Virus record (IMG/VR): IMGVR_UViG_3300030329_003925
Location: 1-64,000 of that record
Origin: a virus
Strand: one strand, 5' to 3'
DNA length: 64,000 nt
Part shown: positions 1 through 64,000 of the stretch, piece after piece
How the letters are laid out: every line of letters begins with the position of its first letter
How positions within the stretch are numbered: position 1 is the first letter of the stretch
Made by a program: the position numbers and the translations under genes
Notes under the pieces: model-generated
What the model saw: only the letters and a program-made list of their open reading frames with translations
The model's database searches: none
What the model was told of the DNA's origin: nothing

Positions 1-2
1 TT

Positions 3-134
3 TTTGCGTTGCAGCCATTCATCACTGTTCGCGATCACTATCACATCCCCTTCTTGTGATGCCTCTAAGATCATTCTTACATGTCCAATGTGGATGGGAT
101 CAAACCCACCGGAAACAACAATTTTTTTAACCAT
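3..134 (-). CDS. Cytidylyltransferase-family (HIGH) nucleotidyltransferase, 3' end outside window
   Basis: Manual translation MVKKIVVSGGFDPIHIGHVRMILEASQEGDVIVIANSDEW; GxFDxxHxGH motif. Confidence 0.85.
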   Translation of the reverse strand, partial: MVKKIVVSGGFDPIHIGHVRMILEASQEGDVIVIANSDEWLQRK

Positions 135-297
135 TTAGCTTCTCGATTAAACAATCTTGAATTTGAAATATTTTTCCTGCATCTGGAGAACCAAGCGCAG
201 TCTCGAATACATAGTAACTAGTCAGTGTTGCCACAACAGCCCCAAAAATCACTCCGATTGCGAACCCAACGTACCCCGATCCTAGTTTTTTTATCAT
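127..297 (-). CDS. Small membrane protein (56 aa)
   Basis: Manual translation MIKKLGSGYVGFAIGVIFGAVVATLTSYYVF; one hydrophobic helix; late-type motif upstream at 321-328. Confidence 0.6.
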   Translation of the reverse strand: MIKKLGSGYVGFAIGVIFGAVVATLTSYYVFETALGSPDAGKIFQIQDCLIEKLNG

Positions 298-361
298 TCA
301 TATACCCCCCATGTTCTCTTTAAATAGTTCCAAGCGAGAGCTAAATGATAAATTTATTTTA

Positions 362-438
362 TGGCACGCCCTAGAGGATTTGAACCTCTGACCCTCGGTT
401 TAGAAGACCGATGCTCTATCCAACTGAGCTAAGGGCGC
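362..438 (-). tRNA. tRNA-Arg(UCU), CCA encoded
   Basis: GCGCCCTTAGCTCAGTTGGATAGAGCA-TCGGT-CT-TCT-AA-ACCGA...GGTTCAAATCC...GGGCGTGCCA. Confidence 0.95.
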
Positions 439-854
439 TAAAAATCGCCCGCTTCTTCAATTTCTGGCATTTCTACTGGCTGCGTTGAGCTTGCAGCCAT
501 CGAATGCGGCACCGGAATCATTCCCACGAGCGGTTGATAAATAATCTCGGCGCTGCACTCAAGCATCCAGACATCAGCAGTGGGACCTTCGGTAGCTTCC
601 ACAAATACTGAACCATCCATGTCGCCAATATTATCCCTAATACTGTCTCCTGCTATGCCAATGGCATCGACATATGGTGATTTAGCCACTATCGCACCCG
701 TTCGGCAACCTGTTGCAACGGCATCTGCCAATTCATATCTCTGCAAAAGGTACCAGAAATAGTCAATTCCACCGAACACAAACGTGACAAATATTGGAAA
801 TATTAGCGCAAATTCAACTGCGTGACTACCTCGCCTCATCAGTCTTCTCATCAT
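438..854 (-). CDS. tadE: TadE/TadG-like pseudopilin
   Basis: RRG|SHAVEFALIFPIF prepilin motif with Glu+5, hydrophobic helix, then LADAVATGCR. Confidence 0.8.
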   Translation of the reverse strand: MMRRLMRRGSHAVEFALIFPIFVTFVFGGIDYFWYLLQRYELADAVATGCRTGAIVAKSPYVDAIGIAGDSIRDNIGDMDGSVFVEATEGPTADVWMLECSAEIIYQPLVGMIPVPHSMAASSTQPVEMPEIEEAGDF

Positions 855-996
855 CCTTCTCCAAAGTCCTGTGCAGATAATTATAGACTTCTTCTAGTTT
901 TTCCTGATAGTGTTGTTTGGTCCAGCCATCGTTGCGTGGGCTTCTCATATTAAGAGCCCACTCTTGTATCTCATGCAAAACGCTTCGTCGTCTCAT
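826..996 (-). CDS. Small hypothetical protein (56 aa)
   Basis: Manual translation MRRRSVLHEIQEWALNMRSPRNDGWTKQHY; AAGGAG RBS. Confidence 0.55.
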   Translation of the reverse strand: MRRRSVLHEIQEWALNMRSPRNDGWTKQHYQEKLEEVYNYLHRTLEKDDEKTDEAR

Positions 997-1008
997 GTTA
1001 TCTCCTTT

Positions 1009-1084
1009 TGGTAGGCTCGGTAAGACTTGAACTTACGACCAATCGCATATAAGGCGACTGCTCTAACCACTGAGCTACGAGCCC
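1009..1084 (-). tRNA. tRNA-Ile(UAU), CCA encoded
   Basis: GGGCTCGTAGCTCAGTGGTTAGAGCA-GTCGC-CT-TAT-AT-GCGAT...AGTTCAAGTCT...GAGCCTACCA. Confidence 0.9.
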
Positions 1085-1096
1085 GTGTCTTCTTAC

Positions 1097-1124
1097 AATA
1101 TAACCTAAGATGGGTTCGTGTCAA
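1097..1124 (-). promoter_or_regulatory. Sigma70-like promoter upstream of tRNA-Ile
   Basis: TTGACA-16 nt-TATATT. Confidence 0.7.
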
Positions 1125-1128
1125 GCTT

Positions 1129-1386
1129 TTATTTAATCTCTTCGTTTCCAAGCTCTGGTATAACAACTTCGTTACTTGTGTTTGTAGCTGCTCCAGCCGC
1201 AAGATCTGGCTCTCGCCTAAGAGTTTCCGGTCCTCGAAGACCAAGGCAGAACGGGACCTGAATGCAGGGCTCTGCTCCCCCTGTCCTCTGGTATTGGACA
1301 GATAAGAGATCCACTTTGTAGGTATTCAGTGTAAAATCACTCGCTACCAATTCTTCTGTTGGGATTGATTCAGCAGTTGTAGCCAT
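1129..1386 (-). CDS. Hypothetical protein
   Basis: 85-aa ORF, GGAGG RBS, late-type motif at 1409-1416. Confidence 0.6.
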   Translation of the reverse strand: MATTAESIPTEELVASDFTLNTYKVDLLSVQYQRTGGAEPCIQVPFCLGLRGPETLRREPDLAAGAATNTSNEVVIPELGNEEIK

Positions 1387-1444
1387 AGCAAAACCTCCGT
1401 CTGCAAAATAAATAGTGCAGCGGAGGGAATAAATAATAAAAAGA

Positions 1445-1773
1445 TGGAGGCGGTGGGAATCGAACCCACGTCCGAAATAATTTCCAACTCAAGTCATTCA
1501 CAGGCTTGTCTGATTTTTTCTAAATCAGCAAATGTTGCTTGTTAAATCCAACTACTCACAAGCATCAGTAGCGCGGGTGTTTTATTTTCAGCAGAACCAT
1601 CTGCTTATCTGGAATTGGGTAATAAGGTAACCAGAAACCCCACAAACTAAGCTGCTAGAGCGAGTTCGAAATGATTATTGTTATTGGCAATTATCAATTG
1701 GTTTGATTTTTTGAGTCATCACGACTGCCTGCACTATCCTCTTCTATCACTCCGTCGAATCCAAGGCGCCCCC
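1445..1773 (-). ncRNA. ssrA: tmRNA; tag peptide ANNNNHFELALAA* at 1647-1688; 3' CCA not encoded
   Basis: 5' GGGGGCGCCTTGGATTCGAC and 3' GGACGTGGGTTCGATTCCCACCGCCTCCA form an Ala acceptor stem with G3:U; internal ORF ends LAA-stop. Confidence 0.95.
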
Positions 1774-1782
1774 ATGTTTAAA

Positions 1783-1941
1783 TTAAGCCACGTTTAAAGT
1801 CGTGACAACTACATTTAAAGCTTCTGCTATTTTGCCATAAGTACCGCCCCATGCAGTCATAATAAGACCAAACATAACGCCAGTAATCATACCATATTCT
1901 ATAGCCGTAGCTCCGCTCTCGTCCTTAATGAACGTCATCAT
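1783..1941 (-). CDS. flp: Flp-family (type IVc/Tad) pilin, 52 aa (below ORF-track cutoff)
   Basis: MMTFIKDESG|ATAIEYGMITGVMFGLIMTAW: F-x-x-D-E-x-G|A-T-A-I-E-Y signature; AGGAG RBS. Confidence 0.9.
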   Translation of the reverse strand: MMTFIKDESGATAIEYGMITGVMFGLIMTAWGGTYGKIAEALNVVVTTLNVA

Positions 1942-2064
1942 AATTTTCTCCTAAGAACTCACCCCTTGAGTTCCAACTAAGTAGTATTAGAAGATTGATT
2001 AAGAGTTTATTTATTTTCTTTATTATATCTTAGATTAAGAACATAACTAAGAATTTTAAGTCTG

Positions 2065-2424
2065 TCAAGTAGATTCTTCAAAATAATCTTCAATATGGTA
2101 TTTTTTCGATAAGTTTCTGAAGTCTTTGGGTCTTAAGCCAAGAAATCTCATAGCTTCTCCCTTGGTTTTGGTTGCTGAGCAAGCAAACTTTAGAAGGGCA
2201 TCTCGCACTATGTATGGCATAGCATACCAGAGAGGAAAGCCGTATAAGCGATTACCTACTGGCTGTGACGATAATTGTAACTTTAAGCCAATCACCTCCT
2301 CAAGTGTCAGATTAGCCAGTGTTATCTCAAAGGTCTCGCTTATACGACCTTCCTGTCTCAGTTTTCGGGAAAGATTATAATTTTTAGTCGTTCCCGTATG
2401 TGTTCGCTTTCGCTTCCAAGACAT
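2065..2424 (-). CDS. Hypothetical protein with possible C-terminal Fis-like HTH
   Basis: TKGEAMRFLGLRPKDFRNLSKKYHI resembles a Fis-type HTH. Confidence 0.5.
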   Translation of the reverse strand: MSWKRKRTHTGTTKNYNLSRKLRQEGRISETFEITLANLTLEEVIGLKLQLSSQPVGNRLYGFPLWYAMPYIVRDALLKFACSATKTKGEAMRFLGLRPKDFRNLSKKYHIEDYFEEST

Positions 2425-3185
2425 TAAAGTTCCGTGTCTTCTAATTCGGCACTTTCAACATCTTCAGCAGCTTCTTCATCCGAAGCCTCTTCATATTCTG
2501 GTGTGGTGATATCAGGGACATCGTTTGCAAGCTCATCTTCGAACTTGTCAAAGTAAAGTTTTACGTTTGTGAGCAGATAGTCATAAAATATTTTCTTGTC
2601 CTCGTCGTCCGATAGTAGTTCGTAAGCATCAAGGATATTTTGTTCGACCTTTTTGAATGCGTTGAAAGCCACGTTTCTTCCAGTTTGGTCCAACTCAGAT
2701 CCTTCCAGACCACTAGAAAACTCATCTTTGGGATCAATTTCTTCGTCGCCTCCGGGGTCAATGTCAATAAACCTATCGTCAGTCTCATCATCCACGCTGA
2801 TATCAATATCTTCCTTCACCATAATTCCAGCTTGATCATTTGTAGATGCCACAGCAATGATATTTTGAATTCCATTAAGGATGTGTGCTCGGAAAGACCC
2901 TCGCTGCTCTTCGCTTGTTGTCAGCGACTTAAAATCGGTTTCGAGAACAGGAATAATTTTCTTCAGGAGGTCTTCCAAAACATTAATGCCTGTAGAACGA
3001 TTGGGAATTTCGTCAGGTACGGCAGCTTTTTCCACAAGGATGGAGCGAATAGCTTTGCGAAGCAACTGCTCAGCCATCACCTCTTTAGACTTCTCTTCCC
3101 TTTGGCGCGTCTTTACAACTTTGATAATTTTGCGGATATTTTCACGCAAAAGCATTTCTTGAACCAGATCGTCTCTTTTCATCAT
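2424..3185 (-). CDS. Acidic hypothetical protein, likely virion/head-associated
   Basis: 253-aa ORF with repeated LxE/IxE segments; late motif at 3209-3216. Confidence 0.6.
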   Translation of the reverse strand: MMKRDDLVQEMLLRENIRKIIKVVKTRQREEKSKEVMAEQLLRKAIRSILVEKAAVPDEIPNRSTGINVLEDLLKKIIPVLETDFKSLTTSEEQRGSFRAHILNGIQNIIAVASTNDQAGIMVKEDIDISVDDETDDRFIDIDPGGDEEIDPKDEFSSGLEGSELDQTGRNVAFNAFKKVEQNILDAYELLSDDEDKKIFYDYLLTNVKLYFDKFEDELANDVPDITTPEYEEASDEEAAEDVESAELEDTEL

Positions 3186-6100
3186 ACAGAACTCCCAATA
3201 TCTTTCAATAAATAGTTCATAACTTCCTTAATCATCACTTCTTGCTGAATAAGAGCACCTTTCATGTCAAGTTGTGAGCGTTTCTTTTCTTCTTCGTTGT
3301 CTTTATCGACCTCTTTGTTGTTCCAAGGACCGCCCTGAGCACCAACAGCACCTTCAACGCTTCCTCCGCCCATTGAAGAAATTTCTTCGATAGGTTCTAT
3401 GCCCGCAGCATCACGAATTTCATCATAGGCAATCTTATATTGATTTTTTGCCTTGACAGGAGTATCTTCAGGAGCTATATTGGAATACCAAGTTTCGAAG
3501 TCAGACTGTAAAGCAGTTTCTCTTGCTTGAGTTCCGCTCATCAGTCGAGGAGTTTCGATCAACTTGACGAGAACATCACCGTTCTCATCTTTATCAATGG
3601 GGGAATAATCGTGGTCTTCAAGATAGAGGCTCGGACTAAACGACCGAAGTGTCTTCATGTATTCACCGATTCGGTCGGCTCCTGCGAGCCACCCAGCCAC
3701 CTTGTATCCTTTATCGTGTAAGTCTTCCATCAGATCCACGATGTATCCGCTCTTTGGAAATTTATCAGCTACGATCACTTCGGGGTCGCCTTCATAGATT
3801 GCTGAAACCAAATCATACTGCTCTTTTTCGCTAAGAGGGTTTTCGGTTTTATCTTTACTTGTTCCGGCTCCTTTGACGAGCATAATATATATTGCATCTG
3901 CACCAGTATCAGCAAGCGCTTTCTTGCCTTTCTTGACCATTGCATCGTGACCAAGGTGCCAAGGCTGGGCTCGACCATTCCAGATGATCACCCTCTTTCT
4001 AAAATCATCTCTGGGATCTCGACCAGTTCCAGTTTCGAAGTTTACAATGCGGTCAACACGGAATCCAAGTACAGCGTTTAGGAGATTGATGTAGTAGGCT
4101 TTGCCACTTAGTTCGCTGTTTGCAGCCTCTTTAAGCGCAGCTATCTTTTTTTCGATCTGGGCATAGAATTCCTTTGTTTTTCGCACTGAATCAGCATCAA
4201 GCTTGGAAGCGTTCTTTTTAAACTCGGCTTTATCGGATTTAAGCTGAGAGACAAAAGTTTTTATTGCCTTTTTAGCCTCGGCTTTCGTTTCATCGAAGTT
4301 TATTGTGCCCTCGACCAAATAAGGGACGAGAAACTCCAAGAACTCCACCTTGCGTTGAGCACCGCCTTTTGTCGGAATAAATTCTTCAGCCGCTGCTCGA
4401 ATGGCACGGTTTAAAGCTGCTGGCTGGACCGTTTTGGTCCCAAGGATATCTTTGGCAAAGTGATTTTCAAGTGCTTTCTCAAGGTTGAGAACTTTTACGC
4501 GATCTTCCCAGAAGAAATTCTTTCGTTCATCGAACATGTCCGAGGTGCCTTTGACTTCATACACATCACCATTGACTTTCTTGATTTTCAGCACAACGCC
4601 TTCGATATATGAGTCTTCGCCACCCAAGTTGGATGATGCCTCATTCGCAAACCCATTAAGGGCATCCTGCAAGGCTTGACCTACGCGATCCAATTCGGCA
4701 ACAAGTTCTCTCTTCTCGGGAGATCCCTTACGGCTCGACACCAACTCTAACCCTTTCTCAAAACTGGATTTATCCTTAAGGTAGTTTGCCAAGGTTTTGC
4801 CGATATCGACGTGAAATACACCGCCCATTTTCATGTCTTCGTTGTTCGTGTATACTCGCCACTCACTTGCCCAGCCAGTTTGCACAGACTCGTATTTAAG
4901 GAGGCTTGTTAATTCGTTATTTTGATCGGGGGTAACATTGTACCAGTTCTGTCGATCTGAATTCCAGAGCTTGCAATTAAAAAGCACAAAGGCTCCTTTG
5001 GTCCCAAGCTTGTCTTTTGCGTATGGGGTCCCAACAAAGATGATATTCCCTTCGGCATTGCCCTTATGGGTCAAGACCGGGAACAACTCTGCGTCATATC
5101 GGAATGGTCCCACTCTTTCAAAGATATCCTTAAGCGATTCCTGAAAGTTTGCGTCACCTTGAAGATACTTGAAGGATTCGAGCAAATCGGAGTTAAAACC
5201 AAATCTTTTCTCAACGTTTTTCGCATAAACGGGTCCACTGTTGCTGGACTCCATGAAAAAGGTGCCTTTTTTGTCGAGACCAAAATGACAGAACATCGAA
5301 TCCATCTTCTCAACCAAATCAACGGATGAGACTTCATCAAAATCGATGTCAAAAGCAACTTTGCCTTCGTTATTGGTCTCATCCACAAGCGTCCGCAGAA
5401 CATCAAAGGCTGTCTTGCGGTTAAATTTGTTTTTTCCCGAGAATCGACCGATACCTGCTCTCGCTTCCTGAAGGGGTTCCTCAACTTTAACAGGCTCCCA
5501 CGTCTTCTTCATGAGCTTGCCAAGGGCTTTCATTCCAAGATCATATTCTTCTCTGGAAATACTGTTTTTAAGGTTCATTTCGGCACTTTCAACAAACTTG
5601 TCCCAAATATTGTCCCTGTCGCCCCCGCTTTTGTGCGTTCCGATGAATTCTGCTAACTGTGAAGCATGATATATGGTTGACCCAGAAGCTTCAGGGTGAT
5701 TTAAAATTGTGCGTGCCAAATTATCGAGATTTTCGAAACCAATCCTTGCTTCAGACTCAACGTTAATGCTTTTTCGAGACATTTTATCGGGATCGTTTCT
5801 TTTCGGCTTTCGAAGGTCTAGAACGAGTTTCAAGCCGCGCTCGCCGAGAGAAAAGCGAGCGCCAACCGGCTTCCATCCCAGCTTTTCTTGCTTTTGAAGC
5901 ATTTTAGCGAATTCTGTATCAGGATTGTCTTGCGCAGAGTCCAAAATAGCCTCAAAGGCGTCATTTTGCTCTAATTCCATTGCAGCAGCGGATGCGCGAA
6001 GCAAAATTATTGAAAAGGCGCCTTTAACATGAGACGCGAGGTCAATAAAACTGCTTTTCTGAAAGAACTCTTTTGTGGCGCGGTTATTGGCTACATCCAA

Positions 6101-6652
6101 CAGATCCACTTGAAAGACTCGGTTTCCCGCCCTCACAGCAATATGAATCTCGTCCTTTCCCAGCTTGGTTGCATACACAGAGGAATCGATTTCCTCAATG
6201 GCGGCAGCAATCTCTTTCGCCGGAGCCTTGAAAACCACGTCAATGTCAAGGTCTCCATAATCAGTCTTCTTATTTGATGCCATATTGATGATATCGGCAG
6301 TCTCGAACTCATCTGTAGCAACGACATCAGCGCCATACTGTTTAAGGGCTGCAAGTCGTGTAGAGCCAACCTGAAAGCGAGGAGGAACAGACGTATCAAG
6401 GAGGTCTTTTTGACCGAGGAGATATAAAATTTTTCCCAAATACGTCTGATCATCAACATCGGGGAAAGTTCCGTACTTTTCCGGCAGGATCATCGATAAA
6501 TCCGCATCTGTAATCTTAGAGTAAGTCATCCGTCGATCAATGTTGTCAGGATGATCAATCAGTTTTTTCTGAATCAGAGAATCTGCCGCATTCCCGCCTT
6601 CAGAAAGGAGATCTTTTACCAGACTGAAAAGAGTTTGCTGCAAATTGGTCAT
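3182..6652 (-). CDS. Multidomain nucleotidyltransferase: pol-beta-type NTase + RNA-ligase-like domain + HIGH-type (NMNAT/cytidylyltransferase-like) domain
   Basis: GS...GDLDID...QVD; EKMD, YDAEL, FVLF, EGVVLK, EVK; GRAQPWHLGH...NPLS...MSGT. Confidence 0.7.
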   Translation of the reverse strand: MTNLQQTLFSLVKDLLSEGGNAADSLIQKKLIDHPDNIDRRMTYSKITDADLSMILPEKYGTFPDVDDQTYLGKILYLLGQKDLLDTSVPPRFQVGSTRLAALKQYGADVVATDEFETADIINMASNKKTDYGDLDIDVVFKAPAKEIAAAIEEIDSSVYATKLGKDEIHIAVRAGNRVFQVDLLDVANNRATKEFFQKSSFIDLASHVKGAFSIILLRASAAAMELEQNDAFEAILDSAQDNPDTEFAKMLQKQEKLGWKPVGARFSLGERGLKLVLDLRKPKRNDPDKMSRKSINVESEARIGFENLDNLARTILNHPEASGSTIYHASQLAEFIGTHKSGGDRDNIWDKFVESAEMNLKNSISREEYDLGMKALGKLMKKTWEPVKVEEPLQEARAGIGRFSGKNKFNRKTAFDVLRTLVDETNNEGKVAFDIDFDEVSSVDLVEKMDSMFCHFGLDKKGTFFMESSNSGPVYAKNVEKRFGFNSDLLESFKYLQGDANFQESLKDIFERVGPFRYDAELFPVLTHKGNAEGNIIFVGTPYAKDKLGTKGAFVLFNCKLWNSDRQNWYNVTPDQNNELTSLLKYESVQTGWASEWRVYTNNEDMKMGGVFHVDIGKTLANYLKDKSSFEKGLELVSSRKGSPEKRELVAELDRVGQALQDALNGFANEASSNLGGEDSYIEGVVLKIKKVNGDVYEVKGTSDMFDERKNFFWEDRVKVLNLEKALENHFAKDILGTKTVQPAALNRAIRAAAEEFIPTKGGAQRKVEFLEFLVPYLVEGTINFDETKAEAKKAIKTFVSQLKSDKAEFKKNASKLDADSVRKTKEFYAQIEKKIAALKEAANSELSGKAYYINLLNAVLGFRVDRIVNFETGTGRDPRDDFRKRVIIWNGRAQPWHLGHDAMVKKGKKALADTGADAIYIMLVKGAGTSKDKTENPLSEKEQYDLVSAIYEGDPEVIVADKFPKSGYIVDLMEDLHDKGYKVAGWLAGADRIGEYMKTLRSFSPSLYLEDHDYSPIDKDENGDVLVKLIETPRLMSGTQARETALQSDFETWYSNIAPEDTPVKAKNQYKIAYDEIRDAAGIEPIEEISSMGGGSVEGAVGAQGGPWNNKEVDKDNEEEKKRSQLDMKGALIQQEVMIKEVMNYLLKDIGSSV

Positions 6653-6924
6653 TTTATCTTCTCTTCTTCCAACACTCCGATATGCTCTTCAAGAAGGGTA
6701 ATTTTCTCTTCCAGCTTGCGAACGTGACGCTTAATTTCACGCAAGTTTTGCCTTGCCATGTCCATACGCCTTTCGTCTGTTCGAGATCGTGGACGCACCT
6801 GAGCCAAAATCTCAGAAAGATTCTGGATATAAGATGCTACCCCTGCGACTCGTGATTCGCCAAGTAAAAACTTTCGGGTTATGGAGCCGAGATCCATCAT
6901 AGCCTCAGCCCTTTTTGGATACAA
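6649..6924 (-). CDS. Coiled-coil hypothetical protein
   Basis: 91-aa ORF overlapping both neighbours. Confidence 0.6.
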   Translation of the reverse strand: MYPKRAEAMMDLGSITRKFLLGESRVAGVASYIQNLSEILAQVRPRSRTDERRMDMARQNLREIKRHVRKLEEKITLLEEHIGVLEEEKIK

Positions 6925-7831
6925 ATTGTTTTAATGCTTCACGAACAGCTTTACGGATTTTGGCTTCATCCAGAGAAACACCTTCGTCAGATGCCTCTTC
7001 CATTGGTCGCAAATTGGTATTTTCTCCAGTCTTACGATTTCGTGGATCTTCCCGGCTTGAGACAGTTTCGTCAACGTGCCTCTCGTCATAGTCGCGATCA
7101 TGCTCTAAGGCATCAAGGTGGTGCCGAATGGCTGCGATATGGTCATCGTCATGTTCGACGTTGCGCTCATAATGTTCGCCCTCTTCTTCTCCACTATCTT
7201 CCTCAAGAGCGTCTTTCTTGATGTGACCCATATAGGTCTCATCTTCGTCGTCGCCTTCATATCCAGACATGCCAGTGTTTTTGTCAGCCTCTTCTTCAAC
7301 TTTGGCAGCAGGAATATTAAATTTTTCCCGAATCAAAGTTGCCATTTCAGCGTTCTTCCATTCAAATAGTTTCATTTTTCTATCTCCTCTAGAATAGTAA
7401 TTAGACTCTTGTAATTGTTTTTTATGGGTATCTTCCCAATCTCTGAAACACATGTTGCCCTCTAAATAGGCTTCTTCTTCCATAGAACGCAAATGTTTAT
7501 CGTTTTGTGCGTAACCTTCCCCCATTTCTCCCATTTTATCAAACTCGCCGTCACAGTTTTGCTTGTGATGGACTAACTCGTGTGACAGCGACCTTAAGAT
7601 ATCTTTGGGGTGACGCTGATCAGTGTAAACAGTAACTTCCATGCTGTCTGGACTGTAGTGTGCTGTCTTCCCAAGTGGTAACTGGGCGTTATCCTTGTCG
7701 GAAACAAAGAAAAGGCTAGGAGGCTTCTTGAATCCCATTCTGTTGGTAGCATACTTTAAAAAACTCGAAAGGATGGGCTTAAACTGCTGATAATCCAGAG
7801 AATCTGATTTGTTGACGACTTTATATTTCAT
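6905..7831 (-). CDS. Zincin-like metallopeptidase domain plus acidic C-terminal region
   Basis: DILRSLSHELVHHKQ (HExxH) with downstream EEEAY. Confidence 0.7.
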   Translation of the reverse strand: MKYKVVNKSDSLDYQQFKPILSSFLKYATNRMGFKKPPSLFFVSDKDNAQLPLGKTAHYSPDSMEVTVYTDQRHPKDILRSLSHELVHHKQNCDGEFDKMGEMGEGYAQNDKHLRSMEEEAYLEGNMCFRDWEDTHKKQLQESNYYSRGDRKMKLFEWKNAEMATLIREKFNIPAAKVEEEADKNTGMSGYEGDDEDETYMGHIKKDALEEDSGEEEGEHYERNVEHDDDHIAAIRHHLDALEHDRDYDERHVDETVSSREDPRNRKTGENTNLRPMEEASDEGVSLDEAKIRKAVREALKQFVSKKG

Positions 7832-8078
7832 CTGCTTTGCTCTCCGATACTTTCTTGAGGCTCATTATTGGAATTGAAACAGTGATGTTGTCTCTGAAAC
7901 GAACTACTTTGGCAAGTACCACATTTCTGCCCCCTCTCATTGCTTCTAATATCTCCACTATTACCCCAAAATCCTTGCCTTCTGTCGCTCCTAATGATTT
8001 CCAACTAACCAAATCTCCCACTTTAAACTTTTTCGCCGTATTCATCCCCAACGAACGCCAGCGATCCTCGATCATCAC
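7821..8078 (-). CDS. KOW/SH3-like small protein
   Basis: FKVGDLVSWK...GVIVEI. Confidence 0.55.
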   Translation of the reverse strand: MMIEDRWRSLGMNTAKKFKVGDLVSWKSLGATEGKDFGVIVEILEAMRGGRNVVLAKVVRFRDNITVSIPIMSLKKVSESKADEI

Positions 8079-8079
8079 A

Positions 8080-8719
8080 TCACACCTCGGGAGTTGTCAT
8101 ATCCAAATCGTCTTCACCAACTTGTGCATCTATAGTAGCAGAAACATAATCGAGGGCGCGTTGAACTCTAGCCATAGGAAAATCTCTTATCTTTTCTCCG
8201 TCACTTGAACTAATCGCTCCACTTTTCATTCCATCACGAATAGATTTGGTCAAGTCGTGTAAGAGACCAATAATTCTTTCAGCTTGTTCATCAAATTCCA
8301 CCAGTTTATTGAGTGGGTCGTAATTTCTAACTTTTGCAACTGGTTCATTGCTTATAACGGGAGAGCCCAATGCAGTATACTCGTTAATCATTTCAATCAA
8401 AAATTCTTTAGTCAGTGTCTTCACTTTGCATCCCCTTTACGGTTTTATCGATACTATCAACCATCTCATCAATAGCTACAGTAATATTCATTTCTTCTCC
8501 GGCAAGTTCCGTGTTGATTCCACGAAGCATTTCACCCATGTCCATAATCTGATCACGCATTCCCTCTAACTCTGCCGATATTCGTTCCAACGCCTCGATA
8601 TTTTGTTGCTGTATCTCTTCGGCGGCGGGAGGCTCCGGCTCGTCAATACCAAGCTCTAATTCTTCTTCAGAAATGGTAGCTCGTATCATTTCTCGAATAA
8701 ATTCTTGTGAGAGTTTCAT
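8080..8719 (-). CDS. Two tagged hypothetical proteins (8080-8424, 8408-8719)
   Basis: N-termini MKTLTKEFLIEMINE and MKLSQEFIREMIR; late motif at 8742-8749. Confidence 0.6.
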
Positions 8720-8777
8720 ATTTTAAGTCTCCAATACAGTATAAATAGTACCTTAAAGACTTAAAAAGTATCTCAAA

Positions 8778-9029
8778 TTAATTAAAGCCCAGATCAACCA
8801 CTTCCTCTTCGGGAATCATTAAAAACTGGAAGGGCGCCCTCACTAAAACCCTGCCTTTATGGTCTGTATCTTCTGATATCTGCACAATCTCAATTCCACG
8901 AGGAGATTCTACCATTGTTCGGGTTACTGGGTCATAAAACCAATCCATTCCTGACCCACTAATCATCTGATATGGAAATGGTTCTGTATCTGCGCTGCCT
9001 GTAGTTTCCATGAGATAACTCAAAATCAT
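8778..9029 (-). CDS. Hypothetical protein
   Basis: 83-aa ORF, late-type motif at 9055-9062. Confidence 0.55.
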   Translation of the reverse strand: MILSYLMETTGSADTEPFPYQMISGSGMDWFYDPVTRTMVESPRGIEIVQISEDTDHKGRVLVRAPFQFLMIPEEEVVDLGFN

Positions 9030-9087
9030 ATGTTGTACCCCGCACTATGTAAAATAACTAGGATTCAAAAACACTAAAACACTCTCA

Positions 9088-9807
9088 TTATGGTAAATCA
9101 ACGCCATTAATGCTGGCTATATTTGCTTTTGCAATGGCGTCAATTTTGGTGATATTGCTTATCGACACGCCATCTATTTTGGAGACCTCTGTCGCCAAAG
9201 TGTATTCGATTATGGGATCTGTGCCAGTGCCCGAGTAGTCTTCATAATACTGACCTGCGTATACAGCAACGACACCGGGGCTGCTGTTCGTATAATCATA
9301 GTCATATTCTACCACGCATATTTGAAAAGCACTGTTGTTTTTAAGATCCAATAAGGCTTGTGCGTTAAGAGTTATGTCATTGTAGCCGCTGGTGCTCCAA
9401 GTGGTCACTTCGGATGAATAATCAGTAACATTGCCACTCATGCTTGCGCCAGCAGAAAAGCCCGGAATAGCATCAAAGTCTGCGGTTGTCAAGGCAGTGC
9501 TGCCATCTGTGTTCGGGGCAGAAGCTTTGACAATTATAACATCGGCGCTGTTGTTGCTGTAGCCATAAATCTTTAGGGTTGCTGAGGCGACTGTAGCTGA
9601 AATTCCGCTGCAATCAAAATAGTAGAATGAACGTATAACGTTGCAAGCCGTGCCCACCCTTCGTACACCCGTTGCGATATTAGATCTGGTCAGCGTCGAT
9701 GACGCGGCGGCGCCAGTGGTGGCATCACGGGCATCTGCCCAGAAAGTTCGACCGGATGCGGCTGATCGAACATATCCATCATTAGATGCTGCTGTGAGTG
9801 TGCCCAT
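9088..9807 (-). CDS. Putative tail/virion structural protein
   Basis: S/T/G/A-rich beta-type composition; C-terminal SKIDGVSISNITKIDAI repeats; downstream of the fibre gene. Confidence 0.6.
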   Translation of the reverse strand: MGTLTAASNDGYVRSAASGRTFWADARDATTGAAASSTLTRSNIATGVRRVGTACNVIRSFYYFDCSGISATVASATLKIYGYSNNSADVIIVKASAPNTDGSTALTTADFDAIPGFSAGASMSGNVTDYSSEVTTWSTSGYNDITLNAQALLDLKNNSAFQICVVEYDYDYTNSSPGVVAVYAGQYYEDYSGTGTDPIIEYTLATEVSKIDGVSISNITKIDAIAKANIASINGVDLP

Positions 9808-10445
9808 TACATCACCACCTTGGGCATAATATAGACGGGAGAGTTATAATAGACTCGCGGTACAGGCTCGACAGCAATGTGTTCATACGAGATGTTGTAA
9901 GAGTCGCCAAATCCACACCATTCCCCCGTTTCCTCAACAGTGGGGTTCCAAAAAGTAACGTGGCACCCTTCTTTGACACTATCAACTATCGAGGAAGCAA
10001 AAAGCTCCCAGTGCCCGAAAGCACCGTAGGTATCAAAGAAAATTCCATCAAATTGCCCAAGTGCAGCTATCTCCTCAATCCAGTCGCCTTCGACTATCGT
10101 TACGTTGGGCTTATCAGCAGCCCATTCTCTGGCTTTTTCAGCTAACTCTGGATGGAGTTCGATGATGGTATGGCTGTCCGGGTTGTGAGACTGAATATAG
10201 TCTGAAGCAATCCCCATGCCGAAGCCAATTTCCAGAATATCTCCTCCATTCTCGCAAATAAATGCGGCTGATCGTTCCATGACGGGAGCCTCCCATGACA
10301 TCATGATTATAAGTTCTTGATCTTCATGAACCGCGTCGTACTCTGGATCGTCTGTAAAAAAGCTATCGTCAACACCCTCTAGCTTGTCCCCGATATAGGT
10401 TATCCTATCGGGGTAAAAATTTATTTTTGCCTCTTTGTATCCCAT
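9807..10445 (-). CDS. Class I SAM-dependent methyltransferase (GAMT/Rmt2-like)
   Basis: MMSWEAPVM, ILEIGFGMGI, HTIIE, FDGIFFDTY. Confidence 0.85.
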   Translation of the reverse strand: MGYKEAKINFYPDRITYIGDKLEGVDDSFFTDDPEYDAVHEDQELIIMMSWEAPVMERSAAFICENGGDILEIGFGMGIASDYIQSHNPDSHTIIELHPELAEKAREWAADKPNVTIVEGDWIEEIAALGQFDGIFFDTYGAFGHWELFASSIVDSVKEGCHVTFWNPTVEETGEWCGFGDSYNISYEHIAVEPVPRVYYNSPVYIMPKVVM

Positions 10446-13312
10446 TACGCAATTACCACATGGGTCTTGTCTGGGTCGAAGTAGACAAGAACATCGTTGC
10501 TATCATCATCGATGGCATAACCAACAATACGAACAAAATCATTTGTTGCGGAAGGTGCTGTGAAGTCAAAGTGTCCTGCTGTTGTCGAAACATAGAGTGG
10601 CAGACCATCCACAGCACCTGAGCCGGGGAGGTTTAGTATTTCTGTTGATGGGATTTTAATAAAGCCCTTGGTCAATACACCAACTGTTTGTGATGACCCT
10701 CCAAGTCCAACGCCAAGCATTTGACTTGCGCCTGTTGCAACGGCATCAGCATCGGTTGAATCCCAAGTGCCATCTGTGTGCAGGAAGTATATTTGTCCAG
10801 CAGTTAAAGTGTCGTTTGCACCGGGAGAGTATCTTAATATATCGGCGCTTCCGTATTCTCCATCCGCTAATTGGCTTTCAAACGTTGTTCCATTGAAATC
10901 ATTAATGGTTGCAAAGCCTTGCTTGTGAAGCGCGTCGTCCGCACCTATTGTAACTGTATCATCCCCGGCATCAACAAAGAGCATGTGTGTATTGTTATAT
11001 GATTCAACACGGAAGTCACAGTCGATGCCGGATTCGTTGACAACAACTTGACAAGGCGTTGAATTTGCAACGTCTTCGCCTCCGATATCCAGCAGACTTA
11101 TTTGCCCGGCGCTGGTTTCGGTGCCGCGGCACATGACTAAGAACCTAAGTAAGCCGCCTTCATCGTCTTGTGTAACATCGGAGGCTCGTGCCACAATCTG
11201 CGCGTATGTGGCCACAGGACCGGTGGATCGACCCTCGAACTTGATCGCTCCCAAGTCCATATCGTCCGCTTCAGCTGTCGCATCCGAGCGATTAAATTTA
11301 AGAATTGGTGGTTTATCTGTTGCGGCATTAGAGTTTCTTAGCTCCAAAAGTGCTTCTGTTTCGGCTGCCGTGGACTCAACTAATAGAATCGGATCGTCAT
11401 CCCCGCCGATGGCGTCATTAACAAGATGCATAACAACAGTACCGACAGCAGCAGTGTTATCATTCTTGACTGTGACTAATGTTCTTGCGTTAGTGTCTGA
11501 CGAGTCAGAAACAAGGTTTAGGATACCGCCTGTTGTGAGGGCGTCGGCTGTGATGTCAAGGGCTGTCCCTGTCGTTACCGCATCAGCATCAAGCTCGAAA
11601 ACAACGCCTGTCGTCTGTTCAGAGTCTATCTTAAGGGCTCTGGCGGCTGCATTTGCTGTTGTATCGAAATCAATATACAAGCCGTAACTTGCGGCGGAAC
11701 CTGCTCTATCGCCGTCTTGGACTATCTTGACCAAGCTGCCAGCGCTGTCGCTTGTTCCGGTGTCGGAGATGGACAGTCCTGTACCAGTTGTTCGACCGTT
11801 GAAGACAGCCGAGATGCCGAAGCCTGTCGTAATCTGCCGAGCGTCAACACTGACAACTGTGCCTGTCGTCTGTTCAGAGTCGATATACAAGGCTTTGGCA
11901 GAGGTATTTGCTGTTGTATCGAAATCAATATACAAGCCGTAACTTGCAGCGGAGCCTGCTCTGTTGCCTGTTTGTGTAATCTTGACCAAGCTACCTGCGC
12001 TGTCGCTTGTGTTTGAATCTGAAATGTCTAGTGCTGTACCGGTTGTTCTTGCATCGGCACTAATTGAAAGAGCAGTGCCTGTCGTTACCTGATCTGCGTC
12101 AAGCTCGAAAACAACGCCTGTCGTCTGTTCAGAGTCTATCTTAAGGGCTCTCGCTGCTGTTCCAGCAGTGGAATCAAAATCGACCAACAAGCCAACATGC
12201 TTGTTTGAGTCATCTCCCCTGTCGCCATCAGAGTGAATTTTGACAAGCTCTGAGTCCCCACTTTTATCCGTGCTTGTGCTTGTAACACGGAGAGCCCTCC
12301 CGGTGGTAAGGCTATTTGCAGTGATATCAAGAACATGTCCGGTTGTTTGTGCAACACCGGGGATCCCGACTCCGCCGTTAGCTTTGGTTGCCGCTAGTTC
12401 GATGTAATGCCCCTTCATCTCAAACGCGGCGCCATTGTATTGTTTGATATGGGCAAATTCTATTGCATCATCGCCCCGATCTGCAATAAAGTTCAACTTC
12501 GCATCACCGCCGTCATTATTGTTCAAGATCGTGAAGGTTTCACAGGAAGCCGAAATATGTGATCCTGAAAGTGCAAGGCTCTGGTTGTTTGAGGAGCCTG
12601 AGATTATGAGAGCGTCTGAGCCGTCTTCGTCATATTCTATATGGGCATCATCAGCGTTACCAAAATTTAATTTTATATCGTCTCTTATGCGCGGGGACAC
12701 AAGGAAAGCAATCACCTCAGAGCCGTTCGTTGTGTTGAAATTTATGTATTGGTTTGTCGCTTCTTGAATAGAGAAGGCGGTAGAATCATTATCTGGGATA
12801 TAGATGACCCCATCGTTGACAAAGTTGATAGACCCAGAAGTTGAGCCATCAATCAAGATGTTGGAGCCAGTTAATTCTCCAAGATCTGTACTTCCAGTTA
12901 CAGTAAGAATGACAGTTGAGCCAGCGCCGTTATCTGTTAGCGTCATACCATCGCCAGCGCTCAAGACTCTTTCGTTTGAGAGGCTTCCGTTAGCAGCAAG
13001 AGTTACATATTGAGCATCAGTCGGGGCACCACTCCCACCGCCAGCAGTTAGGTCAACCTCATTACCATGGTCGTCTTGGTAATATAAATTATTATCTGTC
13101 CCCTTCACATACAGAGACCCTGTTCCCTCATTTGGTGTTGGCATTGCGGATGCCGATGCGACAGGGATTAAAATTGGAGAATATAGGTTAACGACACTCC
13201 CCGACTCGGATGTCATGAAGCTTGCACTTGCGAAAGTGATATTGCTGCCGCTTGTCATCGTTGTACGATTTTGCGCCATAGCCTTTTTTACGTCTAGTCT
13301 AAAGTTTTTCAT
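10445..13312 (-). CDS. Putative tail fibre/spike protein with 85-aa internal repeats
   Basis: G/T/S/D-rich; APTDAQYVTLA...ERVL, DCDFRVES and C-terminal FVRIVGY...YFDPD segments typical of phage fibres. Confidence 0.75.
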   Translation of the reverse strand: MKNFRLDVKKAMAQNRTTMTSGSNITFASASFMTSESGSVVNLYSPILIPVASASAMPTPNEGTGSLYVKGTDNNLYYQDDHGNEVDLTAGGGSGAPTDAQYVTLAANGSLSNERVLSAGDGMTLTDNGAGSTVILTVTGSTDLGELTGSNILIDGSTSGSINFVNDGVIYIPDNDSTAFSIQEATNQYINFNTTNGSEVIAFLVSPRIRDDIKLNFGNADDAHIEYDEDGSDALIISGSSNNQSLALSGSHISASCETFTILNNNDGGDAKLNFIADRGDDAIEFAHIKQYNGAAFEMKGHYIELAATKANGGVGIPGVAQTTGHVLDITANSLTTGRALRVTSTSTDKSGDSELVKIHSDGDRGDDSNKHVGLLVDFDSTAGTAARALKIDSEQTTGVVFELDADQVTTGTALSISADARTTGTALDISDSNTSDSAGSLVKITQTGNRAGSAASYGLYIDFDTTANTSAKALYIDSEQTTGTVVSVDARQITTGFGISAVFNGRTTGTGLSISDTGTSDSAGSLVKIVQDGDRAGSAASYGLYIDFDTTANAAARALKIDSEQTTGVVFELDADAVTTGTALDITADALTTGGILNLVSDSSDTNARTLVTVKNDNTAAVGTVVMHLVNDAIGGDDDPILLVESTAAETEALLELRNSNAATDKPPILKFNRSDATAEADDMDLGAIKFEGRSTGPVATYAQIVARASDVTQDDEGGLLRFLVMCRGTETSAGQISLLDIGGEDVANSTPCQVVVNESGIDCDFRVESYNNTHMLFVDAGDDTVTIGADDALHKQGFATINDFNGTTFESQLADGEYGSADILRYSPGANDTLTAGQIYFLHTDGTWDSTDADAVATGASQMLGVGLGGSSQTVGVLTKGFIKIPSTEILNLPGSGAVDGLPLYVSTTAGHFDFTAPSATNDFVRIVGYAIDDDSNDVLVYFDPDKTHVVIA
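11590..12200. repeat. Degenerate 255-bp tandem repeat (about 2.5 units) inside the fibre gene
   Basis: 11591-11641 identical to 12101-12151 (510 apart); 11651-11692 identical to 11906-11947 (255 apart). Confidence 0.85.
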
Positions 13313-13315
13313 GCC

Positions 13316-13744
13316 TTAATACCATACTGGATTATCGAACCTTTTCATCGTCGAATAAAAATCATCGATAATCTGTCTATCCTCATCACTATAAATACCA
13401 CCGGGAGCAATAATTATTTTGTCATTTCCCACATTCGCTTTGATCTCGGCATTATAAGCCACATGACCAACGGGAACAAGGTCGCGGGAAGGATCTGCAC
13501 TCGGGACAATTACAAAGTCCCAGCCCATATCATCCGCAGGATTTATAAATTCTGACCACTCACCGTAATCGAATAATAGTTCTTTTGGCTCTCCACGAAA
13601 CTTCTTCATAGAGCCTTTGGGAAAATCAATGTGCATCTTCTGGTCTGGGTTGTCGCGGATGATTGCGATCATCTCATCCCTTGTCGGCACAATTGTCTTT
13701 TCTTCGTTCAAGAATTTCTTCCAATTTTCATAAAGCTTTTCCAT
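13316..13744 (-). CDS. Tagged inorganic pyrophosphatase-like protein
   Basis: MEKLYENWKKFLNEE tag; IDFPKGSMK, DYG...ADDMGWD and NDKII resemble family I PPase motifs. Confidence 0.55.
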   Translation of the reverse strand: MEKLYENWKKFLNEEKTIVPTRDEMIAIIRDNPDQKMHIDFPKGSMKKFRGEPKELLFDYGEWSEFINPADDMGWDFVIVPSADPSRDLVPVGHVAYNAEIKANVGNDKIIIAPGGIYSDEDRQIIDDFYSTMKRFDNPVWY

Positions 13745-13745
13745 G

Positions 13746-14192
13746 CTACACCATCATGATAATGCAAGCCACCAGATTATTGCTCATATGACACACAAGA
13801 GAAGCCTTAATGTTGCCTGTCTTATATTTGAACCACCCCAGAAGGAAAGAGATTGGCAACAAGCCTAAGACATGTAACAGGTCCACATGAATGAGAGCAA
13901 AAAGAATGCTGATGACGATATAAACTGTTTTCTCTTTCAGGAACCTCGACATGAAATTCCACAGAGCACCTCGAAAGATGGCTTCTTCAATAAGTGGAGC
14001 CACCACGATAATACAGAATAACATGAAATACTGTAAAAATCCATAAGTTTCTGCTCCAAAAATACCATTCACCATTTCTAGGTTCTGGGACTGAGTGCTC
14101 GGAACTAAGTTGGACAAGAGTGTCACAATAAAAGCAGGAACAATACTGATTAACGCGCCTCCCAGAAACGCTTTGGTGTAAGGGTATCTCAT
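13746..14192 (-). CDS. CPBP/Abi-family intramembrane glutamic endopeptidase
   Basis: EEAIFRG, FALIH, HMSNN motifs and several TM helices. Confidence 0.9.
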   Translation of the reverse strand: MRYPYTKAFLGGALISIVPAFIVTLLSNLVPSTQSQNLEMVNGIFGAETYGFLQYFMLFCIIVVAPLIEEAIFRGALWNFMSRFLKEKTVYIVISILFALIHVDLLHVLGLLPISFLLGWFKYKTGNIKASLVCHMSNNLVACIIMMV

Positions 14193-15070
14193 TTAATCTC
14201 CTCCAGCATATTGGCTAAGTCTAGACCGGCGCAATCTATCTTTTTTGACGTTATATTGTAGTGATTACAAAAGCCGTTAAATCGCCCTTTGTAGACCTCG
14301 TAATTTACCCCAGTGTCCAACCCCTCGGAAGCCATTGGAGCCACGAGAGGTACCTTACAAGCCAAGGAAACGGCTTTCCACAATGCCTTGGCAGCGTCAA
14401 GCTGAACTGGGTAGAATCCAAGGTGGGTTTCGAGAGGTTTTCCATGTACAATTGCATCAGTGATGACAGGTCGAGGACCAAAACGTTTCGTATACCAGTC
14501 TTGGTACTTTGGGTAGAACGCGTTACTAATTTCGACGCCAACACTCTTGGTGTTGACTATGCTGTTGCCTGCGTGCCATGCTCTGTGTTGCATATCGAGA
14601 AGTTGATAGATTGTTCCGTCATTGTCGATGCAGAAATGTACACTTACTTTACGCTTATTGAGGACGCTGGCGCACGACTTGGAACTCAGACAAACATCCC
14701 AGTGATTGACAAACATTGAAATGTCTCTAGGCTCTTTGCCTGAGTAGTCGGTATAAGTGCCCTTATTCATCCGCAGACCACCGGGCTCATCCCATGTCAC
14801 CACCTTATCCCATTCAATCGGAAAGAATTCGCCATTATAGACGATGTGCTCACCTTTGGGCTCATAATCGTCAATATTGGCTTGACGATCAGTGAAGATG
14901 CGTCGATAAGTCGAGGGTCCACAGAGACCATCAGCCGAAAGACCAAGGCTTCTCTGGAATTCCATAATTTTCTCAACGAGCTTCTCGTCGTAGTCATCTG
15001 CGCCAAACCAATCAGGCTTCCACCCGTAACGTCGGGATGAATTCAAATTATATTTTATTTTGCTGTCCAT
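14189..15070 (-). CDS. N-acetylmuramoyl-L-alanine amidase with peptidoglycan-binding domain (probable endolysin)
   Basis: FQRSLGLSADGLCGPST; SVHFCIDNDG, RAWHAG, SVGVEI, H...KIDC. Confidence 0.9.
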   Translation of the reverse strand: MDSKIKYNLNSSRRYGWKPDWFGADDYDEKLVEKIMEFQRSLGLSADGLCGPSTYRRIFTDRQANIDDYEPKGEHIVYNGEFFPIEWDKVVTWDEPGGLRMNKGTYTDYSGKEPRDISMFVNHWDVCLSSKSCASVLNKRKVSVHFCIDNDGTIYQLLDMQHRAWHAGNSIVNTKSVGVEISNAFYPKYQDWYTKRFGPRPVITDAIVHGKPLETHLGFYPVQLDAAKALWKAVSLACKVPLVAPMASEGLDTGVNYEVYKGRFNGFCNHYNITSKKIDCAGLDLANMLEEIK

Positions 15071-15091
15071 TGTCTGCTCCTTGCGATAAGA

Positions 15092-16606
15092 TTACCACCT
15101 CGATATCGGGTACATCGATGGCGGCGTGCCAGCCCCAATTCTTTGAAGCTCCATATGTTTCTCGGCTACGGCAGCTATTTTCTCGGGAGAGTCTCCAACA
15201 CGGAATTTGCCTTTGGGTCGATTATCGCCAGCAAGTTTAGATAATTTTTCAAGCGTTTTATAGGGAGTTTCTAAATTTCTTGCAATAGCCATTCGAATCC
15301 AACCATTTGCGTCTTCTTCACTGCTAAGACTGCCAAGTTTATCGAGCGTTTCTGGTGGGGTGTTTTCGTTCTTGGCAACAGCGGAGCGAATATACTCTTG
15401 CAGACTCCAATGTGAGTCTCGTTCGCCATCTTCACTCGCGAATGGCATGGATGCAAGCCTAGCCAATACTTTCGGGTACTTGGTCCGAGCCCCCAGTGTG
15501 TGTCGAACGGTTCCATCTTCATCGCCTTCATCGACATCTGCCAACGTCATGTGAATACCTTCTTCTGCGCTGGGGTTAGTGGCAATGTTTCGCCATATCT
15601 GAGTAGGGTTGCTTCCATGATAATGCACTATCAAGTCATATAAGACGCTGCTTGGGGTGTTCTGATTGCCAGCAATGTTTGTCAGCACGCCATCATCGTC
15701 AATGGCGATTGATGCTTGGAGCAGAGACTCTTTTGCCAACTGCTTTAATTCTTCGGGGTCAGTTGAGTTCTCTGCGCGTTCTCGTTTTTTCCAGTCGTTG
15801 ATAACATCATATTTTTCCGCTGCTCCAGTGGCGATTAGCATGTCTACCAATTTAGTGGCTTGCTCAGACTCAACGCTCCAATCATCCTCATCCATAAACT
15901 GTTCAGAGCCAAAATGAAATTGATATCTTGATCCACTCTCTTTGTGCTCGAAATAAAACAGTGGATCTTCTTCTTCGTAATATTGCTCGAAATAATCCAA
16001 GCCGGGAGCGGCAGTACACCATTCAGTACCTTTTCCAAGCTCACAGGCTGCGCCTTTATTGTGGATGGCATAAATTTTCCATTCTTCATCGTCCCGAAAG
16101 ACTTCGGTGCCCTCTTCGGCATCCATATATTTCTTCTCGGCTTGGTATGCCTTTATTTTGGGTTCTGCCTCGGCATAAACGTTCAGGAGATCGTCCAAAG
16201 TGTGTATGGTGAAGATGTCTTTCTTCTCCATGAACCGATGCCACTGAAAATAGAGTTCGAGATAGTGTCTGGTGATTCCAAGAGAGTCAGAAACTTTGGG
16301 ATCCCACAGTGTATCTGCAATTTCCTTATCTTTTAGTCCTCTTGATAAGATCCATTCGAGAGCAGTGCCTCTTTGGTTGTCGTCGAGGTCATCAGGAACC
16401 ATGTGTAACAAAGCTTTGGCGATCAAATCCGCCTTATACTCTATTTCGTTTTTTGAGAGCTTGAGCGTTCTGGATTCTGGATCCCATGCACGATTCTTGA
16501 TAAAGCTGCGCAAAACCTTGGAATTCTCCATACGATCTACCGCTTGTTCAAAAGATATTTCGGTGAGGAGAACGAATTTTCTCCACTCATTGAAGATTTC
16601 TTGCAT
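15092..16606 (-). CDS. Tagged protein with GTEWCTA domain and LRV-type (NxNTP) helical repeats
   Basis: MQEIFNEWRKFVLLTE; ACELGKGTEWCTA; repeats AGNQNTP, AKNENTP, ARNLETP. Confidence 0.65.
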   Translation of the reverse strand: MQEIFNEWRKFVLLTEISFEQAVDRMENSKVLRSFIKNRAWDPESRTLKLSKNEIEYKADLIAKALLHMVPDDLDDNQRGTALEWILSRGLKDKEIADTLWDPKVSDSLGITRHYLELYFQWHRFMEKKDIFTIHTLDDLLNVYAEAEPKIKAYQAEKKYMDAEEGTEVFRDDEEWKIYAIHNKGAACELGKGTEWCTAAPGLDYFEQYYEEEDPLFYFEHKESGSRYQFHFGSEQFMDEDDWSVESEQATKLVDMLIATGAAEKYDVINDWKKRERAENSTDPEELKQLAKESLLQASIAIDDDGVLTNIAGNQNTPSSVLYDLIVHYHGSNPTQIWRNIATNPSAEEGIHMTLADVDEGDEDGTVRHTLGARTKYPKVLARLASMPFASEDGERDSHWSLQEYIRSAVAKNENTPPETLDKLGSLSSEEDANGWIRMAIARNLETPYKTLEKLSKLAGDNRPKGKFRVGDSPEKIAAVAEKHMELQRIGAGTPPSMYPISRW

Positions 16607-16671
16607 ACAGATGGACCCTTTACAGTTAAATAGTTTTGATTTCTATAAACTGCAAGGAATGATTTCGTTGC

Positions 16672-17361
16672 TTACTTTTGCGATTTTAAAAATTCCTCCA
16701 CTGCGCTAACCGGCACAATCAACCCAACATCCTCGATAATGGTAGGAAGATTTGTAAGATCTGTTCCAACGCTTACCGCTGAAACAACTCCGACAATCTT
16801 TCCGTGCCTATCGAGAACTAGAGAGCCAGACGCCCCCTTCCAAATATAGGAATGAACAATGGTCATGAAGCCATCATATCCAGCAACATACCCTTTAATC
16901 GTAAGCAGACCCATTGAGTTTGGGTACCCGCTGTAAATTATTTCGTCTCCTATGTTGTGTTGGCGTGCAACGCGCCACCGAACTGGCTCTTTCGTCATCA
17001 TGCCCGCAATCGACACCAAAGCAACATCAGAATAAGAATCGAGGAACACTACTTCACCGATAATTATTTCTTTGTTGCCCGTTATCATCGCAGTAGGAGA
17101 GCCGTCCACCACATGAGCGGCAGTTAAAATATAATGCTCCCCTTTGTGGGTGACGTAAGCGCCACTTCCGCTTATCTTGTTACCCCATTCGTCAAAAGAC
17201 GCAATCTTGACCGCTGCATTTCTGCTTCGGTGCTCCAAACCGCTGTTAAACAGCGAAACGTGTTCAATGCTTTCGAATGTAGGAAGCGTATCGATATCAC
17301 AATCAACAGGCGTACACCCAAACAGCATAGACACTAGAACTAGCCTAGTTAAAACCCCCAT
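16672..17361 (-). CDS. Trypsin-like serine protease, lipoprotein signal
   Basis: LFGC lipobox; LTAAH, DVAL, GASGS triad. Confidence 0.9.
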   Translation of the reverse strand: MGVLTRLVLVSMLFGCTPVDCDIDTLPTFESIEHVSLFNSGLEHRSRNAAVKIASFDEWGNKISGSGAYVTHKGEHYILTAAHVVDGSPTAMITGNKEIIIGEVVFLDSYSDVALVSIAGMMTKEPVRWRVARQHNIGDEIIYSGYPNSMGLLTIKGYVAGYDGFMTIVHSYIWKGASGSLVLDRHGKIVGVVSAVSVGTDLTNLPTIIEDVGLIVPVSAVEEFLKSQK

Positions 17362-17439
17362 AATCTTATCCCCCTATTATTATATAGGGGACGGAAAGCA
17401 ATAATTCGCTAAACGTCGTAATTTAGCAATCTTTCGAGC

Positions 17440-18372
17440 TTAAACGTATTCGTCCACGTCTTTTTTGAGAGTGGTTGCGTTCTTCTGAGCTTTTAAAGCC
17501 GCTTGCTTAGCGTCTGGAGAGTTCAGAAAATATGTGTTGACGTTTCGTGACAACTTATCCATCTGGTCATAGATCTCTGTGAGATTGTCACCGAGTTGGT
17601 CGGCATACTTTTGCGCAATCTTTTTAATGTTCTCTCGGGACCCTAAATCGAGTGTCCCCAAGAAATACTCGTCTTTTTCAATGTCTCTCGTATAAATTCC
17701 ACTGCTTAAATCATACGAATCAAAATCTCCCGCAAACCCGCCTTCCCTATTTCCTATCGTAAACGAATAGAAATCAATACTCACGACAGTTCCGGTTTTG
17801 TGCTCTCTATTTTTAAGCGCCACAATATATTTTATTGGCTGCTGATATTTCTCAATTGCCGTTTCCAAGTTTTGCCAAGAGCCCTTGATATATTTGGGAC
17901 CCGCAAACAGCAACTTCAGACTCAGGGGCTGTCCTTCTGCGTCGAGGAGATCTTCAATAGCTTGATAGCGCCCGCCCGGTGTGGGAACCTGACGAGCCTG
18001 ACCCCCTAAAAGCACAGCCAAGATAGATTCGAATAAGAATCCGCCCGTCTTATCGTTAAAATCGTAGATTAAAGATGCAAGAGAGTCCAGAAAAACAAGA
18101 TTGCCGAGAATCTCAGGAATATCCTTGGTGGCTACACAGGCTTCGTCACAATCTTTTACAAACTGCTGAAGAGATGCGATTTTTTCACCCAGCGTGTTAC
18201 CTTTGATTTTGGACGTAAACATTTCAATAATCTGACGATCATCGGTTCCCGGCTCACCCCACTTCTCTGAAATTTTAAAGCTCGGAAGGGAAATGGTTCC
18301 CTTTTCACCGCCTTTTTCCAATTGGGCTTCTTCGGATAGAAATTTATTCCAATTTTCGAATAAGAGATTCAT
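17440..18372 (-). CDS. Tagged protein, possible restriction-endonuclease-like (PD...SxK) fold
   Basis: MNLLFENWNKFLSEE tag; GFLFES...IEDL...LSLK pattern. Confidence 0.45.
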   Translation of the reverse strand: MNLLFENWNKFLSEEAQLEKGGEKGTISLPSFKISEKWGEPGTDDRQIIEMFTSKIKGNTLGEKIASLQQFVKDCDEACVATKDIPEILGNLVFLDSLASLIYDFNDKTGGFLFESILAVLLGGQARQVPTPGGRYQAIEDLLDAEGQPLSLKLLFAGPKYIKGSWQNLETAIEKYQQPIKYIVALKNREHKTGTVVSIDFYSFTIGNREGGFAGDFDSYDLSSGIYTRDIEKDEYFLGTLDLGSRENIKKIAQKYADQLGDNLTEIYDQMDKLSRNVNTYFLNSPDAKQAALKAQKNATTLKKDVDEYV

Positions 18373-18992
18373 TTTTTGACAAGCTCCTTATTAACTATGT
18401 CGTAGCCGTCAACAACGCCAATGTTAAAATAGTCGAAACCGTCCAGAAGTGCTATCTTTTGCTCGGCAAAGTCCCCCAGCATATTATATACGCTCACCTG
18501 CCCAACCACTTCTGTAAACAAGGCTGGTGCTGCTGCTGGGGGTAAAGTCTTTAAGTGTGCATTGTAGGCTGCATACTCGCCCCTCAAGGTAAATTCTGTC
18601 CCCCTTGAGCCAATTGCTTGAATATGTGACATATAATCGTGGATGGCTCTAAACTTGGCATTCGTAACTTCGTCAAAGATGTCGTGATCAGCATCAATGG
18701 TGGCGATTCTCATCTTGCCGGTTGTATTTACTTCATCACGCAGTTCTTGTGCCGATTCATATGGGTGATAGTCTACGAACTCCACGTCCACTCTTGATTG
18801 AATCTGTTTAAACATCTTTTCGATAAAAGGAACCATAGCTTCGAAACTGGGAACAGCCCTTTGTTCAAATTTTGGAGCAGCCATATAAGCATCGGCAACA
18901 AGTTGAGCATACAAGTCCCAGCCGTTAGGACCGGGCTTGAGCATCAGCTTCTCGTTGAGGAAACCTCTCCAATTTTCAAAAAGGTTCTGCAC
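18369..18992 (-). CDS. Tagged hypothetical protein with a His-rich metal-binding-like motif
   Basis: MQNLFENWRGFLNE tag; FRAIHDYMSH...GEYAAYNAH. Confidence 0.6.
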   Translation of the reverse strand: MQNLFENWRGFLNEKLMLKPGPNGWDLYAQLVADAYMAAPKFEQRAVPSFEAMVPFIEKMFKQIQSRVDVEFVDYHPYESAQELRDEVNTTGKMRIATIDADHDIFDEVTNAKFRAIHDYMSHIQAIGSRGTEFTLRGEYAAYNAHLKTLPPAAAPALFTEVVGQVSVYNMLGDFAEQKIALLDGFDYFNIGVVDGYDIVNKELVKK

Positions 18993-18997
18993 TAGTT

Positions 18998-20026
18998 TTA
19001 CCCTTTCTGCTTTTGGGAAGGGGCTTTCGTGCCATTCTCCATCAAGCTGGACGGGTCTTGGGTGCTTAGGAATTCGATCACTTCTTCGCGATTTTCTAGC
19101 TCCCGCTTACCTTTTCCGGTAAACCCTATCTGAGCCATGTCTTCGGCTCCTTCGGCTTCAAGGCGATCTATGAGTTCTTCGTCGCTTAAATCGGAGAAAT
19201 CACCTACGGGCAAAACCATTCCAAGGTTGCCCTCTCGGATATTGCGAAGCTCCTCTCTTATTATTTCTTCAAGTTGCTCACTAATTTTTTTCGCCCGCCT
19301 TGTCACAGGCTTGCGAGGTCTAGAACTCGCCTTGGTTGCCGCATGTGAGCGTTGTGCGCCCATTCCTTGCGTCCGTGGAAATTCTTCACCTTTCTCGGGC
19401 GTCATCATAAGCTCCTGTTCGGCTTCATAAGCATCGTGGTCGGAAATATAGCGGTCTTCAAGTCCTCTGGTATATTCCGATGGATCATAATCTGGCTTGT
19501 AAGAACGAGCTTCTTCATCTTGAGCCTGCTGCTCTAGTTCGGCAGTCAAGCTATGATGCATTTCTTCTAACTCTTCGACGCTCATCTCATCGAACTTAAT
19601 CCAGCGAGGTCGAATGCCGTTCACATACTTGTAAAGATCATAAATAGATGCCGATAGAGCATCATGAAGTTCTTCGGGAGGAATGGGTTTCCACTCTTCT
19701 TCCGACGCAGTATCAGCCTCTAGAGCTTCTTTTACAAGTTTTGAAACATTAATTTTCTTCAAAGCTTCTTTTGCGAGGGCTGCTGGGTTGCCACGCACAC
19801 CCGCTGCCCTTCCATAGACGGCTTGTCTCTGACCAATATTCAGAGGATCTTCCCCCGTAAAGGCAGCAGAAAGATAATCAATACTTAAATCTAATTTTTT
19901 CATCTGATTCAGTAACTGAGACAGGAGGTCTTCGAGTCCCGATGCTACAAAGCGTACTTCGCCACTTTCATTCGACTCAAAGCCTTCATATAAAAGTTTT
20001 TTTGCTTGTGCTTTGCTGATTTTCAT
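18998..20026 (-). CDS. Tagged acidic hypothetical protein
   Basis: MKISKAQAKKLLYE plus internal tag-like segments (QLEEIIREEL). Confidence 0.6.
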   Translation of the reverse strand: MKISKAQAKKLLYEGFESNESGEVRFVASGLEDLLSQLLNQMKKLDLSIDYLSAAFTGEDPLNIGQRQAVYGRAAGVRGNPAALAKEALKKINVSKLVKEALEADTASEEEWKPIPPEELHDALSASIYDLYKYVNGIRPRWIKFDEMSVEELEEMHHSLTAELEQQAQDEEARSYKPDYDPSEYTRGLEDRYISDHDAYEAEQELMMTPEKGEEFPRTQGMGAQRSHAATKASSRPRKPVTRRAKKISEQLEEIIREELRNIREGNLGMVLPVGDFSDLSDEELIDRLEAEGAEDMAQIGFTGKGKRELENREEVIEFLSTQDPSSLMENGTKAPSQKQKG

Positions 20027-20587
20027 TTTGTTCTATCCTTATCGTCGTCGCGTTTTGCGGGATGCTTGTGACCCTCTTCGATAGTTGGCTCTATGTCTTC
20101 TGCTAAGAGGTTTCTAACAATTGTGTCTCCAAATTTCATGTCATAGATGCCAATTTCACCGCTCTCGTTGAGTGAGTGCCAAAGCACTTTGCCAACTGGG
20201 TTTTTGATTCCGTATCTTTCTTGTAAGGCTGAACTCAGCCTTCCTTCCTTCATTCAAGTGTGTTCTAGGTCTTTTAGCTCATCTTCGAGTTCTTTTTTTC
20301 TCTTTGCTTGAGCTTTTGTAAGTTCTTCCTTGATGAGATTTCTAAGCTGTGTTTTTGTGATTTTCATTTTATGCTCCTATCGCTTTTTTCTGGGCGGGTG
20401 TGAGGATATTGTCTTGGATTGCTCTGATAACCTCGTCGGCTGTGGTATTGTAGGCTTTCGTAACCCTGCCTATTAAGCCCTCTATCTCGTCACCAACTGC
20501 CACGCTTAACATTGGTCCAGTGTTTTCCGTCACGGATGCAAGTTCTTCCTTGATAATCTGTTTAAGTTGTGCTTTTGTGATTTTCAT
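20023..20587 (-). CDS. Three short ORFs (20369-20587, 20254-20367, 20023-20253); the first two carry the MKITK tag
   Basis: MKITKAQLKQIIKEE; MKITKTQLRNLIKEE (37 aa, manual translation). Confidence 0.6.
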
Positions 20588-21152
20588 TAAATTTTATCCC
20601 TTGTACATTCTTCAGGCAAATGAGACTTGGGGTCTTCTTTGTAAGTCTCAAGTGTCGGCTGCTCCCAGTTTAAAAGAGGGCAATAAAGGCGATGATCGCT
20701 CTTGTCTTTCAAGAACAGTTCCAGACCGAGAACATCATTTCTCAAGCCCTCGACACCTTTTTTGCAATCCTCCACATCTTCATCCGCAGAATCCTGCTGC
20801 TCTTGCGGAGCAGGTTCAACCACGGGGTAGGGAGGATAGAATGTCGTGGACCCTATAAGGGGGACCAAAAGCCATTTGCTCATTGTGCCGTCACCAATTG
20901 TTCAATACGCTGCAACGCAGCCTTCATATACTCTATATCTTTTTCGATGGAGATGATTGCGCGGCTATTAGCCTCTGCTTCTTCCACCTTTTGCTCAAGG
21001 GCAACGACAGTTTCTTCTGCGTCACCAAGATCGTTTTCCAACTGCGCCACGGCAACGTTTACATTCCAAACCCATCCAGCTAGAGGGAGGACAACAACGC
21101 CGAGAACAACAGTGAATATTTTCCATATCCATTCATTAGTCGTAGTAGCCAT
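20587..21152 (-). CDS. Two membrane/secreted proteins (20880-21152 TM plus coiled coil; 20587-20883)
   Basis: Hydrophobic N-termini; late motif at 21157-21164. Confidence 0.55.
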
Positions 21153-21155
21153 GTC

Positions 21156-21431
21156 TTAAATAGTTTTGACCCATTGTATTTCCTCTTCAGGATCAACTTT
21201 TTTCCTTGTCAGTTCTAGACCAAAATATTTTATCGCACACCGCTTGACATAATCGGCGCTTGGTCGCCTATGAAAAACCAGTTTTCTAGGAACTACATAC
21301 ATCGTTCCGTAACGACAGTCGCGTATACCGGGTCCACAACTTGTAAGCCCAACGCCGCAATCTCCTCGTTCAAATAAACCATCAGGATGCGAAATACCAA
21401 CGAAATAGACAAAATAATTGTAATCCTCCAC
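21156..21431 (-). CDS. Hypothetical protein
   Basis: 91-aa ORF. Confidence 0.5.
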   Translation of the reverse strand: MEDYNYFVYFVGISHPDGLFERGDCGVGLTSCGPGIRDCRYGTMYVVPRKLVFHRRPSADYVKRCAIKYFGLELTRKKVDPEEEIQWVKTI

Positions 21432-21475
21432 AAATTCGCCCCCCTAAAGTATATAGGGGGCAAAAGTGCAATCGC

Positions 21476-22810
21476 TTACGGACACTCTCCATAGATGCCA
21501 TAATCGACTTCTATAAGGCTGTCGGCAAGAGGAGCATAGTCAACATCGAAGTTTATAGAATTTGTGCTCGGATCATAATACCAGCCATCTGTCATCAGAA
21601 AGCCGTCGATGTAAACTTCGATGCTGTCAACGATAGGATCGTCCGACAACAGATACTGAAGAATAGGAACCAAGGAGTCCTCGGCTAATTGCTCAACTTG
21701 GTAGCCCCAATCCGAAGTGCAAATATCGAAGAATTGACCCGAAGATAGAAATACAGCCTCGTCATATCTCTCGGCAGGGTCAGCACAAGACGAAGAAGGA
21801 TAAAGTCCAGCCACAGAGTGCAAGCTAAAAAGGGTGCCTGACGATTTGGTCGCCATCATGTCCGAGACATAATTGGTAACAGGGTCGAGAGAGAAATCAT
21901 CCTCGTCTGAAACGATGATGACCGCAAGATTTGCAGCCTCTCGGAAAAATACGCTCCCCAAGCCAGCAGTGCCCCCCGGCAACAAAGCGTCTCTTGCCAT
22001 TTGCAGCCCTTTCTCGGTCGCGTTGCCACTTGTTCCAGCCACAATTGCATTTTGGAAGTCCAACAATAGGCTGGGGCTCGTAGGGGTCATTACGTTTCCG
22101 CGCAACATGGTGGAATCTGTTGTTATGACCCCGATATGGAAATCAGCCCCGCTTATCGAGAGGGGGTTAATGAAAAGATCAGCATTGCTTGCTAACTCGG
22201 TTTGTTCATCACTCATCGAACAAGAGTTGTCGATGACAAAAAGAATATCCAGCATGACCTGCTCCTCTTGGATAAACTCGTCAGTAACATCTCCCCCACG
22301 AATGCCTTCTCCATCTTGCCCAATAATAACAGAGGGGTCAGTTAGGTCATTGGAATCCACGGTCACATAGCCCAAGTGATAATCTTCTTCGTTGGGCATA
22401 TATTCCACGCTTATAAAAGCGGAGGCACCGGGAACCAAAATCCACGGCAACCCTCCGTAGGCGAGATAGTCCACATTCATAGCCAAATCGTCTGGACCAC
22501 TGTAGTGAAGCTTGTCCACAATTAGGTCGAGACCTCCGACACTCTTAATCTCGATCATTAGCTCCATGGGACACTCCAACAGAGTGTCTCCGAACTCGTG
22601 AAAAACAGGTGTCACCTCGATTTCAGCCGTTAGCTCTGGTGGTTCTGGGTCCGTTTCGGTATTGACGATCAACGGCGGATCTCTGTCCGGTATCGTCGTT
22701 TCAACAACGGGTGGTGCATCTGGTGCATCGACAACCAGATCCGAAATGTGATAGTCACTCTTGCAGGCTGTTAACAGCCCCAAAATAAAAAATAAATTCC
22801 CCCAACGCAT
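21476..22810 (-). CDS. Lipoprotein with Ig-like and vWA domains
   Basis: LTAC lipobox; DILFVIDNSCSM (MIDAS), HIGVITTD, VIIVSDEDD. Confidence 0.85.
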   Translation of the reverse strand: MRWGNLFFILGLLTACKSDYHISDLVVDAPDAPPVVETTIPDRDPPLIVNTETDPEPPELTAEIEVTPVFHEFGDTLLECPMELMIEIKSVGGLDLIVDKLHYSGPDDLAMNVDYLAYGGLPWILVPGASAFISVEYMPNEEDYHLGYVTVDSNDLTDPSVIIGQDGEGIRGGDVTDEFIQEEQVMLDILFVIDNSCSMSDEQTELASNADLFINPLSISGADFHIGVITTDSTMLRGNVMTPTSPSLLLDFQNAIVAGTSGNATEKGLQMARDALLPGGTAGLGSVFFREAANLAVIIVSDEDDFSLDPVTNYVSDMMATKSSGTLFSLHSVAGLYPSSSCADPAERYDEAVFLSSGQFFDICTSDWGYQVEQLAEDSLVPILQYLLSDDPIVDSIEVYIDGFLMTDGWYYDPSTNSINFDVDYAPLADSLIEVDYGIYGECP

Positions 22811-22853
22811 TCATAAGCCCCCCTTATTATGCATGTCTATAAGTACATAGGGG

Positions 22854-23309
22854 CTACTTTTCTATTTCTCTTATTGTGCCGCAAACATTTATAGGCTCTA
22901 TGGGTTCATAGTCGCTTATTTGGAAGTCATTTGACTCCATACTTTTCGCTTCTACAAGGGGGTTTGTAGCTATCGTAATATGAGGGTGGTTGGGACCCCT
23001 CATCGGAAGTGCAACGCCTTCTAGGTCCACTAGAGCGCTTGCTACGCGGTCGTTTAAAGCGATACCCACAACTTTGACGCATAAACCAGTCCCAAGCCAG
23101 CGAGAAGGTAGCCTTCTCTTCATTTCTGGAGGGCTGATGATGGTCATGTGGTGTGCAATGGGCGTCCAGCCCTCTGGGGCATACGGAACCAAGGCTCGGT
23201 GACCCAAATCGTTGAGGACAAGCCCTGTATACTCGATATGTTTAGCCATATCGGTCCCAAGGGAGATCTCGGACAGATGATCGCGCCAATTTTCAAGTAG
23301 GAGCTTCAT
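22854..23309 (-). CDS. Tagged 2H phosphoesterase (cyclic phosphodiesterase-like)
   Basis: MKLLLENWRDHLSE tag; two HxT motifs, HHMTI and HITIA. Confidence 0.8.
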   Translation of the reverse strand: MKLLLENWRDHLSEISLGTDMAKHIEYTGLVLNDLGHRALVPYAPEGWTPIAHHMTIISPPEMKRRLPSRWLGTGLCVKVVGIALNDRVASALVDLEGVALPMRGPNHPHITIATNPLVEAKSMESNDFQISDYEPIEPINVCGTIREIEK

Positions 23310-23695
23310 TCTACTCCTCCGAACATTCTCTTGAATATTTTGGGTGTATCTGGATTATCCAGATCTAAAATCTTTGCTTTTATCGTCTCAACCTTTTGGT
23401 TGATAGCCTTTTGTAGTCGATGGTTGCCGTCTAAGACATACTTAAACTCGCCACCTTTTCTTACAACTATGATAGGAAACTCTAAACTTGCTGCTTTAAC
23501 TCGCTCTTCACCGCGTGTTGGAAGAGGAGGTATCTGATTAGAAAGTTCTAAAACATTAAGATCAACTGTTTTATTACCCAAGAAGTCATCAATCTCACCG
23601 AGTGTGACCTTTTCTTCGTCGGTTTCCCACGATGTATCACGCCAACTTTTGTTTTCGTTGATAAACTTGTTCCAGTTTTCAAGTATGAGTTTCAT
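23306..23695 (-). CDS. Tagged ParB/sulfiredoxin-like domain protein
   Basis: MKLILENWNKFINE tag; FPIIV...VLDGNHRL. Confidence 0.75.
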   Translation of the reverse strand: MKLILENWNKFINENKSWRDTSWETDEEKVTLGEIDDFLGNKTVDLNVLELSNQIPPLPTRGEERVKAASLEFPIIVVRKGGEFKYVLDGNHRLQKAINQKVETIKAKILDLDNPDTPKIFKRMFGGVE

Positions 23696-24891
23696 TGCCC
23701 AATAAATCCTACGATATCGTTATAAGTATTGTCCAGTTGTCGATTATGGATGGCAGCAAGAACTTTTCTGAAAGCATCACCTATCTGTTGTCCTCGGAAT
23801 CCTAGTTCCATCATCTCTCTGCCGTTAATGTCGAGTTCCTTGGGAGAGAGAGGAAACTGTAATGCCTCTTCAATCTTGTCGGCTTGCTGAGTCATGCCAG
23901 CCTGCCGAAGAACACTAGCAATCAAGGGGAGTCTCCCTCGTTGTCCGCCCCCATACTCATAAACTTCTTTTGTATCCTCGGCTGCTTCCTGAGCAAGTTC
24001 AAGATATTGAACCATTTCGTTGGTGGGGCGCATCATATTGTGGTCGCCCCCTTCCAGAAAGAACGCAATGAAGTTGCCGAGTGTCTTGTCTTGGTTGTTG
24101 CCCCCGACCTCGATTGCGTAGGGATTAAAATCTTCTCCAAATATTGTTTTCCCGATTCCTGTCTCCTTCAAGAGCGAAACCAGTATATGGGCGTTGCCCG
24201 AGCCTTTCGTCCACGCCTTTGCAAGCTCCATAAACAGGCGTTCACCTGCAACCGACCCAATATCTCCCACATTTTTCTTGATGGCGTCTAAAGTTTCAGG
24301 CTCAATGGCGAAACCAAAGCGAGTGGCGAACTGAATAGCACGAAACATTCTCAAGGGATCTTCTTTAAATCTCTCATTAGGATCTCCCACGGTTCTGATA
24401 ATTTTATTTTTTAAGTCTTCCTGTCCTCCGAACAAATCTATGATATTGCCTTCGGAGTCTTTGGCGAGAGCATTGATGGTAAAGTCTCTTCTGCCCAAAT
24501 CAGACTCCACAGGAGCATTGGGATCTGTCTCCACATCAAACTCTGTGTGTTTCTCGCCCGTCTTTGTTTCGGAGGTTCTGGGAATGGCAAAGTCAAATTC
24601 CTCTCCATCAATTGTTGCAGTCACCACCCCAAATGCTTGCCCTACCTCTTTTACTTTTCCGAGAGGAGACAAAACAGAAACAATATCAGAGAGTGACAAG
24701 CCACGCACAAGGAAATCAACATCTTTGGATGGGGGAGTGTCAGGCAGGAGTTCATCTCGCACTGCTCCTCCTACAATATAACTTTCACCACCGCCCTGCT
24801 CTAGTGCTGCTTCAATCTTTTCAATTGTAGCTGGATCGACTGCTTCATTGAGTTTCACAAACTCTCGCCAATTTTCAAGTAGGAGTTTCAT
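23692..24891 (-). CDS. cca: Tagged tRNA nucleotidyltransferase (CCA-adding/poly(A) polymerase family)
   Basis: VGGAVRD, DVD, DLGRRDFTINALA, EDPLRMFRAIQF; start moved to MKLLLENWREF. Confidence 0.9.
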   Translation of the reverse strand: MKLLLENWREFVKLNEAVDPATIEKIEAALEQGGGESYIVGGAVRDELLPDTPPSKDVDFLVRGLSLSDIVSVLSPLGKVKEVGQAFGVVTATIDGEEFDFAIPRTSETKTGEKHTEFDVETDPNAPVESDLGRRDFTINALAKDSEGNIIDLFGGQEDLKNKIIRTVGDPNERFKEDPLRMFRAIQFATRFGFAIEPETLDAIKKNVGDIGSVAGERLFMELAKAWTKGSGNAHILVSLLKETGIGKTIFGEDFNPYAIEVGGNNQDKTLGNFIAFFLEGGDHNMMRPTNEMVQYLELAQEAAEDTKEVYEYGGGQRGRLPLIASVLRQAGMTQQADKIEEALQFPLSPKELDINGREMMELGFRGQQIGDAFRKVLAAIHNRQLDNTYNDIVGFIGQ

Positions 24892-24928
24892 ATTCTTAAT
24901 TAGTCTAGCCAGATGATAAGAGACGCAA

Positions 24929-24961
24929 TAAAAAAAGGGCAGCGCGTTATGCACTGCCCTT
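24929..24961 (-). terminator. Intrinsic terminator
   Basis: GGGCAG...CTGCCC hairpin followed by a T-run on the minus strand. Confidence 0.75.
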
Positions 24962-24982
24962 CGTTGCCCCCGGTTAAGGAGC

Positions 24983-25210
24983 CTACTTGTTCATGATGGT
25001 CATCAGCACCCAAAGGGCAACCAGACCAACGAGACCTTCGCTTCCAAGCTGAGCAGTAATGTCGATAACACTACCGACAACATCCAGAGGGAAGAACGGC
25101 ACACTTGCTCCGAAAAGCACCTGAAGCACAACAGCGAGGGCGAGCAGAGACACAGAAAAATCTGTGAGCCCCTTAACCCAAGTTCCGGCTGTTTGTAATC
25201 TTTCCAACAT
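24983..25210 (-). CDS. Small two-helix membrane protein
   Basis: Hydrophobic 75-aa ORF with AGGAGG RBS. Confidence 0.7.
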   Translation of the reverse strand: MLERLQTAGTWVKGLTDFSVSLLALAVVLQVLFGASVPFFPLDVVGSVIDITAQLGSEGLVGLVALWVLMTIMNK

Positions 25211-25329
25211 ATTATTTTCCTCCTTAACACATGAGTTTGTGTTGCCGGTAACTACCTCCCAGAAACTTCAAAAGCCCCACCGAGAGGACATTCACTATTC
25301 ATTCCAGATTACGCATTCTGCGTATTTTT

Positions 25330-26588
25330 TTACGCAGTCTGGGGCTTTCCGACCATGATCTTCATGTGTTTTTCGCCGCCAATGTCTCGGGTATACCATC
25401 CATTGTAGCCATCGTATTTGCCCTCTGGGTGAGGACCGATCCATTCGATCTCTTTTCCAAGAGTCTTGCGAACTGTTTCTTCGTCATTTACGGGAGGAAC
25501 GCCGTGATACTTAATCAGCACATGTGCTAGACCTTTGGAAACCTCGCCATAGAACCCATCATCAAACATCATTTCAGCGGTCTTGTTGATGTATCTCTTA
25601 ATAGCCTCTTGGGAACCATCGTGACCACCGGCACCCAATTTCTTGCCCTTATTGATGCGCAACACATCAGGCTTCGGGTCACCATCAATATCCAGTGCAA
25701 GATAATTGTCGTATTTGCCCGGTAGATCTTGAGCCTTCTGGAGTTTTATGTGCCCTCCGATGCTCTTGTAAGCAGTATTAATAAGATTGAATAGCTCTCC
25801 CGCTATGTTAACGTCGCCGCCTTGCTCCGTCGCCGCTTGACGTATATCTTCGACTGGCACGGTAAACCATTCATCCTTGGCAATCCCATAATCTTCCCAT
25901 TTTTTCTCTTGGAGACCATCTGGCTCCATATATGGATGGTCATCAAGATATTTTTTCATGCGAGGATCAACTTTTTCCTCTTTCATGAATTTGCGCCAGT
26001 TTTCGAATAGGAGTTTCATTTGTTCCCTCTTGGTGAATTCACCAGATCAATCCATGTCGTCAATGCGGTTATAGTCGGGATCATTTGCCAGCACATCAAG
26101 TGCTTCTTCTAAGCGTCTGATAACAAGGTGGGTCGTTCCCGGCTCGTCACCTCCATCTTGGAGCATCTGAATAGCGTCTTGGATATGGTATGCCACGGAA
26201 CCCTCTTCGGGTACGCCTTCATCGGTGCCCACAGTAAACGGTAGGTCAGTCTTAGAACCGGCGCCGCCTATTTTCGTGAAAGTAACGTTGGGGCGGTCGA
26301 ACAGGTCGTCTAGTTCTTCCTTGATGACTTGTTTCAGTTTTGCTTTTGTGATTTTCATTTCTTTGCCATCTCCATCTCAATGTCATCAGCCATCGTTCTA
26401 AGCACCCTTATAACATGTGCATCGCCGCGCAACTCCTGTAAATCAATCACCGCGTTGACGAGCTTGTCTCCGATTTCCGCGTCCACCTTCCAGTCATAGT
26501 CGCGTGTAGTGCCATCTGGGTATGGGAATTCGCCTTCTTCTAGCTCTTCCTTAATGATTTGTTTTAATTTTGCTTTTGTGATTTTCAT
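25330..26588 (-). CDS. Three tagged hypothetical proteins (26355-26588, 26047-26358, 25330-26019)
   Basis: MKITKAKLKQIIKEE, MKITKAKLKQVIKEE, MKLLFENWRKFMKEE. Confidence 0.7.
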
Positions 26589-26593
26589 AACGG

Positions 26594-27649
26594 CTATCCT
26601 TTAATTGTTCGATAGAAATATTCAGTCCAGATTCTCTGAGATTCTGAAAGTGTTCGGGGATCGTGCTCACCGGAGACGCCTTTGCCTGTGGCTTTCCCGC
26701 GTTTTCCGAGATATTCTTTGCTTCGACGGCGAGAATAATCATTGGGGACAATATATTTTTCGCCATCTGGTAAAATAACTGTCAAATCGCCGCCAACATT
26801 GATCTTTTTAGCGACCATTTCGACCCACGAGTCCCAAAGTTGCCTAGAGATGTCAGCAGTTTGTGTAAGTTCAGCAATATGCTTGAGAAAATCAATATAT
26901 CGCTCAGCCAACTTGATGCCGCCCTTGGTAAGAGTTATAATTCCGCTGGCTTTGTCCCTCTTTTTGCCGGGGGTCTTGAATGTTGGGTGCCCTTTGTCGT
27001 TGACTGTGATCAATTTGCCTTCTGGGTCGAGCCCCTTATAGAGATTCATGTTGATAGAATCGATACAGCCCAAGCGTCCAATGACCAATTGCGATGCAAA
27101 GGCAGCTTTGGGCAGACCAAGCCCCGGAACAGTCATCAACTTGAGATAAATTTCAAATTGCGCCTCTTCTTGAGCAATTGTATTACCTCCAGCGTTATTA
27201 AACTTGTCGATGACAGGCATAATGTCTGCATAGAAGGAATCTCGGTTCTCCCAGATGGATTGAATGGCATTTTTTCTGAATCCGAGGGTCAGAGAGCCAA
27301 TTGTTTTGGGAAGATGGTAAAATCTTTTTCCTTTTTCGTCCACGCTGGACTGTTTTGGGTCCAAAAGCATGTCGTGTTCACGAATATAAGCCATGAGGAT
27401 AGGAAATTTCTCAACCACGTCATACCAGCGCGATCTTTGCGTTGCAACGACAAAAATAAGCATTTCTGCCATCCCTTCTGGTGAAGATTGGGCATATTGG
27501 TTGATTGTGGGGTTAAATTCACAAAAACCAGAGTCAAGTTCGCCAGAAAGGTCCAAAACATTGGGATCATCATCGATTTCGATCTCAATTTCTTCTTCTT
27601 CCTCGGCTTCTTTGAGAAATTTTCTGAAATTTTCAATTAATAGCTTCAT
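26594..27649 (-). CDS. Tagged helix-hairpin-helix DNA glycosylase/lyase-like protein
   Basis: MKLLIENFRKFLKE tag; LMTVPGLGLPKAAF...GCIDS (HhH with Lys and downstream Asp). Confidence 0.6.
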   Translation of the reverse strand: MKLLIENFRKFLKEAEEEEEIEIEIDDDPNVLDLSGELDSGFCEFNPTINQYAQSSPEGMAEMLIFVVATQRSRWYDVVEKFPILMAYIREHDMLLDPKQSSVDEKGKRFYHLPKTIGSLTLGFRKNAIQSIWENRDSFYADIMPVIDKFNNAGGNTIAQEEAQFEIYLKLMTVPGLGLPKAAFASQLVIGRLGCIDSINMNLYKGLDPEGKLITVNDKGHPTFKTPGKKRDKASGIITLTKGGIKLAERYIDFLKHIAELTQTADISRQLWDSWVEMVAKKINVGGDLTVILPDGEKYIVPNDYSRRRSKEYLGKRGKATGKGVSGEHDPRTLSESQRIWTEYFYRTIKG

Positions 27650-27692
27650 GGGGAGGTCCTTTTGGAATAAATAGTCTCTTTTTGAGACAATA

Positions 27693-28720
27693 TCAGAATC
27701 TATTTTGCAATTGTATCTTTAAAGACTCGTTTTCTCTCTTGACATAGTTCAATTCGACTTTCATAGCGGCTACGTCGGTCTTCAAGATGGTGACAGCCTT
27801 CATACAGATCTCTCTTTCTGCCTCTAACTTGTCAACACGGCGCATAAGGTCTTCTCGATACGCTAATCTTTCGTTTTTTGCCTCTTTTCTTTGTTCTGCA
27901 CGGGTTCTTAGGACCGCTTCATAGAATTTCCACCCTCCGGCAGACAAAAGTCCTGTGACTATGCAGGTAACAATGGCTGTGATCGTTGCATTATCCATTT
28001 ATCTTCTTGTGTAAAGCCTCTTTTTTCATTTTTGCGTAAATCCATAGCCATAAAATGAAATAAACGAACGTAATTGTCAGATTTCTAACAATAACTAGTT
28101 CGAATTCCAGATCAGGAGTCGAATATAGGTCAACCAAGAAGCGAATTGTGGAAAAAATATGCATCATAAGGTATGCTGCAACAAATTTTACACACCATTC
28201 CACCCTGTGGAGGGTGGTAAGCAGTCCCAAACTGATAATCAGGTATGCCCAGTACACAAAGTAGGTGTCTGGTTGACCCGCTTCTTGCCAAAAAGATAAA
28301 TTTGTCCACAAAACCTGATTATTGAAAAGGTCAGAGACGCTCCAGAACAACAAAAGCGGCTGATAATCGTAGTAGACGAGAATATCTTTATATTTTGCAA
28401 TTAAATTACGCACTTCGAACTTAAATAGTCACGTTTTGACGCAATCTTTATTGGTTTTTCATGTGGCGGATGCGATCCTCGGCATATTTTTGTCGCATAT
28501 CGCTTAAGCCACCATCAATTTTCTCAATAGCCTTCTGCAAAAGGTGCTCTTGTTCTGTCAATTTCTGCACAATTTGCTCTTGATGGTAGTGAAGAATCTC
28601 TTTTGAGGCTTTTTCTTCCTCTTTCATGTCTTTTCGCTGTTGCCAGTTCATCCACAGTAGCGAAGCGGTCCACAATCCCAAGGGACCATACTGTGCAAGA
28701 CCTTCGATGATTGATTCCAT
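27693..28720 (-). CDS. Three membrane proteins, holin candidates (28448-28720, 27991-28413, 27693-27998)
   Basis: N-terminal TM plus coiled coil (LAQYGPLGLW is BhlA-like); one multi-TM ORF; late motifs at 28422 and 28747. Confidence 0.5.
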
Positions 28721-29002
28721 ATCATGGTACCCCCTTTTTTCCTTTATAATTAGAGTCTACACACTGACAAAACCACATTTTTTCTATCGGAGGACCTTAA
28801 AATATTTTTTGCACCCCTGAGTGTATTTGAACTGAGTGACTCCGCAAACAGGTCTACCCGTAATCACCCAAAAGAAGCCATCTGGAGCGTCATCATGAAA
28901 GCAGTAAACGATCATCCCAGCCTTCAGAACTCCAATGTCTTCCACACACAAAAGACTCATTCCGTCAAGGGGCTTCTGGTACAAGATGATACTCATATAA
29001 CC

Positions 29003-29884
29003 TCAAATGCAGCTTAAATAACGCTCTCCTCTGTCGCACAGCATGGTGATGATCACACCATCTGGATTGTTCTGTGACTCCCATTGTTCAGCAGCATAAA
29101 CATTCGCTCCAGAACTAATGCCAACAAGAATGCCGCTATTCTTAATTAGTTGCCGAGCGCGTTCTTTCGCCACTTCCGTGGGAACTGTGATGATTTCATC
29201 CACTTTGTCGAGGTCCACCAAGAACTTTGAGCCATCACCGATGCCCTGAATGCCATGCAATCCCGGCTCTCCTCCGCTCATGACAGCAGATTCGGCAGGT
29301 TCAATGGCAACAATTTTGACATCAGGATAAAAAGCACGCAAAGTTTTTGCCACGCCCATGATTGTGCCGCCCGTACCGGTCCCAGAAACAAACGCTGAGG
29401 GCTTTAAGTCGTTCTCCCTCAAAAACTCAACGATCTCAGCACCAGTTGTCAAAGCATGACACTGAATATTGAGAGGGTTATGAAACTGATTGGTGTTAAA
29501 CCAGCCGTTTTCTTCAGCCAGTTTATCACGAAGAGCAATAGCCCCATCAAAATCGCCAGCTTCAACCTCGATTAGTTCCGCACCGAGTGTACGCATCATA
29601 GATTTTCTTTCTTCTGACATGTTAGAGGGCATAATAATTTTCATTTTATAGCCTCTCTCTGCCGCAATCAGAGCAAAAGCAATACCAGTGTTTCCACTGG
29701 TTGCTTCAACGAGTGTGTCACCGGTCTCTATGAGACCAAGTTCCTCTGCGCTGTTAATGATATATGCAGCAATTCGGTCCTTCACGCTTCCCGAAGGATT
29801 ATAAGTTTCAAATTTGGCAAATATTTTTTTGCCAACTCCAATCATGGGGGTTTTCCCCACGCAATCTGAAGGTCTAAGCATCAC
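29003..29884 (-). CDS. cysK: Cysteine synthase (PLP-dependent)
   Basis: NPSGSVKDR, EATSGNTGIA, GTGGT, HGIQGIG, DRGERYLS. Confidence 0.92.
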   Translation of the reverse strand: MMLRPSDCVGKTPMIGVGKKIFAKFETYNPSGSVKDRIAAYIINSAEELGLIETGDTLVEATSGNTGIAFALIAAERGYKMKIIMPSNMSEERKSMMRTLGAELIEVEAGDFDGAIALRDKLAEENGWFNTNQFHNPLNIQCHALTTGAEIVEFLRENDLKPSAFVSGTGTGGTIMGVAKTLRAFYPDVKIVAIEPAESAVMSGGEPGLHGIQGIGDGSKFLVDLDKVDEIITVPTEVAKERARQLIKNSGILVGISSGANVYAAEQWESQNNPDGVIITMLCDRGERYLSCI

Positions 29885-29986
29885 TTGTTGCCGAAATCAT
29901 GAAAGCCGAAACTATATCCGACATAGTAGGAAAGTAACATAAGCCCTCCTACAAAGAGCATATCCAAAAAAGTCATTTCGTCTCCT

Positions 29987-30331
29987 TTAACGACTGTCTG
30001 TTTGGTCAACGGGACTACCCCTAGCATAATCAACCCTCCCCCCAGCATCAGACGAAGCTTTTAGGGCTGTATAACACTGCGAAAGAATGTCTCCTTGAGT
30101 TGCTCTGGCGGTGTTTCGAGTGTGGGTAAAAATAAATTGAATACTATCAATAGGGTCTTTGTCATTGTCGTAGTCTGTCTTGCTATTGAAGATGTCAATT
30201 TCTGCTGTAACGTTATTGGTCACGCTAGAATTGTTAAGCTCCAATGTTCGAACAATGTGAAATGCGTTAGAAGCTGTAAATCCGTGTGGGCTTACATGAC
30301 TCATAACGACCCCTAATGGTGGTGCTGCCAT
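29987..30331 (-). CDS. Hypothetical protein
   Basis: 114-aa ORF with AGGAG RBS. Confidence 0.6.
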   Translation of the reverse strand: MAAPPLGVVMSHVSPHGFTASNAFHIVRTLELNNSSVTNNVTAEIDIFNSKTDYDNDKDPIDSIQFIFTHTRNTARATQGDILSQCYTALKASSDAGGRVDYARGSPVDQTDSR

Positions 30332-30343
30332 ATTCTATCTCCT

Positions 30344-30790
30344 TTAAAATCCGCCTTGAACGGCTCTTCCAATTGCTGTGAGAGCTTCTGGATCAAACAT
30401 ACGGTGGTCCGCACCGATAGGTATAACCGCTGAAGCTCCCTCAAGCTCCCGAGAATCCTCGAAAGGAATAATGTCATCCGCAGGTGAGTGGATAACAATT
30501 GTATCAGAGGGCACGGTTGGAGGAATGCCATAATTTCTCCATGCAGGTGCGACAAGAACAAGCCGAGCACCGTGAGGATTCACAGCCATTGCCACTGCAC
30601 CGCCGCGAGAAGAGCCAACAATAACGTCCGGTTGCTCATCATCGATGACTTGTTGCGCGATAGAAACAGACTCAGGAAAGCTGCTCTTCGGCAAAGCAGG
30701 GTTTAAAACTTCATAACCCATATCTTCCAGATAGACAGCTTTGGAGCCACCCGGCTTTGATTCCAGCCCATGCAAAAATAATACTTTCAT
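30344..30790 (-). CDS. YqiA-like alpha/beta hydrolase
   Basis: FLHGLES, GSSRGG, D and H of the triad. Confidence 0.88.
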   Translation of the reverse strand: MKVLFLHGLESKPGGSKAVYLEDMGYEVLNPALPKSSFPESVSIAQQVIDDEQPDVIVGSSRGGAVAMAVNPHGARLVLVAPAWRNYGIPPTVPSDTIVIHSPADDIIPFEDSRELEGASAVIPIGADHRMFDPEALTAIGRAVQGGF

Positions 30791-30875
30791 TTTGACCTCG
30801 ATACCTTAAATAGTTTATAACACGGGACAGGACAAAAGGCAAGGAAAAACGTCGATTATTTTTTTCGGGATTTTT

Positions 30876-31967
30876 TTATTCTATGACGATCTCGTATGTA
30901 TAGATTGCACCATTCGCAGAAGCAATCATCTTGGTTGCATCCCGAGAAATAGAGAAGTCAAACATGCCATCCCATGCAATGCCATCACCCCAGATAGTAC
31001 CTTGTGCCCCATCATAGGCAACGAAAGAGCCGGGAGCAGAAAGATCTTCATAGACGAGAGCAAAGACAGCACCTGTTTCGCCAACAGGGGCAAGATCATA
31101 AATGTTGCCTTCTGCTTCGGTGCGCCATAAAAGGGTTCCCGAATTATCAACAGCCCCGAGGGTGGTGCCGCCTTCCCAAGCAACGACTGCCGTATTGTGA
31201 GCAGCATCATAGGCAACCATATCTCCGGCGTCATCAGCAATCAGGCGATAGCCCATATCACTAATAGCATAAACATCACCGTTGGCAAGATAAATAATAT
31301 CGTCATATTCGTTCACAGAGATCATTGGCTCATCAGCACACAGGCTACTGGGCACCTCAACAGAAGCAACCCCACCTGCGTGATCTCGGCGTGAAACCTG
31401 ACAAATCTCGGACTGCTCAACAGTCACGAAACCATCGGCTGTGACCTTGGCAGCAACCAAGCCGGGAACAATATAATGTTGGTCGCCATAGGAGGGAGAC
31501 CAAAAGCCAATATCGTCATCGCACAGATACATTACCCGACCTTGCTCATCATACTCAACAGGGATATCCGGGCAACTCTGATTATTATAGTCTGCACCAG
31601 ATAAGAAGCCACCGGGGTTATACTCACAGGAGTTACCACCCGACATGCCCAACATTCCAGTGTTGCCGTCATGGGAGAGGGCAAGACCATTGATGCCATA
31701 CCATCCCAAAGCGGTCTGAACAGTGGAGAGGGTTGGGACCGGCTCGGGTTTTTCGATCTCCTTCTCGGGACGCTCCGGTCTATCGAAGTTTAATTCATCA
31801 GGCATAAAGACATCTGGAGAAGATTCCTCCATCGGATGCAAAGCCTCTTGCAAGACCGCTTCTTGTTCTCCCTCATGGGGTGCAAGAAAAGTTAGTTCAT
31901 TCGAATAAGTGATTGTGTCAGAACTCTCAACACAACCCGCCAACAAGGCAATAATAAATAGCCGCAT
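30876..31967 (-). CDS. Lipoprotein with probable beta-propeller
   Basis: LAGC lipobox; GTLLW and GTIW PQQ-like blade ends. Confidence 0.65.
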   Translation of the reverse strand: MRLFIIALLAGCVESSDTITYSNELTFLAPHEGEQEAVLQEALHPMEESSPDVFMPDELNFDRPERPEKEIEKPEPVPTLSTVQTALGWYGINGLALSHDGNTGMLGMSGGNSCEYNPGGFLSGADYNNQSCPDIPVEYDEQGRVMYLCDDDIGFWSPSYGDQHYIVPGLVAAKVTADGFVTVEQSEICQVSRRDHAGGVASVEVPSSLCADEPMISVNEYDDIIYLANGDVYAISDMGYRLIADDAGDMVAYDAAHNTAVVAWEGGTTLGAVDNSGTLLWRTEAEGNIYDLAPVGETGAVFALVYEDLSAPGSFVAYDGAQGTIWGDGIAWDGMFDFSISRDATKMIASANGAIYTYEIVIE

Positions 31968-32195
31968 AGTATTCCTCCTGTGGGTACGAAGTAACTAGTC
32001 GGCGTTAAGCCATCAGTCGAGGGTGTCATATGGAGGATAGAGTGCGTAGCCCATAAAGCAGCTTAAACCGGCGTTCTCGCCGCGATATTTTTTGCATATT
32101 TTTTTCCAACCTTGAGCCCACTTAAGGTTGTTCAAAGTTCAGCAGCATCATAAAATATAGTTTGTTCCCCGTGTTTGGGGGAGTGGATGATTAGT

Positions 32196-32798
32196 TCAGG
32201 CATTGGTTAACTCAGCCATGTATTCTTCGTAGCGCTCTGGGAAGTTAAGCTGCCGCTCTGCGTTTACGATTGATCTCTCTCTTATGACTGCCCTGTCATA
32301 TGCTATTGCTGCTTCTTTGGGAGTGTCGAACCAACTAGCAACGTGTTTGCCCCCTAGTTTGCACCCATACTTATAAACTTCGACCTTATATTTTCGAACA
32401 CCCTTGTAGCCTGTTTTGTTTTTATGGATAGTGTTCCAACTGTTCTCGGCTGGAGTGACATGGCGTAGGTTGCTCTTGCAATTATTCAAGCCGTTGCCAT
32501 CTATATGGTCTGTTTGTTTTTTCTTGGCTGGCTTGCCTAAAATAAGATGATGCATTTGCAGCACCGTCTTTCTTCTCCTTCTCCCATCTGTCTTGCAGGG
32601 AATCCAATCACCATCTGGATGATTTATTTGAGTCTTGGCATAACAGTTTCCATTCTTCTTCGGCGTTGACAGACTCCAATTGTAGGCTTTCACCCTATCC
32701 CAATCTTCTGTGTCGATAATAGCCTCTTTGTTGCCGTGTGTCTTGCTCTCAATGAATATCACTGTTGTGCCATCGTCGTTATGCTCATGCTTGTTCAT
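32196..32798 (-). CDS. HNH endonuclease with AP2-like domain (homing type)
   Basis: DHIDGNGLNNCKSNLR; GYKGV...EAAIAYD; start moved to MNKHEH behind TTGCCA-17-TACAAT. Confidence 0.88.
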   Translation of the reverse strand: MNKHEHNDDGTTVIFIESKTHGNKEAIIDTEDWDRVKAYNWSLSTPKKNGNCYAKTQINHPDGDWIPCKTDGRRRRKTVLQMHHLILGKPAKKKQTDHIDGNGLNNCKSNLRHVTPAENSWNTIHKNKTGYKGVRKYKVEVYKYGCKLGGKHVASWFDTPKEAAIAYDRAVIRERSIVNAERQLNFPERYEEYMAELTNA

Positions 32799-32964
32799 AC
32801 GCCCCCTTTTGCTGGTATCTATATTGTAACACGCCACCCTAAAACTGGCAAATTTTTTCTGGCTATTTTTTGGGCAATCTAAAACTCCAAAATTACTTGG
32901 CGATATAACGCGTGTATCTGGGGTGGGCTTGTCCAACCAGCCTGCGTGGTACTTACTTTCCGGT

Positions 32965-32998
32965 GGGTAGGGGGGTAGGGGGGGAGGGGGGGTACCCC
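32965..32998 (+). repeat. Four G-tracts followed by a GGGGTACCCC palindrome
   Basis: GGG-TA-G6-TA-G7-A-G7-TACCCC. Confidence 0.85.
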
Positions 32999-33124
32999 TT
33001 TGGTGTTCTTTATACATTTTATTGTACGCAATGTATTCGAGCAATTGTTACAAATGTATTCCCCTTCTTCCCCTTCTCTCTCTTATACTATTACTCTCTC
33101 TCCCTTACTGGAGTTTATACCTTT

Positions 33125-33576
33125 TTATTTTTTATGTCCTCGGCATCTTTTCATATGCCACTTGGTTCGCTTGCGTTGTTCCTCGCCTGCCACTGCAATT
33201 AGTATGCGAGGGTGATAGACGCCAGAGCGTCCACTATCCCACTTGACCCTGACGGACCATTGGTCTGCTGAAGTTACCATTCCTTTTCCCCTCGGACCTT
33301 GTGGGTCTTTGTGGACAACGGTAGTTCCTTTGGTTATATCTTCCATGTTCTCTCCTTCTCGTGGGTAGTTACAAATTGAATGTCTGTCGAGGGTTCTTCA
33401 GTAACAGTCATGCCATCATCAAATTGGTTGGTCAACCAGTGAACCCAGAACCTGCCAGAGTGAAGCACAGAATCCCCTACGGTTATGCCCCAGTCTCTTG
33501 TGACGTTATGCCTAACCAGTTTACCTGCCCTCTCCATTATAGCCATCCCCAGTAAGCGTGAATATACCCACCGCAA
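33125..33576 (-). CDS. Two small SH3-like hypothetical proteins
   Basis: ORFs 33125-33346 and 33334-33576; G-x-V...V-x-W pattern. Confidence 0.5.
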
Positions 33577-33761
33577 AAGCTAAACATCCAGAGCAAGCCA
33601 GAATAGCAAAGCAGCAGTAGTGAACCAATGAATTTATCGAACTTAGACATGTTTCCTTCCCTCTAATATAGCCGGTTATGCCTTACTTGTCAAACAAATA
33701 ATTGTCCTTGACAAACCATAGAAAATCGACTTGATACTTCCCCTTTCTACCCTCTCTCTCT

Positions 33762-35268
33762 TTACTCTATACAAAGCATCTCTGGATTGGAATAATAATC
33801 CACTTCGGTATCACCGAAACCCACTTCAAACCATTCTCCTCCACTCTCTCCCACCTTACATAAGGACGTAGCTGGAAGGGTTAGGACTGTCTTTCCTACA
33901 AGCATATACACCTCTACCCATTCAAACAATTCTTCTTGGCTTAACAGGATAGGGTTCTCTCTCTTCTCTGCTCCTAAGACTATACCTAACTCTCCTCTCT
34001 CACTGAAGTATATGAATGACTTGTGCTTTACCAAGTCTCCTCTCTTATACTCTGTTGGTATCTTTTTAATTTTCATGTCCTCGACCCTTTTCTGTTTTGG
34101 ATGAGATAACTTTATACTTCCTCTCTGCCACTTCCATCGGGAAACTAATTTGGTGTCCTCTGCCAACCCAAGGTGCAACCTTCTCAAAGAAGTGAATCAC
34201 AACCCAACCACCTTTCTTTACCTCTTGGACAATTCCATACGGTTGCCTATAGCCTAAGCCACGAACCAAGTCACCGACTTGCATTGAGCACCTTCAAATA
34301 ATGACGAGGTTCGGGATAGGGTTTTGGCATATCACTCCACTGTACCATTATTCGCCCATCAAGCGGATTGATGCCCACAATAATGCCAACACTCATCGTG
34401 CCGTATTCGGGCGATGTGGCTGGAGTACCTCTCACCAAGTCACCTACTTTCATCTTGTCACCTTTGTCCATGTGTCACCCAAAGAGAGCCATAACTGGTT
34501 CGGTGTCCCATACTCGATGAAGCGTTCGCCTCCTGCAAAGTTAGAAAGCACTTCAATCACGATGCTGAACCTGCCCGTGTTCTTGTTCCTTATGAGGTCG
34601 CCCACCTTGAATGAATATTTACTTTGTGCCTTCATTGACCTTCTCCAACTCTCTGGTGAGAAACATTAACTTTTCTCCCCTCACCAAAACATAACTGTGG
34701 TGCTTGCTGCTTTCGTACCCAAGGAATAAACCTAATTCCCCTGCGTAACTCCACTTGTGCGATACGGTGACGTGCGGGCACCTTACCAAGTCACCGACTT
34801 GCATTGACTACCTCCACTTTGCTATCTTTATATGGCACAGGTTGACCATGCAAGGTGACCCAACGCTGAACCCCATCGTGGCTCTCAAGGACATCAACCC
34901 GCATGACGAGATGCACCATACTGGTGCCTTTAATCTTTACCAAGTCACCTGCTTTCATCGGTTCTCCATCACGCCAAAGCAATAACCAACCAAGACGCCA
35001 AGCACACCAATGAGCAGGGGCACGGGAATTTGAATCATTTCAATCATTGTACTTTCTCCAAACAACTTTCTGAAACACTTCGAATCTCACCACCAAAGTT
35101 ACAAGTCCATCTTGCTACATGTGGTGGTGGAGAGAGATAGCGTTCGGGCGGATAGACATCCTCCTTGAGAACCAAACCCACCCTCTTTTGCCAGTCGAGG
35201 GTGAGGTCGGAAGTGATGGGCGAGATACGAACGAGGTCGCCCGCCTTGAGGTTACAAATGTCGCTCAT
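33762..35268 (-). CDS. Tandem array of seven KVGDLV (KOW/SH3-like) mini-proteins
   Basis: 33762-34076, 34066-34284, 34271-34453, 34450-34635, 34619-34804, 34791-34958 and 35044-35268 all have (K/Q)(V/A/R)GDL(V/I) near the start. Confidence 0.75.
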
Positions 35269-36629
35269 TTGTCCTCCACTGCGATGACCCGCTCGTTGGT
35301 CTTGAAGTAGGGATACGAGGCACCGTGACGGTCGGTCATCCAGATGCGTGGGCAACGTGACGACACAGGCTTAGGCGCGTACATGTCGGTCAGCACGATG
35401 TGACCGTCGAAGTTGCCATCGTTGACGAACTTGGTCGGTGCGTCGAAGTTGGTGCCACCGCAGCAGTAACGCTTCTTGTCGAAACGAGCACCCTTCTTCC
35501 AGACGTGGACACCATCTTCGAACACTTGGTCGTCGAAGGGGATGACCGTGAATTCCACAAACTTAGAAAGTTTGTTCAACTCGGCATAGAAGGCAGAGAG
35601 CATCGAGTCGGAGACGGACCCAGACTGGTCGATGCTGACCGCGAGGCGAGCGTAGCGTGTCACCTTGTTGCCACTGTGGATGAAGGGGTAACGCTTGTTG
35701 AGACGACGAACCGTGTTTCGCTTGTTCGCCTTGACGGTCGTGCGACAGAAGTAGCGAAGGACTGCTCGCCAGTCAACGGTCGTGCGGAGCATCTCTTTGA
35801 TGTCCTGCTTGGTGCGTGCGGAGCAAGTACCCCAAGAACCCGCCTTGTCTGCTTCCTCTGCTGCCTTGCGGATGTCTTCCTTCATGCGCTCGTTCGCAAT
35901 CTCGCGAGCCTGCTGGTCCTCGGCACCCTCGCCACCCCAACCGGAGTGGTCGTCGAAGGACTGACCCTGACCAGAACCACCGGACCCAGAACCTTCGCCC
36001 TCGCTCTCGCCCTGCTCACCGTTGTCGCCAGAACCAGAACCCTGACCCTCGCCATCCTCGTCGCCTTCGCCACCTTGACCCTCGCCCTCGCCTTCACCAG
36101 ACTCACTCGACTCGCCCTCGTCAGACTCGCCCTCTTCCTCCTCACGCTTCTTCTGAATCATTTTATAATATGCCTCGGCAGACAACCCAGCCTCAAAGTC
36201 AGCAAACGGACCCTCAGTCGGGAAGCAGCACTCTGGAGGCAGCATGTGGTCGCCATCGGCACCCATGAGGTCGCTGTTGATAGCGAGGTCGCCTGCGATG
36301 TTCCAGTCCATCGACATGCCATCGGAAGGCAGACGACCAGCAACGTGACCCAAGACGATGTGCATGAACTCATGAATGAGCGTGCCCTTGACCCAGCGGT
36401 AACGAGCAGCACCCTTGTCGCCCATCTCCTCGCGACGAGCGATGCACTCTTCGAACCACTTGGGGTTGTAGACCAACTCGTAACGAGCGGTGTCGGCATT
36501 GAGCTTCACGCCTGCGGTCGGGATGCTGGTGAGCACTCGCTTGTCCATCCGACGCGAGAGCGCAGCAAAGAAAGGCTCGTCGAGCAGGAGGCGAGCGGTG
36601 TGTTGATTGAGGTCAAAATTTGTGGTCAT
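35265..36629 (-). CDS. Metallopeptidase plus vWA-like protein (DUF2201-type MoxR partner)
   Basis: HEFMH, WNIAGDLAIN, acidic G/S/E linker, IDQSGSV, GGTNF, LTD. Confidence 0.9.
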   Translation of the reverse strand: MTTNFDLNQHTARLLLDEPFFAALSRRMDKRVLTSIPTAGVKLNADTARYELVYNPKWFEECIARREEMGDKGAARYRWVKGTLIHEFMHIVLGHVAGRLPSDGMSMDWNIAGDLAINSDLMGADGDHMLPPECCFPTEGPFADFEAGLSAEAYYKMIQKKREEEEGESDEGESSESGEGEGEGQGGEGDEDGEGQGSGSGDNGEQGESEGEGSGSGGSGQGQSFDDHSGWGGEGAEDQQAREIANERMKEDIRKAAEEADKAGSWGTCSARTKQDIKEMLRTTVDWRAVLRYFCRTTVKANKRNTVRRLNKRYPFIHSGNKVTRYARLAVSIDQSGSVSDSMLSAFYAELNKLSKFVEFTVIPFDDQVFEDGVHVWKKGARFDKKRYCCGGTNFDAPTKFVNDGNFDGHIVLTDMYAPKPVSSRCPRIWMTDRHGASYPYFKTNERVIAVEDK

Positions 36630-36702
36630 GAGAACTCCTTCTTACATATACAATGTATCACGCGAGGGGCAGAAAGTCCACCCCAAGCGTGTAAACATAA
36701 TG

Positions 36703-36855
36703 TCAGGAACCGACGAGAAACCCAATGGAAGCGTAGATACCGTAGCCTGCCAATGTCAAGGCAGGGAGCATGAGCATGAACGCCAGAGTCATCATCATCA
36801 CATCGGCATAGTCGATGTCGTGTCGTCGAACATAGTTAGTAATTGCAGAAAGCAT
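36703..36855 (-). CDS. Small membrane protein
   Basis: MLSAITNYV... with one TM helix, GAGG RBS. Confidence 0.5.
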   Translation of the reverse strand: MLSAITNYVRRHDIDYADVMMMTLAFMLMLPALTLAGYGIYASIGFLVGS

Positions 36856-36907
36856 AGAGCACCTCTTGGTTGTTGATGGGAAAAAAATTCCCGCGAGAAA
36901 CTTACAA

Positions 36908-36944
36908 ATAAAAGAAAGGCGAGGGGGCGCGATGCCCCCCCGCT
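36908..36944 (-). terminator. Intrinsic terminator after the AAA+ ATPase gene
   Basis: GCGGGGGGC-ATCGC-GCCCCCTCGC followed by CTTTCTTTT. Confidence 0.7.
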
Positions 36945-36949
36945 GCTGA

Positions 36950-38050
36950 CTACTCAAGCCCACCAGTCAGCATGATGGTCAGGTGGTCTGCGACAGACAC
37001 ACCACCCGATGAGGTCGCACCGTGGAGGTTCATGACATTCTCGTCACTGCACTCCTGACGACCCAGCACCTCCCACAACTTCATCGCAGGCTCGGAAGGC
37101 ATAGTTACAAAGTAGTCTGCGAGGTTCTGAACCTGCTCGGTCGTGAGCACTGCTTGGAACACCTCGGCAGCATCCATCTTGTCCACCAGAGCGACGTGCT
37201 CGATGACGCTGAAGTCTGCGGTCTTCTCGACCTTGCCGTGGGTCAGAACATCCTCGACAGTGACCTGACGGTCGTAGTTCTGGGCGAAGTCACGCAGAGC
37301 GACCGCACCTTCGAACCCGACGAACCCAGTCGCGAGGACAAAGAGAGGCTCAAGACCCTGACGAGGGTCTGCGAGCAGACCTGCGGTGGTCATCGTATCC
37401 GACAGACGCTTCCAAGACCGACGCGAAGGGTACACCTTGTTCGGCTCGTACTCACCAGTGTGCTCCAAGTGCCCACGGTTGCCGTTGATGAAGTCCCAGA
37501 CGAAGGAGTCCACGTTGTCCTTCGCCCATGCGAGCCAGTCCTCGACGGTAGGCTCGACATCGACAACCCACCAGCGGTCAAGTTCGGCAGGGTCCAACTC
37601 GCCAACCTGATACTGCGACCCGCACTCCTCGCCACCGTTGACAGCAGCGATAATCAGGGTTTGAGGATGAAGATGACGACCGTAAATCTTACGGGAGTCG
37701 GTCAATTCCATGATGCCCTGACGCACCTCTGGAGTCGCACGGTCCACCTCGTCCAAGAAGAGGACGACGGGGTTCTCGCACGCTTGGATGAGCCAGTCAG
37801 GGGCGTTCCAAGAAGTTACTTTATTGCCCTGCTCCGTCATCGTGGAGTCAGCATCGGGCATACCGATGAGGTCACCCTCGGTCATCTGTGAAGCACGACG
37901 CTCCACGACGGGGAGGTCGAGGTCGCGAGCGGTCTGGTAGACCACCTCGGACTTGCCCACACCGTGACGACCGCGAAGCATCACGGGGAGCTTCTGCGCG
38001 AGGACGTGGGGAGCGATGGAAGTGAAGGTCTTGAAGTCGATTGTTGCCAT
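36950..38050 (-). CDS. MoxR-like AAA+ ATPase
   Basis: GRHGVGKS, LFLDEVDRA, AAVN, LDPAELDR, PSRRSW. Confidence 0.92.
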   Translation of the reverse strand: MATIDFKTFTSIAPHVLAQKLPVMLRGRHGVGKSEVVYQTARDLDLPVVERRASQMTEGDLIGMPDADSTMTEQGNKVTSWNAPDWLIQACENPVVLFLDEVDRATPEVRQGIMELTDSRKIYGRHLHPQTLIIAAVNGGEECGSQYQVGELDPAELDRWWVVDVEPTVEDWLAWAKDNVDSFVWDFINGNRGHLEHTGEYEPNKVYPSRRSWKRLSDTMTTAGLLADPRQGLEPLFVLATGFVGFEGAVALRDFAQNYDRQVTVEDVLTHGKVEKTADFSVIEHVALVDKMDAAEVFQAVLTTEQVQNLADYFVTMPSEPAMKLWEVLGRQECSDENVMNLHGATSSGGVSVADHLTIMLTGGLE

Positions 38051-38165
38051 GATGAAAACTCCGTGGAGGGGTCAGGAAGAATGGGAGAACATCTCCCGCT
38101 TACATATACAATGTATCACGTCTGGGGAAGAAGTCAAGGACCGAATCGGACCCTTGACACACAGT

Positions 38166-38846
38166 TTACAAATGGGATGCTGCCTCTGGGAAGCGCCGTT
38201 CGAACATCCAAGACTCACGCTCTCTCAATTCTTCCTTCGCATCTTTCACGGTCATGCCCTCTTCAACCCAGCCTGCGGGAACCGAGATGTCGCCTTTCGC
38301 CGCGAGGATGGTCAGGTTCTCGTTGAAGTAGGCGCTGCCCCCAAGCCCTGCCATCACTGGCAGGTTGCAACCACGCTCGCCGGTTGTAAGTTGGGCGAGG
38401 TCACGCACCCGCAGAAACGCTCGACCCTTAGAAAGATAGGTCGCACCCTCCCACCCAATACCAGTGACGAGGTAGCGAGTCTTGCTCGACCAGCGTTCTT
38501 CGACGATGATGGAGCCGACACCCAGTGACGCACTCTCCAGCGCGGAGACGACATTCCGACGCCACTCGACGCCTGCCTTCTGGAGCGCAGCGACGTGCGT
38601 CTTCAGAATGGCGCAGGTTCGCCGGTTGTGTCCCTGCTCGCCACAGTAGGTGCAATTCCGCTTCTCACCCTTGCGAGAAGTAGCCTCACGACGCTGGTCG
38701 TACATCCGAACGCGCCAGTCTTCTGGATTCTCCTCCCGACGCTCTGCAATCTCAGCCTTCAGCTTGGGGCAACCCCGCTTGTTGTGTCCTCGTTCCCAAC
38801 AGTGTGAACAAGTGACGGTTCCGTTCCATGACATATGAGCCTCCAA
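38166..38846 (-). CDS. Double CCHC zinc-knuckle protein
   Basis: CSHCWERGHNKRGC and CTYCGEQGHNRRTC. Confidence 0.8.
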   Translation of the reverse strand: MEAHMSWNGTVTCSHCWERGHNKRGCPKLKAEIAERREENPEDWRVRMYDQRREATSRKGEKRNCTYCGEQGHNRRTCAILKTHVAALQKAGVEWRRNVVSALESASLGVGSIIVEERWSSKTRYLVTGIGWEGATYLSKGRAFLRVRDLAQLTTGERGCNLPVMAGLGGSAYFNENLTILAAKGDISVPAGWVEEGMTVKDAKEELRERESWMFERRFPEAASHL

Positions 38847-38928
38847 GTGGGCAGAGTTACAAAGTTCTTTCGCTTACATATACAATGTATCACGATATGG
38901 AGAGAAGTCAAGGAAGTGGCACCTGTCT

Positions 38929-39859
38929 TTACATCTCTTTGACATTCTTTACATCCCTCGATTCAACGTAATGCTTCATTTCACAGTCTGGAACTCGCCT
39001 TTTCGTATAATCAGTCGTCCACTGAACGAGGAGCCTGTCTCTGATACCATGCTCTGTGGCTCCGATGCCGTTCACCATGCCCCCGTGGATTGCCTGCCCT
39101 CTCTTTGCCCCGTAGACTTTGAAAGCCTGCCTCGCACCATAATATTCTTTGTCTACCTTCTGGACAACCCCGATGTCCTTGGTCAAATTGCAACGCACCA
39201 AGTCGCCAACCTCAAAGTTACAAATTGTCATGGCTAACCTCCTTCAGATAGCACTCATGCTCGTTCGTTGTCCTCCCGTTAATCCAGTGGACTTCCCAAA
39301 CCTTCAACTCCCTCCCGTCCACCGTGAAGCGGTCCAACATCTTGCGCTCCTTGTCGGAATGGACGTGCCGCTTGATGACGACGCCAAAAGAGGGGTAGTC
39401 TTTGCGACTCGCTGCGAAGAAGTCTGGAGCACTGAACTTTACTAATGTCCCAACCTCAATCATCTTGCACCCACCACCATCAATTTTTCTATGTCCCAAA
39501 GGGTCTGACCCTGCTTGCCCTGCCAATTTACAATTCCGTCAATGTCGTGCCCCCCAGCCACTTCCGCAAGTGCATCACCTACCGCGATGACGACGCCAAG
39601 ATACGCTGGCGTATCAAGATTGGCTGGAGACTCACTCACAACCGCTGGACAATTTACTAAGTCACCTACTTTCATTGACTACCTCCAACTCTCTGGTGAG
39701 GAATACTAACTTCTTGCCCTTCGCCCAAACATAACTGTGGGTGTTGGTGCCATCGTCAAAGATGCTTTTCTCGTGCCCAACGAAGACGCCCCACTCTCTC
39801 TCTGCGTCCCACTTGCTGTTGACGGGCGGGCACCTTACCAAGTCACCGACTTTCATCAT
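38929..39859 (-). CDS. Second array of four KVGDLV mini-proteins
   Basis: 38929-39231, 39218-39463, 39460-39675, 39662-39859. Confidence 0.75.
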
Positions 39860-40632
39860 CGTGCCCTCATCAAGTAGCGTTCTTCAATGACGATGGGGCG
39901 AGGGTCGCCAGCGAACAGGACAGTATAGCCGCGCCCACCCTTGACTGCCTCGATGATGCCCTCATCAGAGAGGATAAATGCCTTCTTTCCAATGTACTTC
40001 CAATACTTTGTCCGAGTGGTCTGGTTCTTGCGAAGCTGAACACCGTCGCGAACTGCAAACGAAGGCTCGACAGAGGACTGCTCGATGACACGCTTGGCAT
40101 ATCGGTTGTTCCACAACTTCATAAAGGAGGTCTTGCGGGGCACATAACTCTCGTTGTCGAGGATGCTTGCCACCATATCCTTCCAGTATGGGAGGCTCCC
40201 ACGACGATAGAACCCAGCGAGCACCAACGCACCCTCACGATAGGTGGTGCGGTACTCTTGGTCCCAATTGTCGGTGTAGTCTGCCTGTATCTTGTCGAGA
40301 TGGTATTGCTGACGTTCAGAAAGCGTGCCTCCTCGCTGCACCTGCTCGATGATGGAAGTTACAAAACGAAACGCCCAAGTGCCATCACCCTCGGCAGCGA
40401 GGATTGCCTCTCGGAGAGTTACAAATTCGATGGGTGCCTCACCCTTGGGGGTCTTTGCGGCTTCAGCAGCGCGAGCCTCCAGCTTGTCAACCCAAGGGCG
40501 ACGACCTGCGCTCAACGTGTTCTTACGAAGATAACTCTTCAGAAGGCTTGCCGCGAACTCACGGTCGCGTTGAGATAGGTTTCCGTCCTTAGAAAGAGCA
40601 GTCAGTCTGTCGCCCAGTGTCGTGCGTGCCAT
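39856..40632 (-). CDS. Hypothetical early protein
   Basis: 258-aa ORF with GGGAGG RBS and its own promoter. Confidence 0.75.
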   Translation of the reverse strand: MARTTLGDRLTALSKDGNLSQRDREFAASLLKSYLRKNTLSAGRRPWVDKLEARAAEAAKTPKGEAPIEFVTLREAILAAEGDGTWAFRFVTSIIEQVQRGGTLSERQQYHLDKIQADYTDNWDQEYRTTYREGALVLAGFYRRGSLPYWKDMVASILDNESYVPRKTSFMKLWNNRYAKRVIEQSSVEPSFAVRDGVQLRKNQTTRTKYWKYIGKKAFILSDEGIIEAVKGGRGYTVLFAGDPRPIVIEERYLMRAR

Positions 40633-40723
40633 GTGTTACCTCCCGCGTTACATATACAATATAGCCGGTCCTGCACCAGATTGCAAGTCCTAAGTTGTCA
40701 AGAGAATGTCAACACAAAAAAGA

Positions 40724-40888
40724 ATCGGGGCGAGGGGTCGCTGTCTTCGCCGCGCTACCACTCGCTATTCACCTTTCAACTACCATAATGGCTCTGGGTA
40801 TGTGGTCTACACCTATTAGCAGAACTAAACACCCTCGCGTTCATCTGTGAACTTGAACGCCTCCTTTATTAGTTATCCTCGCCCCGAC
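40724..40888 (-). ncRNA. Candidate structured ncRNA A (about 165 nt)
   Basis: Intergenic; perfect 11-bp closing stem 40725-40735/40877-40887, internal hairpin 40837-40860, 3' T-run. Confidence 0.55.
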
Positions 40889-40894
40889 TATACC

Positions 40895-41308
40895 TCAAAT
40901 ATTAGCTTCCTCATCTGGGTGTGAGTATGGGTCCAACTGGATGACCTTCTGTTGACCCTTCCACGTTGCGCGTGCCCTTTCCTTCGTAGCCTCTCTTGCA
41001 TCGACACCCGCTTGAAAGAAGTCATCTTCAGCCAAAGACATCTGGTCCTCGTCGCCCTCCCAGTCATCGTCCTCGTTGTCGAGCATCAACAAGTCACCTA
41101 CTGTGGAGTTTAAGCGGTCCCATACGCCAATGAGTGCCGCTGTCTCGGAATCAAAGCACTTCTCCGTCCAAAGCGGCATCCTCGCCATCGACTCCGTAAG
41201 ACCCTCAAGGTCATGCTCTACAACCTCTGCAATTCGCTTGCCTATCTCCTGTTGGATTCTGTCGCACACAGATGTGATTCTCTCGATTGTTTCTTCCATG
41301 TTTTCCAT
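40895..41308 (-). CDS. Acidic hypothetical protein
   Basis: 137-aa ORF, GGAGG RBS. Confidence 0.65.
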   Translation of the reverse strand: MENMEETIERITSVCDRIQQEIGKRIAEVVEHDLEGLTESMARMPLWTEKCFDSETAALIGVWDRLNSTVGDLLMLDNEDDDWEGDEDQMSLAEDDFFQAGVDAREATKERARATWKGQQKVIQLDPYSHPDEEANI

Positions 41309-41343
41309 GTTGCCTCCGGTTGTTGAAAGTTACAAATTAAAAG

Positions 41344-41419
41344 TGGTGGGTTGTATAGGATTCGAACCTATGACCATCGGATTAAAAGTCCGGTGCTCTA
41401 CCAACTGAGCTAACAACCC
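41344..41419 (-). tRNA. tRNA-Lys(UUU), CCA encoded
   Basis: GGGTTGTTAGCTCAGTTGGTAGAGCA-CCGGA-CT-TTT-AA-TCCGA...GGTTCGAATCC...CCCACCA. Confidence 0.95.
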
Positions 41420-41420
41420 T

Positions 41421-41735
41421 TTACTCTCCGAACCACCGTTTTGTCTTGTCAAAATTAAGATTGACTGTGACCTTTCCGGTGGGCGACTTAGGGTTCCAGA
41501 CCCAGAATCTCTTCTTCTTGGTTCCAAATTGCCATAGCCCGTTGGGGCACGGACCACTCAAGCCATTCCTTCTCGCTTCCCCCCGTGACTTGAACACCCC
41601 TGCTTCTGCTGCCATCACCGCGAGGTCGTCACTGTCTACTGATACAATATCTTCTGTCCCATCCAAGGGACCAAAGATACATTCCATATCACCAAAAGAC
41701 ATGCTCCGGTCTGGGTTGACGACAAAATGCTTCAT
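41421..41735 (-). CDS. Small protein with S4-like (TyrRS C-terminal-like) motif
   Basis: AEAGVFKSRGEARRNG...GTKKKRF. Confidence 0.5.
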   Translation of the reverse strand: MKHFVVNPDRSMSFGDMECIFGPLDGTEDIVSVDSDDLAVMAAEAGVFKSRGEARRNGLSGPCPNGLWQFGTKKKRFWVWNPKSPTGKVTVNLNFDKTKRWFGE

Positions 41736-41807
41736 GGTCCGTGCCCCCTTCCCCTCTAATGTATCACGTTTTGTGTCCCTGTCAAGGGACAAATTGTAAG
41801 AGACTTG

Positions 41808-42235
41808 TTAAGGCTCGCACGCTTCCATGAAGGTCTGCGTCTTGAACCTTGGGTTCTCTTCCTTGAACCAGACGGCAAAAGAAAGTGCCGTGGCTCGTCG
41901 AACCTGCGGGTCTTGAATCTTAGAAATAATCTGTGCTGTTCTCTTGAAGTGCTTTCTGGTCATTGGATTCTCCTTTGTTAGTCTTGTAGGGTTCTCGCTT
42001 CGATTTTCATAAACTCGGTCCAGCCTGCCATCACATGCCAATTCTCCACAATCTTGTCCCACGCCTCCGTGTCACCGATATGCGGTGCGTCGTGGCTCCA
42101 GCCTTCATAGAATTCCTTGGCAATCTCGCGAAGATGGGACTTAGCCCCTTCAAGTGTCCGAAAGACGGACAGTTCTTCGCCATGCTTGTGTTGATAGACA
42201 GCGATACAAACAGTAAGTTCTTGTGGTTCTGCCAT
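41808..42235 (-). CDS. Two small hypothetical early proteins (41978-42235, 41808-41963)
   Basis: RBS-preceded starts MAEPQEL and MTRKHF. Confidence 0.6.
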
Positions 42236-42268
42236 GTCATGCTCCCAGTGAAAAGTTACAAATTAAAA

Positions 42269-42373
42269 GGTTGCGGTTTTGGGATTCGAACCCTCTCCTG
42301 ACAGGTCTGGGTCGCACACCCTTTCCCTGACGGTTCCCTACCTGACTGCTGTGCGGCAGCGGGAAACCCGCAT
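42269..42373 (-). ncRNA. Candidate tRNA-like ncRNA C (about 105 nt)
   Basis: TGCGG/CCGCA end pairing, GGG-TTCGAAT-CCC T-arm near the 3' end, non-canonical interior. Confidence 0.5.
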
Positions 42374-42385
42374 AAGTTATTGGTC

Positions 42386-43069
42386 TTATTCTGATTCGTA
42401 GCCATCAAACCATCGACCCATGTGTTCAGTCCTTGCGACTGCTTTCCGCGAGGTCGCCGTGCTTGATGATGTTTCTGGGTCACGACAATGTGCTTGCGCC
42501 TCTTCCAGCGTTAGACCACGCTTAATTATTCGATTCTCACACCAATCGTTTTCGAACATTCTTACAATACGGTACATTTTCTCTCTATACTTCGGCATAT
42601 TACAAATCTTGGCAATCTCCATGTCTCGCTCATAGTAAGAGTTCAGCCCGTTCAGCGGAGCGCCCGTGCCGTCGTTGAGACGCACACTACACATGCCACC
42701 CCCGTCTGCCGCTATAACGATACCCAATTTGCCCTCGACACCCCACCGCTGGCTACGCTTGTTGTTCTTGAAGCGCACAAGGGTGCCAACCTTGAATTTG
42801 GGGGGAGGTGGCTTGACTGAATGAATCATCTGCGTGGGGTTGTCCACGAAGTACCCAGCAAAGTAGTCAGTATGCGGGTCGCTCTCGTCGTCAATGCGAC
42901 GGATATGATACCCCGTTGCTTCAGCTTCTTCTCCTCCGATACCATTCGCACTCCATGACAGGATGCGGTCGTCATACTCAACCCAGTAGTGACTGTAGCG
43001 GTCTGGTGGATGATTGACCTTCACTCCAAGAGCCTTTTCAACTTTCTTGTTTACTGCTTTGACTTTCAT
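42386..43069 (-). CDS. Hypothetical protein with an internal KOW-like domain, apparent fusion
   Basis: FKVGTLVRFK; distinct C-terminal module GLTLEEAQAHCRDPETSS. Confidence 0.65.
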   Translation of the reverse strand: MKVKAVNKKVEKALGVKVNHPPDRYSHYWVEYDDRILSWSANGIGGEEAEATGYHIRRIDDESDPHTDYFAGYFVDNPTQMIHSVKPPPPKFKVGTLVRFKNNKRSQRWGVEGKLGIVIAADGGGMCSVRLNDGTGAPLNGLNSYYERDMEIAKICNMPKYREKMYRIVRMFENDWCENRIIKRGLTLEEAQAHCRDPETSSSTATSRKAVARTEHMGRWFDGYESE

Positions 43070-43394
43070 GTCATCGCCTCCAATTCAAAGTTACAAATTA
43101 AGCCTCGGCAGGCGCACTCATCGCCCACCAGATAAGAACGTCGATAGCAGACAAGCGATTGCCCAACTTCTCGTTACTAATCCACTCGGTCAGCACGCTT
43201 GCCATGTAAGCATAGTGAGCAAGTTCTTCTTCAAAGTTCTGGTCCAAATTAACACTCAACATTCTGTCCTCCATCGTCCGTAAAGGCGTGTGGCGGGATA
43301 AGTTCATCGGGATAGCCATCGGGATAGGTTTCTGGAAAGAAAAAATCCTCTAACTCTTCTTCGGTATAGTATTCAAATCCGTCGTTGGGGTTCA

Positions 43395-43736
43395 TTATTG
43401 CGCCCTCTTCTCATGACTTTCGGACAATAGTGTCTCGACCCAGCCTCCATCAAACTCTGCGATGTACTTGTCGTGAAGAACAAGCATCTTGTCACCGTTC
43501 TTTTCGATGTTCTTCAGCTTGTAGCCAGCAATAATAAACTCTGTCCCAGTGGGTGCTCCGATGAATGTTTCGCAGACCGCATAGGGCACAGACTTCCACG
43601 CCTTGCCATTCGGGTTACGAGCCATATCCCTTGCGCTCTTACGAAACCTGCGCCACCGAATGTCAACCACCCGTGCTTGGATAGATTCGCTGCCATGCTT
43701 GATGAGCACGATGTCGTGCTTATTTAGATACGCCAT
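43395..43736 (-). CDS. Hypothetical protein
   Basis: 113-aa ORF, GAGG RBS. Confidence 0.65.
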   Translation of the reverse strand: MAYLNKHDIVLIKHGSESIQARVVDIRWRRFRKSARDMARNPNGKAWKSVPYAVCETFIGAPTGTEFIIAGYKLKNIEKNGDKMLVLHDKYIAEFDGGWVETLLSESHEKRAQ

Positions 43737-44160
43737 TCTTCACCTCGCGTGTCTTAGTGTTGAACTTGTTGGCGAGGAAGTTCGCAGTGCCACGGTTGTG
43801 ACATCGCTCTTTCTTGCCATTGGGATAAAGAACATAGTGAGTGTTCTTCAAGTGGATTGTTGTAGCTTTCGTCATGTTCTTTCTCCTTCTTACCCCTATA
43901 ATGTAGCATACCTAATCGCGTTTGTCCAGCAATAAATTGTCAAGAGAATGTCAAACGGAAGGTTTTTTCGCAACGACCAGTTGCCTCTCTTGGACAATCG
44001 AGGTTGTTCCCCTCATATCGCCCTTCGTCCACCGAACAGTCCAGCAGGAATGAATCGGAGCGCGACTTGCGATGTAGCCAAGAGTTCCCTTAGAACCACG
44101 TTTTTGAACCATATTACCAATGTGCATTAGACACCTCTCTCTGATTGTTGAATTAAAAAG

Positions 44161-44234
44161 TGGGCTTTCTCGGACTCGAACCGAGGACATTCCGTGTATG
44201 AGACGGGTGCTCTGACCAACTGAGCTAAAAGCCC
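44161..44234 (-). tRNA. tRNA with CAU anticodon (probably Ile2; Met not excluded), CCA not encoded
   Basis: GGGCTTTTAGCTCAGTTGGTCAGAGCA-CCCGT-CT-CAT-AC-ACGGA...GGTTCGAGTCC. Confidence 0.88.
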
Positions 44235-44243
44235 GTTACTAAC

Positions 44244-46062
44244 TTACTTTCCAGCGTTGAAAGCGTCGGATAAGTCTCCGACGTACTGGTATGCTCCTTT
44301 GTTATAGGCTGGAGCCACGCACTTGCGCCGTCTGTTTGCTTCTCGGTGTGCTGCTCTGTCGCCGCAGTCAAGGCAGGTATAGAACCCCAGCGCAAGACGT
44401 TTGTCGTTGTAGTCCTCGTAGCAAAGTTTACAAATTGCCATCTCTCACCTCAAATAACATAATTTCCATAGCCATGTTCGCCTGCACAATTGCGAGAGCA
44501 ATACCCGTGGTAAAGAATATACTCTGGGTCTTTTTCCTCGCGCCAACGGGAAAGTGACTTCCCACAGTTAGTACACCGCTTAAACTTGCCATACGGCATC
44601 AGGAGAAGCCCGTCTTCATCTGACTCATAATATACCCTCTTCCAGTTACTCATCGAACTGCCGCATAAAAATAGGGGTGTGCTCGCCATGCCATGCGCTC
44701 ACCACGTTATACTCCATCCACTCGATAGTCCCTTCGTAGTCCCAGTCGTTATCCCTCATGAATATTTCCACGCACTTGTCATAGTTATAAATTGCCACCG
44801 GCATCTTCGTAGCCTGTAAGCCCCAACCGATAAGTGCATCGTCAAGACCATCTGCCAATAATGCCTGTGGATTGAGTGCTGCCAACTCTTCTCTAATACT
44901 AACCACGCCTCACCTCCTCTCTCGTCTCGACAAACTTTCCATCCTCGTCCACCAGAGTTTCAACCTTGATGGTGGTGGTGTGAACAGTTAGAATTTGAAA
45001 ATTGGAACGGGGAACCAAGTGCTCCTTGTCTCCTCGGCGTAGGTGCCACCCTTCTTCATCTACGAAGTCGCCTTTGGCAACCATGATGTCTGACCCGCGA
45101 GGATAGCGCAAAGATGAATAGCCCGTGACTATATTTAGAGGCACCTTAGCCCGTAGAATTTGCTTCATACAGTCACCACCTCTAACTCATGGTCCCATAT
45201 CTCGTAATCAAAGCCAGACACCCTGCACAAGTAGTCTCGCGTATCATCTGGATTCATCAGCCTCATGCTGGTGACAACGCCCAGCCGAACGCCTTTCGTA
45301 GTATACCCGCTAAACTTTACTAAGTCACCGACTTTCATGTAGTTCCTCACTTCCAGAACGCAAGTAGGGAATACCCACGGGTAGTTCGCCGCTGACAATG
45401 CCTCTGTGTTTGGCACAAATAATTGTAATAACATGGGCTGGAACCCAACCATAGACAGTCATACAAGGCTTGTCTGGGTCTTCTGCGTAGGGTAACAAGA
45501 GTTCCTCGACTAAGCTGGGATACCCTACCTCCGCGTGAGTGTAAGCGTCGGCACCATCCACGCGAGGAGTGCAGTACGCCCCCTCATTTGCCTGCACCGA
45601 CATCTCAAAGCCATCCGCACACTGAATTTTTCTATTGAGCTTTACCATGCTCCCCCCTTAGTAGTCGATTTCCGTCCGTGTGTAAATTTCAAAACCGTCG
45701 CCTCTGGTTACGATGTCTTCTGAATCTTCTCCGACGCGAACAAAGCGATAATACTCGTCGCCCATGACGGTTCTCGTATAATCCCCACCCCCTGCCGGAC
45801 TGGGCACTGTGACTGACTCCACCTCCATGCCATCACACTCGTCCATGAAGTCGTTGAGGCAGTCAATCTCTGGGTATCCCTCGTACCACTTGATGCTGCA
45901 CCAGCGGAAAAGAAAGTTCCCGCTCTCTTGATAGTTCTCAATCACCTCGTCAGCTTCAGCGAAGCAGAGATTCTTTGTGCCACCCTCCTGACTGATATGA
46001 GCCATGAACTTGCCCATAAGTTTCTTGTCAACAGCCAAAATTACGTCAGAACGATAACCCAT
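44244..46062 (-). CDS. Operon of seven small early proteins
   Basis: 45658-46062 (MGYRSDV), 45325-45648, 45165-45338 (KVGDLV), 44899-45168, 44646-44906, 44450-44653, 44244-44441 (CxxC...CxxC). Confidence 0.7.
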
Positions 46063-46154
46063 GTTTTCACCTCTCGTTGATTACAATAACAATGTATCAC
46101 GTTTTAAGAATTTGTCCAGTCCTAAGTTGTCAAGAGAATGTCAAGGAGAAGAAA

Positions 46155-46236
46155 TACCAGAGACGGGATTCGAACCCGTAAGCCTAAAGGCGTCAGATTT
46201 TAAGTCTGATGTGTATACCGATTCCACCACTCTGGC
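46155..46236 (-). tRNA. tRNA-Leu(UAA), CCA not encoded
   Basis: GCCAGAGTGGTGGAATCGGTATACACA-TCAGA-CT-TAA-AA-TCTGA, long variable arm, GGTTCGAATCC. Confidence 0.93.
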
Positions 46237-46248
46237 AAAAGTTACAAA

Positions 46249-47314
46249 TTACTTCTTGCTCCGCTTGCGCTTGCTCACAAACTTCAAGTCCGTGCGCCAG
46301 AACTGGTTTGGGTATTGTTTGGCGTAGTAGCCGAACTGATAGTCTCGACTCTTGGGTGGGTCGGGCGTAATCCATTTGATGACATAAGCATCCTTCTCAC
46401 TTGAGTTAAAGCCAATTTTGTGCATAGGTTTAATCTCGACCACAATGCCCACCGGCTTAGGCTTGCCAAAGCTATGGCGGCGAGCAGTCTCGCTCCACGG
46501 ATACATTGTGTCCCGTTTCTGTGCCGCTGCCGATAAAGTTACCATATCTCCTACTTGCATTTTACACTCCTGTTTTTAATTGCTACTGACGTTCTCGTAG
46601 CCCAGAGAGCGACCCCTCTGCTGAACCAGAGAACTTTAATATTCAAACCACTTTTGTCCAAGACCACTCCGTAGCCTTTCTCCTCAAACTCCACTCCAAT
46701 ATTCGGTTGACCCCCCAAACACTTCACCAAGTCTCCGACTTGAGGAGCGCGGGGCTTATAGCCTTCGTTCAATCTCACATGCACAGCATCAACACCAATA
46801 GAGCATAGCCCAGAGGCATCATCAAAATACATCCAATCGCGTCTTTAATCTGCTCGTCTCTGCCGTACTCATCCATTCTTCACCTCGCTGTCATAATCAA
46901 AGTCTGGCTTGTAAACCTCAACGTAGCAAGCCTTAATCCATCCCCACTGCGTAGTGTTCACCAGTGGACCCGCAAACTTCTTGGTGTCAATTGCTGTAAC
47001 CAGCGCATGTTCGCGTGGTCCTGTCATGGAACTGCCCCTCTGGGAACTGATGTACCTCACAAGGTCACCAGTCTTTGCCCAACTTCCGTGTTGCCATACC
47101 TTCTGTGTCATGTTCCACTCCCGACAATCTCCGCGTGGATGTAGCCCATGTTCAACTGGACACGCTCTCCCTTCTTGAAGTCATACGCGAGAACATATCC
47201 CGCATACCCAAACTCATTGGGGTTACCAAGAATCATAGAGAGGGAACCATCCTCCTTGGAGCGCAAGAGCGTTCCAGCCTTTATTTGGTCGCGCCTAAGA
47301 TACGGTGTTGACAT
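46249..47314 (-). CDS. Third array of four KOW/SH3-like mini-proteins
   Basis: 46249-46560 QVGDMV, 46551-46832 QVGDLV, 46869-47111 KTGDLV, 47108-47314 KAGTLL. Confidence 0.65.
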
Positions 47315-47412
47315 AGTTCCCTCCGCTTTCATACATAATGTAGCCCATGCGTGTTCCCCTGTCAAGAGTGATTGTGTCAAGGAAGTGTCAAGAGAAGGTT
47401 GTGTCCATAAAA

Positions 47413-47569
47413 CGATGGTGGGCGCATCTGCGTTTAATGCTTCGTGGAACTCTATCTCAGTTGAACCCCTACGTTATCCCGTGCTACTAAGGCGATCAAC
47501 CCCTTTCACTTGGCGTAGTCCGTTGGTAACCGTCCGTCTGGGACTTTAACCCAGAATCTCCCACCACCG
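47413..47569 (-). ncRNA. Candidate structured ncRNA B (about 157 nt)
   Basis: Own promoter at 47602-47630; 10-bp closing stem with one G:U; internal hairpins; 3' TTTT. Confidence 0.55.
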
Positions 47570-47659
47570 ATTTGTGAACAAAACCTCCCGCTTACACACA
47601 CAATGTATCATGGGTATTGCCACCTGTCAAGCCCGTGGGTGTCAACGAATTGTCAAGAA

Positions 47660-48607
47660 CTATTGGTGTGCCATTGACATCTGCGAATCATAAGAGTCAA
47701 TGCGGAGTTTCGACAAACGCTCAAGATAATCATTTCGTCGGAGAACCTTGAAAGCTAAGTTTTCGAAGGAGTATTCGCCTTCGCGCTCTAAGCCACTGGA
47801 TCGGAATCTTTTTATCTTCTCCCTCACCTTCTCGCCATACTCCATCGCGCCATCGTAATCGCCCTCGTCAAACAACTTCTGCACGTCGTCGATCATATCC
47901 ATCGTCGAAGCTGCTTTCTGCTTGACTGCTTCTCGGTCAATCTCTTTGTCTTCGCGTCGAGGTTTGACCACCCAGTCGTCGTTAAGCAAGGAATAAACAC
48001 CACTTGAAAAGTGAGCATCGTTTACGTCTTGGACGTAAAGTTCCACGTCGTAACCCTTCACCTTGATGTCGTGCTGCCTGTTCCAGTTAGACTTGGTTTG
48101 CATGAACAAGTCTCGGACCAATTCTTCATTCTCGTCAACGTCCTGATAATCCAAGATGATGTGAACGTCAAGGTCGGAGAACTTCGACCAATTATAATTT
48201 GCCAGCGAGCCTGTCAGCGTGATGTCTTTTATCTCGGCTTTAACTCCCAGCTTCTCGTAGAAGTCTTGGGCAATTTGTAAAAGTCGATCACGGATTGCTG
48301 GGTCTATTTTGTCGTCGGAGTTCCAGACTTTTCGGTCGAGGGTTTCGTGAACCACAAAGCTGGACAGATCGACGCTATCGGGGTCTGCCCCTTCTTCGAA
48401 TCGTAACCTGTCTGTGCCAAACCTCTTGACCTTGCCCGTGAAGGGTGGTCCCGACTTCTTATTTTTAATACCACCTTGGGTCGTGTAGATGTCGTTTTTT
48501 CGGCGTAGCTTCTTGTATCTCTTTTGAGCCGCACTCTTGAAAGGGGTTGGTTCTGCCGCCTCGTGCAAAGTTACAAAGTCATTCCAAAATGTTTCGAAGT
48601 CCTTCAT
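47660..48607 (-). CDS. Tagged pol-beta-superfamily nucleotidyltransferase
   Basis: MKDFETFWNDFVTLHE; TGSLANYNWSKFSDLDVH, VELYVQD. Confidence 0.8.
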   Translation of the reverse strand: MKDFETFWNDFVTLHEAAEPTPFKSAAQKRYKKLRRKNDIYTTQGGIKNKKSGPPFTGKVKRFGTDRLRFEEGADPDSVDLSSFVVHETLDRKVWNSDDKIDPAIRDRLLQIAQDFYEKLGVKAEIKDITLTGSLANYNWSKFSDLDVHIILDYQDVDENEELVRDLFMQTKSNWNRQHDIKVKGYDVELYVQDVNDAHFSSGVYSLLNDDWVVKPRREDKEIDREAVKQKAASTMDMIDDVQKLFDEGDYDGAMEYGEKVREKIKRFRSSGLEREGEYSFENLAFKVLRRNDYLERLSKLRIDSYDSQMSMAHQ

Positions 48608-48616
48608 GGCTGCACC

Positions 48617-49949
48617 TCACTCAGTTGGTGGTCCCAAAGCATTATGGGCAGCTAAGGTTTTCACAAAAGCCTCCATGACGCCCCTTCGAAGATAGAAATG
48701 GAGAGTAGCCAAAGTCTCGTCCTCCGCAATTTCTTTTCGCATCTCCTGAAGTCGTCTCCTAATCTGGTCAATCCTCAAGCCACCGTAGCCTTGAACTAAT
48801 ACCTCGGCTTTCTCTGGGCTTCTTTCGTCGCCTTTTGGTTCGTAATACATGGGGTTTCCACCCTCATCATATTCGACTTCTACGAGACTTGTAAGTTCTT
48901 CTTGGATGAGTTTCCTTATTTTGGACTTGGCGATTTTCACTTATAGTCTCCCTGCTTGGCGTTTATAGCAAAGTTGAGTTGGCGAACCGTCTTCACCTCA
49001 TCTGCGGTTCTCTTTTTCTTTTTCATGAGTGCAGCTTTTTTCTTTTTGAGTTGGGCAATCGTGTAATCGGTCCACTCTCCTGTGGACTCGATGTCTTGGA
49101 GAAACTTGTCATCATTCTCCTTGTTGCTTTCATCATACTGGTAACGGGGGCGACGATAGCCTTTATATTTGCTTCGATAGCCACTATCACGGCGCGGGTA
49201 GTCTCCGCTCCGACGTTGATATGACCTTATGCACTCCTCATATTCTTCCCGTGTAAGACCACCTGCTTTGTAATCCTTGTAGCAGTCGGCTTCTTCTTCG
49301 TTTATTGGCTTGCCACCTTCGTTGACTGGGGTGTCACCAACCATGTCTTGCCCGCCATCCATATCCTGATAGCCAGTTGCCTCATTGTAAATAAAGTTCA
49401 CCAGCCAGTTCTTTTCTTTACGCGCCAAAGCATCTTTGGCTAACGCAGTAGCACCGGCTTCGTAGCCCAGACGCGCCAAGAGCGCAGCCAGCATGGGCAC
49501 CGCGAAGGAGGTTCCCATCTTCACCATAGCTCGCCACAACAAGTCAAGGTTCTCTGGTGTGAGATTCTGCATGAGCGTGTCGATGTCTTCATTGAGTTGC
49601 TGTTCTTCCAGTTGAGCACGGATGCCTTCGCCAAACATTTCCTCTGCTTCTTCGTTGGTCAGGACGACTTCAAGCTCCTCTTTTATAATCTGCTTGAGTT
49701 GCTTCTTTGTGATTTTCATTTTTCTTCGCCTTCAGATATGATTAGCTCATCAGACAGGCGAGCAATCTCATCTTGGTGACCCTTTGGCGCATAGTCAATG
49801 CACATGGCAACCAGCCCGCCCAATTCTGGTCCCAGCTTGTCGTGGAGCCATTGGGAGATCGCTGCATGGAAGTGAGGTCCATCCTTTTCAGCGAGAGCCT
49901 CGATCTCTTCCTTGATAAGTTGCTTAATTCTTGCTTTTGTAATCTTCAT
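48617..49949 (-). CDS. Three MKITK-tagged hypothetical proteins (49716-49949, 48937-49719, 48617-48940)
   Basis: MKITKARIKQLIKEE, MKITKKQLKQIIKEE, MKIAKSKIRKLIQEE; late motif at 49969-49976. Confidence 0.7.
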
Positions 49950-49976
49950 GGGGGGTGTCTCCTCACAATAAATAGT

Positions 49977-50273
49977 TTAGTATTCTTCTTTCTCACCATC
50001 ATCCCATGTCAAAATTGTTTTGTTTTCTGGATGCGGTTTGATATGGACCTTGAGGAAGTCTGCCATTGAATCAAAGACGGCAATAGACCCTCTTGGTGGC
50101 GGGTAAAGCCAGTGAACAACCGCTTGTCCGGTTGCCAGCTTGATACCCTCAATCACAATTCCTTCGCCCGACACGCCAGTTTCGTCATGCCCGCGAAAAA
50201 TTGTAAATGTACGAATCCCCTGCGGAGCCAACTTGGGGGGGTGTTTAGGCTTCAAATCATTCTTTTTCGCCAT
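49977..50273 (-). CDS. Hypothetical protein
   Basis: 98-aa ORF, DETGVSGEG motif. Confidence 0.65.
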   Translation of the reverse strand: MAKKNDLKPKHPPKLAPQGIRTFTIFRGHDETGVSGEGIVIEGIKLATGQAVVHWLYPPPRGSIAVFDSMADFLKVHIKPHPENKTILTWDDGEKEEY

Positions 50274-50997
50274 GTTGTTTCTCCAATTCTTTCCTAATAA
50301 GTAGTTCCGTCATTTGCCAATTTTCGACTTGGCAGGCGGTATCTCCTGCTTTTAAGGCTCTCGCGGCTGGGAAGTCATTACCATTCGGTCCCATCTTGTC
50401 GCCCATGAATACAATTGGCAAACCATGAATCTCGCGCACCATGTTAACTGCTTGAGACTTATCTTTGCCCTTGGGATAAATGTCAATACTTATTTCTCCT
50501 CCGATGGAAACATCCACGTTTCTAAACTCTTTGGGCTGCGCCAGAATTGTGATGGCAATACTCATACGCTCACGCTTGCGCTCATCCCACTCATGGTATC
50601 TGGCTCGTTCTTCCAGCGTAGCGTTTCGCCCCACAACGGAGAAGTTTAACATTCCCGGTCGGTGCTCAAAATGCTTCCCCGTCTTGAGAGGGAAGTCCGA
50701 CTCCTCCACGCAGCGTTCGAGAAAAGTTACTAATTGCGGGTGAGGCTGAAATTCATGGCTATAAACCCTCTTGCCCCTTTCCCAGAATTCATTTCCAGAG
50801 CAGGCGAAAACTCCTTGGCACATCGTCAGGACACGCTTGTCTACCTGTTCTCTCGCCTTCTCGATGTCGCTCCCTGTTGCCAAATACACGATGTTTTCCT
50901 TGGCGAATGGGAGAAAAAACTCCGCGAAGTTCTCATCCATCTTTTGACGTGGCGGCGTGAGTGTACCGTCGATGTCAAACAAATATACTTTACTCAT
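50257..50997 (-). CDS. HAD-IIB phosphomannomutase-like enzyme (eukaryotic PMM type)
   Basis: FDIDGTLTPPR, GSD, RPGMLNFSVVGR, IGGEISIDIYPKGKDK, GDKM..GND. Confidence 0.9.
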   Translation of the reverse strand: MSKVYLFDIDGTLTPPRQKMDENFAEFFLPFAKENIVYLATGSDIEKAREQVDKRVLTMCQGVFACSGNEFWERGKRVYSHEFQPHPQLVTFLERCVEESDFPLKTGKHFEHRPGMLNFSVVGRNATLEERARYHEWDERKRERMSIAITILAQPKEFRNVDVSIGGEISIDIYPKGKDKSQAVNMVREIHGLPIVFMGDKMGPNGNDFPAARALKAGDTACQVENWQMTELLIRKELEKQHGEKE

Positions 50998-51187
50998 CTA
51001 AGCCTCTGCGGTTGGTGTTAATCCCTCTAAGATGACCTCCGACAAATTCTCCATCATGGCTTTGTCTGCATCTTTTATCTCCTCAAGCATGAACCAGAGT
51101 GCTTCGTTTTCATCCTTGAGTCTTTCTATTTCTTCTTCTGCTTCTTTCAATTGCTGGAGCAGTACGTCGTGCTGTGGGCAGGTCATT

Positions 51188-52194
51188 TTACCACTCCTTG
51201 CAGGACCAGTAGCCTGCTGTGAGTTTATCTTTTTTGTCATCGCAGTTATGACGCGCACGGAAATTGGACTTTCTGTCTGGATCATCGCTCTTGTCTTCCA
51301 AGTTGGCATCGCCAAACCGAACAATACTCTCTTTGCCGTCCTGACAGCCTTTAACAACCTTTTGCTTCTTTCCGTATCCCGGCTCTCCTTTGCGAATGTA
51401 GCGGGGACTATTGCATTTCATCCGGTCCTTGTCGGTCCCCTCTGCTTCTTCAAGGGACTCTTCCTTGGTAGCTTTTTTCCATGACTTTTCGTCTGGATAG
51501 TCCTTGTCCCCCGGCTTTGCAGGGGCTTCGCCACGCGCTCTTTTGGCACGGATATTCTGAAACAGATTAGAACCTTCAGCGAGTGCCTCGATTTCTTCCC
51601 TTATGAGGGATTCAAGAAATTCACGTTTCATGGTCAAGCACTCTTCTTAGCCTGAGCAGTGGCAATCGCCATCTTCTTGTCCATTGGCATATCAGGATTG
51701 TCTTTCTCCATAGCCTTGGCAATCTCTTCTCGTTTGTCTTCTTCTGCGTCGGTCAGCTTTCTTTCCGCAAGTTCGTCTTGATCAACAAGGTGGTCGTACT
51801 CACCGCGTTCCCACTTCTGGTCTTCGATCCATTCCTCGTCAACAAAGCCTTGACTGACTTTCGACATGGCAGCTTCAGCAGCAACACCAAGCTCACGAAC
51901 CATCGCCATAGCCTCTTTGCCAGAGATACCTCCGGTGATAGCCATGTTCCCAAGAGCCGCAAGGAAGCCATCAAGGTTGTCAACCTCGCCCGTGGGAAGC
52001 CTGATGTTTCCACCAGTCAATATGGAATCGAACAACTCCTCCGTCACGTCTGTGGTCCACTGGTCCATCATGCGTTCTTGGTCGGTCATCTCGCTTCCGT
52101 AATTAGGAGAGAGGTCTGTTAGCTCATAAGCCTCAAGCACCTTTGCTGCCTCTTCTTTGATGATTTGTCTAATTTCTTTGGTTGTGATTTTCAT
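51188..52194 (-). CDS. Two tagged hypothetical proteins (51634-52194, 51188-51637)
   Basis: MKITTKEIRQIIKEE; MKREFLESLIREE...FRARHNC...YWSC; late motif at 52218-52225. Confidence 0.7.
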
Positions 52195-52227
52195 TCCGAA
52201 TCCTCCGGGGATATTTATAAATAGTAT

Positions 52228-52881
52228 TCATTCCGCCCCAAAACCCAATTCTTTTAACTCTGCGATAGCCGAGGCTGAATCTCCAAAGGCACACCGAATG
52301 GCGATACCTCCATGCTCTGCCCAAGGAATCAAGTTCTTGTCCCAATCGTCGATCAAGATGTTGGGTCTTCCATCTGTGGTTGCCCACTTCCACTTATCGT
52401 GGCTCATGTAAATCTTGGTTGGCTGCGGGTTTAGGTGACTGCTTATCCATGCTCGTTTGCCCTCCTGTGACCCTTCGTCCATCGGAGAAGTGAGGATGTA
52501 AGGGCTATAGGGCGAGATAAAACTCCACAATTCCTGACCTCCCGGCATCTCTGGGAGTTCTGACCAGAACCTAACATCGTCACCAAAATTCTTATACATG
52601 TAGTTGCGAACTGCTTTACTGTTACTTCCACCGCCCTTTCTCAAGTCCGTCACATCAATTTGTAACTCTCGATCAGCGGCGACCAGAGCTTTACGCACCC
52701 TTCCTATGTTTGTAATTCCCCCCGTAGGCTTGCGGTCGGGCTTAGAGTCGTCGAGGAGTTCAATGTTAATCTGATCGACGACCCCCTTTTCAAAGTCCAC
52801 AAGGACGCCATCCATGTCGCAATAGATTTGCGGCAACCGATTTTGCTCCTCGTTGAGAAAATTTAACCAACCCTTATACAT
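52228..52881 (-). CDS. Tagged HAD 5'(3')-nucleotidase-like phosphatase
   Basis: MYKGWLNFLNEE; YCDMDGVL, ILTSP, ILIDD. Confidence 0.85.
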   Translation of the reverse strand: MYKGWLNFLNEEQNRLPQIYCDMDGVLVDFEKGVVDQINIELLDDSKPDRKPTGGITNIGRVRKALVAADRELQIDVTDLRKGGGSNSKAVRNYMYKNFGDDVRFWSELPEMPGGQELWSFISPYSPYILTSPMDEGSQEGKRAWISSHLNPQPTKIYMSHDKWKWATTDGRPNILIDDWDKNLIPWAEHGGIAIRCAFGDSASAIAELKELGFGAE

Positions 52882-53666
52882 TATAACTGCCTCAAGCTCC
52901 GTGGGATATATCTCATCACGATGCAACCGGGGATTTCTCGACTGTTAATGGTCGGAATAAGAATCTGCTTGACGTAGGTTTGCCCCGTCATGGCTTCTTT
53001 AGCTGGGTGAAATTTCACCCGAATAGTCGAGACGATCCCCCCTCCGCTCTTTTGGGATTGGAGGGAGGATACTATTGTCACGCCGGGAATTGAGCGAATG
53101 TCAGCCAAGGTATCGTCAATTCCAGCTTGCCTCTGAATCTTGATGACAAGCTCGGCTTCAAACACTCTTAGCTTCTCTTCTTCAGCCTCGTTAAGAAGGT
53201 CGTACAATTCCTCATCATCGTAGTAATCGTCTTCGCTTTCCAGCTTGTCCGTTACCGATGCTTCAGATTCTATCTCGACGATAGCGTGGGGGGGTACATC
53301 ACCAACGAGATAATATGCGTCGAAGTCGGGTAGCTCCATATCGTCGTGAACTTCTGGTGTAGGCTTCATCTTAGCGATATTAACCTTTACAAATACAAAG
53401 GGAGGCTGTGCGCCTCCAAATATACCAGAGTCAGGACGAGAAAACGCAGCCATAAAAGCAGAGTCTTGCGAAGAAAAAAGATAAACTCTCTTCTCTTTGG
53501 CATCCTCTTCGCTGTATGAATAATCACGGTCACCGGCTTGAGAGGAACCACGAATACCGTGGGCTTTAATACCCTCTTCGTTTTCCGCACCAGTTACATG
53601 ATAGTACATTCTTGGCTTTTGATATTGAGCCTCTTCCCTAAACTTCTGCCAACCTTCTAAAATCAT
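52881..53666 (-). CDS. Tagged ADP-ribosyltransferase-fold protein (Tpt1/KptA-like) plus a second C-terminal module
   Basis: MILEGWQKFREE; YHVT..ENEEGIKAHGIR, VYL, GDVPPHAI. Confidence 0.55.
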   Translation of the reverse strand: MILEGWQKFREEAQYQKPRMYYHVTGAENEEGIKAHGIRGSSQAGDRDYSYSEEDAKEKRVYLFSSQDSAFMAAFSRPDSGIFGGAQPPFVFVKVNIAKMKPTPEVHDDMELPDFDAYYLVGDVPPHAIVEIESEASVTDKLESEDDYYDDEELYDLLNEAEEEKLRVFEAELVIKIQRQAGIDDTLADIRSIPGVTIVSSLQSQKSGGGIVSTIRVKFHPAKEAMTGQTYVKQILIPTINSREIPGCIVMRYIPRSLRQL

Positions 53667-53707
53667 AGACTTCTCCATTCCCATCATAAATAGTTTCCGA
53701 AACAAGA

Positions 53708-53729
53708 AAGGCACCCAAAGGGGTGCCTT
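53708..53729 (-). terminator. Terminator-like hairpin after the Hsp20 gene
   Basis: AAGGCACCC/GGGTGCCTT inverted repeat. Confidence 0.7.
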
Positions 53730-53757
53730 CGATGTGAAAGATAGTCAATAATGCTGC

Positions 53758-54186
53758 CTAACTGATCTCAATTCGACGTGCAGTTGGGACCACCTTTTCA
53801 GCCTTGGGAATCTCTACAATGAGAACGCCATCGCTGTAATCAGCCTTGACCCCATCAAGGTCAATGTTATCTCCAAGTGACCACGACTTTTCAAAAGAGT
53901 TCTGGAATCTGTAATTTGAGTTTTCAGAATTCTCTTGGTCAAAAGAAATGGTTAGACGACCGTCTGCCACATCCACCTTAATATCGTCACGGGATACGCC
54001 GGGAGTCGCCAGCGTAATAACGTGCTTGTCATTTAGGGTTTCAATGTTCGTTCGTGGACCCATCACTGACGGACGACGAGCCATTGGATCAAACATCTCA
54101 AAGATGTCCTTGAAATCTTCAAATAGCGAATCCATGCTTGTATGGCGCATGGGCGAAAGAGTTGGGTTATAGCGAATAAGTGACAT
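53758..54186 (-). CDS. Hsp20/alpha-crystallin small heat-shock protein
   Basis: PGVSRDDIKV, FEKSWSL, ADYSDGVLIVEIPK. Confidence 0.92.
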   Translation of the reverse strand: MSLIRYNPTLSPMRHTSMDSLFEDFKDIFEMFDPMARRPSVMGPRTNIETLNDKHVITLATPGVSRDDIKVDVADGRLTISFDQENSENSNYRFQNSFEKSWSLGDNIDLDGVKADYSDGVLIVEIPKAEKVVPTARRIEIS

Positions 54187-54243
54187 TAAAATTTCTCCTT
54201 TTATGGGCTTCTCGCCCTGTCAACATAATATAACCACCCTCAA

Positions 54244-54609
54244 CTAAGGTGTCAAGGGGGCTTTCCAAAGAATCTGAATTGCAATAATGAGGCAAGACAA
54301 GAAAACACAAACCAAGGTCTTGGGAGTGAACATGCTCTCGTTCAGTAGCCACCAAGTCAGGAGGGGAAAAGAGATGTAGGACATCCCAAACCCCAGAAAA
54401 CGTGGACCCCATAATTCTCCCATAGCACCATAGGCATACTTTGTGCCGTACCAGATACAAATGGTAGTGGGAATCCCAAAAACAATAGCTGCAAAAATAG
54501 GCTTATCAGCCCACCACTTCCAGACTAACTGGGAGTTGGTCCCGAACCACGCACCAATTTGCCCCATCAAAAAGAACAGGCAACCTAAAAATAGCTTCTG
54601 ATAATCCAC
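54244..54609 (-). CDS. Four-helix membrane protein
   Basis: Hydrophobic 121-aa ORF. Confidence 0.65.
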   Translation of the reverse strand: MDYQKLFLGCLFFLMGQIGAWFGTNSQLVWKWWADKPIFAAIVFGIPTTICIWYGTKYAYGAMGELWGPRFLGFGMSYISFPLLTWWLLNESMFTPKTLVCVFLSCLIIAIQILWKAPLTP

Positions 54610-55029
54610 CTACTCTTCCCCCACTGCCCACTTGCAGTATTCATAAAGGCACTTCTTCCTGATGTTTGACCACTTCTTGTTGTTCACTTTGATTCCCAAA
54701 TTGTCTGCCAGTTCGTAAGCAGCTTCCCACGCCAACACTTCATTCCTAACCACATCAATGGCACTGGCTTTAGAAAACCTCTTCCTAAAGGGCTGATGAA
54801 TGATGTTAGGGAACAGACCTATGTGGTCGTACTCCTCGTATAAAACGATGTGTCCAGCTTCATGCAACAAGGTATAGAGTCGAGTCTCCAAATGCTGCCG
54901 AGTGTTGATGGTTATAATCTTGTCCTCTTCCGAACATGCGTTTGGTTCGTCGTAGCCAAAAGATATAAATACATCATACTTGTCAGCCAGATACGCTTCC
55001 AAGTGGTCTATGTCGTCTTGAAAGTTCAT
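54610..55029 (-). CDS. ImmA/IrrE-like HExxH metallopeptidase
   Basis: YTLLHEAGH...NEVLAW. Confidence 0.7.
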   Translation of the reverse strand: MNFQDDIDHLEAYLADKYDVFISFGYDEPNACSEEDKIITINTRQHLETRLYTLLHEAGHIVLYEEYDHIGLFPNIIHQPFRKRFSKASAIDVVRNEVLAWEAAYELADNLGIKVNNKKWSNIRKKCLYEYCKWAVGEE

Positions 55030-56306
55030 AACTTACGACCTTTGCCCCAGAAATTCTTATTGTTCCTCTGGTCGATTAAGAGGCATACGGATATTACCTT
55101 CTTATCCTCAAGCACGTTAAACCAATTCGGTGTCAGCTTGCCATAGCGGGGCTTACGGTGCCTTCGCGTCAAAGGCTTGTTCAGAAAATTGACGCACCCC
55201 TGCACAATCTGTTCGTCGTCGTAGCCAGCTTCCCGATGCGACTCATAGTCCACGTCGATATAAGCTACCACAGACCACACCTTCTTTCCATAGCCCTTCA
55301 CAGGCAGTGCGGAACTGCTGTAATGTCCACACTTCTTCTTTTTTCCATCGTTGTTGTCCAGAACGAACCACTCGCTCAACTCCTTGAACGAGCACTCAAA
55401 CTCAAGCTGGTCCCCCATGCTACCCCCTAAGAATTTGTTTCTGCTTTAATTTCGACTCCACAACGTGAGGGGCACCAACCACAAAAATATCCATGCCCGT
55501 GTTGAGAAATAGCCTCGTAAACTCCATACGACCATCCAACTCACTGGGTAGTCTCCCTTCACTTAACAGCCCTTTCATGGCTACATCTTCTCTCAACATA
55601 GTTACCTGCTCAGGATTTACAAATACCTCGCGCAACATGTATTCCGAGCGCGTACTGATGTCGGTGCCAATCTTGGCAACCTCTACAAGTTTAACTACCA
55701 TCTTTCCTCCTCGGTTTATAAAGATCCTTCCGCAAAGCAAACCACCTCTCCCCCTTATACATCACAGGGCAAAAGGTATCATCTGTCGAGCCGTAGCGAT
55801 TCGAAGAAGACGATCTTTCTGCGATAAGAAGCAGGGTCGGCTCTTCCAATTTTATTGTTCTGCCCCCCGTGTGCAGGAGAGCGTTCTGGGGGGCGTAGAC
55901 TAATTCACCCACTTTCGTTGCTTCTGGAATCAGATTCATTCTTCTTCTCCTGTAATTTTCTTATTTCCTCTTCAGCCCAAGCAACCTGCTCTGGCGTAAA
56001 AGCAACAGAAGGCTGTTGAGGGTTCGCAGAGGACGAATCCTTAACTGACAGGTCTGCCAATGCCTTAGAGTACGCACTCAGAATGTGCATACAGTCGTCC
56101 ATTCTAAAATCAATGGTACTCAGCAAGGTTCGCAGTGCCCCTATCTCCTCAACTGCAACAACATAGTTCTTTTCAGCGATACGACGTACACACGACTCCA
56201 GCGTCTCTTGAAGTTCGTTCAGTTGTCCATCCACTTCACCGAAAAAAGAAAGCACTCTTTCTGGAACCTCGTCCAGTTCCACTGAATAACTTATGTTTAC
56301 TCTCAT
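55026..56306 (-). CDS. Four hypothetical proteins (55905-56306, 55691-55939, 55420-55701, 55026-55418)
   Basis: Contiguous ORFs behind the promoter at 56324-56352. Confidence 0.6.
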
Positions 56307-56355
56307 ATTCTTCCCTCCCATACAATGTAACCCATTAGTGGGCACATGTCAATCT

Positions 56356-57903
56356 TTATTTTTGGACGATAGCAAAATTGGTGGTAACAAGGGTAGAAGC
56401 TGCCGATGCAGCGTTCTGGAGAGCGCATCTGGTTACTTTGAAGGGGTCTACAACGCCTTCTGCGAACATATCCGACATCTTACCCTTGGCAAAATCCCAC
56501 CCCTTAGAACCGCTTGTTTTGCGGATTTTATCAACGACCACATCTGGGCTATCTCCGGCATTTTTAGCCATCTGGCGCACAGGCTCAAGGATAGCTTCCC
56601 GAACAATATGTGCTCCGTTTGTTTTCAGTTTGAGTTTCTGTGAGGCTCGGACCAAACTTACTCCTCCACCTGCCAAGATACCCTCCTGCTGGGCTGAACG
56701 AACTGCTTCCAGCGCATCTTCGATGCGATGACGCTTCTCAATCATTTCAACTTCCGTGGCTGCACCCACTCGGATAACTGCCACCCCGCTATTGAGGCGG
56801 CTAATACGGTCTTGGATACGCTCACATTCATACATGGAGTCTGTTTGCACCAACTCAACCTGCAACGCCTCAATCTTCCGTGTTATATCGTCGGGATCTC
56901 CCTTCCCTCCAATTACTGTTGTTTCGCCCTTGATTGCGTCAATCTTGCGGCACAAGCCAAGATGCTCAAGTCGGGCATCTTTCAGGCGAACGCCCGTCTC
57001 GCGTGAAACAAAAGTGGCTCCCACTGACAATGCCAAGTCTTTAAGGATATTCTTTCTCTCCTCGCCATAGCGAGGTGCCTTGACAGCCGCAACCTTCATC
57101 GAACCTCGGATCGAATTCATAATCAGAGCCGCAAGCCCTTGACCCTCAAACTCGGATCCAACAATTACAAATGGGCGAGCCTCTCTCGCAACCTGTTCTA
57201 AAACTGGCAAAATATCTTGGACATTTTCTATCTTCTCGTCGGTAACCATAATCAAAGGCTCGTCATATACCACAGCACCACGACGCTCGTTGTTCACAAA
57301 CGATGAAGACACATATCCTCCCTCAAATCTAAACCCTTCCACCAAGTCTAGTGAAGTCTCGATGGATCGCGCCTCCTCAACCGTGATGGAACCATCCTTG
57401 CCTGCGCTGCTGATAGCCAGTGCTACCAATTTGCCAATCTTCTCGTCATTGTTGGCGGAGATGGTGGCGATATGACGAATATCGTCTTCGCTCTCGATGG
57501 GTCGTGCAAGCCCCTCTAAGTTTTCCACGACCTTTTCCACGGCTTCGTCGATTTCTCTTTTGAGGACCACTGGCGAACAGCCAACTTGGATATGGCTCTG
57601 AGCATTTTTATAAATTGCCCGCGCCAGCACAGTTGCGGTTGTTGTTCCATCGCCTGCCATTGAATTTGTTTGTGCGGCAGCTTGCTTGATAATCTGAACC
57701 CCCACATCCTCAAATGGATTCTCCAAATCAATGAAGTTGGCGACGGTCACGCCGTCCTTGGTGATCACCGGAGAACCCTCAGTCCCCTTCAGAATCACGT
57801 TGCGACCCCGTGGACCCAATGTAGATGCCACGTTGTCTGCCAGCACGTCAATGCCAGCCAAAATCTTCTGGCGTAACGCCATTCCCGAATCATAATGCTT
57901 CAC
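56356..57903 (-). CDS. groEL: GroEL-like chaperonin lacking the GGM tail
   Basis: TLGPRGRNV, ITKDGVTVA, GDGTTTATVL, GILAGGG. Confidence 0.95.
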   Translation of the reverse strand: MKHYDSGMALRQKILAGIDVLADNVASTLGPRGRNVILKGTEGSPVITKDGVTVANFIDLENPFEDVGVQIIKQAAAQTNSMAGDGTTTATVLARAIYKNAQSHIQVGCSPVVLKREIDEAVEKVVENLEGLARPIESEDDIRHIATISANNDEKIGKLVALAISSAGKDGSITVEEARSIETSLDLVEGFRFEGGYVSSSFVNNERRGAVVYDEPLIMVTDEKIENVQDILPVLEQVAREARPFVIVGSEFEGQGLAALIMNSIRGSMKVAAVKAPRYGEERKNILKDLALSVGATFVSRETGVRLKDARLEHLGLCRKIDAIKGETTVIGGKGDPDDITRKIEALQVELVQTDSMYECERIQDRISRLNSGVAVIRVGAATEVEMIEKRHRIEDALEAVRSAQQEGILAGGGVSLVRASQKLKLKTNGAHIVREAILEPVRQMAKNAGDSPDVVVDKIRKTSGSKGWDFAKGKMSDMFAEGVVDPFKVTRCALQNAASAASTLVTTNFAIVQK

Positions 57904-58817
57904 TATATACCTCTTTCTTTTGGATATGGTAGGTTCGTTAAATGCGGGTTCAACTCAGCAAAAAGACCACGCAAATGCTTTGTCTCTTTCTTCGTAGCCC
58001 CTAAAATGTAAGCATATTTATGCTTTGGCTTAGTGTCCCTAACCAAACAACTTTGCCTGTATCTCTTTTCTTCTGCCTTGATGTCTAACTTAACCTGTTC
58101 TGGCACCTTTGTCCAGTCTGGTGAATACTTTTTCATCCATTTTTTGAACTGCTCTCGACCAACCCCTATGTTATCCGCATACATATAATACTTCGACTTG
58201 TGTCGGAAGTTGCGGTCAGAGAACCAACCTCGCTCTGGGTGCGCTGGGTCGAAGTATTGCTTTGAGGTTCCTGATGTTTGACCAAGGTACAAGAAGTTGC
58301 AAGCCTGATAGATTGTCCCAAGCTCTTTTGCTTCGGGGTCCGAGTAAGCCGTGAAGACTCTGAAGTCTGTATTCTTTACCATCCACCTCACAGACCCCAT
58401 GACGAGCCTTGAGTTCAATCCCTTGGGTGTCCACGCTGCACAGGCACCACGGGAAATTAGTTTCTCCATGTCTCGATTCTCTTTTCCGAGCAAGTTAGAA
58501 AATGTATTCGGGGTTGCCATCACTACTGCGCCACCCATGTAAGGACCGAACATCGCGGAGAACCGATGGGTAGGGCGAGCAGGCATCTTGCCAAGCCATT
58601 CATACTTCTCGATGAAATGTCGAACCTTCTCGCAGCCCTCCGAATCACTCTTGTCGATATATTCGACATCAAAGTCGCGAGGCTGAAAAGCAGCAATCAT
58701 CGAACTGCTCATATTGAGGCTCTCTAGGTCGTGTCGAAACCAAGTCTTCTTGACCTCGTATTGCCAACAATGGGAGCCGCTGTATTCCTTGAAGCGGTTA
58801 TAAACTTCTTCTTTCAA
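57903..58817 (-). CDS. Mom-like (GNAT-fold) DNA modification protein
   Basis: FIEKYEWLGK, ISRG...NSRL, AYSDP...GTIYQACNFLYLG, KHKY. Confidence 0.7.
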   Translation of the reverse strand: MKEEVYNRFKEYSGSHCWQYEVKKTWFRHDLESLNMSSSMIAAFQPRDFDVEYIDKSDSEGCEKVRHFIEKYEWLGKMPARPTHRFSAMFGPYMGGAVVMATPNTFSNLLGKENRDMEKLISRGACAAWTPKGLNSRLVMGSVRWMVKNTDFRVFTAYSDPEAKELGTIYQACNFLYLGQTSGTSKQYFDPAHPERGWFSDRNFRHKSKYYMYADNIGVGREQFKKWMKKYSPDWTKVPEQVKLDIKAEEKRYRQSCLVRDTKPKHKYAYILGATKKETKHLRGLFAELNPHLTNLPYPKERGI

Positions 58818-58824
58818 CGATACC

Positions 58825-59967
58825 TCACATAATCTTGGAAATGATTTTCTCTAAGTCTTCTCGATTTCGCAAATTGAGAGGGCTTTTCTCCAGCCTCCCC
58901 TTAATCTTGATAGCCACGTTAAACGAAGTTGCACTGTTTGTGCCCATCGAAGGCTTTAACCGAAGTCGGACGAGTGACTGAAGACCGCTCTCCGAAAACA
59001 ATGGGATGCCAAACTCTTTTGCGTCGGCAGCGTTGAGAGCATAAAGACCCCAATTGCCAAGCTGAATAAACCTGTCTCCCTTGTCGGCGTAATAGTTAGA
59101 AATCATCTCAAATGGGAACTCTATCTTCTTGTCCGTCTTGCCCCCAAACCATTCGGCTTCCAACTGACGCTTGAATTCTCCGGTGGTGGGCGAGCGCTTC
59201 AAGCCTGTTATGACTTGCCCTACCACGTTTTCCCTATCTGCACTCATGAGATTACGCATCTGGAACCTCTCATCGTAAGGCTCTGACATCACATAACTCT
59301 TTTGCACATAGTCGTCAACGTAGTTCTCATAGATGGGCATGAAGACCTTCATGTTTTCTAAGAACTTGGACGTAGTAGAAGGCTCCCATCTTCCGTCGCC
59401 CGTATCATAGCGAAGCCGAAACTGCCCAAAGTCGGCAGAGATGCCGGTCTTTACTTCGATAGTTAGTTCACCGTTAGGTCCAGAAAGAGTCAAATCCGAA
59501 CCATGCCCAGAGCCAGCACTCTCCGCACTGATCGCTTTACCAGCGATTTCTTGTGCCATTTTTACAAATTTCTCTTCCTCGTGCGCTCCAACATCTGCCG
59601 CCCTCTCGCCAAACGGGGGCTTAAAAAGAATATACACCGAACCCTCTTGGCGATCAATCCGCTGAAGCCTTCCTAAAGTGGAGCCGTCATCGCGATGCTC
59701 GTAGCCCAATGGTGCAAGCATTTGTGTCATCTTGTCCATGACGTTGACGCGCTCGGGCGAACGAATTCTTATAACATTGTAGCGAGGCAGGTCATAGTGG
59801 TATCCCTCTCTCTCGACAATATCAAGTGCCTTCTGAAGTTCTACGCCAGTATCGCGCACGAATACTTCGGATAACTCCCCCTCTACCATTTCAAACAAAA
59901 GGGAGCTAACATCCTTCTTGGGTGCAGGCTCATAGTATTCTTTTACCAGTTGCTCAAATGATTTCAT
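58825..59967 (-). CDS. PD-(D/E)xK nuclease-like protein with a T4-CTS-like N-terminus
   Basis: MKSFEQLVKE; E...SDLTL...IEVKT...DFGQ. Confidence 0.55.
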   Translation of the reverse strand: MKSFEQLVKEYYEPAPKKDVSSLLFEMVEGELSEVFVRDTGVELQKALDIVEREGYHYDLPRYNVIRIRSPERVNVMDKMTQMLAPLGYEHRDDGSTLGRLQRIDRQEGSVYILFKPPFGERAADVGAHEEEKFVKMAQEIAGKAISAESAGSGHGSDLTLSGPNGELTIEVKTGISADFGQFRLRYDTGDGRWEPSTTSKFLENMKVFMPIYENYVDDYVQKSYVMSEPYDERFQMRNLMSADRENVVGQVITGLKRSPTTGEFKRQLEAEWFGGKTDKKIEFPFEMISNYYADKGDRFIQLGNWGLYALNAADAKEFGIPLFSESGLQSLVRLRLKPSMGTNSATSFNVAIKIKGRLEKSPLNLRNREDLEKIISKIM

Positions 59968-60622
59968 CGACGATTCCCAATTCCAATGCCTCTTCTGCCG
60001 ACAGATAAACATTGACGTTCTTGTTAATTAGTCTCTTAATTTGCTTTTCGGTCATATTGGTTTCGGCTGCGAGGATCTCGATGTACTGTTTCTGGATCTT
60101 CTCGACCTCTTTCATTTCGTTCTGCATCTGTGCCAAAGCGCCAATGGTCCCAGCCGAAACATTATGAAGCATAACCCTGCAATACTTTCCAATTCGCCGC
60201 TTACCCTTGGTGCCAGCCGCCAATAGTGGTACACCAGCCGACATGACCTTTCCAATGCCCATAGTCTCAATGTCACAGTCTTTGCGTAAAAAGCGCATCA
60301 TATCATAGATGGCGAACATCTCTCTGGCATCGCCACCATTAGTTGAGATAATCATCTCAAATGGCTGAGACACCTTTTCTGTTTCGCCGTCTGAATTCTC
60401 TGTATCCTTAGCCTTATCCTTAAAGCGTGTATCGTGAAGAGCCAGCATACCATAAATTATGTCGCTGGTGTTCTCTTCGGCAATATCTCCAATCACGCCA
60501 ATCTTACGGAGAGGCTCCTTGTCGGCAGGATCTCCCAACAGATCGGTAAGCAAAAGTAAAGGATTGCCGCTCTCCTCTGTCTCTTCTTCTTCAGTTTTCT
60601 CAGCGACCTCAGTATTTGACAT
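59954..60622 (-). CDS. clpP: ClpP-family protease subunit
   Basis: ISTNGG, MSAG (Ser), VMLH (His), YLSAEEALELGIVDEII. Confidence 0.88.
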   Translation of the reverse strand: MSNTEVAEKTEEEETEESGNPLLLLTDLLGDPADKEPLRKIGVIGDIAEENTSDIIYGMLALHDTRFKDKAKDTENSDGETEKVSQPFEMIISTNGGDAREMFAIYDMMRFLRKDCDIETMGIGKVMSAGVPLLAAGTKGKRRIGKYCRVMLHNVSAGTIGALAQMQNEMKEVEKIQKQYIEILAAETNMTEKQIKRLINKNVNVYLSAEEALELGIVDEII

Positions 60623-60631
60623 ACTTTCTCC

Positions 60632-61339
60632 TTAACCAATACGTCGTTCTTTTCCGTTTGTTCCCTCATAGAACACATCGTAGGGAAACTTCTTTGCCCA
60701 CGCCTTCAACTCCGACTCGTCTTCAAAGTCACGAACGAATAGAAGGACGGCTTTTTTGCCTCCCACGCTTGCTCCAGATGCCTGCCATTCGCTTTCGGTG
60801 GCGAGCTTGTTAATCTTGTTGACGATTCGCACGCCATTCTTTGATGATTCAACTTGAAGAGAATAAGTATTCCCTCCACGAAACTGCTTCCATACATATG
60901 CTTTCACGTCTTCCCCCTGTTGTTTCATAATAGTATAACCCCTCTGAGCTAAAAGTCAAGTTCTTTTTTTCTTGGACAATGTATCGAGGTAGCGCAACGC
61001 TTCCTCCCATGTCCCGTATGCTACCTGATCTCTATAACTATTAGGGTATGCCTGAATTATCTTTTTTATCACAGACTCCTGCCAATTTTTCAAAGTCTGG
61101 TCGTCGATTACCTTAACCATCGCGAGTGACTCCTCGTTCGCCCCAGACTTAACCAGAGTGACATACTTTAGCTCTCGCATAAAAGCCATATCCTCTGCGA
61201 CCCCAGCCACAATTTTAAGCGCAGTTATTTCCGCACCCTTGAGAATAAGCATCGATAGCCCAATGTTGGTGAGAAATGCAAACGCCTTAGTAAACGTAAC
61301 GCCCAGCAAGAAAAATAAAAAATAGGTGATGTAAGTCAT
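60632..61339 (-). CDS. Two hypothetical proteins (60956-61339, 60632-60928)
   Basis: ORFs, each preceded by a sigma70-like promoter. Confidence 0.6.
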
Positions 61340-61354
61340 AATCCCTCAAATGAA

Positions 61355-61390
61355 AAGCCACATGAAGATTATAACACCCTCATGTGGCTT
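61355..61390 (-). terminator. Terminator hairpin overlapping a promoter
   Basis: AAGCCACATGA/TCATGTGGCTT followed by a T-run; TTGCAT-17-TATAAT overlaps it. Confidence 0.65.
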
Positions 61391-61413
61391 ATGCAAATTA
61401 TATTTTAATCTTT

Positions 61414-62043
61414 TTACTTACGCGTGATCTTAGTCTTCTTATTTTCCTTCATCGCTGCGCGGAGTCGAGCCGTAACTCTCTTCAAAACCTCAGCCACAAT
61501 TTCTTCATCATCAACCATTTCCACATCAAGCTCGTCACCGCCAACTTCCATATCAACTTCAGCTTCCATGTCATCGACAGCCACATCTTCTGGTCCTGCA
61601 TCGTCGCCACTTTCAACATCAACGGCGATACCATACTTGTCCTCAAGCGCGTCTGCAATCGTAGCCACAATGTCAACCACATCTTCTTCGGAAACATCGC
61701 CGCCCATAGCTTCCTCCGCTCCAAGGTCTGCTTCCAGATCGGCAATCTCATCGCCCTCTGCATCAGCCTCGTGATCTTCTGCACCCAACTCATCTTCAGT
61801 CGCATGGAGTTCGCTCTCTTCTTCGGACTCCTCGTTGACGTAATCAACACGTCCATGACCGGGAGTCTTTGCCAGCGTACCCTCAGCACCGCGCTTTTCT
61901 GCGCCTTTTCGTTTGTCCTCACCGGGTTCTTCTTTCTTCGCGGTATAAGGCTTGTCCTCTACGATAAAATTATCGGTGAGGGCGTCGATATTAGCCAGTT
62001 TCATGAAGCGGCGAATCTGTGCCTCTTTTAGTAATTTACTCAT
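61414..62043 (-). CDS. Very acidic late protein (scaffold/core-like)
   Basis: MSKLLKEAQIRRFMKLANI; D/E-rich; late motif at 62086-62093. Confidence 0.6.
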   Translation of the reverse strand: MSKLLKEAQIRRFMKLANIDALTDNFIVEDKPYTAKKEEPGEDKRKGAEKRGAEGTLAKTPGHGRVDYVNEESEEESELHATEDELGAEDHEADAEGDEIADLEADLGAEEAMGGDVSEEDVVDIVATIADALEDKYGIAVDVESGDDAGPEDVAVDDMEAEVDMEVGGDELDVEMVDDEEIVAEVLKRVTARLRAAMKENKKTKITRK

Positions 62044-62112
62044 TGTTTTTTTCTCTCCTAAAGACCACTTGGGCGGTTTCAGTTATAAATAGTATCGACA
62101 ATTGCTAATTGC

Positions 62113-62448
62113 CTAAAGTTCTGGGTGTTCTTCTTCCAAAATATCGAAAATATTCTCGATTTCATCCTCATTTAAGGCAAATTTGCTCTCAACTTCCCTT
62201 CCCGCAGCTATTAGCTGCCTATTCTTAATTAGGTTGCTCTTACTTTGTTTGCCGCCTTCTTCCATATATTTGTGCAAAAAAGATAAAATATCTTTATCCT
62301 TCGCCAGATAGCCGCTGATGAGGGTTCGAAAAAATTCAGCTTGTGTGAGTTGGTCGTACTTGAGACGAATCTTTAATTCAGCATGTCTTTTGTCTGTATC
62401 GTAGAAAACTATTTTCTTTCCCTCTCGACCATATTTCGGCTCTGCCAT
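62113..62448 (-). CDS. Hypothetical protein
   Basis: 111-aa ORF. Confidence 0.65.
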   Translation of the reverse strand: MAEPKYGREGKKIVFYDTDKRHAELKIRLKYDQLTQAEFFRTLISGYLAKDKDILSFLHKYMEEGGKQSKSNLIKNRQLIAAGREVESKFALNEDEIENIFDILEEEHPEL

Positions 62449-63485
62449 TAGGCTATCCTCTTGATGTGGGTAGTGCTCTCCACCTGACCCGCCGATGTCT
62501 GCTTTATAAAGATAGCTCGCGCTTGTAATTCCCCGATACTTCGCGCACCACTGTAGGACAAGCCGCTTCGTATTCCAACCTCAAGCTCATTTAGGACGTG
62601 CTCGACGTTCCCCTTGTATGGCACCATAGACGCCACCCCCTCAATGGAAGATACTTTGCCTCTCCAATCCTCTTGGGCTTCCTTGCTTGCCATTCCTCGG
62701 TATGCTTTGTAAACTTTGCCATCAACCTTGACTTTTTCAGAAGGAGTCTGATCTGTTCCAGCCAACAAGCTGCCCACCATCACAAGGTCTGCCCCTGCCG
62801 CCAGAGACTTTACAATGTCGCCGCTGTTCTTGATGCCACCATCTGCGATGATTAACGCTCTCCTATCTGTCTGAGCCACGTCCAAGACCGTTTGAAATGT
62901 TGGTACGCCATGACCTGTCTGGATGCGTGTGGAGCAGATAGAGCCGCCACCAATACCACAACGAATAGAATCAGCACCCCAATCTGCAAGATCATTGAAG
63001 CCCTCCAGCGTTGCCACGTTGCCAGCCATGATGTGAACGTGGTCGCCCCACTTATCCCTGATGGATTTGATGGCTCGCTCCATCAGTGTATGATGACCGT
63101 GAGCAACATCCAAACAAACAACATCCACTTGATACTGGTTGAGGGCTTTCACTCTCTCAAGATAATCCCCTGTGATTCCCACTGCTGCGCCAATTACGGG
63201 AACCCCGTCTGTTCTTCGCTTTGTTTCGGCAAGCATCTCAGCCTGCTCTTCAATGGTATTGTATCGGTGGAAGATAGGAAGACCACCAGCTTTAGCCACG
63301 GCAACAGCCATATCTACGCCCACTACCGTATCCATCGGTGATGTCACGACGGGCATCTTGAGCATCATTTTGTTGCCCATCTTGACCGCTAAATTTGTCT
63401 CTCTGCGACTCTTGATCTCGCTATAGCGAGGTTCCAGAAGCACGTCATCAAAACTCAGCGCCTCGCTCATCTTCCAATTCGCCAT
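62448..63485 (-). CDS. IMP dehydrogenase/GMP reductase family, no CBS domains
   Basis: [43 protein letters not shown]. Confidence 0.92.
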
Positions 63486-63486
63486 A

Positions 63487-63999
63487 TTATTCTCCTCGTA
63501 ATTCTTTACAAATCGTGTGTGTTATCAACGCCGTCACCAAGTAAGGATCGCAGTTAGCATTGGGTCGCCTATCCTCAATATACCCCACGCCTTCGCGTGC
63601 AACTTGATATGGGATACGCACCGACGCTCCTCGATCCGAGACTCCCCATCGGAAGTCTTCATGAGAGCACGTTTCATGCAGCCCCGTCAGGCGCTCCTCA
63701 ATTCCGTGACCATAGTTAGAAATGTGCATTTGGGCGCTTCCTCGTAATGCCTCGGCTGCTTTCTCATACAGACCCTCTTGTGTACGCATAGCAAGGGTGC
63801 TGAAATTCGTGTGACACCCCGCGCCGTTCCAGTCACCCTTCACTGGCTTGCCTTCCCACGAAACAGTGACTCCGTACTTCTCTGCCACCCTCTCAAGCAA
63901 ATAGCGAGCCACCCACAACTGGTCCGACACCATTAGCGGTCCAAGAGGACCAACCTGAAACTCCCATTGACCGGGCATTACTTCGGCATTGATGCCGCT
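63487..63999 (-). CDS. glnII: Glutamine synthetase type II, 5' end outside window
   Basis: INAEVMPGQWEFQVGP, GDWNGAGCHTNFST, RLTGLHET, RGASVRIP, EDRRP. Confidence 0.93.
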   Translation of the reverse strand, partial: SGINAEVMPGQWEFQVGPLGPLMVSDQLWVARYLLERVAEKYGVTVSWEGKPVKGDWNGAGCHTNFSTLAMRTQEGLYEKAAEALRGSAQMHISNYGHGIEERLTGLHETCSHEDFRWGVSDRGASVRIPYQVAREGVGYIEDRRPNANCDPYLVTALITHTICKELRGE

Positions 64000-64000
64000 A

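Follow-up and report, generated by a model that had tools for sequence, protein, structure and literature searches.

Short N-terminal tags ending in a T4-type head protease motif on many unrelated late-type proteins of a marine phage lineage: putative capsid loading

About 25 otherwise unrelated, late-type genes on a 77-kb viral contig (43% complete) from an uncultured marine T4-like phage lineage begin with short N-terminal tags. Since the tags close with the motif at which the T4-type head protease cuts, the tagged proteins are probably loaded into the capsid. The sequence studied, referred to below as the window, comprises 64,000 nt (positions 1 to 64,000 of IMG/VR record IMGVR_UViG_3300030329_003925). 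The tags are modular, essentially restricted to viruses, and found in units that share a late-type promoter motif, and relatives of the contig encode a T4-type head and head protease. The best reading, and a moderately probable one, is loading that resembles the capsid targeting sequence (CTS) system of T4, much expanded.

According to this reading, the tag would form an N-terminal amphipathic helix of 12-22 residues, through which a soluble protein expressed late would assemble together with the prohead core. A prohead protease of the T4 gp21 type would cut the tag off at its terminal (L/I)-x-E, and the cargo would remain in the head, from which it might exit with the DNA. The tag would thus be a portable module that can be swapped for one of another class and that heads hundreds of unrelated proteins in the lineage. 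A portable CTS-like packaging and processing signal had been proposed in a preliminary description of the window, and every in silico test that we ran is consistent with it; core binding, cleavage, packaging and injection are predicted.

Identification of the tags

All 24 ORF starts listed in the preliminary description (ORFs are named here by the position of their start) are present, all on the minus strand. Hidden Markov models of the two main tag classes, ENW and MKITK (MK), were trained solely on other contigs and compared with all 1471 stop-to-stop segments (99,133 residues) of the 77-kb contig in six-frame translation. Each model found eight tags (Table 1), with i-E from 3.6e-13 to 9.5e-4 for MKITK and from 6e-6 to 3e-3 for ENW, and the earlier observation of two N-terminal tags on unrelated proteins is confirmed. 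All 16 matches begin at the start codon (the ENW model begins at residue 2). This search detected no internal copy in long ORFs of the contig, and the next-best matches (E > 0.1) lie in short non-coding frames.

ORFs 16606, 48607, 52881, 51631/51637 and 20026 fall below HMM detection and have canonically tagged orthologues in related contigs, so that most of the weaker calls made earlier are supported. The tag of ORF 53666 is a short form, M-x-x-E-x-W-x-x-F, in which W6 is invariant in 21 orthologues. Position 51637 is a TTG, and the ATG at 51631 is the likelier start; 24891 and 53666 are internal ATGs within longer GTG frames, both backed by orthologues and the latter also by promoter spacing. 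ORFs 8719 and 8424 form a separate third class that resembles the T4 CTS.

Table 1. Tagged ORFs and late-type motifs of the window (i-E, tag HMM; a slash marks the junction of tag and cargo)
Position	Strand	Length, aa	Feature	Evidence and remarks
8080..8424	-	114	T4-CTS-like tag (V)KTLTKEFLIE	L054 orthologue intermediate
8408..8719	-	103	T4-CTS-like tag MKLSQEFIRE; acidic	7/10 identity to MKTYQEFIAE; first gene behind late-type motif, 23 nt upstream
8742..8749	-		Late-type promoter motif ACTATTTA	Heads tagged unit
Starts 16627, 21157, 27668, 49969, 52218, 53687			Further ACTATTTA copies	Head tagged units
13316..13744	-	142	ENW	i-E 1.8e-3 at start codon; tagged orthologue in L133
15092..16606	-	504	Variant ENW MQEIFNEWRKFV	Canonical ENW on orthologues; weak LRV-repeat matches (Pfam LRV under cut-off); first gene behind late-type motif, 21 nt upstream
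17440..18372	-	310	ENW	i-E 8.5e-6
18369..18992	-	207	ENW, GTG start; phrog_3170	i-E 1e-4; 4 tagged orthologues
18998..20026	-	342	Variant MK MKISKAQAKKLLYE	>10 orthologues with canonical MKITK; commonest MK cargo family
20254..20367	-	37	MKITK mini-ORF	i-E 4e-10
20369..20587	-	72	MKITK	i-E 3.6e-13
22854..23309	-	151	ENW + 2H phosphoesterase (CNPase / tRNA-ligase CPD type)	HMM match; two invariant H-x-T motifs, L-x-E/ISLG junction; PF08302 in homologues; model resembles CNPase catalytic domains, tag a detached helix 2-16, pLDDT < 50
23306..23695	-	129	ENW + small ParB/Srx-like domain (weak)	i-E 1e-5; phrog_17560 3e-12; ParB-like PHROGs 6e-4
23692..24891	-	399	ENW + CCA-adding / poly(A) polymerase-family nucleotidyltransferase	i-E 3e-3; PF01743 1.9e-22 from residue 38, so tag is an N-terminal extension
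25330..26019	-	229	ENW	i-E 6e-6; tagged orthologue in G003
26047..26358	-	103	MKITK; acidic, pI 4.1	i-E 4.6e-11
26355..26588	-	77	MKITK	i-E 7e-10
26594..27649	-	351	ENW (ENF variant); acidic linker behind tag	i-E 1.3e-5; 5 tagged orthologues; first gene after late-type motif, 19 nt upstream; weak lead towards Ogg-HhH glycosylase
47660..48607	-	315	Diverged ENW + Pol-beta-type nucleotidyltransferase	PF01909/PF18765 weak; ENW-type tags on orthologues, except L129 (no tag)
48617..48940	-	107	MKITK-type VKIAKSKIRKLIQEE, GTG start	i-E 9.5e-4
48937..49719	-	260	MKITK	i-E 3.4e-11
49716..49949	-	77	MKITK	i-E 6e-9; first after late-type motif, 20 nt upstream
51188..51631	-	147	Variant MK MKREFLESLIREE	L058 orthologue: canonical MKITK, same cargo
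51634..52194	-	186	MKITK-type MKITTKEIRQIIKEE; acidic	i-E 6.7e-7; first gene behind late-type motif, 24 nt upstream
52228..52881	-	217	Truncated ENW MYKGWLNFLNEE + NT5C/HAD-type 5'-deoxyribonucleotidase-like	phrog_2643 2.4e-21; eight orthologues canonically tagged, same junction
52881..53666	-	261	Short ENW-like tag + ADP-ribosyltransferase-superfamily domain (Tpt1/KptA, DarT-like); ferredoxin-like C-domain	Late-type motif 21 nt upstream; AF2 model: tag helix 2-15, low pLDDT; Foldseek Tpt1 6e-5, TMt 0.42
58825..59967	-	380	MKSFEQLVKE start; candidate additional to the preliminary description	Regex scan

The tag ends at a gp21-type motif

In the sequence logo, tag conservation stops at (L/I)-x-E, which is the cleavage motif of T4 gp21. 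Among 224 unique ENW tags, 86% have Glu two residues past the last hydrophobic position, and conservation falls away directly after it; this Glu was demanded neither by the DNA pattern used for retrieval nor by the regular expression. The motif [LI]xE is found in 85% of ENW tags; with the built-in I-K-E left aside, 60% of MK tags have it at residues 16-26. Control windows give 7-13%. In the 2H phosphoesterase family, E14 is invariant, L12 is at least 90% conserved, and one orthologue has an MK tag in place of ENW while retaining the L-x-E/ISLG junction. The tag of ORF 8719 is identical in seven of ten positions to MKTYQEFIAE, the CTS of T4 IPII/IPIII (taken from NC_000866), and the orthologue of ORF 8424 in L054 begins with MKKLNKKLITEMIEE, which falls between the CTS-like class and the MK class.

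Distribution and modularity

At least 120 IMG/VR stretches carry each tag. Among prokaryote genomes (596 Gb), there are eight matches in total, of which four share proteins with the phage lineage, three come from short MAG contigs whose ORFs begin with a tag, and one is a 29-aa frame that matches by chance; the tags are thus virus-restricted and near-absent from prokaryote genomes. The sampled loci (about 2 Mb) contain 496 tagged ORFs from 323 cargo families, which, together with the logo, bears out the earlier observation that similarity ends after the tag. Tags are also present in relatives and are swapped between orthologues; five cargo families, in addition to the 2H family, can carry either tag.

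That tagged genes lie in units headed by the late-type motif had been noted; all of them fall in seven such units, which are co-directional. All 15 copies of the motif are on the coding strand. We count no tagged gene in the early-type region, given as 32-49.9 kb, although Table 1 places tagged ORFs at 47660..49949. Membrane, lipoprotein and peptidoglycan-binding proteins encoded within tagged units are untagged.

T4-type head genes in relatives

The link of the tagged contig to a T4-type head is made through its relatives, since no head or protease gene was found on the 77-kb contig itself. The contig is colinear with a 203-kb relative, G003, and the segment that it lacks is the structural block of G003. 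Peptidase_S77, the gp21 family, is encoded in all five large relatives. In G003, portal, protease and major capsid protein (MCP) match T4 gp20 (E 7e-26), gp21 (E 6e-24) and gp23 (E 4e-27), respectively, and an L-R-E in the MCP aligns with the gp23 maturation site L-T-E/A. The unit of the scaffold-like gene and MCP in G003 is headed by the same late-type motif, which also precedes genes whose position and N-terminus suggest tail sheath, tail tube and baseplate genes.

Two acidic proteins in the G003 head cluster appear to be tagged: a 114-aa MK-tagged protein adjoins the terminase-position gene (E 0.0085), and a 182-aa ENW-tagged one, two genes upstream of the protease (E 0.025), occupies the position of gp67/gp68 in T4; with a search space of 1114 ORFs, both matches are of moderate significance only. 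ENW and MKITK tags were not found in the cultured T4-like phages checked (Syn9, S-PM2, HTVC008M, immuto).

Comparison with known systems

The closest likeness is to T4, where an N-terminal peptide of 10-20 aa is likewise all that is common to unrelated proteins (IPI, IPII, IPIII, and Alt with its short propeptide) and is removed by gp21. The T4 CTS, MKTYQEFIAE, is experimentally defined; no more than the first 10 residues of IPIII are needed for foreign enzymes to be loaded, at 20-200 copies, and gp21 trims Alt, which is itself a packaged enzyme (PMC9026906). The phage tags share with it the (L/I)-x-E ending and, in one class, the identity noted above; the relatives share the gp21-family protease, portal and MCP, and the enzyme cargo with an ADP-ribosyltransferase-superfamily fold is like Alt in kind.

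There are also differences, some of which count against the CTS reading. ENW and MKITK tags have a consensus of their own, with little sequence identity to the CTS proper, which they exceed in length (about 14 and 15-22 aa). The cargo is mostly mildly acidic, whereas T4 internal proteins are basic. T4 has three or four tagged genes, as opposed to about 25 in 77 kb here and hundreds of cargo families across the lineage; dozens of cargo kinds per genome are well beyond any tested case. Swapping of tags between orthologues also sets the lineage apart from T4. Finally, some cargos, such as the deoxyribonucleotidase, would also be of use simply as intracellular enzymes of the late phase.

Large protein payloads are known from giant phages (phiKZ, 201phi2-1, SPN3US), in which a gp21 homologue cuts many head-internal proteins at a short motif that ends in Glu, C-terminal to this residue, and the payload enters with the DNA (PMC9026906, PMC5694885). 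The tagged lineage, in contrast, has T4-like head genes and is no chimallivirus. To our knowledge, ejection and inner-body propeptides of giant phages are long and have no common short tag. Encapsulin cargo-loading peptides are also short, portable, and send unrelated enzymes into an HK97-fold shell, but they are mostly C-terminal, attach to the shell itself, stay uncleaved, and belong to cellular compartments.

Alternative explanations

The tags might instead be docking helices for a non-capsid complex, such as a phage-encoded hub, a chaperonin or a multi-enzyme RNA-repair body, with the terminal Glu serving helix or interaction chemistry and not proteolysis. Several ENW cargos (CCA-adding enzyme, 2H CPDase, Tpt1-like fold, nucleotidyltransferases) fit one pathway, the GroEL and MoxR-like AAA/VWA pair encoded on the contig would suit such a complex, and late expression does not by itself imply packaging. 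We regard this as unlikely, because 323 unrelated families, mostly of small proteins, are too broad a cargo for a single pathway complex. In addition, two AF2 models show the tag as a helix apart from the cargo fold, at low confidence, its terminal motif equals that of the gp21 site and matches the aligned MCP maturation site, and acidic head-cluster proteins appear to be tagged too.

Somewhat less probable still is that the tags load expendable scaffold or filler of the prohead core, degraded and expelled at maturation, so that nothing functional is delivered. Many MK cargos are indeed short, acidic and of low complexity, like T4 gp67/gp68, and T4 core proteins are cleaved to fragments, most of which exit the head (PMC9026906). 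ENW cargos, however, include folded enzymes with invariant H-x-T pairs or a full PolyA_pol head domain, and keeping these catalytic motifs intact would be pointless in filler.

There is little to recommend the idea that the conserved 5' ends act as nucleic acid, either as translation-initiation enhancers of late mRNA or as homology blocks for cassette shuffling, with the tag peptide as a by-product. The first codons are A-rich (ATGAAAATCACAAAA), and tagged genes concentrate in variable regions flanked by conserved genes; but synonymous codons differ among tags while the residues are kept, which indicates that selection acts on the peptide, the conservation is amphipathic and stops at a defined Glu, structural late genes are untagged, and tags are borne by genes inside operons, not just by the first genes. 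Recognition leaders for a RiPP-like modifying enzyme are the most improbable of all, as neither the contig nor the complete relatives G003 and G004 have Radical_SAM, no other enzyme family was conspicuous beside the tags in an informal look, and the commonest neighbour is present in only 17 of 234 loci.

Cargo of the two tag classes

Captured enzymes were thought to be the main ENW cargo, and this holds for several of them: the CCA-adding enzyme, the 2H phosphodiesterase, the Tpt1/ART-like fold, the Pol-beta nucleotidyltransferase and the NT5C-like nucleotidase. The suggestion of two sorting classes, with acidic non-enzymes behind MKITK, is weak, as the cargo of either class is mildly acidic (median pI 5.0 and 5.25) and the families that accept either tag cut across the classes. 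The real difference is in length, with a median of 194 aa for ENW versus 105.5 aa for MKITK cargo. Relatives mostly favour one tag class over the other; thus, G001 has no ENW and 10 MK tags, and G003 has eight ENW and one MK.

Tags of the contig

Twenty-four tagged starts had been called in the preliminary description, which took the two main N-terminal tags, ENW and MKITK (MK), for a portable packaging signal; all 24 of these starts exist. A loose regex matched nowhere but at the starts of coding-strand ORFs. HMMs of both tags, the check proposed in that description, were trained on tags of other contigs only and applied to all six frames (1471 stop-to-stop segments, 99,133 residues), and they revealed 16 significant tags in the contig, eight of MKITK type (i-E 3.6e-13 to 9.5e-4) and eight of ENW type (i-E 6e-6 to 3e-3). 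Each of these 16 hits begins at a start codon; the next-best hits have E > 0.1 and are confined to short junk frames. The weaker calls (16606, 48607, 52881, 51637/51631 and 20026) were not recovered by the HMMs, and they are best described as diverged tags, since orthologues elsewhere bear canonical tags on the same cargo (the part of the protein that follows the tag).

ORF 53666 has a short form of the tag, in which Trp is invariant in 21 orthologues. A third, T4-CTS-like class is formed by ORFs 8719 and 8424. The sequence MKLSQEFIRE of 8719 is identical at 7 of 10 positions to MKTYQEFIAE, the reference capsid targeting sequence (CTS) that was read from the T4 ipII and ipIII genes; 8424 and a further candidate at 59967 are roughly similar to the T4 CTS (MKTYQEFIAE / MKTFKEF). 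The number of tagged genes is about 25 in 77 kb.

Positions of tagged genes, motif copies and neighboring genes (in the window, except where the relative G003 is named)
Feature	Position	Strand	Details
Tagged ORF	24891	minus	CCA-adding/PolyA_pol family, E 1.9e-22; domain begins at residue 38
Tagged ORF	23309	minus	2H phosphoesterase; two invariant H-x-T motifs; PF08302 in homologues; model matches CNPase catalytic domains
Tagged ORF	53666	minus	ADP-ribosyltransferase-superfamily fold nearest Tpt1/KptA and DarT (Foldseek E 6e-5, TMt 0.42, moderate); ferredoxin-like C-domain
Tagged ORF	48607	minus	Pol-beta NTase, weak match
Tagged ORF	52881	minus	NT5C-like nucleotidase, PHROG 2.4e-21
Tagged ORF	23695	minus	ParB/Srx-like, weak
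Further tag candidate	59967 (start)	minus	MKSFEQLVKE
ACTATTTA(T) copies, examples	321, 3209, 8742, 16627, 27668, 28422, 30807, 49969, 52218, 53687	minus	
Tagged RNA-end enzymes	22854-24891, 52881-53666		
1156-aa protein	3182-6652		cytidyltransferase-type PHROG matches
Untagged genes of late units	13746-15070, 16672-17361, 20587-21152, 24983-25210		one with PG-binding-like motif
308-aa, 253-aa and 119-aa proteins	6905-7831 and 2065-3185		308-aa protein with MGFKKPP motif
G003 352-aa MK-tagged protein	106766-107824 of G003		second MK copy at residues 228-249

Anatomy of the tags and the junction

The ENW consensus is [LI][LMF]-E-N-W-[RNK]-x-[FY]-[LIV]-x-E. Its final Glu is 86% conserved, even though neither the pattern nor the regex requires it, and conservation collapses past this residue. 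The MK consensus is M-K-I-T-K-x-Q-L-K-Q-I-I-K-E-E-[LIV], followed in 60% of the tags by an additional [LI]-x-E at residues 16-26, compared with 7-8% in control windows; over both classes, the enrichment of [LI]xE is 60-85% vs 7-13% in controls. As in a T4-type CTS system, the tags thus end in (L/I)-x-E, the cleavage motif of the T4 prohead protease gp21. The resemblance of the two consensus sequences to the T4 CTS is limited to the initial MK, an amphipathic pattern and the terminal I/L-x-E. In the 2H phosphoesterase family, one orthologue has an MK tag in place of the ENW tag of the others, and the junction L-x-E|ISLG is kept across the swap, with E14 invariant.

Tags were also seen inside longer frames. 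An ENW-like FNNWRKFLTE lies about 500 residues into a frame of the relative G004 (locus L139), directly ahead of an NT5C-like domain, and a 352-aa MK-tagged protein of the relative G003 has a second MK copy. Possible explanations are cleavable polyproteins, gene fusions and internal starts.

Spread and modularity

The degenerate DNA pattern of each tag is found in at least 120 IMG/VR stretches; the two patterns match at 3 and 5 places in prokaryote genomes totalling 596 Gb. We performed a census of tagged ORFs in 234 loci, this contig and G003, and counted 250 ENW and 246 MK ORFs (496 in total), whose cargos fall into 323 families, 255 of them singletons. Five cargo families occur with either tag. 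A short N-terminal peptide is therefore common to unrelated proteins, which is what a T4-type CTS system looks like. The tagged proteins as remnants of paralogues were considered and ruled out, as the cargos differ in fold and cannot be aligned past the tag.

Strict ENW/MK counts varied from genome to genome, at 6/6 in this contig, 0/10 in G001, 8/1 in G003, 1/2 in G004 and 3/3 in G005 (the last four being relatives), with 0-1 in reversed-pattern controls. Pattern scans of the cultured phages Syn9, S-PM2, HTVC008M and immuto gave no hits of the MK pattern, and the pattern W..F[LIVM].E was no commoner there than its reversed control.

Late-type motif

All 15 copies of the motif ACTATTTA are on the coding strand, with none on the opposite one; as a rule they lie some 20 nt ahead of a start codon. 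Every tagged gene falls in one of seven co-directional units, each headed by one of seven such motifs, and the region of the contig at 32-49.9 kb has neither ACTATTTA nor tags. In G003 (L240-L250), ACTATTTA precedes a unit with the scaffold-like gene and the major capsid protein (MCP), and also stands ahead of genes read, by position and N-terminal sequence, as tail sheath, tail tube and baseplate; on these grounds it is probably the late promoter of the lineage, differing from TATAAATA of T4. If this prediction holds, the tagged proteins would be made during prohead assembly, as in a T4-type CTS system.

No tag is found on the membrane proteins, the lipoprotein and the PG-binding protein of the late units; the tag is hence specific to some of the soluble late proteins and is not a general feature of late genes. 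These untagged genes are possibly a lysis cassette.

Link to a T4-type head

Each of the five large relatives to which the tags led encodes Peptidase_S77, the family of the gp21 prohead protease; among cultured phages, the closest proteases (about 40% identity) come from Flavobacterium phage immuto, Caulobacter phage Cr30 and cyanophages. In G003, a complete relative of 203 kb assembled for this analysis, the portal, protease and MCP match T4 gp20, gp21 and gp23, and an L-R-E of the MCP aligns with the maturation site L-T-E|A of gp23; the protease gene of G003 is at 123334-123987. Neither the protease gene nor T4-type head genes were found on this 43%-complete contig itself. It is colinear with G003 from 163 kb via the genome end to 29 kb, and the absent part corresponds to the structural block of G003; this colinearity would place the head and protease genes in the missing part of the contig.

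Within the head cluster of G003, an acidic 114-aa protein with an MK-type tag adjoins the gene in the terminase position (E 0.0085 in 1114 ORFs), and the place that gp67/gp68 occupy in T4, two genes upstream of the protease, is taken by an acidic 182-aa protein with a tag of ENW type (E 0.025). The relatives also have in common a protein of some 140 aa, encoded after the protease, whose N-terminus is only marginally similar to the MK tag. Pfam and PHROG searches assigned the small head-cluster proteins of G003 to no family. Complex prediction for the G003 scaffold-like protein and residues 1-45 of an ENW-tagged protein, run without controls, scored 0.00 and counts neither way.

Interpretation

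The internal proteins of T4 have in common only a 10-residue CTS, which directs them to the prohead core and is removed by gp21 after Glu; the CTS alone suffices to load foreign enzymes at 20-200 copies, Alt, a packaged T4 enzyme, is likewise trimmed by gp21, and it has been suggested in review that the CTS allows T4-like phages to take in varied proteins (PMC9026906, PMC3012670). All measurements made here are consistent with this model, expanded in scale and with tag sequences that are new; under it, the tagged proteins would be packaged and cleaved. We regard it as fairly probable that the ENW and MK tags are CTS-like.

Other roles can be imagined. The tag may be a docking helix for a complex outside the capsid, which we think unlikely; in two AlphaFold models it forms a separate helix (pLDDT below 50) that does not pack against the cargo domain. 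The idea that tags load expendable core filler, with no delivery, is distinctly unlikely. A role at the mRNA level or in recombination is very improbable; tag codons differ at synonymous sites with the residues retained, so that selection preserves the peptide. Least credible is a RiPP-like leader, there being no Radical_SAM match in this contig or in complete G003 and G004.

The principle of CTS-like loading is already known from T4. New are the consensus sequences of both main tags, the number of genes with tags, the cargo families in their hundreds, the swapping of tags at a fixed L-x-E junction and the enzyme cargos of RNA-end repair type; no published description of the ENW/MKITK tags was found in the literature, including full text, on these tags and on capsid targeting in metagenomic T4-likes. 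If the tags act like the T4 CTS, a large and rapidly evolving protein set enters along with the DNA of common uncultured marine phages. Injected proteins, in hundreds of families, could then be listed directly from metagenomes with the tag as a simple sequence handle; such families would likely be rich in anti-defence and host-takeover factors, and the tags themselves would provide new short loading peptides for engineered phage capsids used as protein carriers.

Two short likenesses to T4 proteins (L256) may be mentioned. The first half of the ENW tag (LLLENW) is similar to the N-terminus of gp21, ...LLIETW..., in which LIE is a predicted self-cleavage site, and IIKEE of the MK tag is similar to IDLIKEE of gp67 (gene 67); both could be chance matches.

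Cargo

The tagged CCA-adding enzyme, the 2H cyclic phosphodiesterase (tRNA-ligase CPD/CNPase type) and the Tpt1/KptA-like fold appear to belong to a single RNA-end repair set. Encoded near the tagged enzymes is a 1156-aa protein with cytidyltransferase-type matches, and together they resemble the Trl1 plus Tpt1 logic of tRNA repair in fungi and plants. A more far-reaching scheme, which we consider rather unlikely, is that two or three interchangeable address tags load dozens of proteins per virion, including a coherent RNA-end repair set, to be injected together with the DNA as a counter-defence kit prepared in advance, and that tag classes set head positions or release times. The repair set of this kit would include the CCA-adding enzyme, the 2H cyclic phosphodiesterase, the Tpt1-like ADP-ribosyltransferase-fold enzyme and nucleotidyltransferases.

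Most MK cargos had no family hits in Pfam and PHROG searches. Median total length is 105.5 aa for MK vs 194 aa for ENW proteins; the notion that MK cargo is a distinctively acidic class has to be dropped, as ENW and MK cargos are similarly acidic. The ESM Atlas gave two weak leads, ART-like at 0.85 and Ogg-HhH at 0.91, and the fold search was run on the former.

The contig and its lineage

The 64-kb window lies within a 77,219-bp viral contig of 43% completeness by CheckV. Nearly all of its long ORFs are on the minus strand, and its genes include GroEL, GMP reductase, a DnaE-like polymerase, a MoxR-like AAA/VWA pair and the CCA-adding enzyme. Against 50,697 phage records, megablast of 15 kb of the contig gave no match and hence no near relative; tblastn gave none either, whether the query was a 77-aa MK protein or the 139-aa post-protease protein.

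Seven of the eight matches in prokaryote bins are tag-headed ORFs on MAG contigs, and the eighth is a 29-aa chance frame. Four of the seven tag-headed loci have proteins in common with the phage lineage, at up to 88% identity, and are therefore probably mis-binned phage DNA. The MAG contigs (L257-L264) are labeled Planctomycetota, Isosphaeraceae, Opitutia, Woesearchaeota and Pelagibacter TMED166; labels from the PVC superphylum are in excess, which might, or might not, point to the host.

Many of the fetched tag-bearing loci encode proteins 45-78% identical to those of the window, which indicates one broad lineage, and their sources, Tara among them, point to a marine habitat. The window genes most common in the 234 tag-bearing loci are those of the 308-aa, 253-aa and 119-aa proteins, with 17, 12 and 12 matches, respectively.

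Follow-up and report, generated by a model that had tools for sequence, protein, structure and literature searches.

The fungal and plant tRNA ligase Trl1 is built of ligase, kinase and CPD domains and works with Tpt1. Mullaney and Black reportedly described in 1996 the capsid-targeting sequence (CTS) of the T4 internal proteins and its removal by the prohead protease gp21. T4 capsid-targeting sequences are N-terminal propeptides of 10–20 residues that are cut after Glu, and the internal proteins bearing them are varied defense proteins against host restriction enzymes with only the CTS in common (PMC5694885, PMC3012670). RNA-repair sets are known from phages and jumbo phages: T4 has Pnkp and Rnl1, and Rnl1, Rnl2, RtcB, PNK, 2H, HAD, KptA, RlaP and CCA proteins have been described (Iyer et al., 2021; PMC7824862). 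These sets are thought to counter tRNA-cleaving defenses (PMC7824862). In the E. coli CCA enzyme, it is the HD domain that frees tRNA ends of 2',3'-cyclic phosphate (Yakunin 2004, as cited in PMC6961547).

The window analyzed here, a stretch of 64,000 nucleotides, is a 43%-complete fragment from an uncultured marine phage. What is new is the combination of a phage RNA-repair set with tags of the T4 capsid-targeting type, each of which is already known separately. Our preferred reading, to which we give an even chance, is that the source phage has T4-type head assembly and delivers with its DNA a capsid-targeted mixed cargo, including a line of enzymes that would heal tRNA 3' ends and restore CCA.

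A shared N-terminal tag and the head protease of relatives

At least 12 window proteins start with an amphipathic peptide of 14–16 residues that always ends in (L/I)-x-E. Its strict form, tag A, has the consensus M-K-L-L-[LF]-E-N-W-[RN]-x-F-[LI]-x-E and was found on nine ORFs, all on the minus strand and none on the plus strand. A stricter motif matched seven of these nine, each time at residue 5 and never internally. Looser versions are present on three ORFs, namely a nucleotidyltransferase (47660), an ART-fold protein (53666) and a HAD phosphatase (52881). The tag codons differ synonymously between copies, so that conservation acts on the peptide and not on the DNA. In homologs of the 2H phosphoesterase, tag residue E14 is invariant and L12 nearly so. 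One of these homologs has tag B in place of tag A, and one fusion protein has kept an internal tag copy ahead of its 2H domain.

A search of the window's own contig gave no head protease, an absence that is uninformative because the contig is only 43% complete. Three of the four larger relatives, including a 100%-complete one, encode a gp21-type head protease (PF03420, 2e-25 to 3e-31), which was also matched by PHROG (2.5e-56). In relative G003, an unbroken run of at least nine tagged genes, among them homologs of NT315, 2H and CCA, lies just upstream of the TerL, portal and protease genes, and the gene for a tag-B protein comes after the protease gene. By analogy, the tag most likely acts like the T4 CTS.

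The make-up of the tagged arrays and operons differs from relative to relative, and homologs of 2H, HAD and NT315 are present in the complete relative G001 and the CCA enzyme is absent. Both observations count against our preferred reading. Tagged genes cluster in arrays regardless of function, and adjacency is therefore weak evidence for a common pathway. Profile searches gave no family match for eight other tagged proteins, and no function is assignable to most tagged proteins. The cargo thus does not "add up" to a single kit, as the earlier note had proposed.

The CCA, ParB-like and 2H genes

The genes named in the earlier note lie at the coordinates given there. Three tag A genes on the minus strand are linked through ATGA stop/start overlaps, in agreement with the operon that had been noted. 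The CCA-adding enzyme (23692..24891, 399 aa) is of class II and lacks an HD domain. Its identification was borne out by Pfam (PolyA_pol, 1.9e-22; PolyA_pol_RNAbd, 2e-9), PHROG (tRNA nucleotidyltransferase, 2e-61) and NCBIfam, where CCA was the best class II model (1.1e-50; PcnB, 1.1e-36) and all matches were under the equivalog cut-offs. The NCBIfam alignment to the E. coli multifunctional enzyme covers only the head and neck. Motifs GGAVRD..DVD, RRD and EDPLR were found in the translation. Addition of C-C-A, as opposed to poly(A) or A only, is predicted from sequence.

The small protein of 129 aa (23306..23695) had been taken to hold a ParB/Srx-like domain. The likeness is weak, consisting of a match to ParB-like phrog_723 (5.7e-4) and a DGNHR motif; the better match, phrog_17560 (3.3e-12), has no annotated function. 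No homolog was found in any 2H-bearing locus examined from the relatives.

The 2H phosphoesterase (22854..23309, 151 aa) has HHMTI and HITIA motifs, and the two HxT motifs that bear out its assignment (H53-H54-M-T56 and H110-I-T112) show no variation across 15 sequences. The tRNA-ligase CPD model PF08302 matches 11 of these 15 family members, with a best value of 3.1e-7. The window protein itself scores E = 0.026 and 14.4 bits, below the cut-off of 23 bits, which also goes against the preferred reading. Distant relatives are fusions of an AAA_33 kinase with CPD (PF08302, 4e-6), and an Rnl1-type ligase lies within three genes of these kinase–CPD relatives in nine of 19 loci. In L004–7, the 2H gene is directly upstream of the CCA gene and shows translational overlap, as in the window.

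These enzymes might instead serve housekeeping. CCA, 2H and HAD would then be made after infection for the maturation or upkeep of the tRNAs and tmRNA that the phage itself encodes, with nothing injected, and the tag would serve folding, localization, assembly of a cytoplasmic complex or stability control. The contig contains five tRNA genes and one tmRNA gene, and CCA is not encoded in tRNA-Leu(taa) and probably not in tRNA-Met. CCA enzymes are also found in 504 other phage records, typically of large tRNA-rich phages; these homologs align only from about residue 30 on and are therefore without the tag. Moreover, the CCA enzyme is among the common jumbo-phage RNA-repair genes (PMC7824862). 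Nevertheless, most phage tRNA genes here already encode CCA. Housekeeping also gives no reason for the tag to end in the motif at which the lineage's head protease cuts, for the swapping of tag classes on one domain or for tagged arrays to abut the terminase, portal and protease genes. We consider this joint reading of enzymes and tag unlikely.

The HAD phosphatase and the ART-fold protein

The HAD and ART genes on the minus strand, both with a loose tag, share a TAATG overlap and are translationally coupled, as the earlier note had it. The HAD phosphatase (52228..52881) is NT5C-like, with a motif I of CDMDGVLVDF, which is of the DxDxV type within the DxDx[TV] pattern. Its best family match is phrog_2643, a 5'-3' deoxyribonucleotidase (2.4e-21); this upholds the phosphatase call and counts against the preferred reading. 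A relative scores 6.7e-6 with NT5C. At locus L014, a HAD homolog and the CCA enzyme are fused in one ORF and, among the gene linkages, only this fusion is strong evidence for a shared pathway. In L003, L009–11 and L015, the HAD homolog adjoins the 2H gene or sits one small gene away. The ART–HAD gene pair is conserved in L062 and L063. It is surrounded by GroEL and small-heat-shock genes and not by head genes, which again goes against the preferred reading.

The ART-fold protein (52881..53666) has two domains, the second of which is ferredoxin-like, and had been described as Tpt1/ART-like. In structure searches with its AF2 model (pLDDT 68), the N-domain matched only the C-lobe of Tpt1/KptA (Foldseek, 3.4e-5; VIA, Z 9.8; chain residues 86–180), with DarT, TreX and CT-type toxins scoring close behind. 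Its neighbors in the ESM atlas were Arr, Tox-ART-HYD1 and PARP. Residues H23, Y62 and D109 do not vary, and E111 hardly does. The N-domain is thus confirmed, as modeled, to be a minimal H-Y-E ADP-ribosyltransferase fold. The best match of the C-domain was PheRS-beta B8 (Z 10.0), a common fold.

In Tpt1, the N-terminal lobe carries Arg-His-Arg, three of the four catalytic residues. Only the tag precedes the NAD-lobe-like domain of the window protein, and this N-terminal RNA-binding lobe is absent. PF01885 (Tpt1/KptA) matched control genomes but, at E ≤ 1, nothing in the contig; five relatives were likewise unmatched. The ART part of the earlier description therefore stands, and the Tpt1 part is not upheld, for lack of a PF01885 match and of the RNA-binding lobe.

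These assignments bear on the possibility that the tagged proteins are a mixture of unrelated take-over and anti-defense cargo. The 2H protein would then act like Acb1 on cyclic-nucleotide signals, the ART protein like T4 Alt on a host protein or nucleic acid, and HAD as a dNMP nucleotidase. T4 Alt is itself a packaged ART. The deoxyribonucleotidase match of HAD fits this proposal, as do the missing Tpt1 RNA lobe, the grouping of the ART protein with Arr, HYD1, PARP and DarT-type ARTs, the eight tagged proteins lacking a family match and the shuffled composition of the arrays. In addition, 2H enzymes have been proposed as counter-signal enzymes (PMC7824862). The 2H family, however, is hit by the tRNA-ligase CPD model, and its homology is to the CPD half of kinase–CPD proteins near Rnl1 ligases. 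The single CCA–HAD ORF of L014 and the translational overlap of 2H and CCA, here and in L004–7, also speak against unrelated functions, and we regard such a mixture as quite improbable.

The ligase-fold protein, the nucleotidyltransferase and the PPase lead

The 1156-aa protein (3182..6652, minus strand) consists of an N-domain, an RNA-ligase-fold domain (4373–5455) and an NMNAT-like HIGH nucleotidyltransferase domain. Its leader is MTNLQQTLFSLVKDLLSE|GG and not tag A. The AF2 model of the ligase domain has a pLDDT of 91.9, and its top 16 Foldseek matches were all RNA ligases (T4 Rnl2, 3.6e-6). With VIA, NgrRnl scored Z 10.7 and Rnl2 Z 10.2, with NgrRnl, Rnl2 and REL1 ranging from 10.7 to 9.9; among the top 45, ranks 1–35, 37–42 and 45 were ligases or capping enzymes. 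The family consensus for motif I is EKxDG, which in the window protein reads EKMDS (Gly to Ser). The motif I lysine, EGVVLK and EVKG are present, and distant homologs match PF09414 (best 2.6e-9). The RNA-ligase-like domain claimed in the earlier note is confirmed at the level of the modeled fold. The HIGH domain matched CTP_transf_like (3e-4), PHROG cytidyltransferase (6e-17) and NMNAT-type entries. In every case the ligase domain comes together with an NMNAT-like domain, and the complete relative G001 has no copy of the ligase.

The tagged Pol-β-type nucleotidyltransferase (47660..48607, minus strand, 315 aa) does carry a loose tag. Its enzyme assignment is weak, since the matches to NTP_transf_2 (8.2e-4) and Polbeta (2.5e-3) are both under the cut-off, and its PHROG match (phrog_36119, 4e-45) has no annotated function. 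In L002 and L004–7, a homolog is found at a distance of one gene from 2H. With the RlaP model (PF10127), nothing in the contig was matched at E ≤ 10.

A tagged PPase-like protein had also been proposed. The 142-aa protein (13316..13744, minus strand) does bear tag A, but it gave no Pfam, PHROG or NCBIfam match, and no inorganic pyrophosphatase model (PF00719, PF18823) was matched in the contig at E ≤ 10. Pyrophosphatase is found in 23% of the members among its ESM-atlas neighbors (score 0.87) and InPase in 22%. A PPase function is thus a language-model lead only.

As the earlier note had observed for the window, a polynucleotide kinase was not detected, and this holds for the whole contig, where the heal-and-seal route is therefore incomplete; none was found in the complete relative G001 either. 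A tagged AAA_33 P-loop kinase is present in relative G004.

In the full kit proposed earlier, injected 2H and an unseen kinase would heal the ends of anticodon-cleaved tRNA, the 1156-aa ligase would seal them, a Tpt1-like ART would clean the junction in the fungal manner, CCA would be restored and PPase would drive the reactions. The CPD-clade 2H protein, the RNA-ligase fold with its motif I lysine, the Tpt1 NAD lobe as the best structural match of the ART protein and the tagged kinase of G004 are consistent with this scheme. The phage also carries tRNA-Lys(ttt), and tRNA-Lys is the classic PrrC target. Against it, the kinase is absent from both the contig and G001, PF01885 was unmatched in six records and the ART protein lacks the Tpt1 N-lobe. 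In addition, the ligase is always NMNAT-fused, does not have tag A and is absent from G001, and the PPase call is a lead. We find the full kit very doubtful. The linkage of tagged 2H, HAD and CCA survives from it, whereas Tpt1 and a kinase in the contig do not; PPase is a lead only, and the ligase is of the untagged type. Gene content does not show a complete heal-and-seal kit, and packaging and enzyme activities are predictions.

A proposed line for tRNA 3'-end repair

Under the preferred reading, the tag would lodge its cargo protein in the prohead core, a gp21-type head protease would cut behind the Glu, and the mature enzyme would reach the host together with the DNA, conceivably before translation. 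The line would act on 3' ends of tRNA, and perhaps also of tmRNA. The 2H esterase would open the 2',3'-cyclic phosphate that a metal-independent tRNase leaves behind, the HAD phosphatase would take off the leftover phosphate, and the HD-less CCA-adding enzyme would rebuild the CCA tail. Between them, 2H and HAD would thus give in trans what the HD domain gives in the E. coli CCA enzyme. We infer the packaging, clipping, injection, RNA substrate and order of steps. The candidate pathway is supported by the operon, the 2H–CCA and 2H–HAD adjacency in relatives, the CCA–HAD fusion and the CPD-clade kinase fusions beside Rnl1. The ART protein, the Pol-β nucleotidyltransferase, the ParB-like protein and the ligase/NMNAT protein may assist and are not needed for a 3'-end pathway.

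A more specific proposal is that a marine T4-like lineage injects the tag-loaded and clipped 2H, HAD and CCA line to counter tRNA-cleaving abortive-infection nucleases before expression of any phage gene. The accessories might include the ART protein, the Pol-β nucleotidyltransferase and, in some relatives, the tagged kinase. We hold this proposal to be rather unlikely; if true, these would be the first RNA-repair enzymes known as virion-delivered anti-defense cargo.

Comparison with known systems

As in the E. coli multifunctional CCA enzyme, a class II enzyme with an HD domain, CCA addition is predicted here to be joined with cyclic phosphodiesterase and phosphatase activities. In the phage, however, 2H and HAD would heal the ends as proteins of their own, there is no HD domain, and a HAD–CCA fusion is found only in relative L014.

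The window shares 2H, HAD, CCA enzyme, ATP-dependent RNA-ligase fold and Pol-β nucleotidyltransferase with the phage and jumbo-phage repair sets. Unlike in those sets, its enzymes bear head-targeting-type tags, the contig has no kinase, the ligase is NMNAT-fused and a true KptA or RlaP is absent. The 2H protein and the CPD domain of Trl1 share a Pfam family, and the distant phage relatives of the 2H protein are kinase–CPD fusions beside Rnl1. In contrast to Trl1 and Tpt1, the window 2H stands alone with the tag where the kinase would be, and the ART protein is no member of the Tpt1 family.

The tag resembles the T4 CTS, as carried by IPI–III and Alt and cleaved by gp21, and packaging and cleavage are predicted for its cargo. 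In both systems, a short N-terminal peptide ending in (L/I)-x-Glu is found on unrelated proteins, the genes for the cargo are varied and can be exchanged, and a gp21-family protease is present, here in the phage's relatives. The phage tag differs in being longer (14–16 aa) and of another sequence with an ENW core, and in having at least two to three classes, and each genome has twelve or more cargo proteins, RNA-end enzymes included.

Putative RNA-end processing enzymes of the operon and the HAD protein

The genes for a CCA-adding enzyme (minus strand, 23692–24891), a ParB/Srx-like protein (23306–23695) and a 2H phosphoesterase (22854–23309) are joined by ATGA overlaps. Database searches bore out the first as a solid class II CCA-adding enzyme (Pfam 1.9e-22, PHROG 2e-61; NCBIfam CCA 1.1e-50 versus PcnB 1.1e-36) with the motifs GGAVRD/DVD, RRD and EDPLR. 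No HD domain was found in it by Pfam or NCBIfam. The 2H assignment likewise held. Two HxT motifs are invariant in the family, and 11 of its 15 members match PF08302, the CPD domain of fungal tRNA ligase (best 3.1e-7). The window protein alone falls under the Pfam cut-off, and neither it (phmmer) nor the family profile matched PDB sequences. Distant 2H relatives in large phage contigs are AAA_33 P-loop kinase–CPD fusions of about 317 aa, with an Rnl1-type RNA ligase at most three genes away in 9 of 19 loci. These fusions and their neighbouring ligases would place the 2H clade in RNA-end healing, a kinship that argues against an Acb1-like, signal-degrading role.

A PHROG match (5.7e-4) and a DGNHR motif favor the ParB/Srx-like call for the middle gene, but the call is weak. 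No homologue was present in any 2H-bearing relative locus fetched. This protein was considered as the missing kinase and dropped, the evidence pointing neither way.

A DxDxV motif is present in the HAD protein (52228–52881). The family closest to this protein, 5'-3' deoxyribonucleotidase (PHROG, 2.4e-21), would by itself suggest nucleotide metabolism. In the related locus L014 (9637–11517), a single 626-aa ORF combines a CCA-adding enzyme with a HAD homologue (31% identity, 229 residues) and opens with a third type of N-terminal tag (MNILYAYIREAMTLEE). In loci L003, L009–11 and L015, the HAD homologue adjoins the 2H gene or is separated from it by one small gene. The gene surroundings of database homologues were taken from IMG/VR loci only.

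The HD-less CCA enzyme is coupled to a CPD-type 2H protein and tied to a HAD phosphatase by fusion and neighborhood in relatives. In E. coli, the HD domain of the CCA enzyme strips 2',3'-cyclic phosphate off tRNA ends (Yakunin 2004, as described in PMC6961547). The phage 2H, HAD and CCA proteins would form a trans-acting analogue of that CCA–HD enzyme, the HD domain being missing from the phage CCA enzyme. As the simplest pathway, a 2',3'-cyclic phosphate at the tRNA 3' end would be opened, the phosphate removed and CCA rebuilt, with neither kinase nor ligase required.

The main rival is plain upkeep of the phage's own tRNAs. The contig carries five tRNA genes (Arg-tct, Ile-tat, Lys-ttt, Met-cat and Leu-taa) and one tmRNA gene, at 362–1773 and 41344–46237. 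CCA is encoded in four of these genes. It is missing from Leu-taa and probably from Met-cat, which is ambiguous, and these two tRNAs speak for upkeep. At the end of the contig, the tRNA/tmRNA cluster has a TadE-like pseudopilin ORF (438–854) as its neighbor.

The ART protein

The protein encoded at 52881–53666, beside the HAD gene, had been described as Tpt1/ART-like. Its model has a pLDDT of 68. The N-domain adopts the ART fold with Tpt1/KptA as best Foldseek matches (3.4e-5), but the NAD lobe alone aligned with KptA (VIA Z 9.8, chain residues 86–180), and DarT, TreX and cholera-type toxins came within 1–2.5 Z units of the KptA score. Language-model neighbors were Arr, Tox-ART-HYD1 and PARP. 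PF01885 had no match in the contig or in five relatives, and phmmer of the protein against PDB sequences returned none. Given the alignment of the NAD lobe alone and the lack of a PF01885 match, the protein is predicted to be a minimal H-Y-E ART outside the Tpt1 family; the ART part of the description stands and the Tpt1 part does not.

The C-domain has a ferredoxin-like fold, which is very common; the PheRS-beta anticodon-binding domain resembles it most (Z 10.0). The C-domain also occurs at the end of a 680-aa protein upstream of the HAD gene in the larger relative G001 (8e-10). Its apparent recurrence before the 2H domain in P0125 was dropped, as the pairwise E-value of 0.37 is not significant.

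Ligase, kinase and other candidates

The RNA-ligase-like domain proposed for the 1156-aa protein (3182–6652) was right at fold level. The domain model has a pLDDT of 91.9, and its top 16 Foldseek matches are all RNA ligases (T4 Rnl2 at 3.6e-6, then REL1, Trl1-LIG and NgrRnl; VIA Z 10.7 to 9.9). Residues 400–760 have 75 homologues. Motif I is EKxDG in the family consensus and EKMDS in the 1156-aa protein, which also has EGVVLK. Pfam RNA_ligase is matched by distant members of the domain family (best 2.6e-9) and had no match in the contig; phmmer of the full protein against PDB sequences gave none. RNA_lig_T4_1 had no match in five relatives, nor in control genomes, and the ligase domain alone as a query for related loci returned none.

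An NMNAT-like HIGH nucleotidyltransferase consistently follows the ligase domain across the family, and Pfam CTP_transf_like was present in five of five checked homologues of 1074–1612 aa, out of 75 family matches. The protein is without tag A, its leader ending LSE-GG. Short leaders such as MxxILLE-GGNA precede the N-domain in its homologues. No ligase homologue was found in the complete relative G001. The NMNAT-like fusion, the missing tag A and the lack of a G001 homologue would limit the ligase's place in a tagged kit.

The observation that the window lacks a polynucleotide kinase could be extended to the whole contig, where the AAA_33 model and an HMM built from the kinase–CPD fusions detected no P-loop kinase; the sole Walker A protein is a MoxR ATPase. 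This ATPase and a partner, VWA/metalloprotease-like in sequence by appearance alone, are encoded at 35265–38050, and the pair is kept in G001 (62% and 50% identity). The kinase–CPD HMM found no kinase of that type in G001. Another relative, G004, has an AAA_33 P-loop kinase (L076:1258–2157; E 2.3e-6) whose Walker A motif is preceded by tag-B-like and tag-C-like peptides; G004 also encodes tagged 2H, HAD and CCA proteins.

Across the 19 loci with kinase–CPD genes (L016–L050), genes at most three positions away matched NUDIX (12 matches), Rnl1-type ligase (9), ART-PolyVal (3) and NADAR (2). Judged by its gene content, this neighborhood is a putative split version, in large phage contigs and without tags, of the repair set known from fungal Trl1.

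The PPase-like call (13316–13744) is a lead from a language-model neighbor list only: the candidate had no match in Pfam, PHROG or NCBIfam, and PF00719 and PF18823 had none in the contig. The Pol-beta NTase (47660–48607) retains a Pfam score in favor of that call, but one below the cut-offs. Its identification as RlaP was ruled out, PF10127 being without a match in the contig.

The N-terminal tags

Tag A, M-K-L-L-[LF]-E-N-W-[RN]-x-F-[LI]-x-E, opens nine ORFs. Every one of them is read from the coding strand, and the opposite strand has no copy. A stricter motif is found in seven of the nine, in each case at residue 5 and nowhere further inside the protein. Looser forms start the Pol-beta NTase (48607), the ART protein (53666) and the HAD protein (52881), while tag B (MKITKxxLKQxIKEEL) opens at least seven further ORFs. 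Codons within the tag differ synonymously, which indicates selection on the peptide and rules out a DNA- or mRNA-level element.

Every one of 15 2H homologues has E14, and nearly every one L12. Tag B replaces tag A in one of them, and a third variant, MNLLREYIxELLxE, marks another clade. The 605-aa metagenomic (JGI) fusion protein P0124 carries an N-terminal tag A and a second, internal one (..VAESDMKHLFENWRKYINE..) immediately before the 2H domain, a layout that suggests a cargo protein of two modules separable by cleavage. Alignments with CCA-enzyme homologues in 504 other phage records begin at about residue 30, so those homologues are without the tag. For eight other tagged proteins, no family was matched, or only repeats below the threshold, and the cargo is thus wider than RNA repair. 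A literature search with the tag strings found no relevant paper.

Gene order in relatives and possible head loading

The IMG/VR virus record is a linear sequence of 77,219 bp, its first 64 kb being the window, with a CheckV completeness of 43%. All genes lie on the minus strand and include GroEL/GroES, type II glutamine synthetase, a DnaE-type polymerase, ThyX and ribonucleotide reductase. A 304-aa protein (57903–58817) matches the Mom family (Pfam 9.9e-10), which suggests a function in DNA base modification. Blastn against phage records found no cultured phage with a DNA-level match to the operon, and tblastn with a tagged 310-aa protein found no match in phage records; the protein homologues came from marine metagenomes.

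Packaged T4 internal proteins are known mainly as restriction-enzyme inhibitors and as the Alt ADP-ribosyltransferase. The tag shares length, position and (L/I)-x-E end with T4 capsid-targeting sequences. These are N-terminal propeptides of 10–20 residues, cut after Glu by the prohead protease, and are all that the diverse anti-restriction internal proteins have in common (PMC5694885, PMC3012670).

No head protease was found in the contig, a 43% complete fragment. A gp21-type protease (PF03420, 2e-25 to 3e-31) is present in three of the four larger relatives, including G001 (100% complete, 205.5 kb). In the relative G003, at least nine consecutive tag-A genes, among them homologues of the Pol-beta NTase, the 2H esterase and the CCA enzyme, are followed on the coding strand by two small genes, the terminase large subunit (3.7e-55), the portal (1e-70), three small genes, the head maturation protease (2.5e-56) and, directly after it, a 146-aa protein with tag B (MKITEKQLNQIIQEEI; L060:964–1404). 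The relatives' protease and this gene order give good circumstantial support to the tag as a putative head-loading signal. The 146-aa gene occupies the position of the T4 scaffold gene. Tag B may imitate the N-terminus of a core or scaffold protein.

Comparison with known repair systems

Phage tRNA repair, as by T4 Pnkp/Rnl1 and the sets of jumbo phages, is taken to set in only once the phage genes are expressed. The earlier note proposed that the tagged cargo is an injected kit for tRNA healing, sealing and CCA restoration. If RNA-end repair enzymes are head-loaded and injected, they could weaken tRNA-targeting defences as soon as infection begins, and the tag would offer a natural, modular means of directing enzymes into capsids. 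The 2H, HAD and CCA trio offers a clean counterpart of the E. coli CCA–HD enzyme, suited to in vitro work. Jumbo-phage RNA-repair sets with 2H, HAD, KptA, Pol-beta NTases, ligases and CCA enzymes have already been described (PMC7824862). The enzyme families are the same; as read from sequence, the new element here is the head-targeting-type tag that such enzymes carry.
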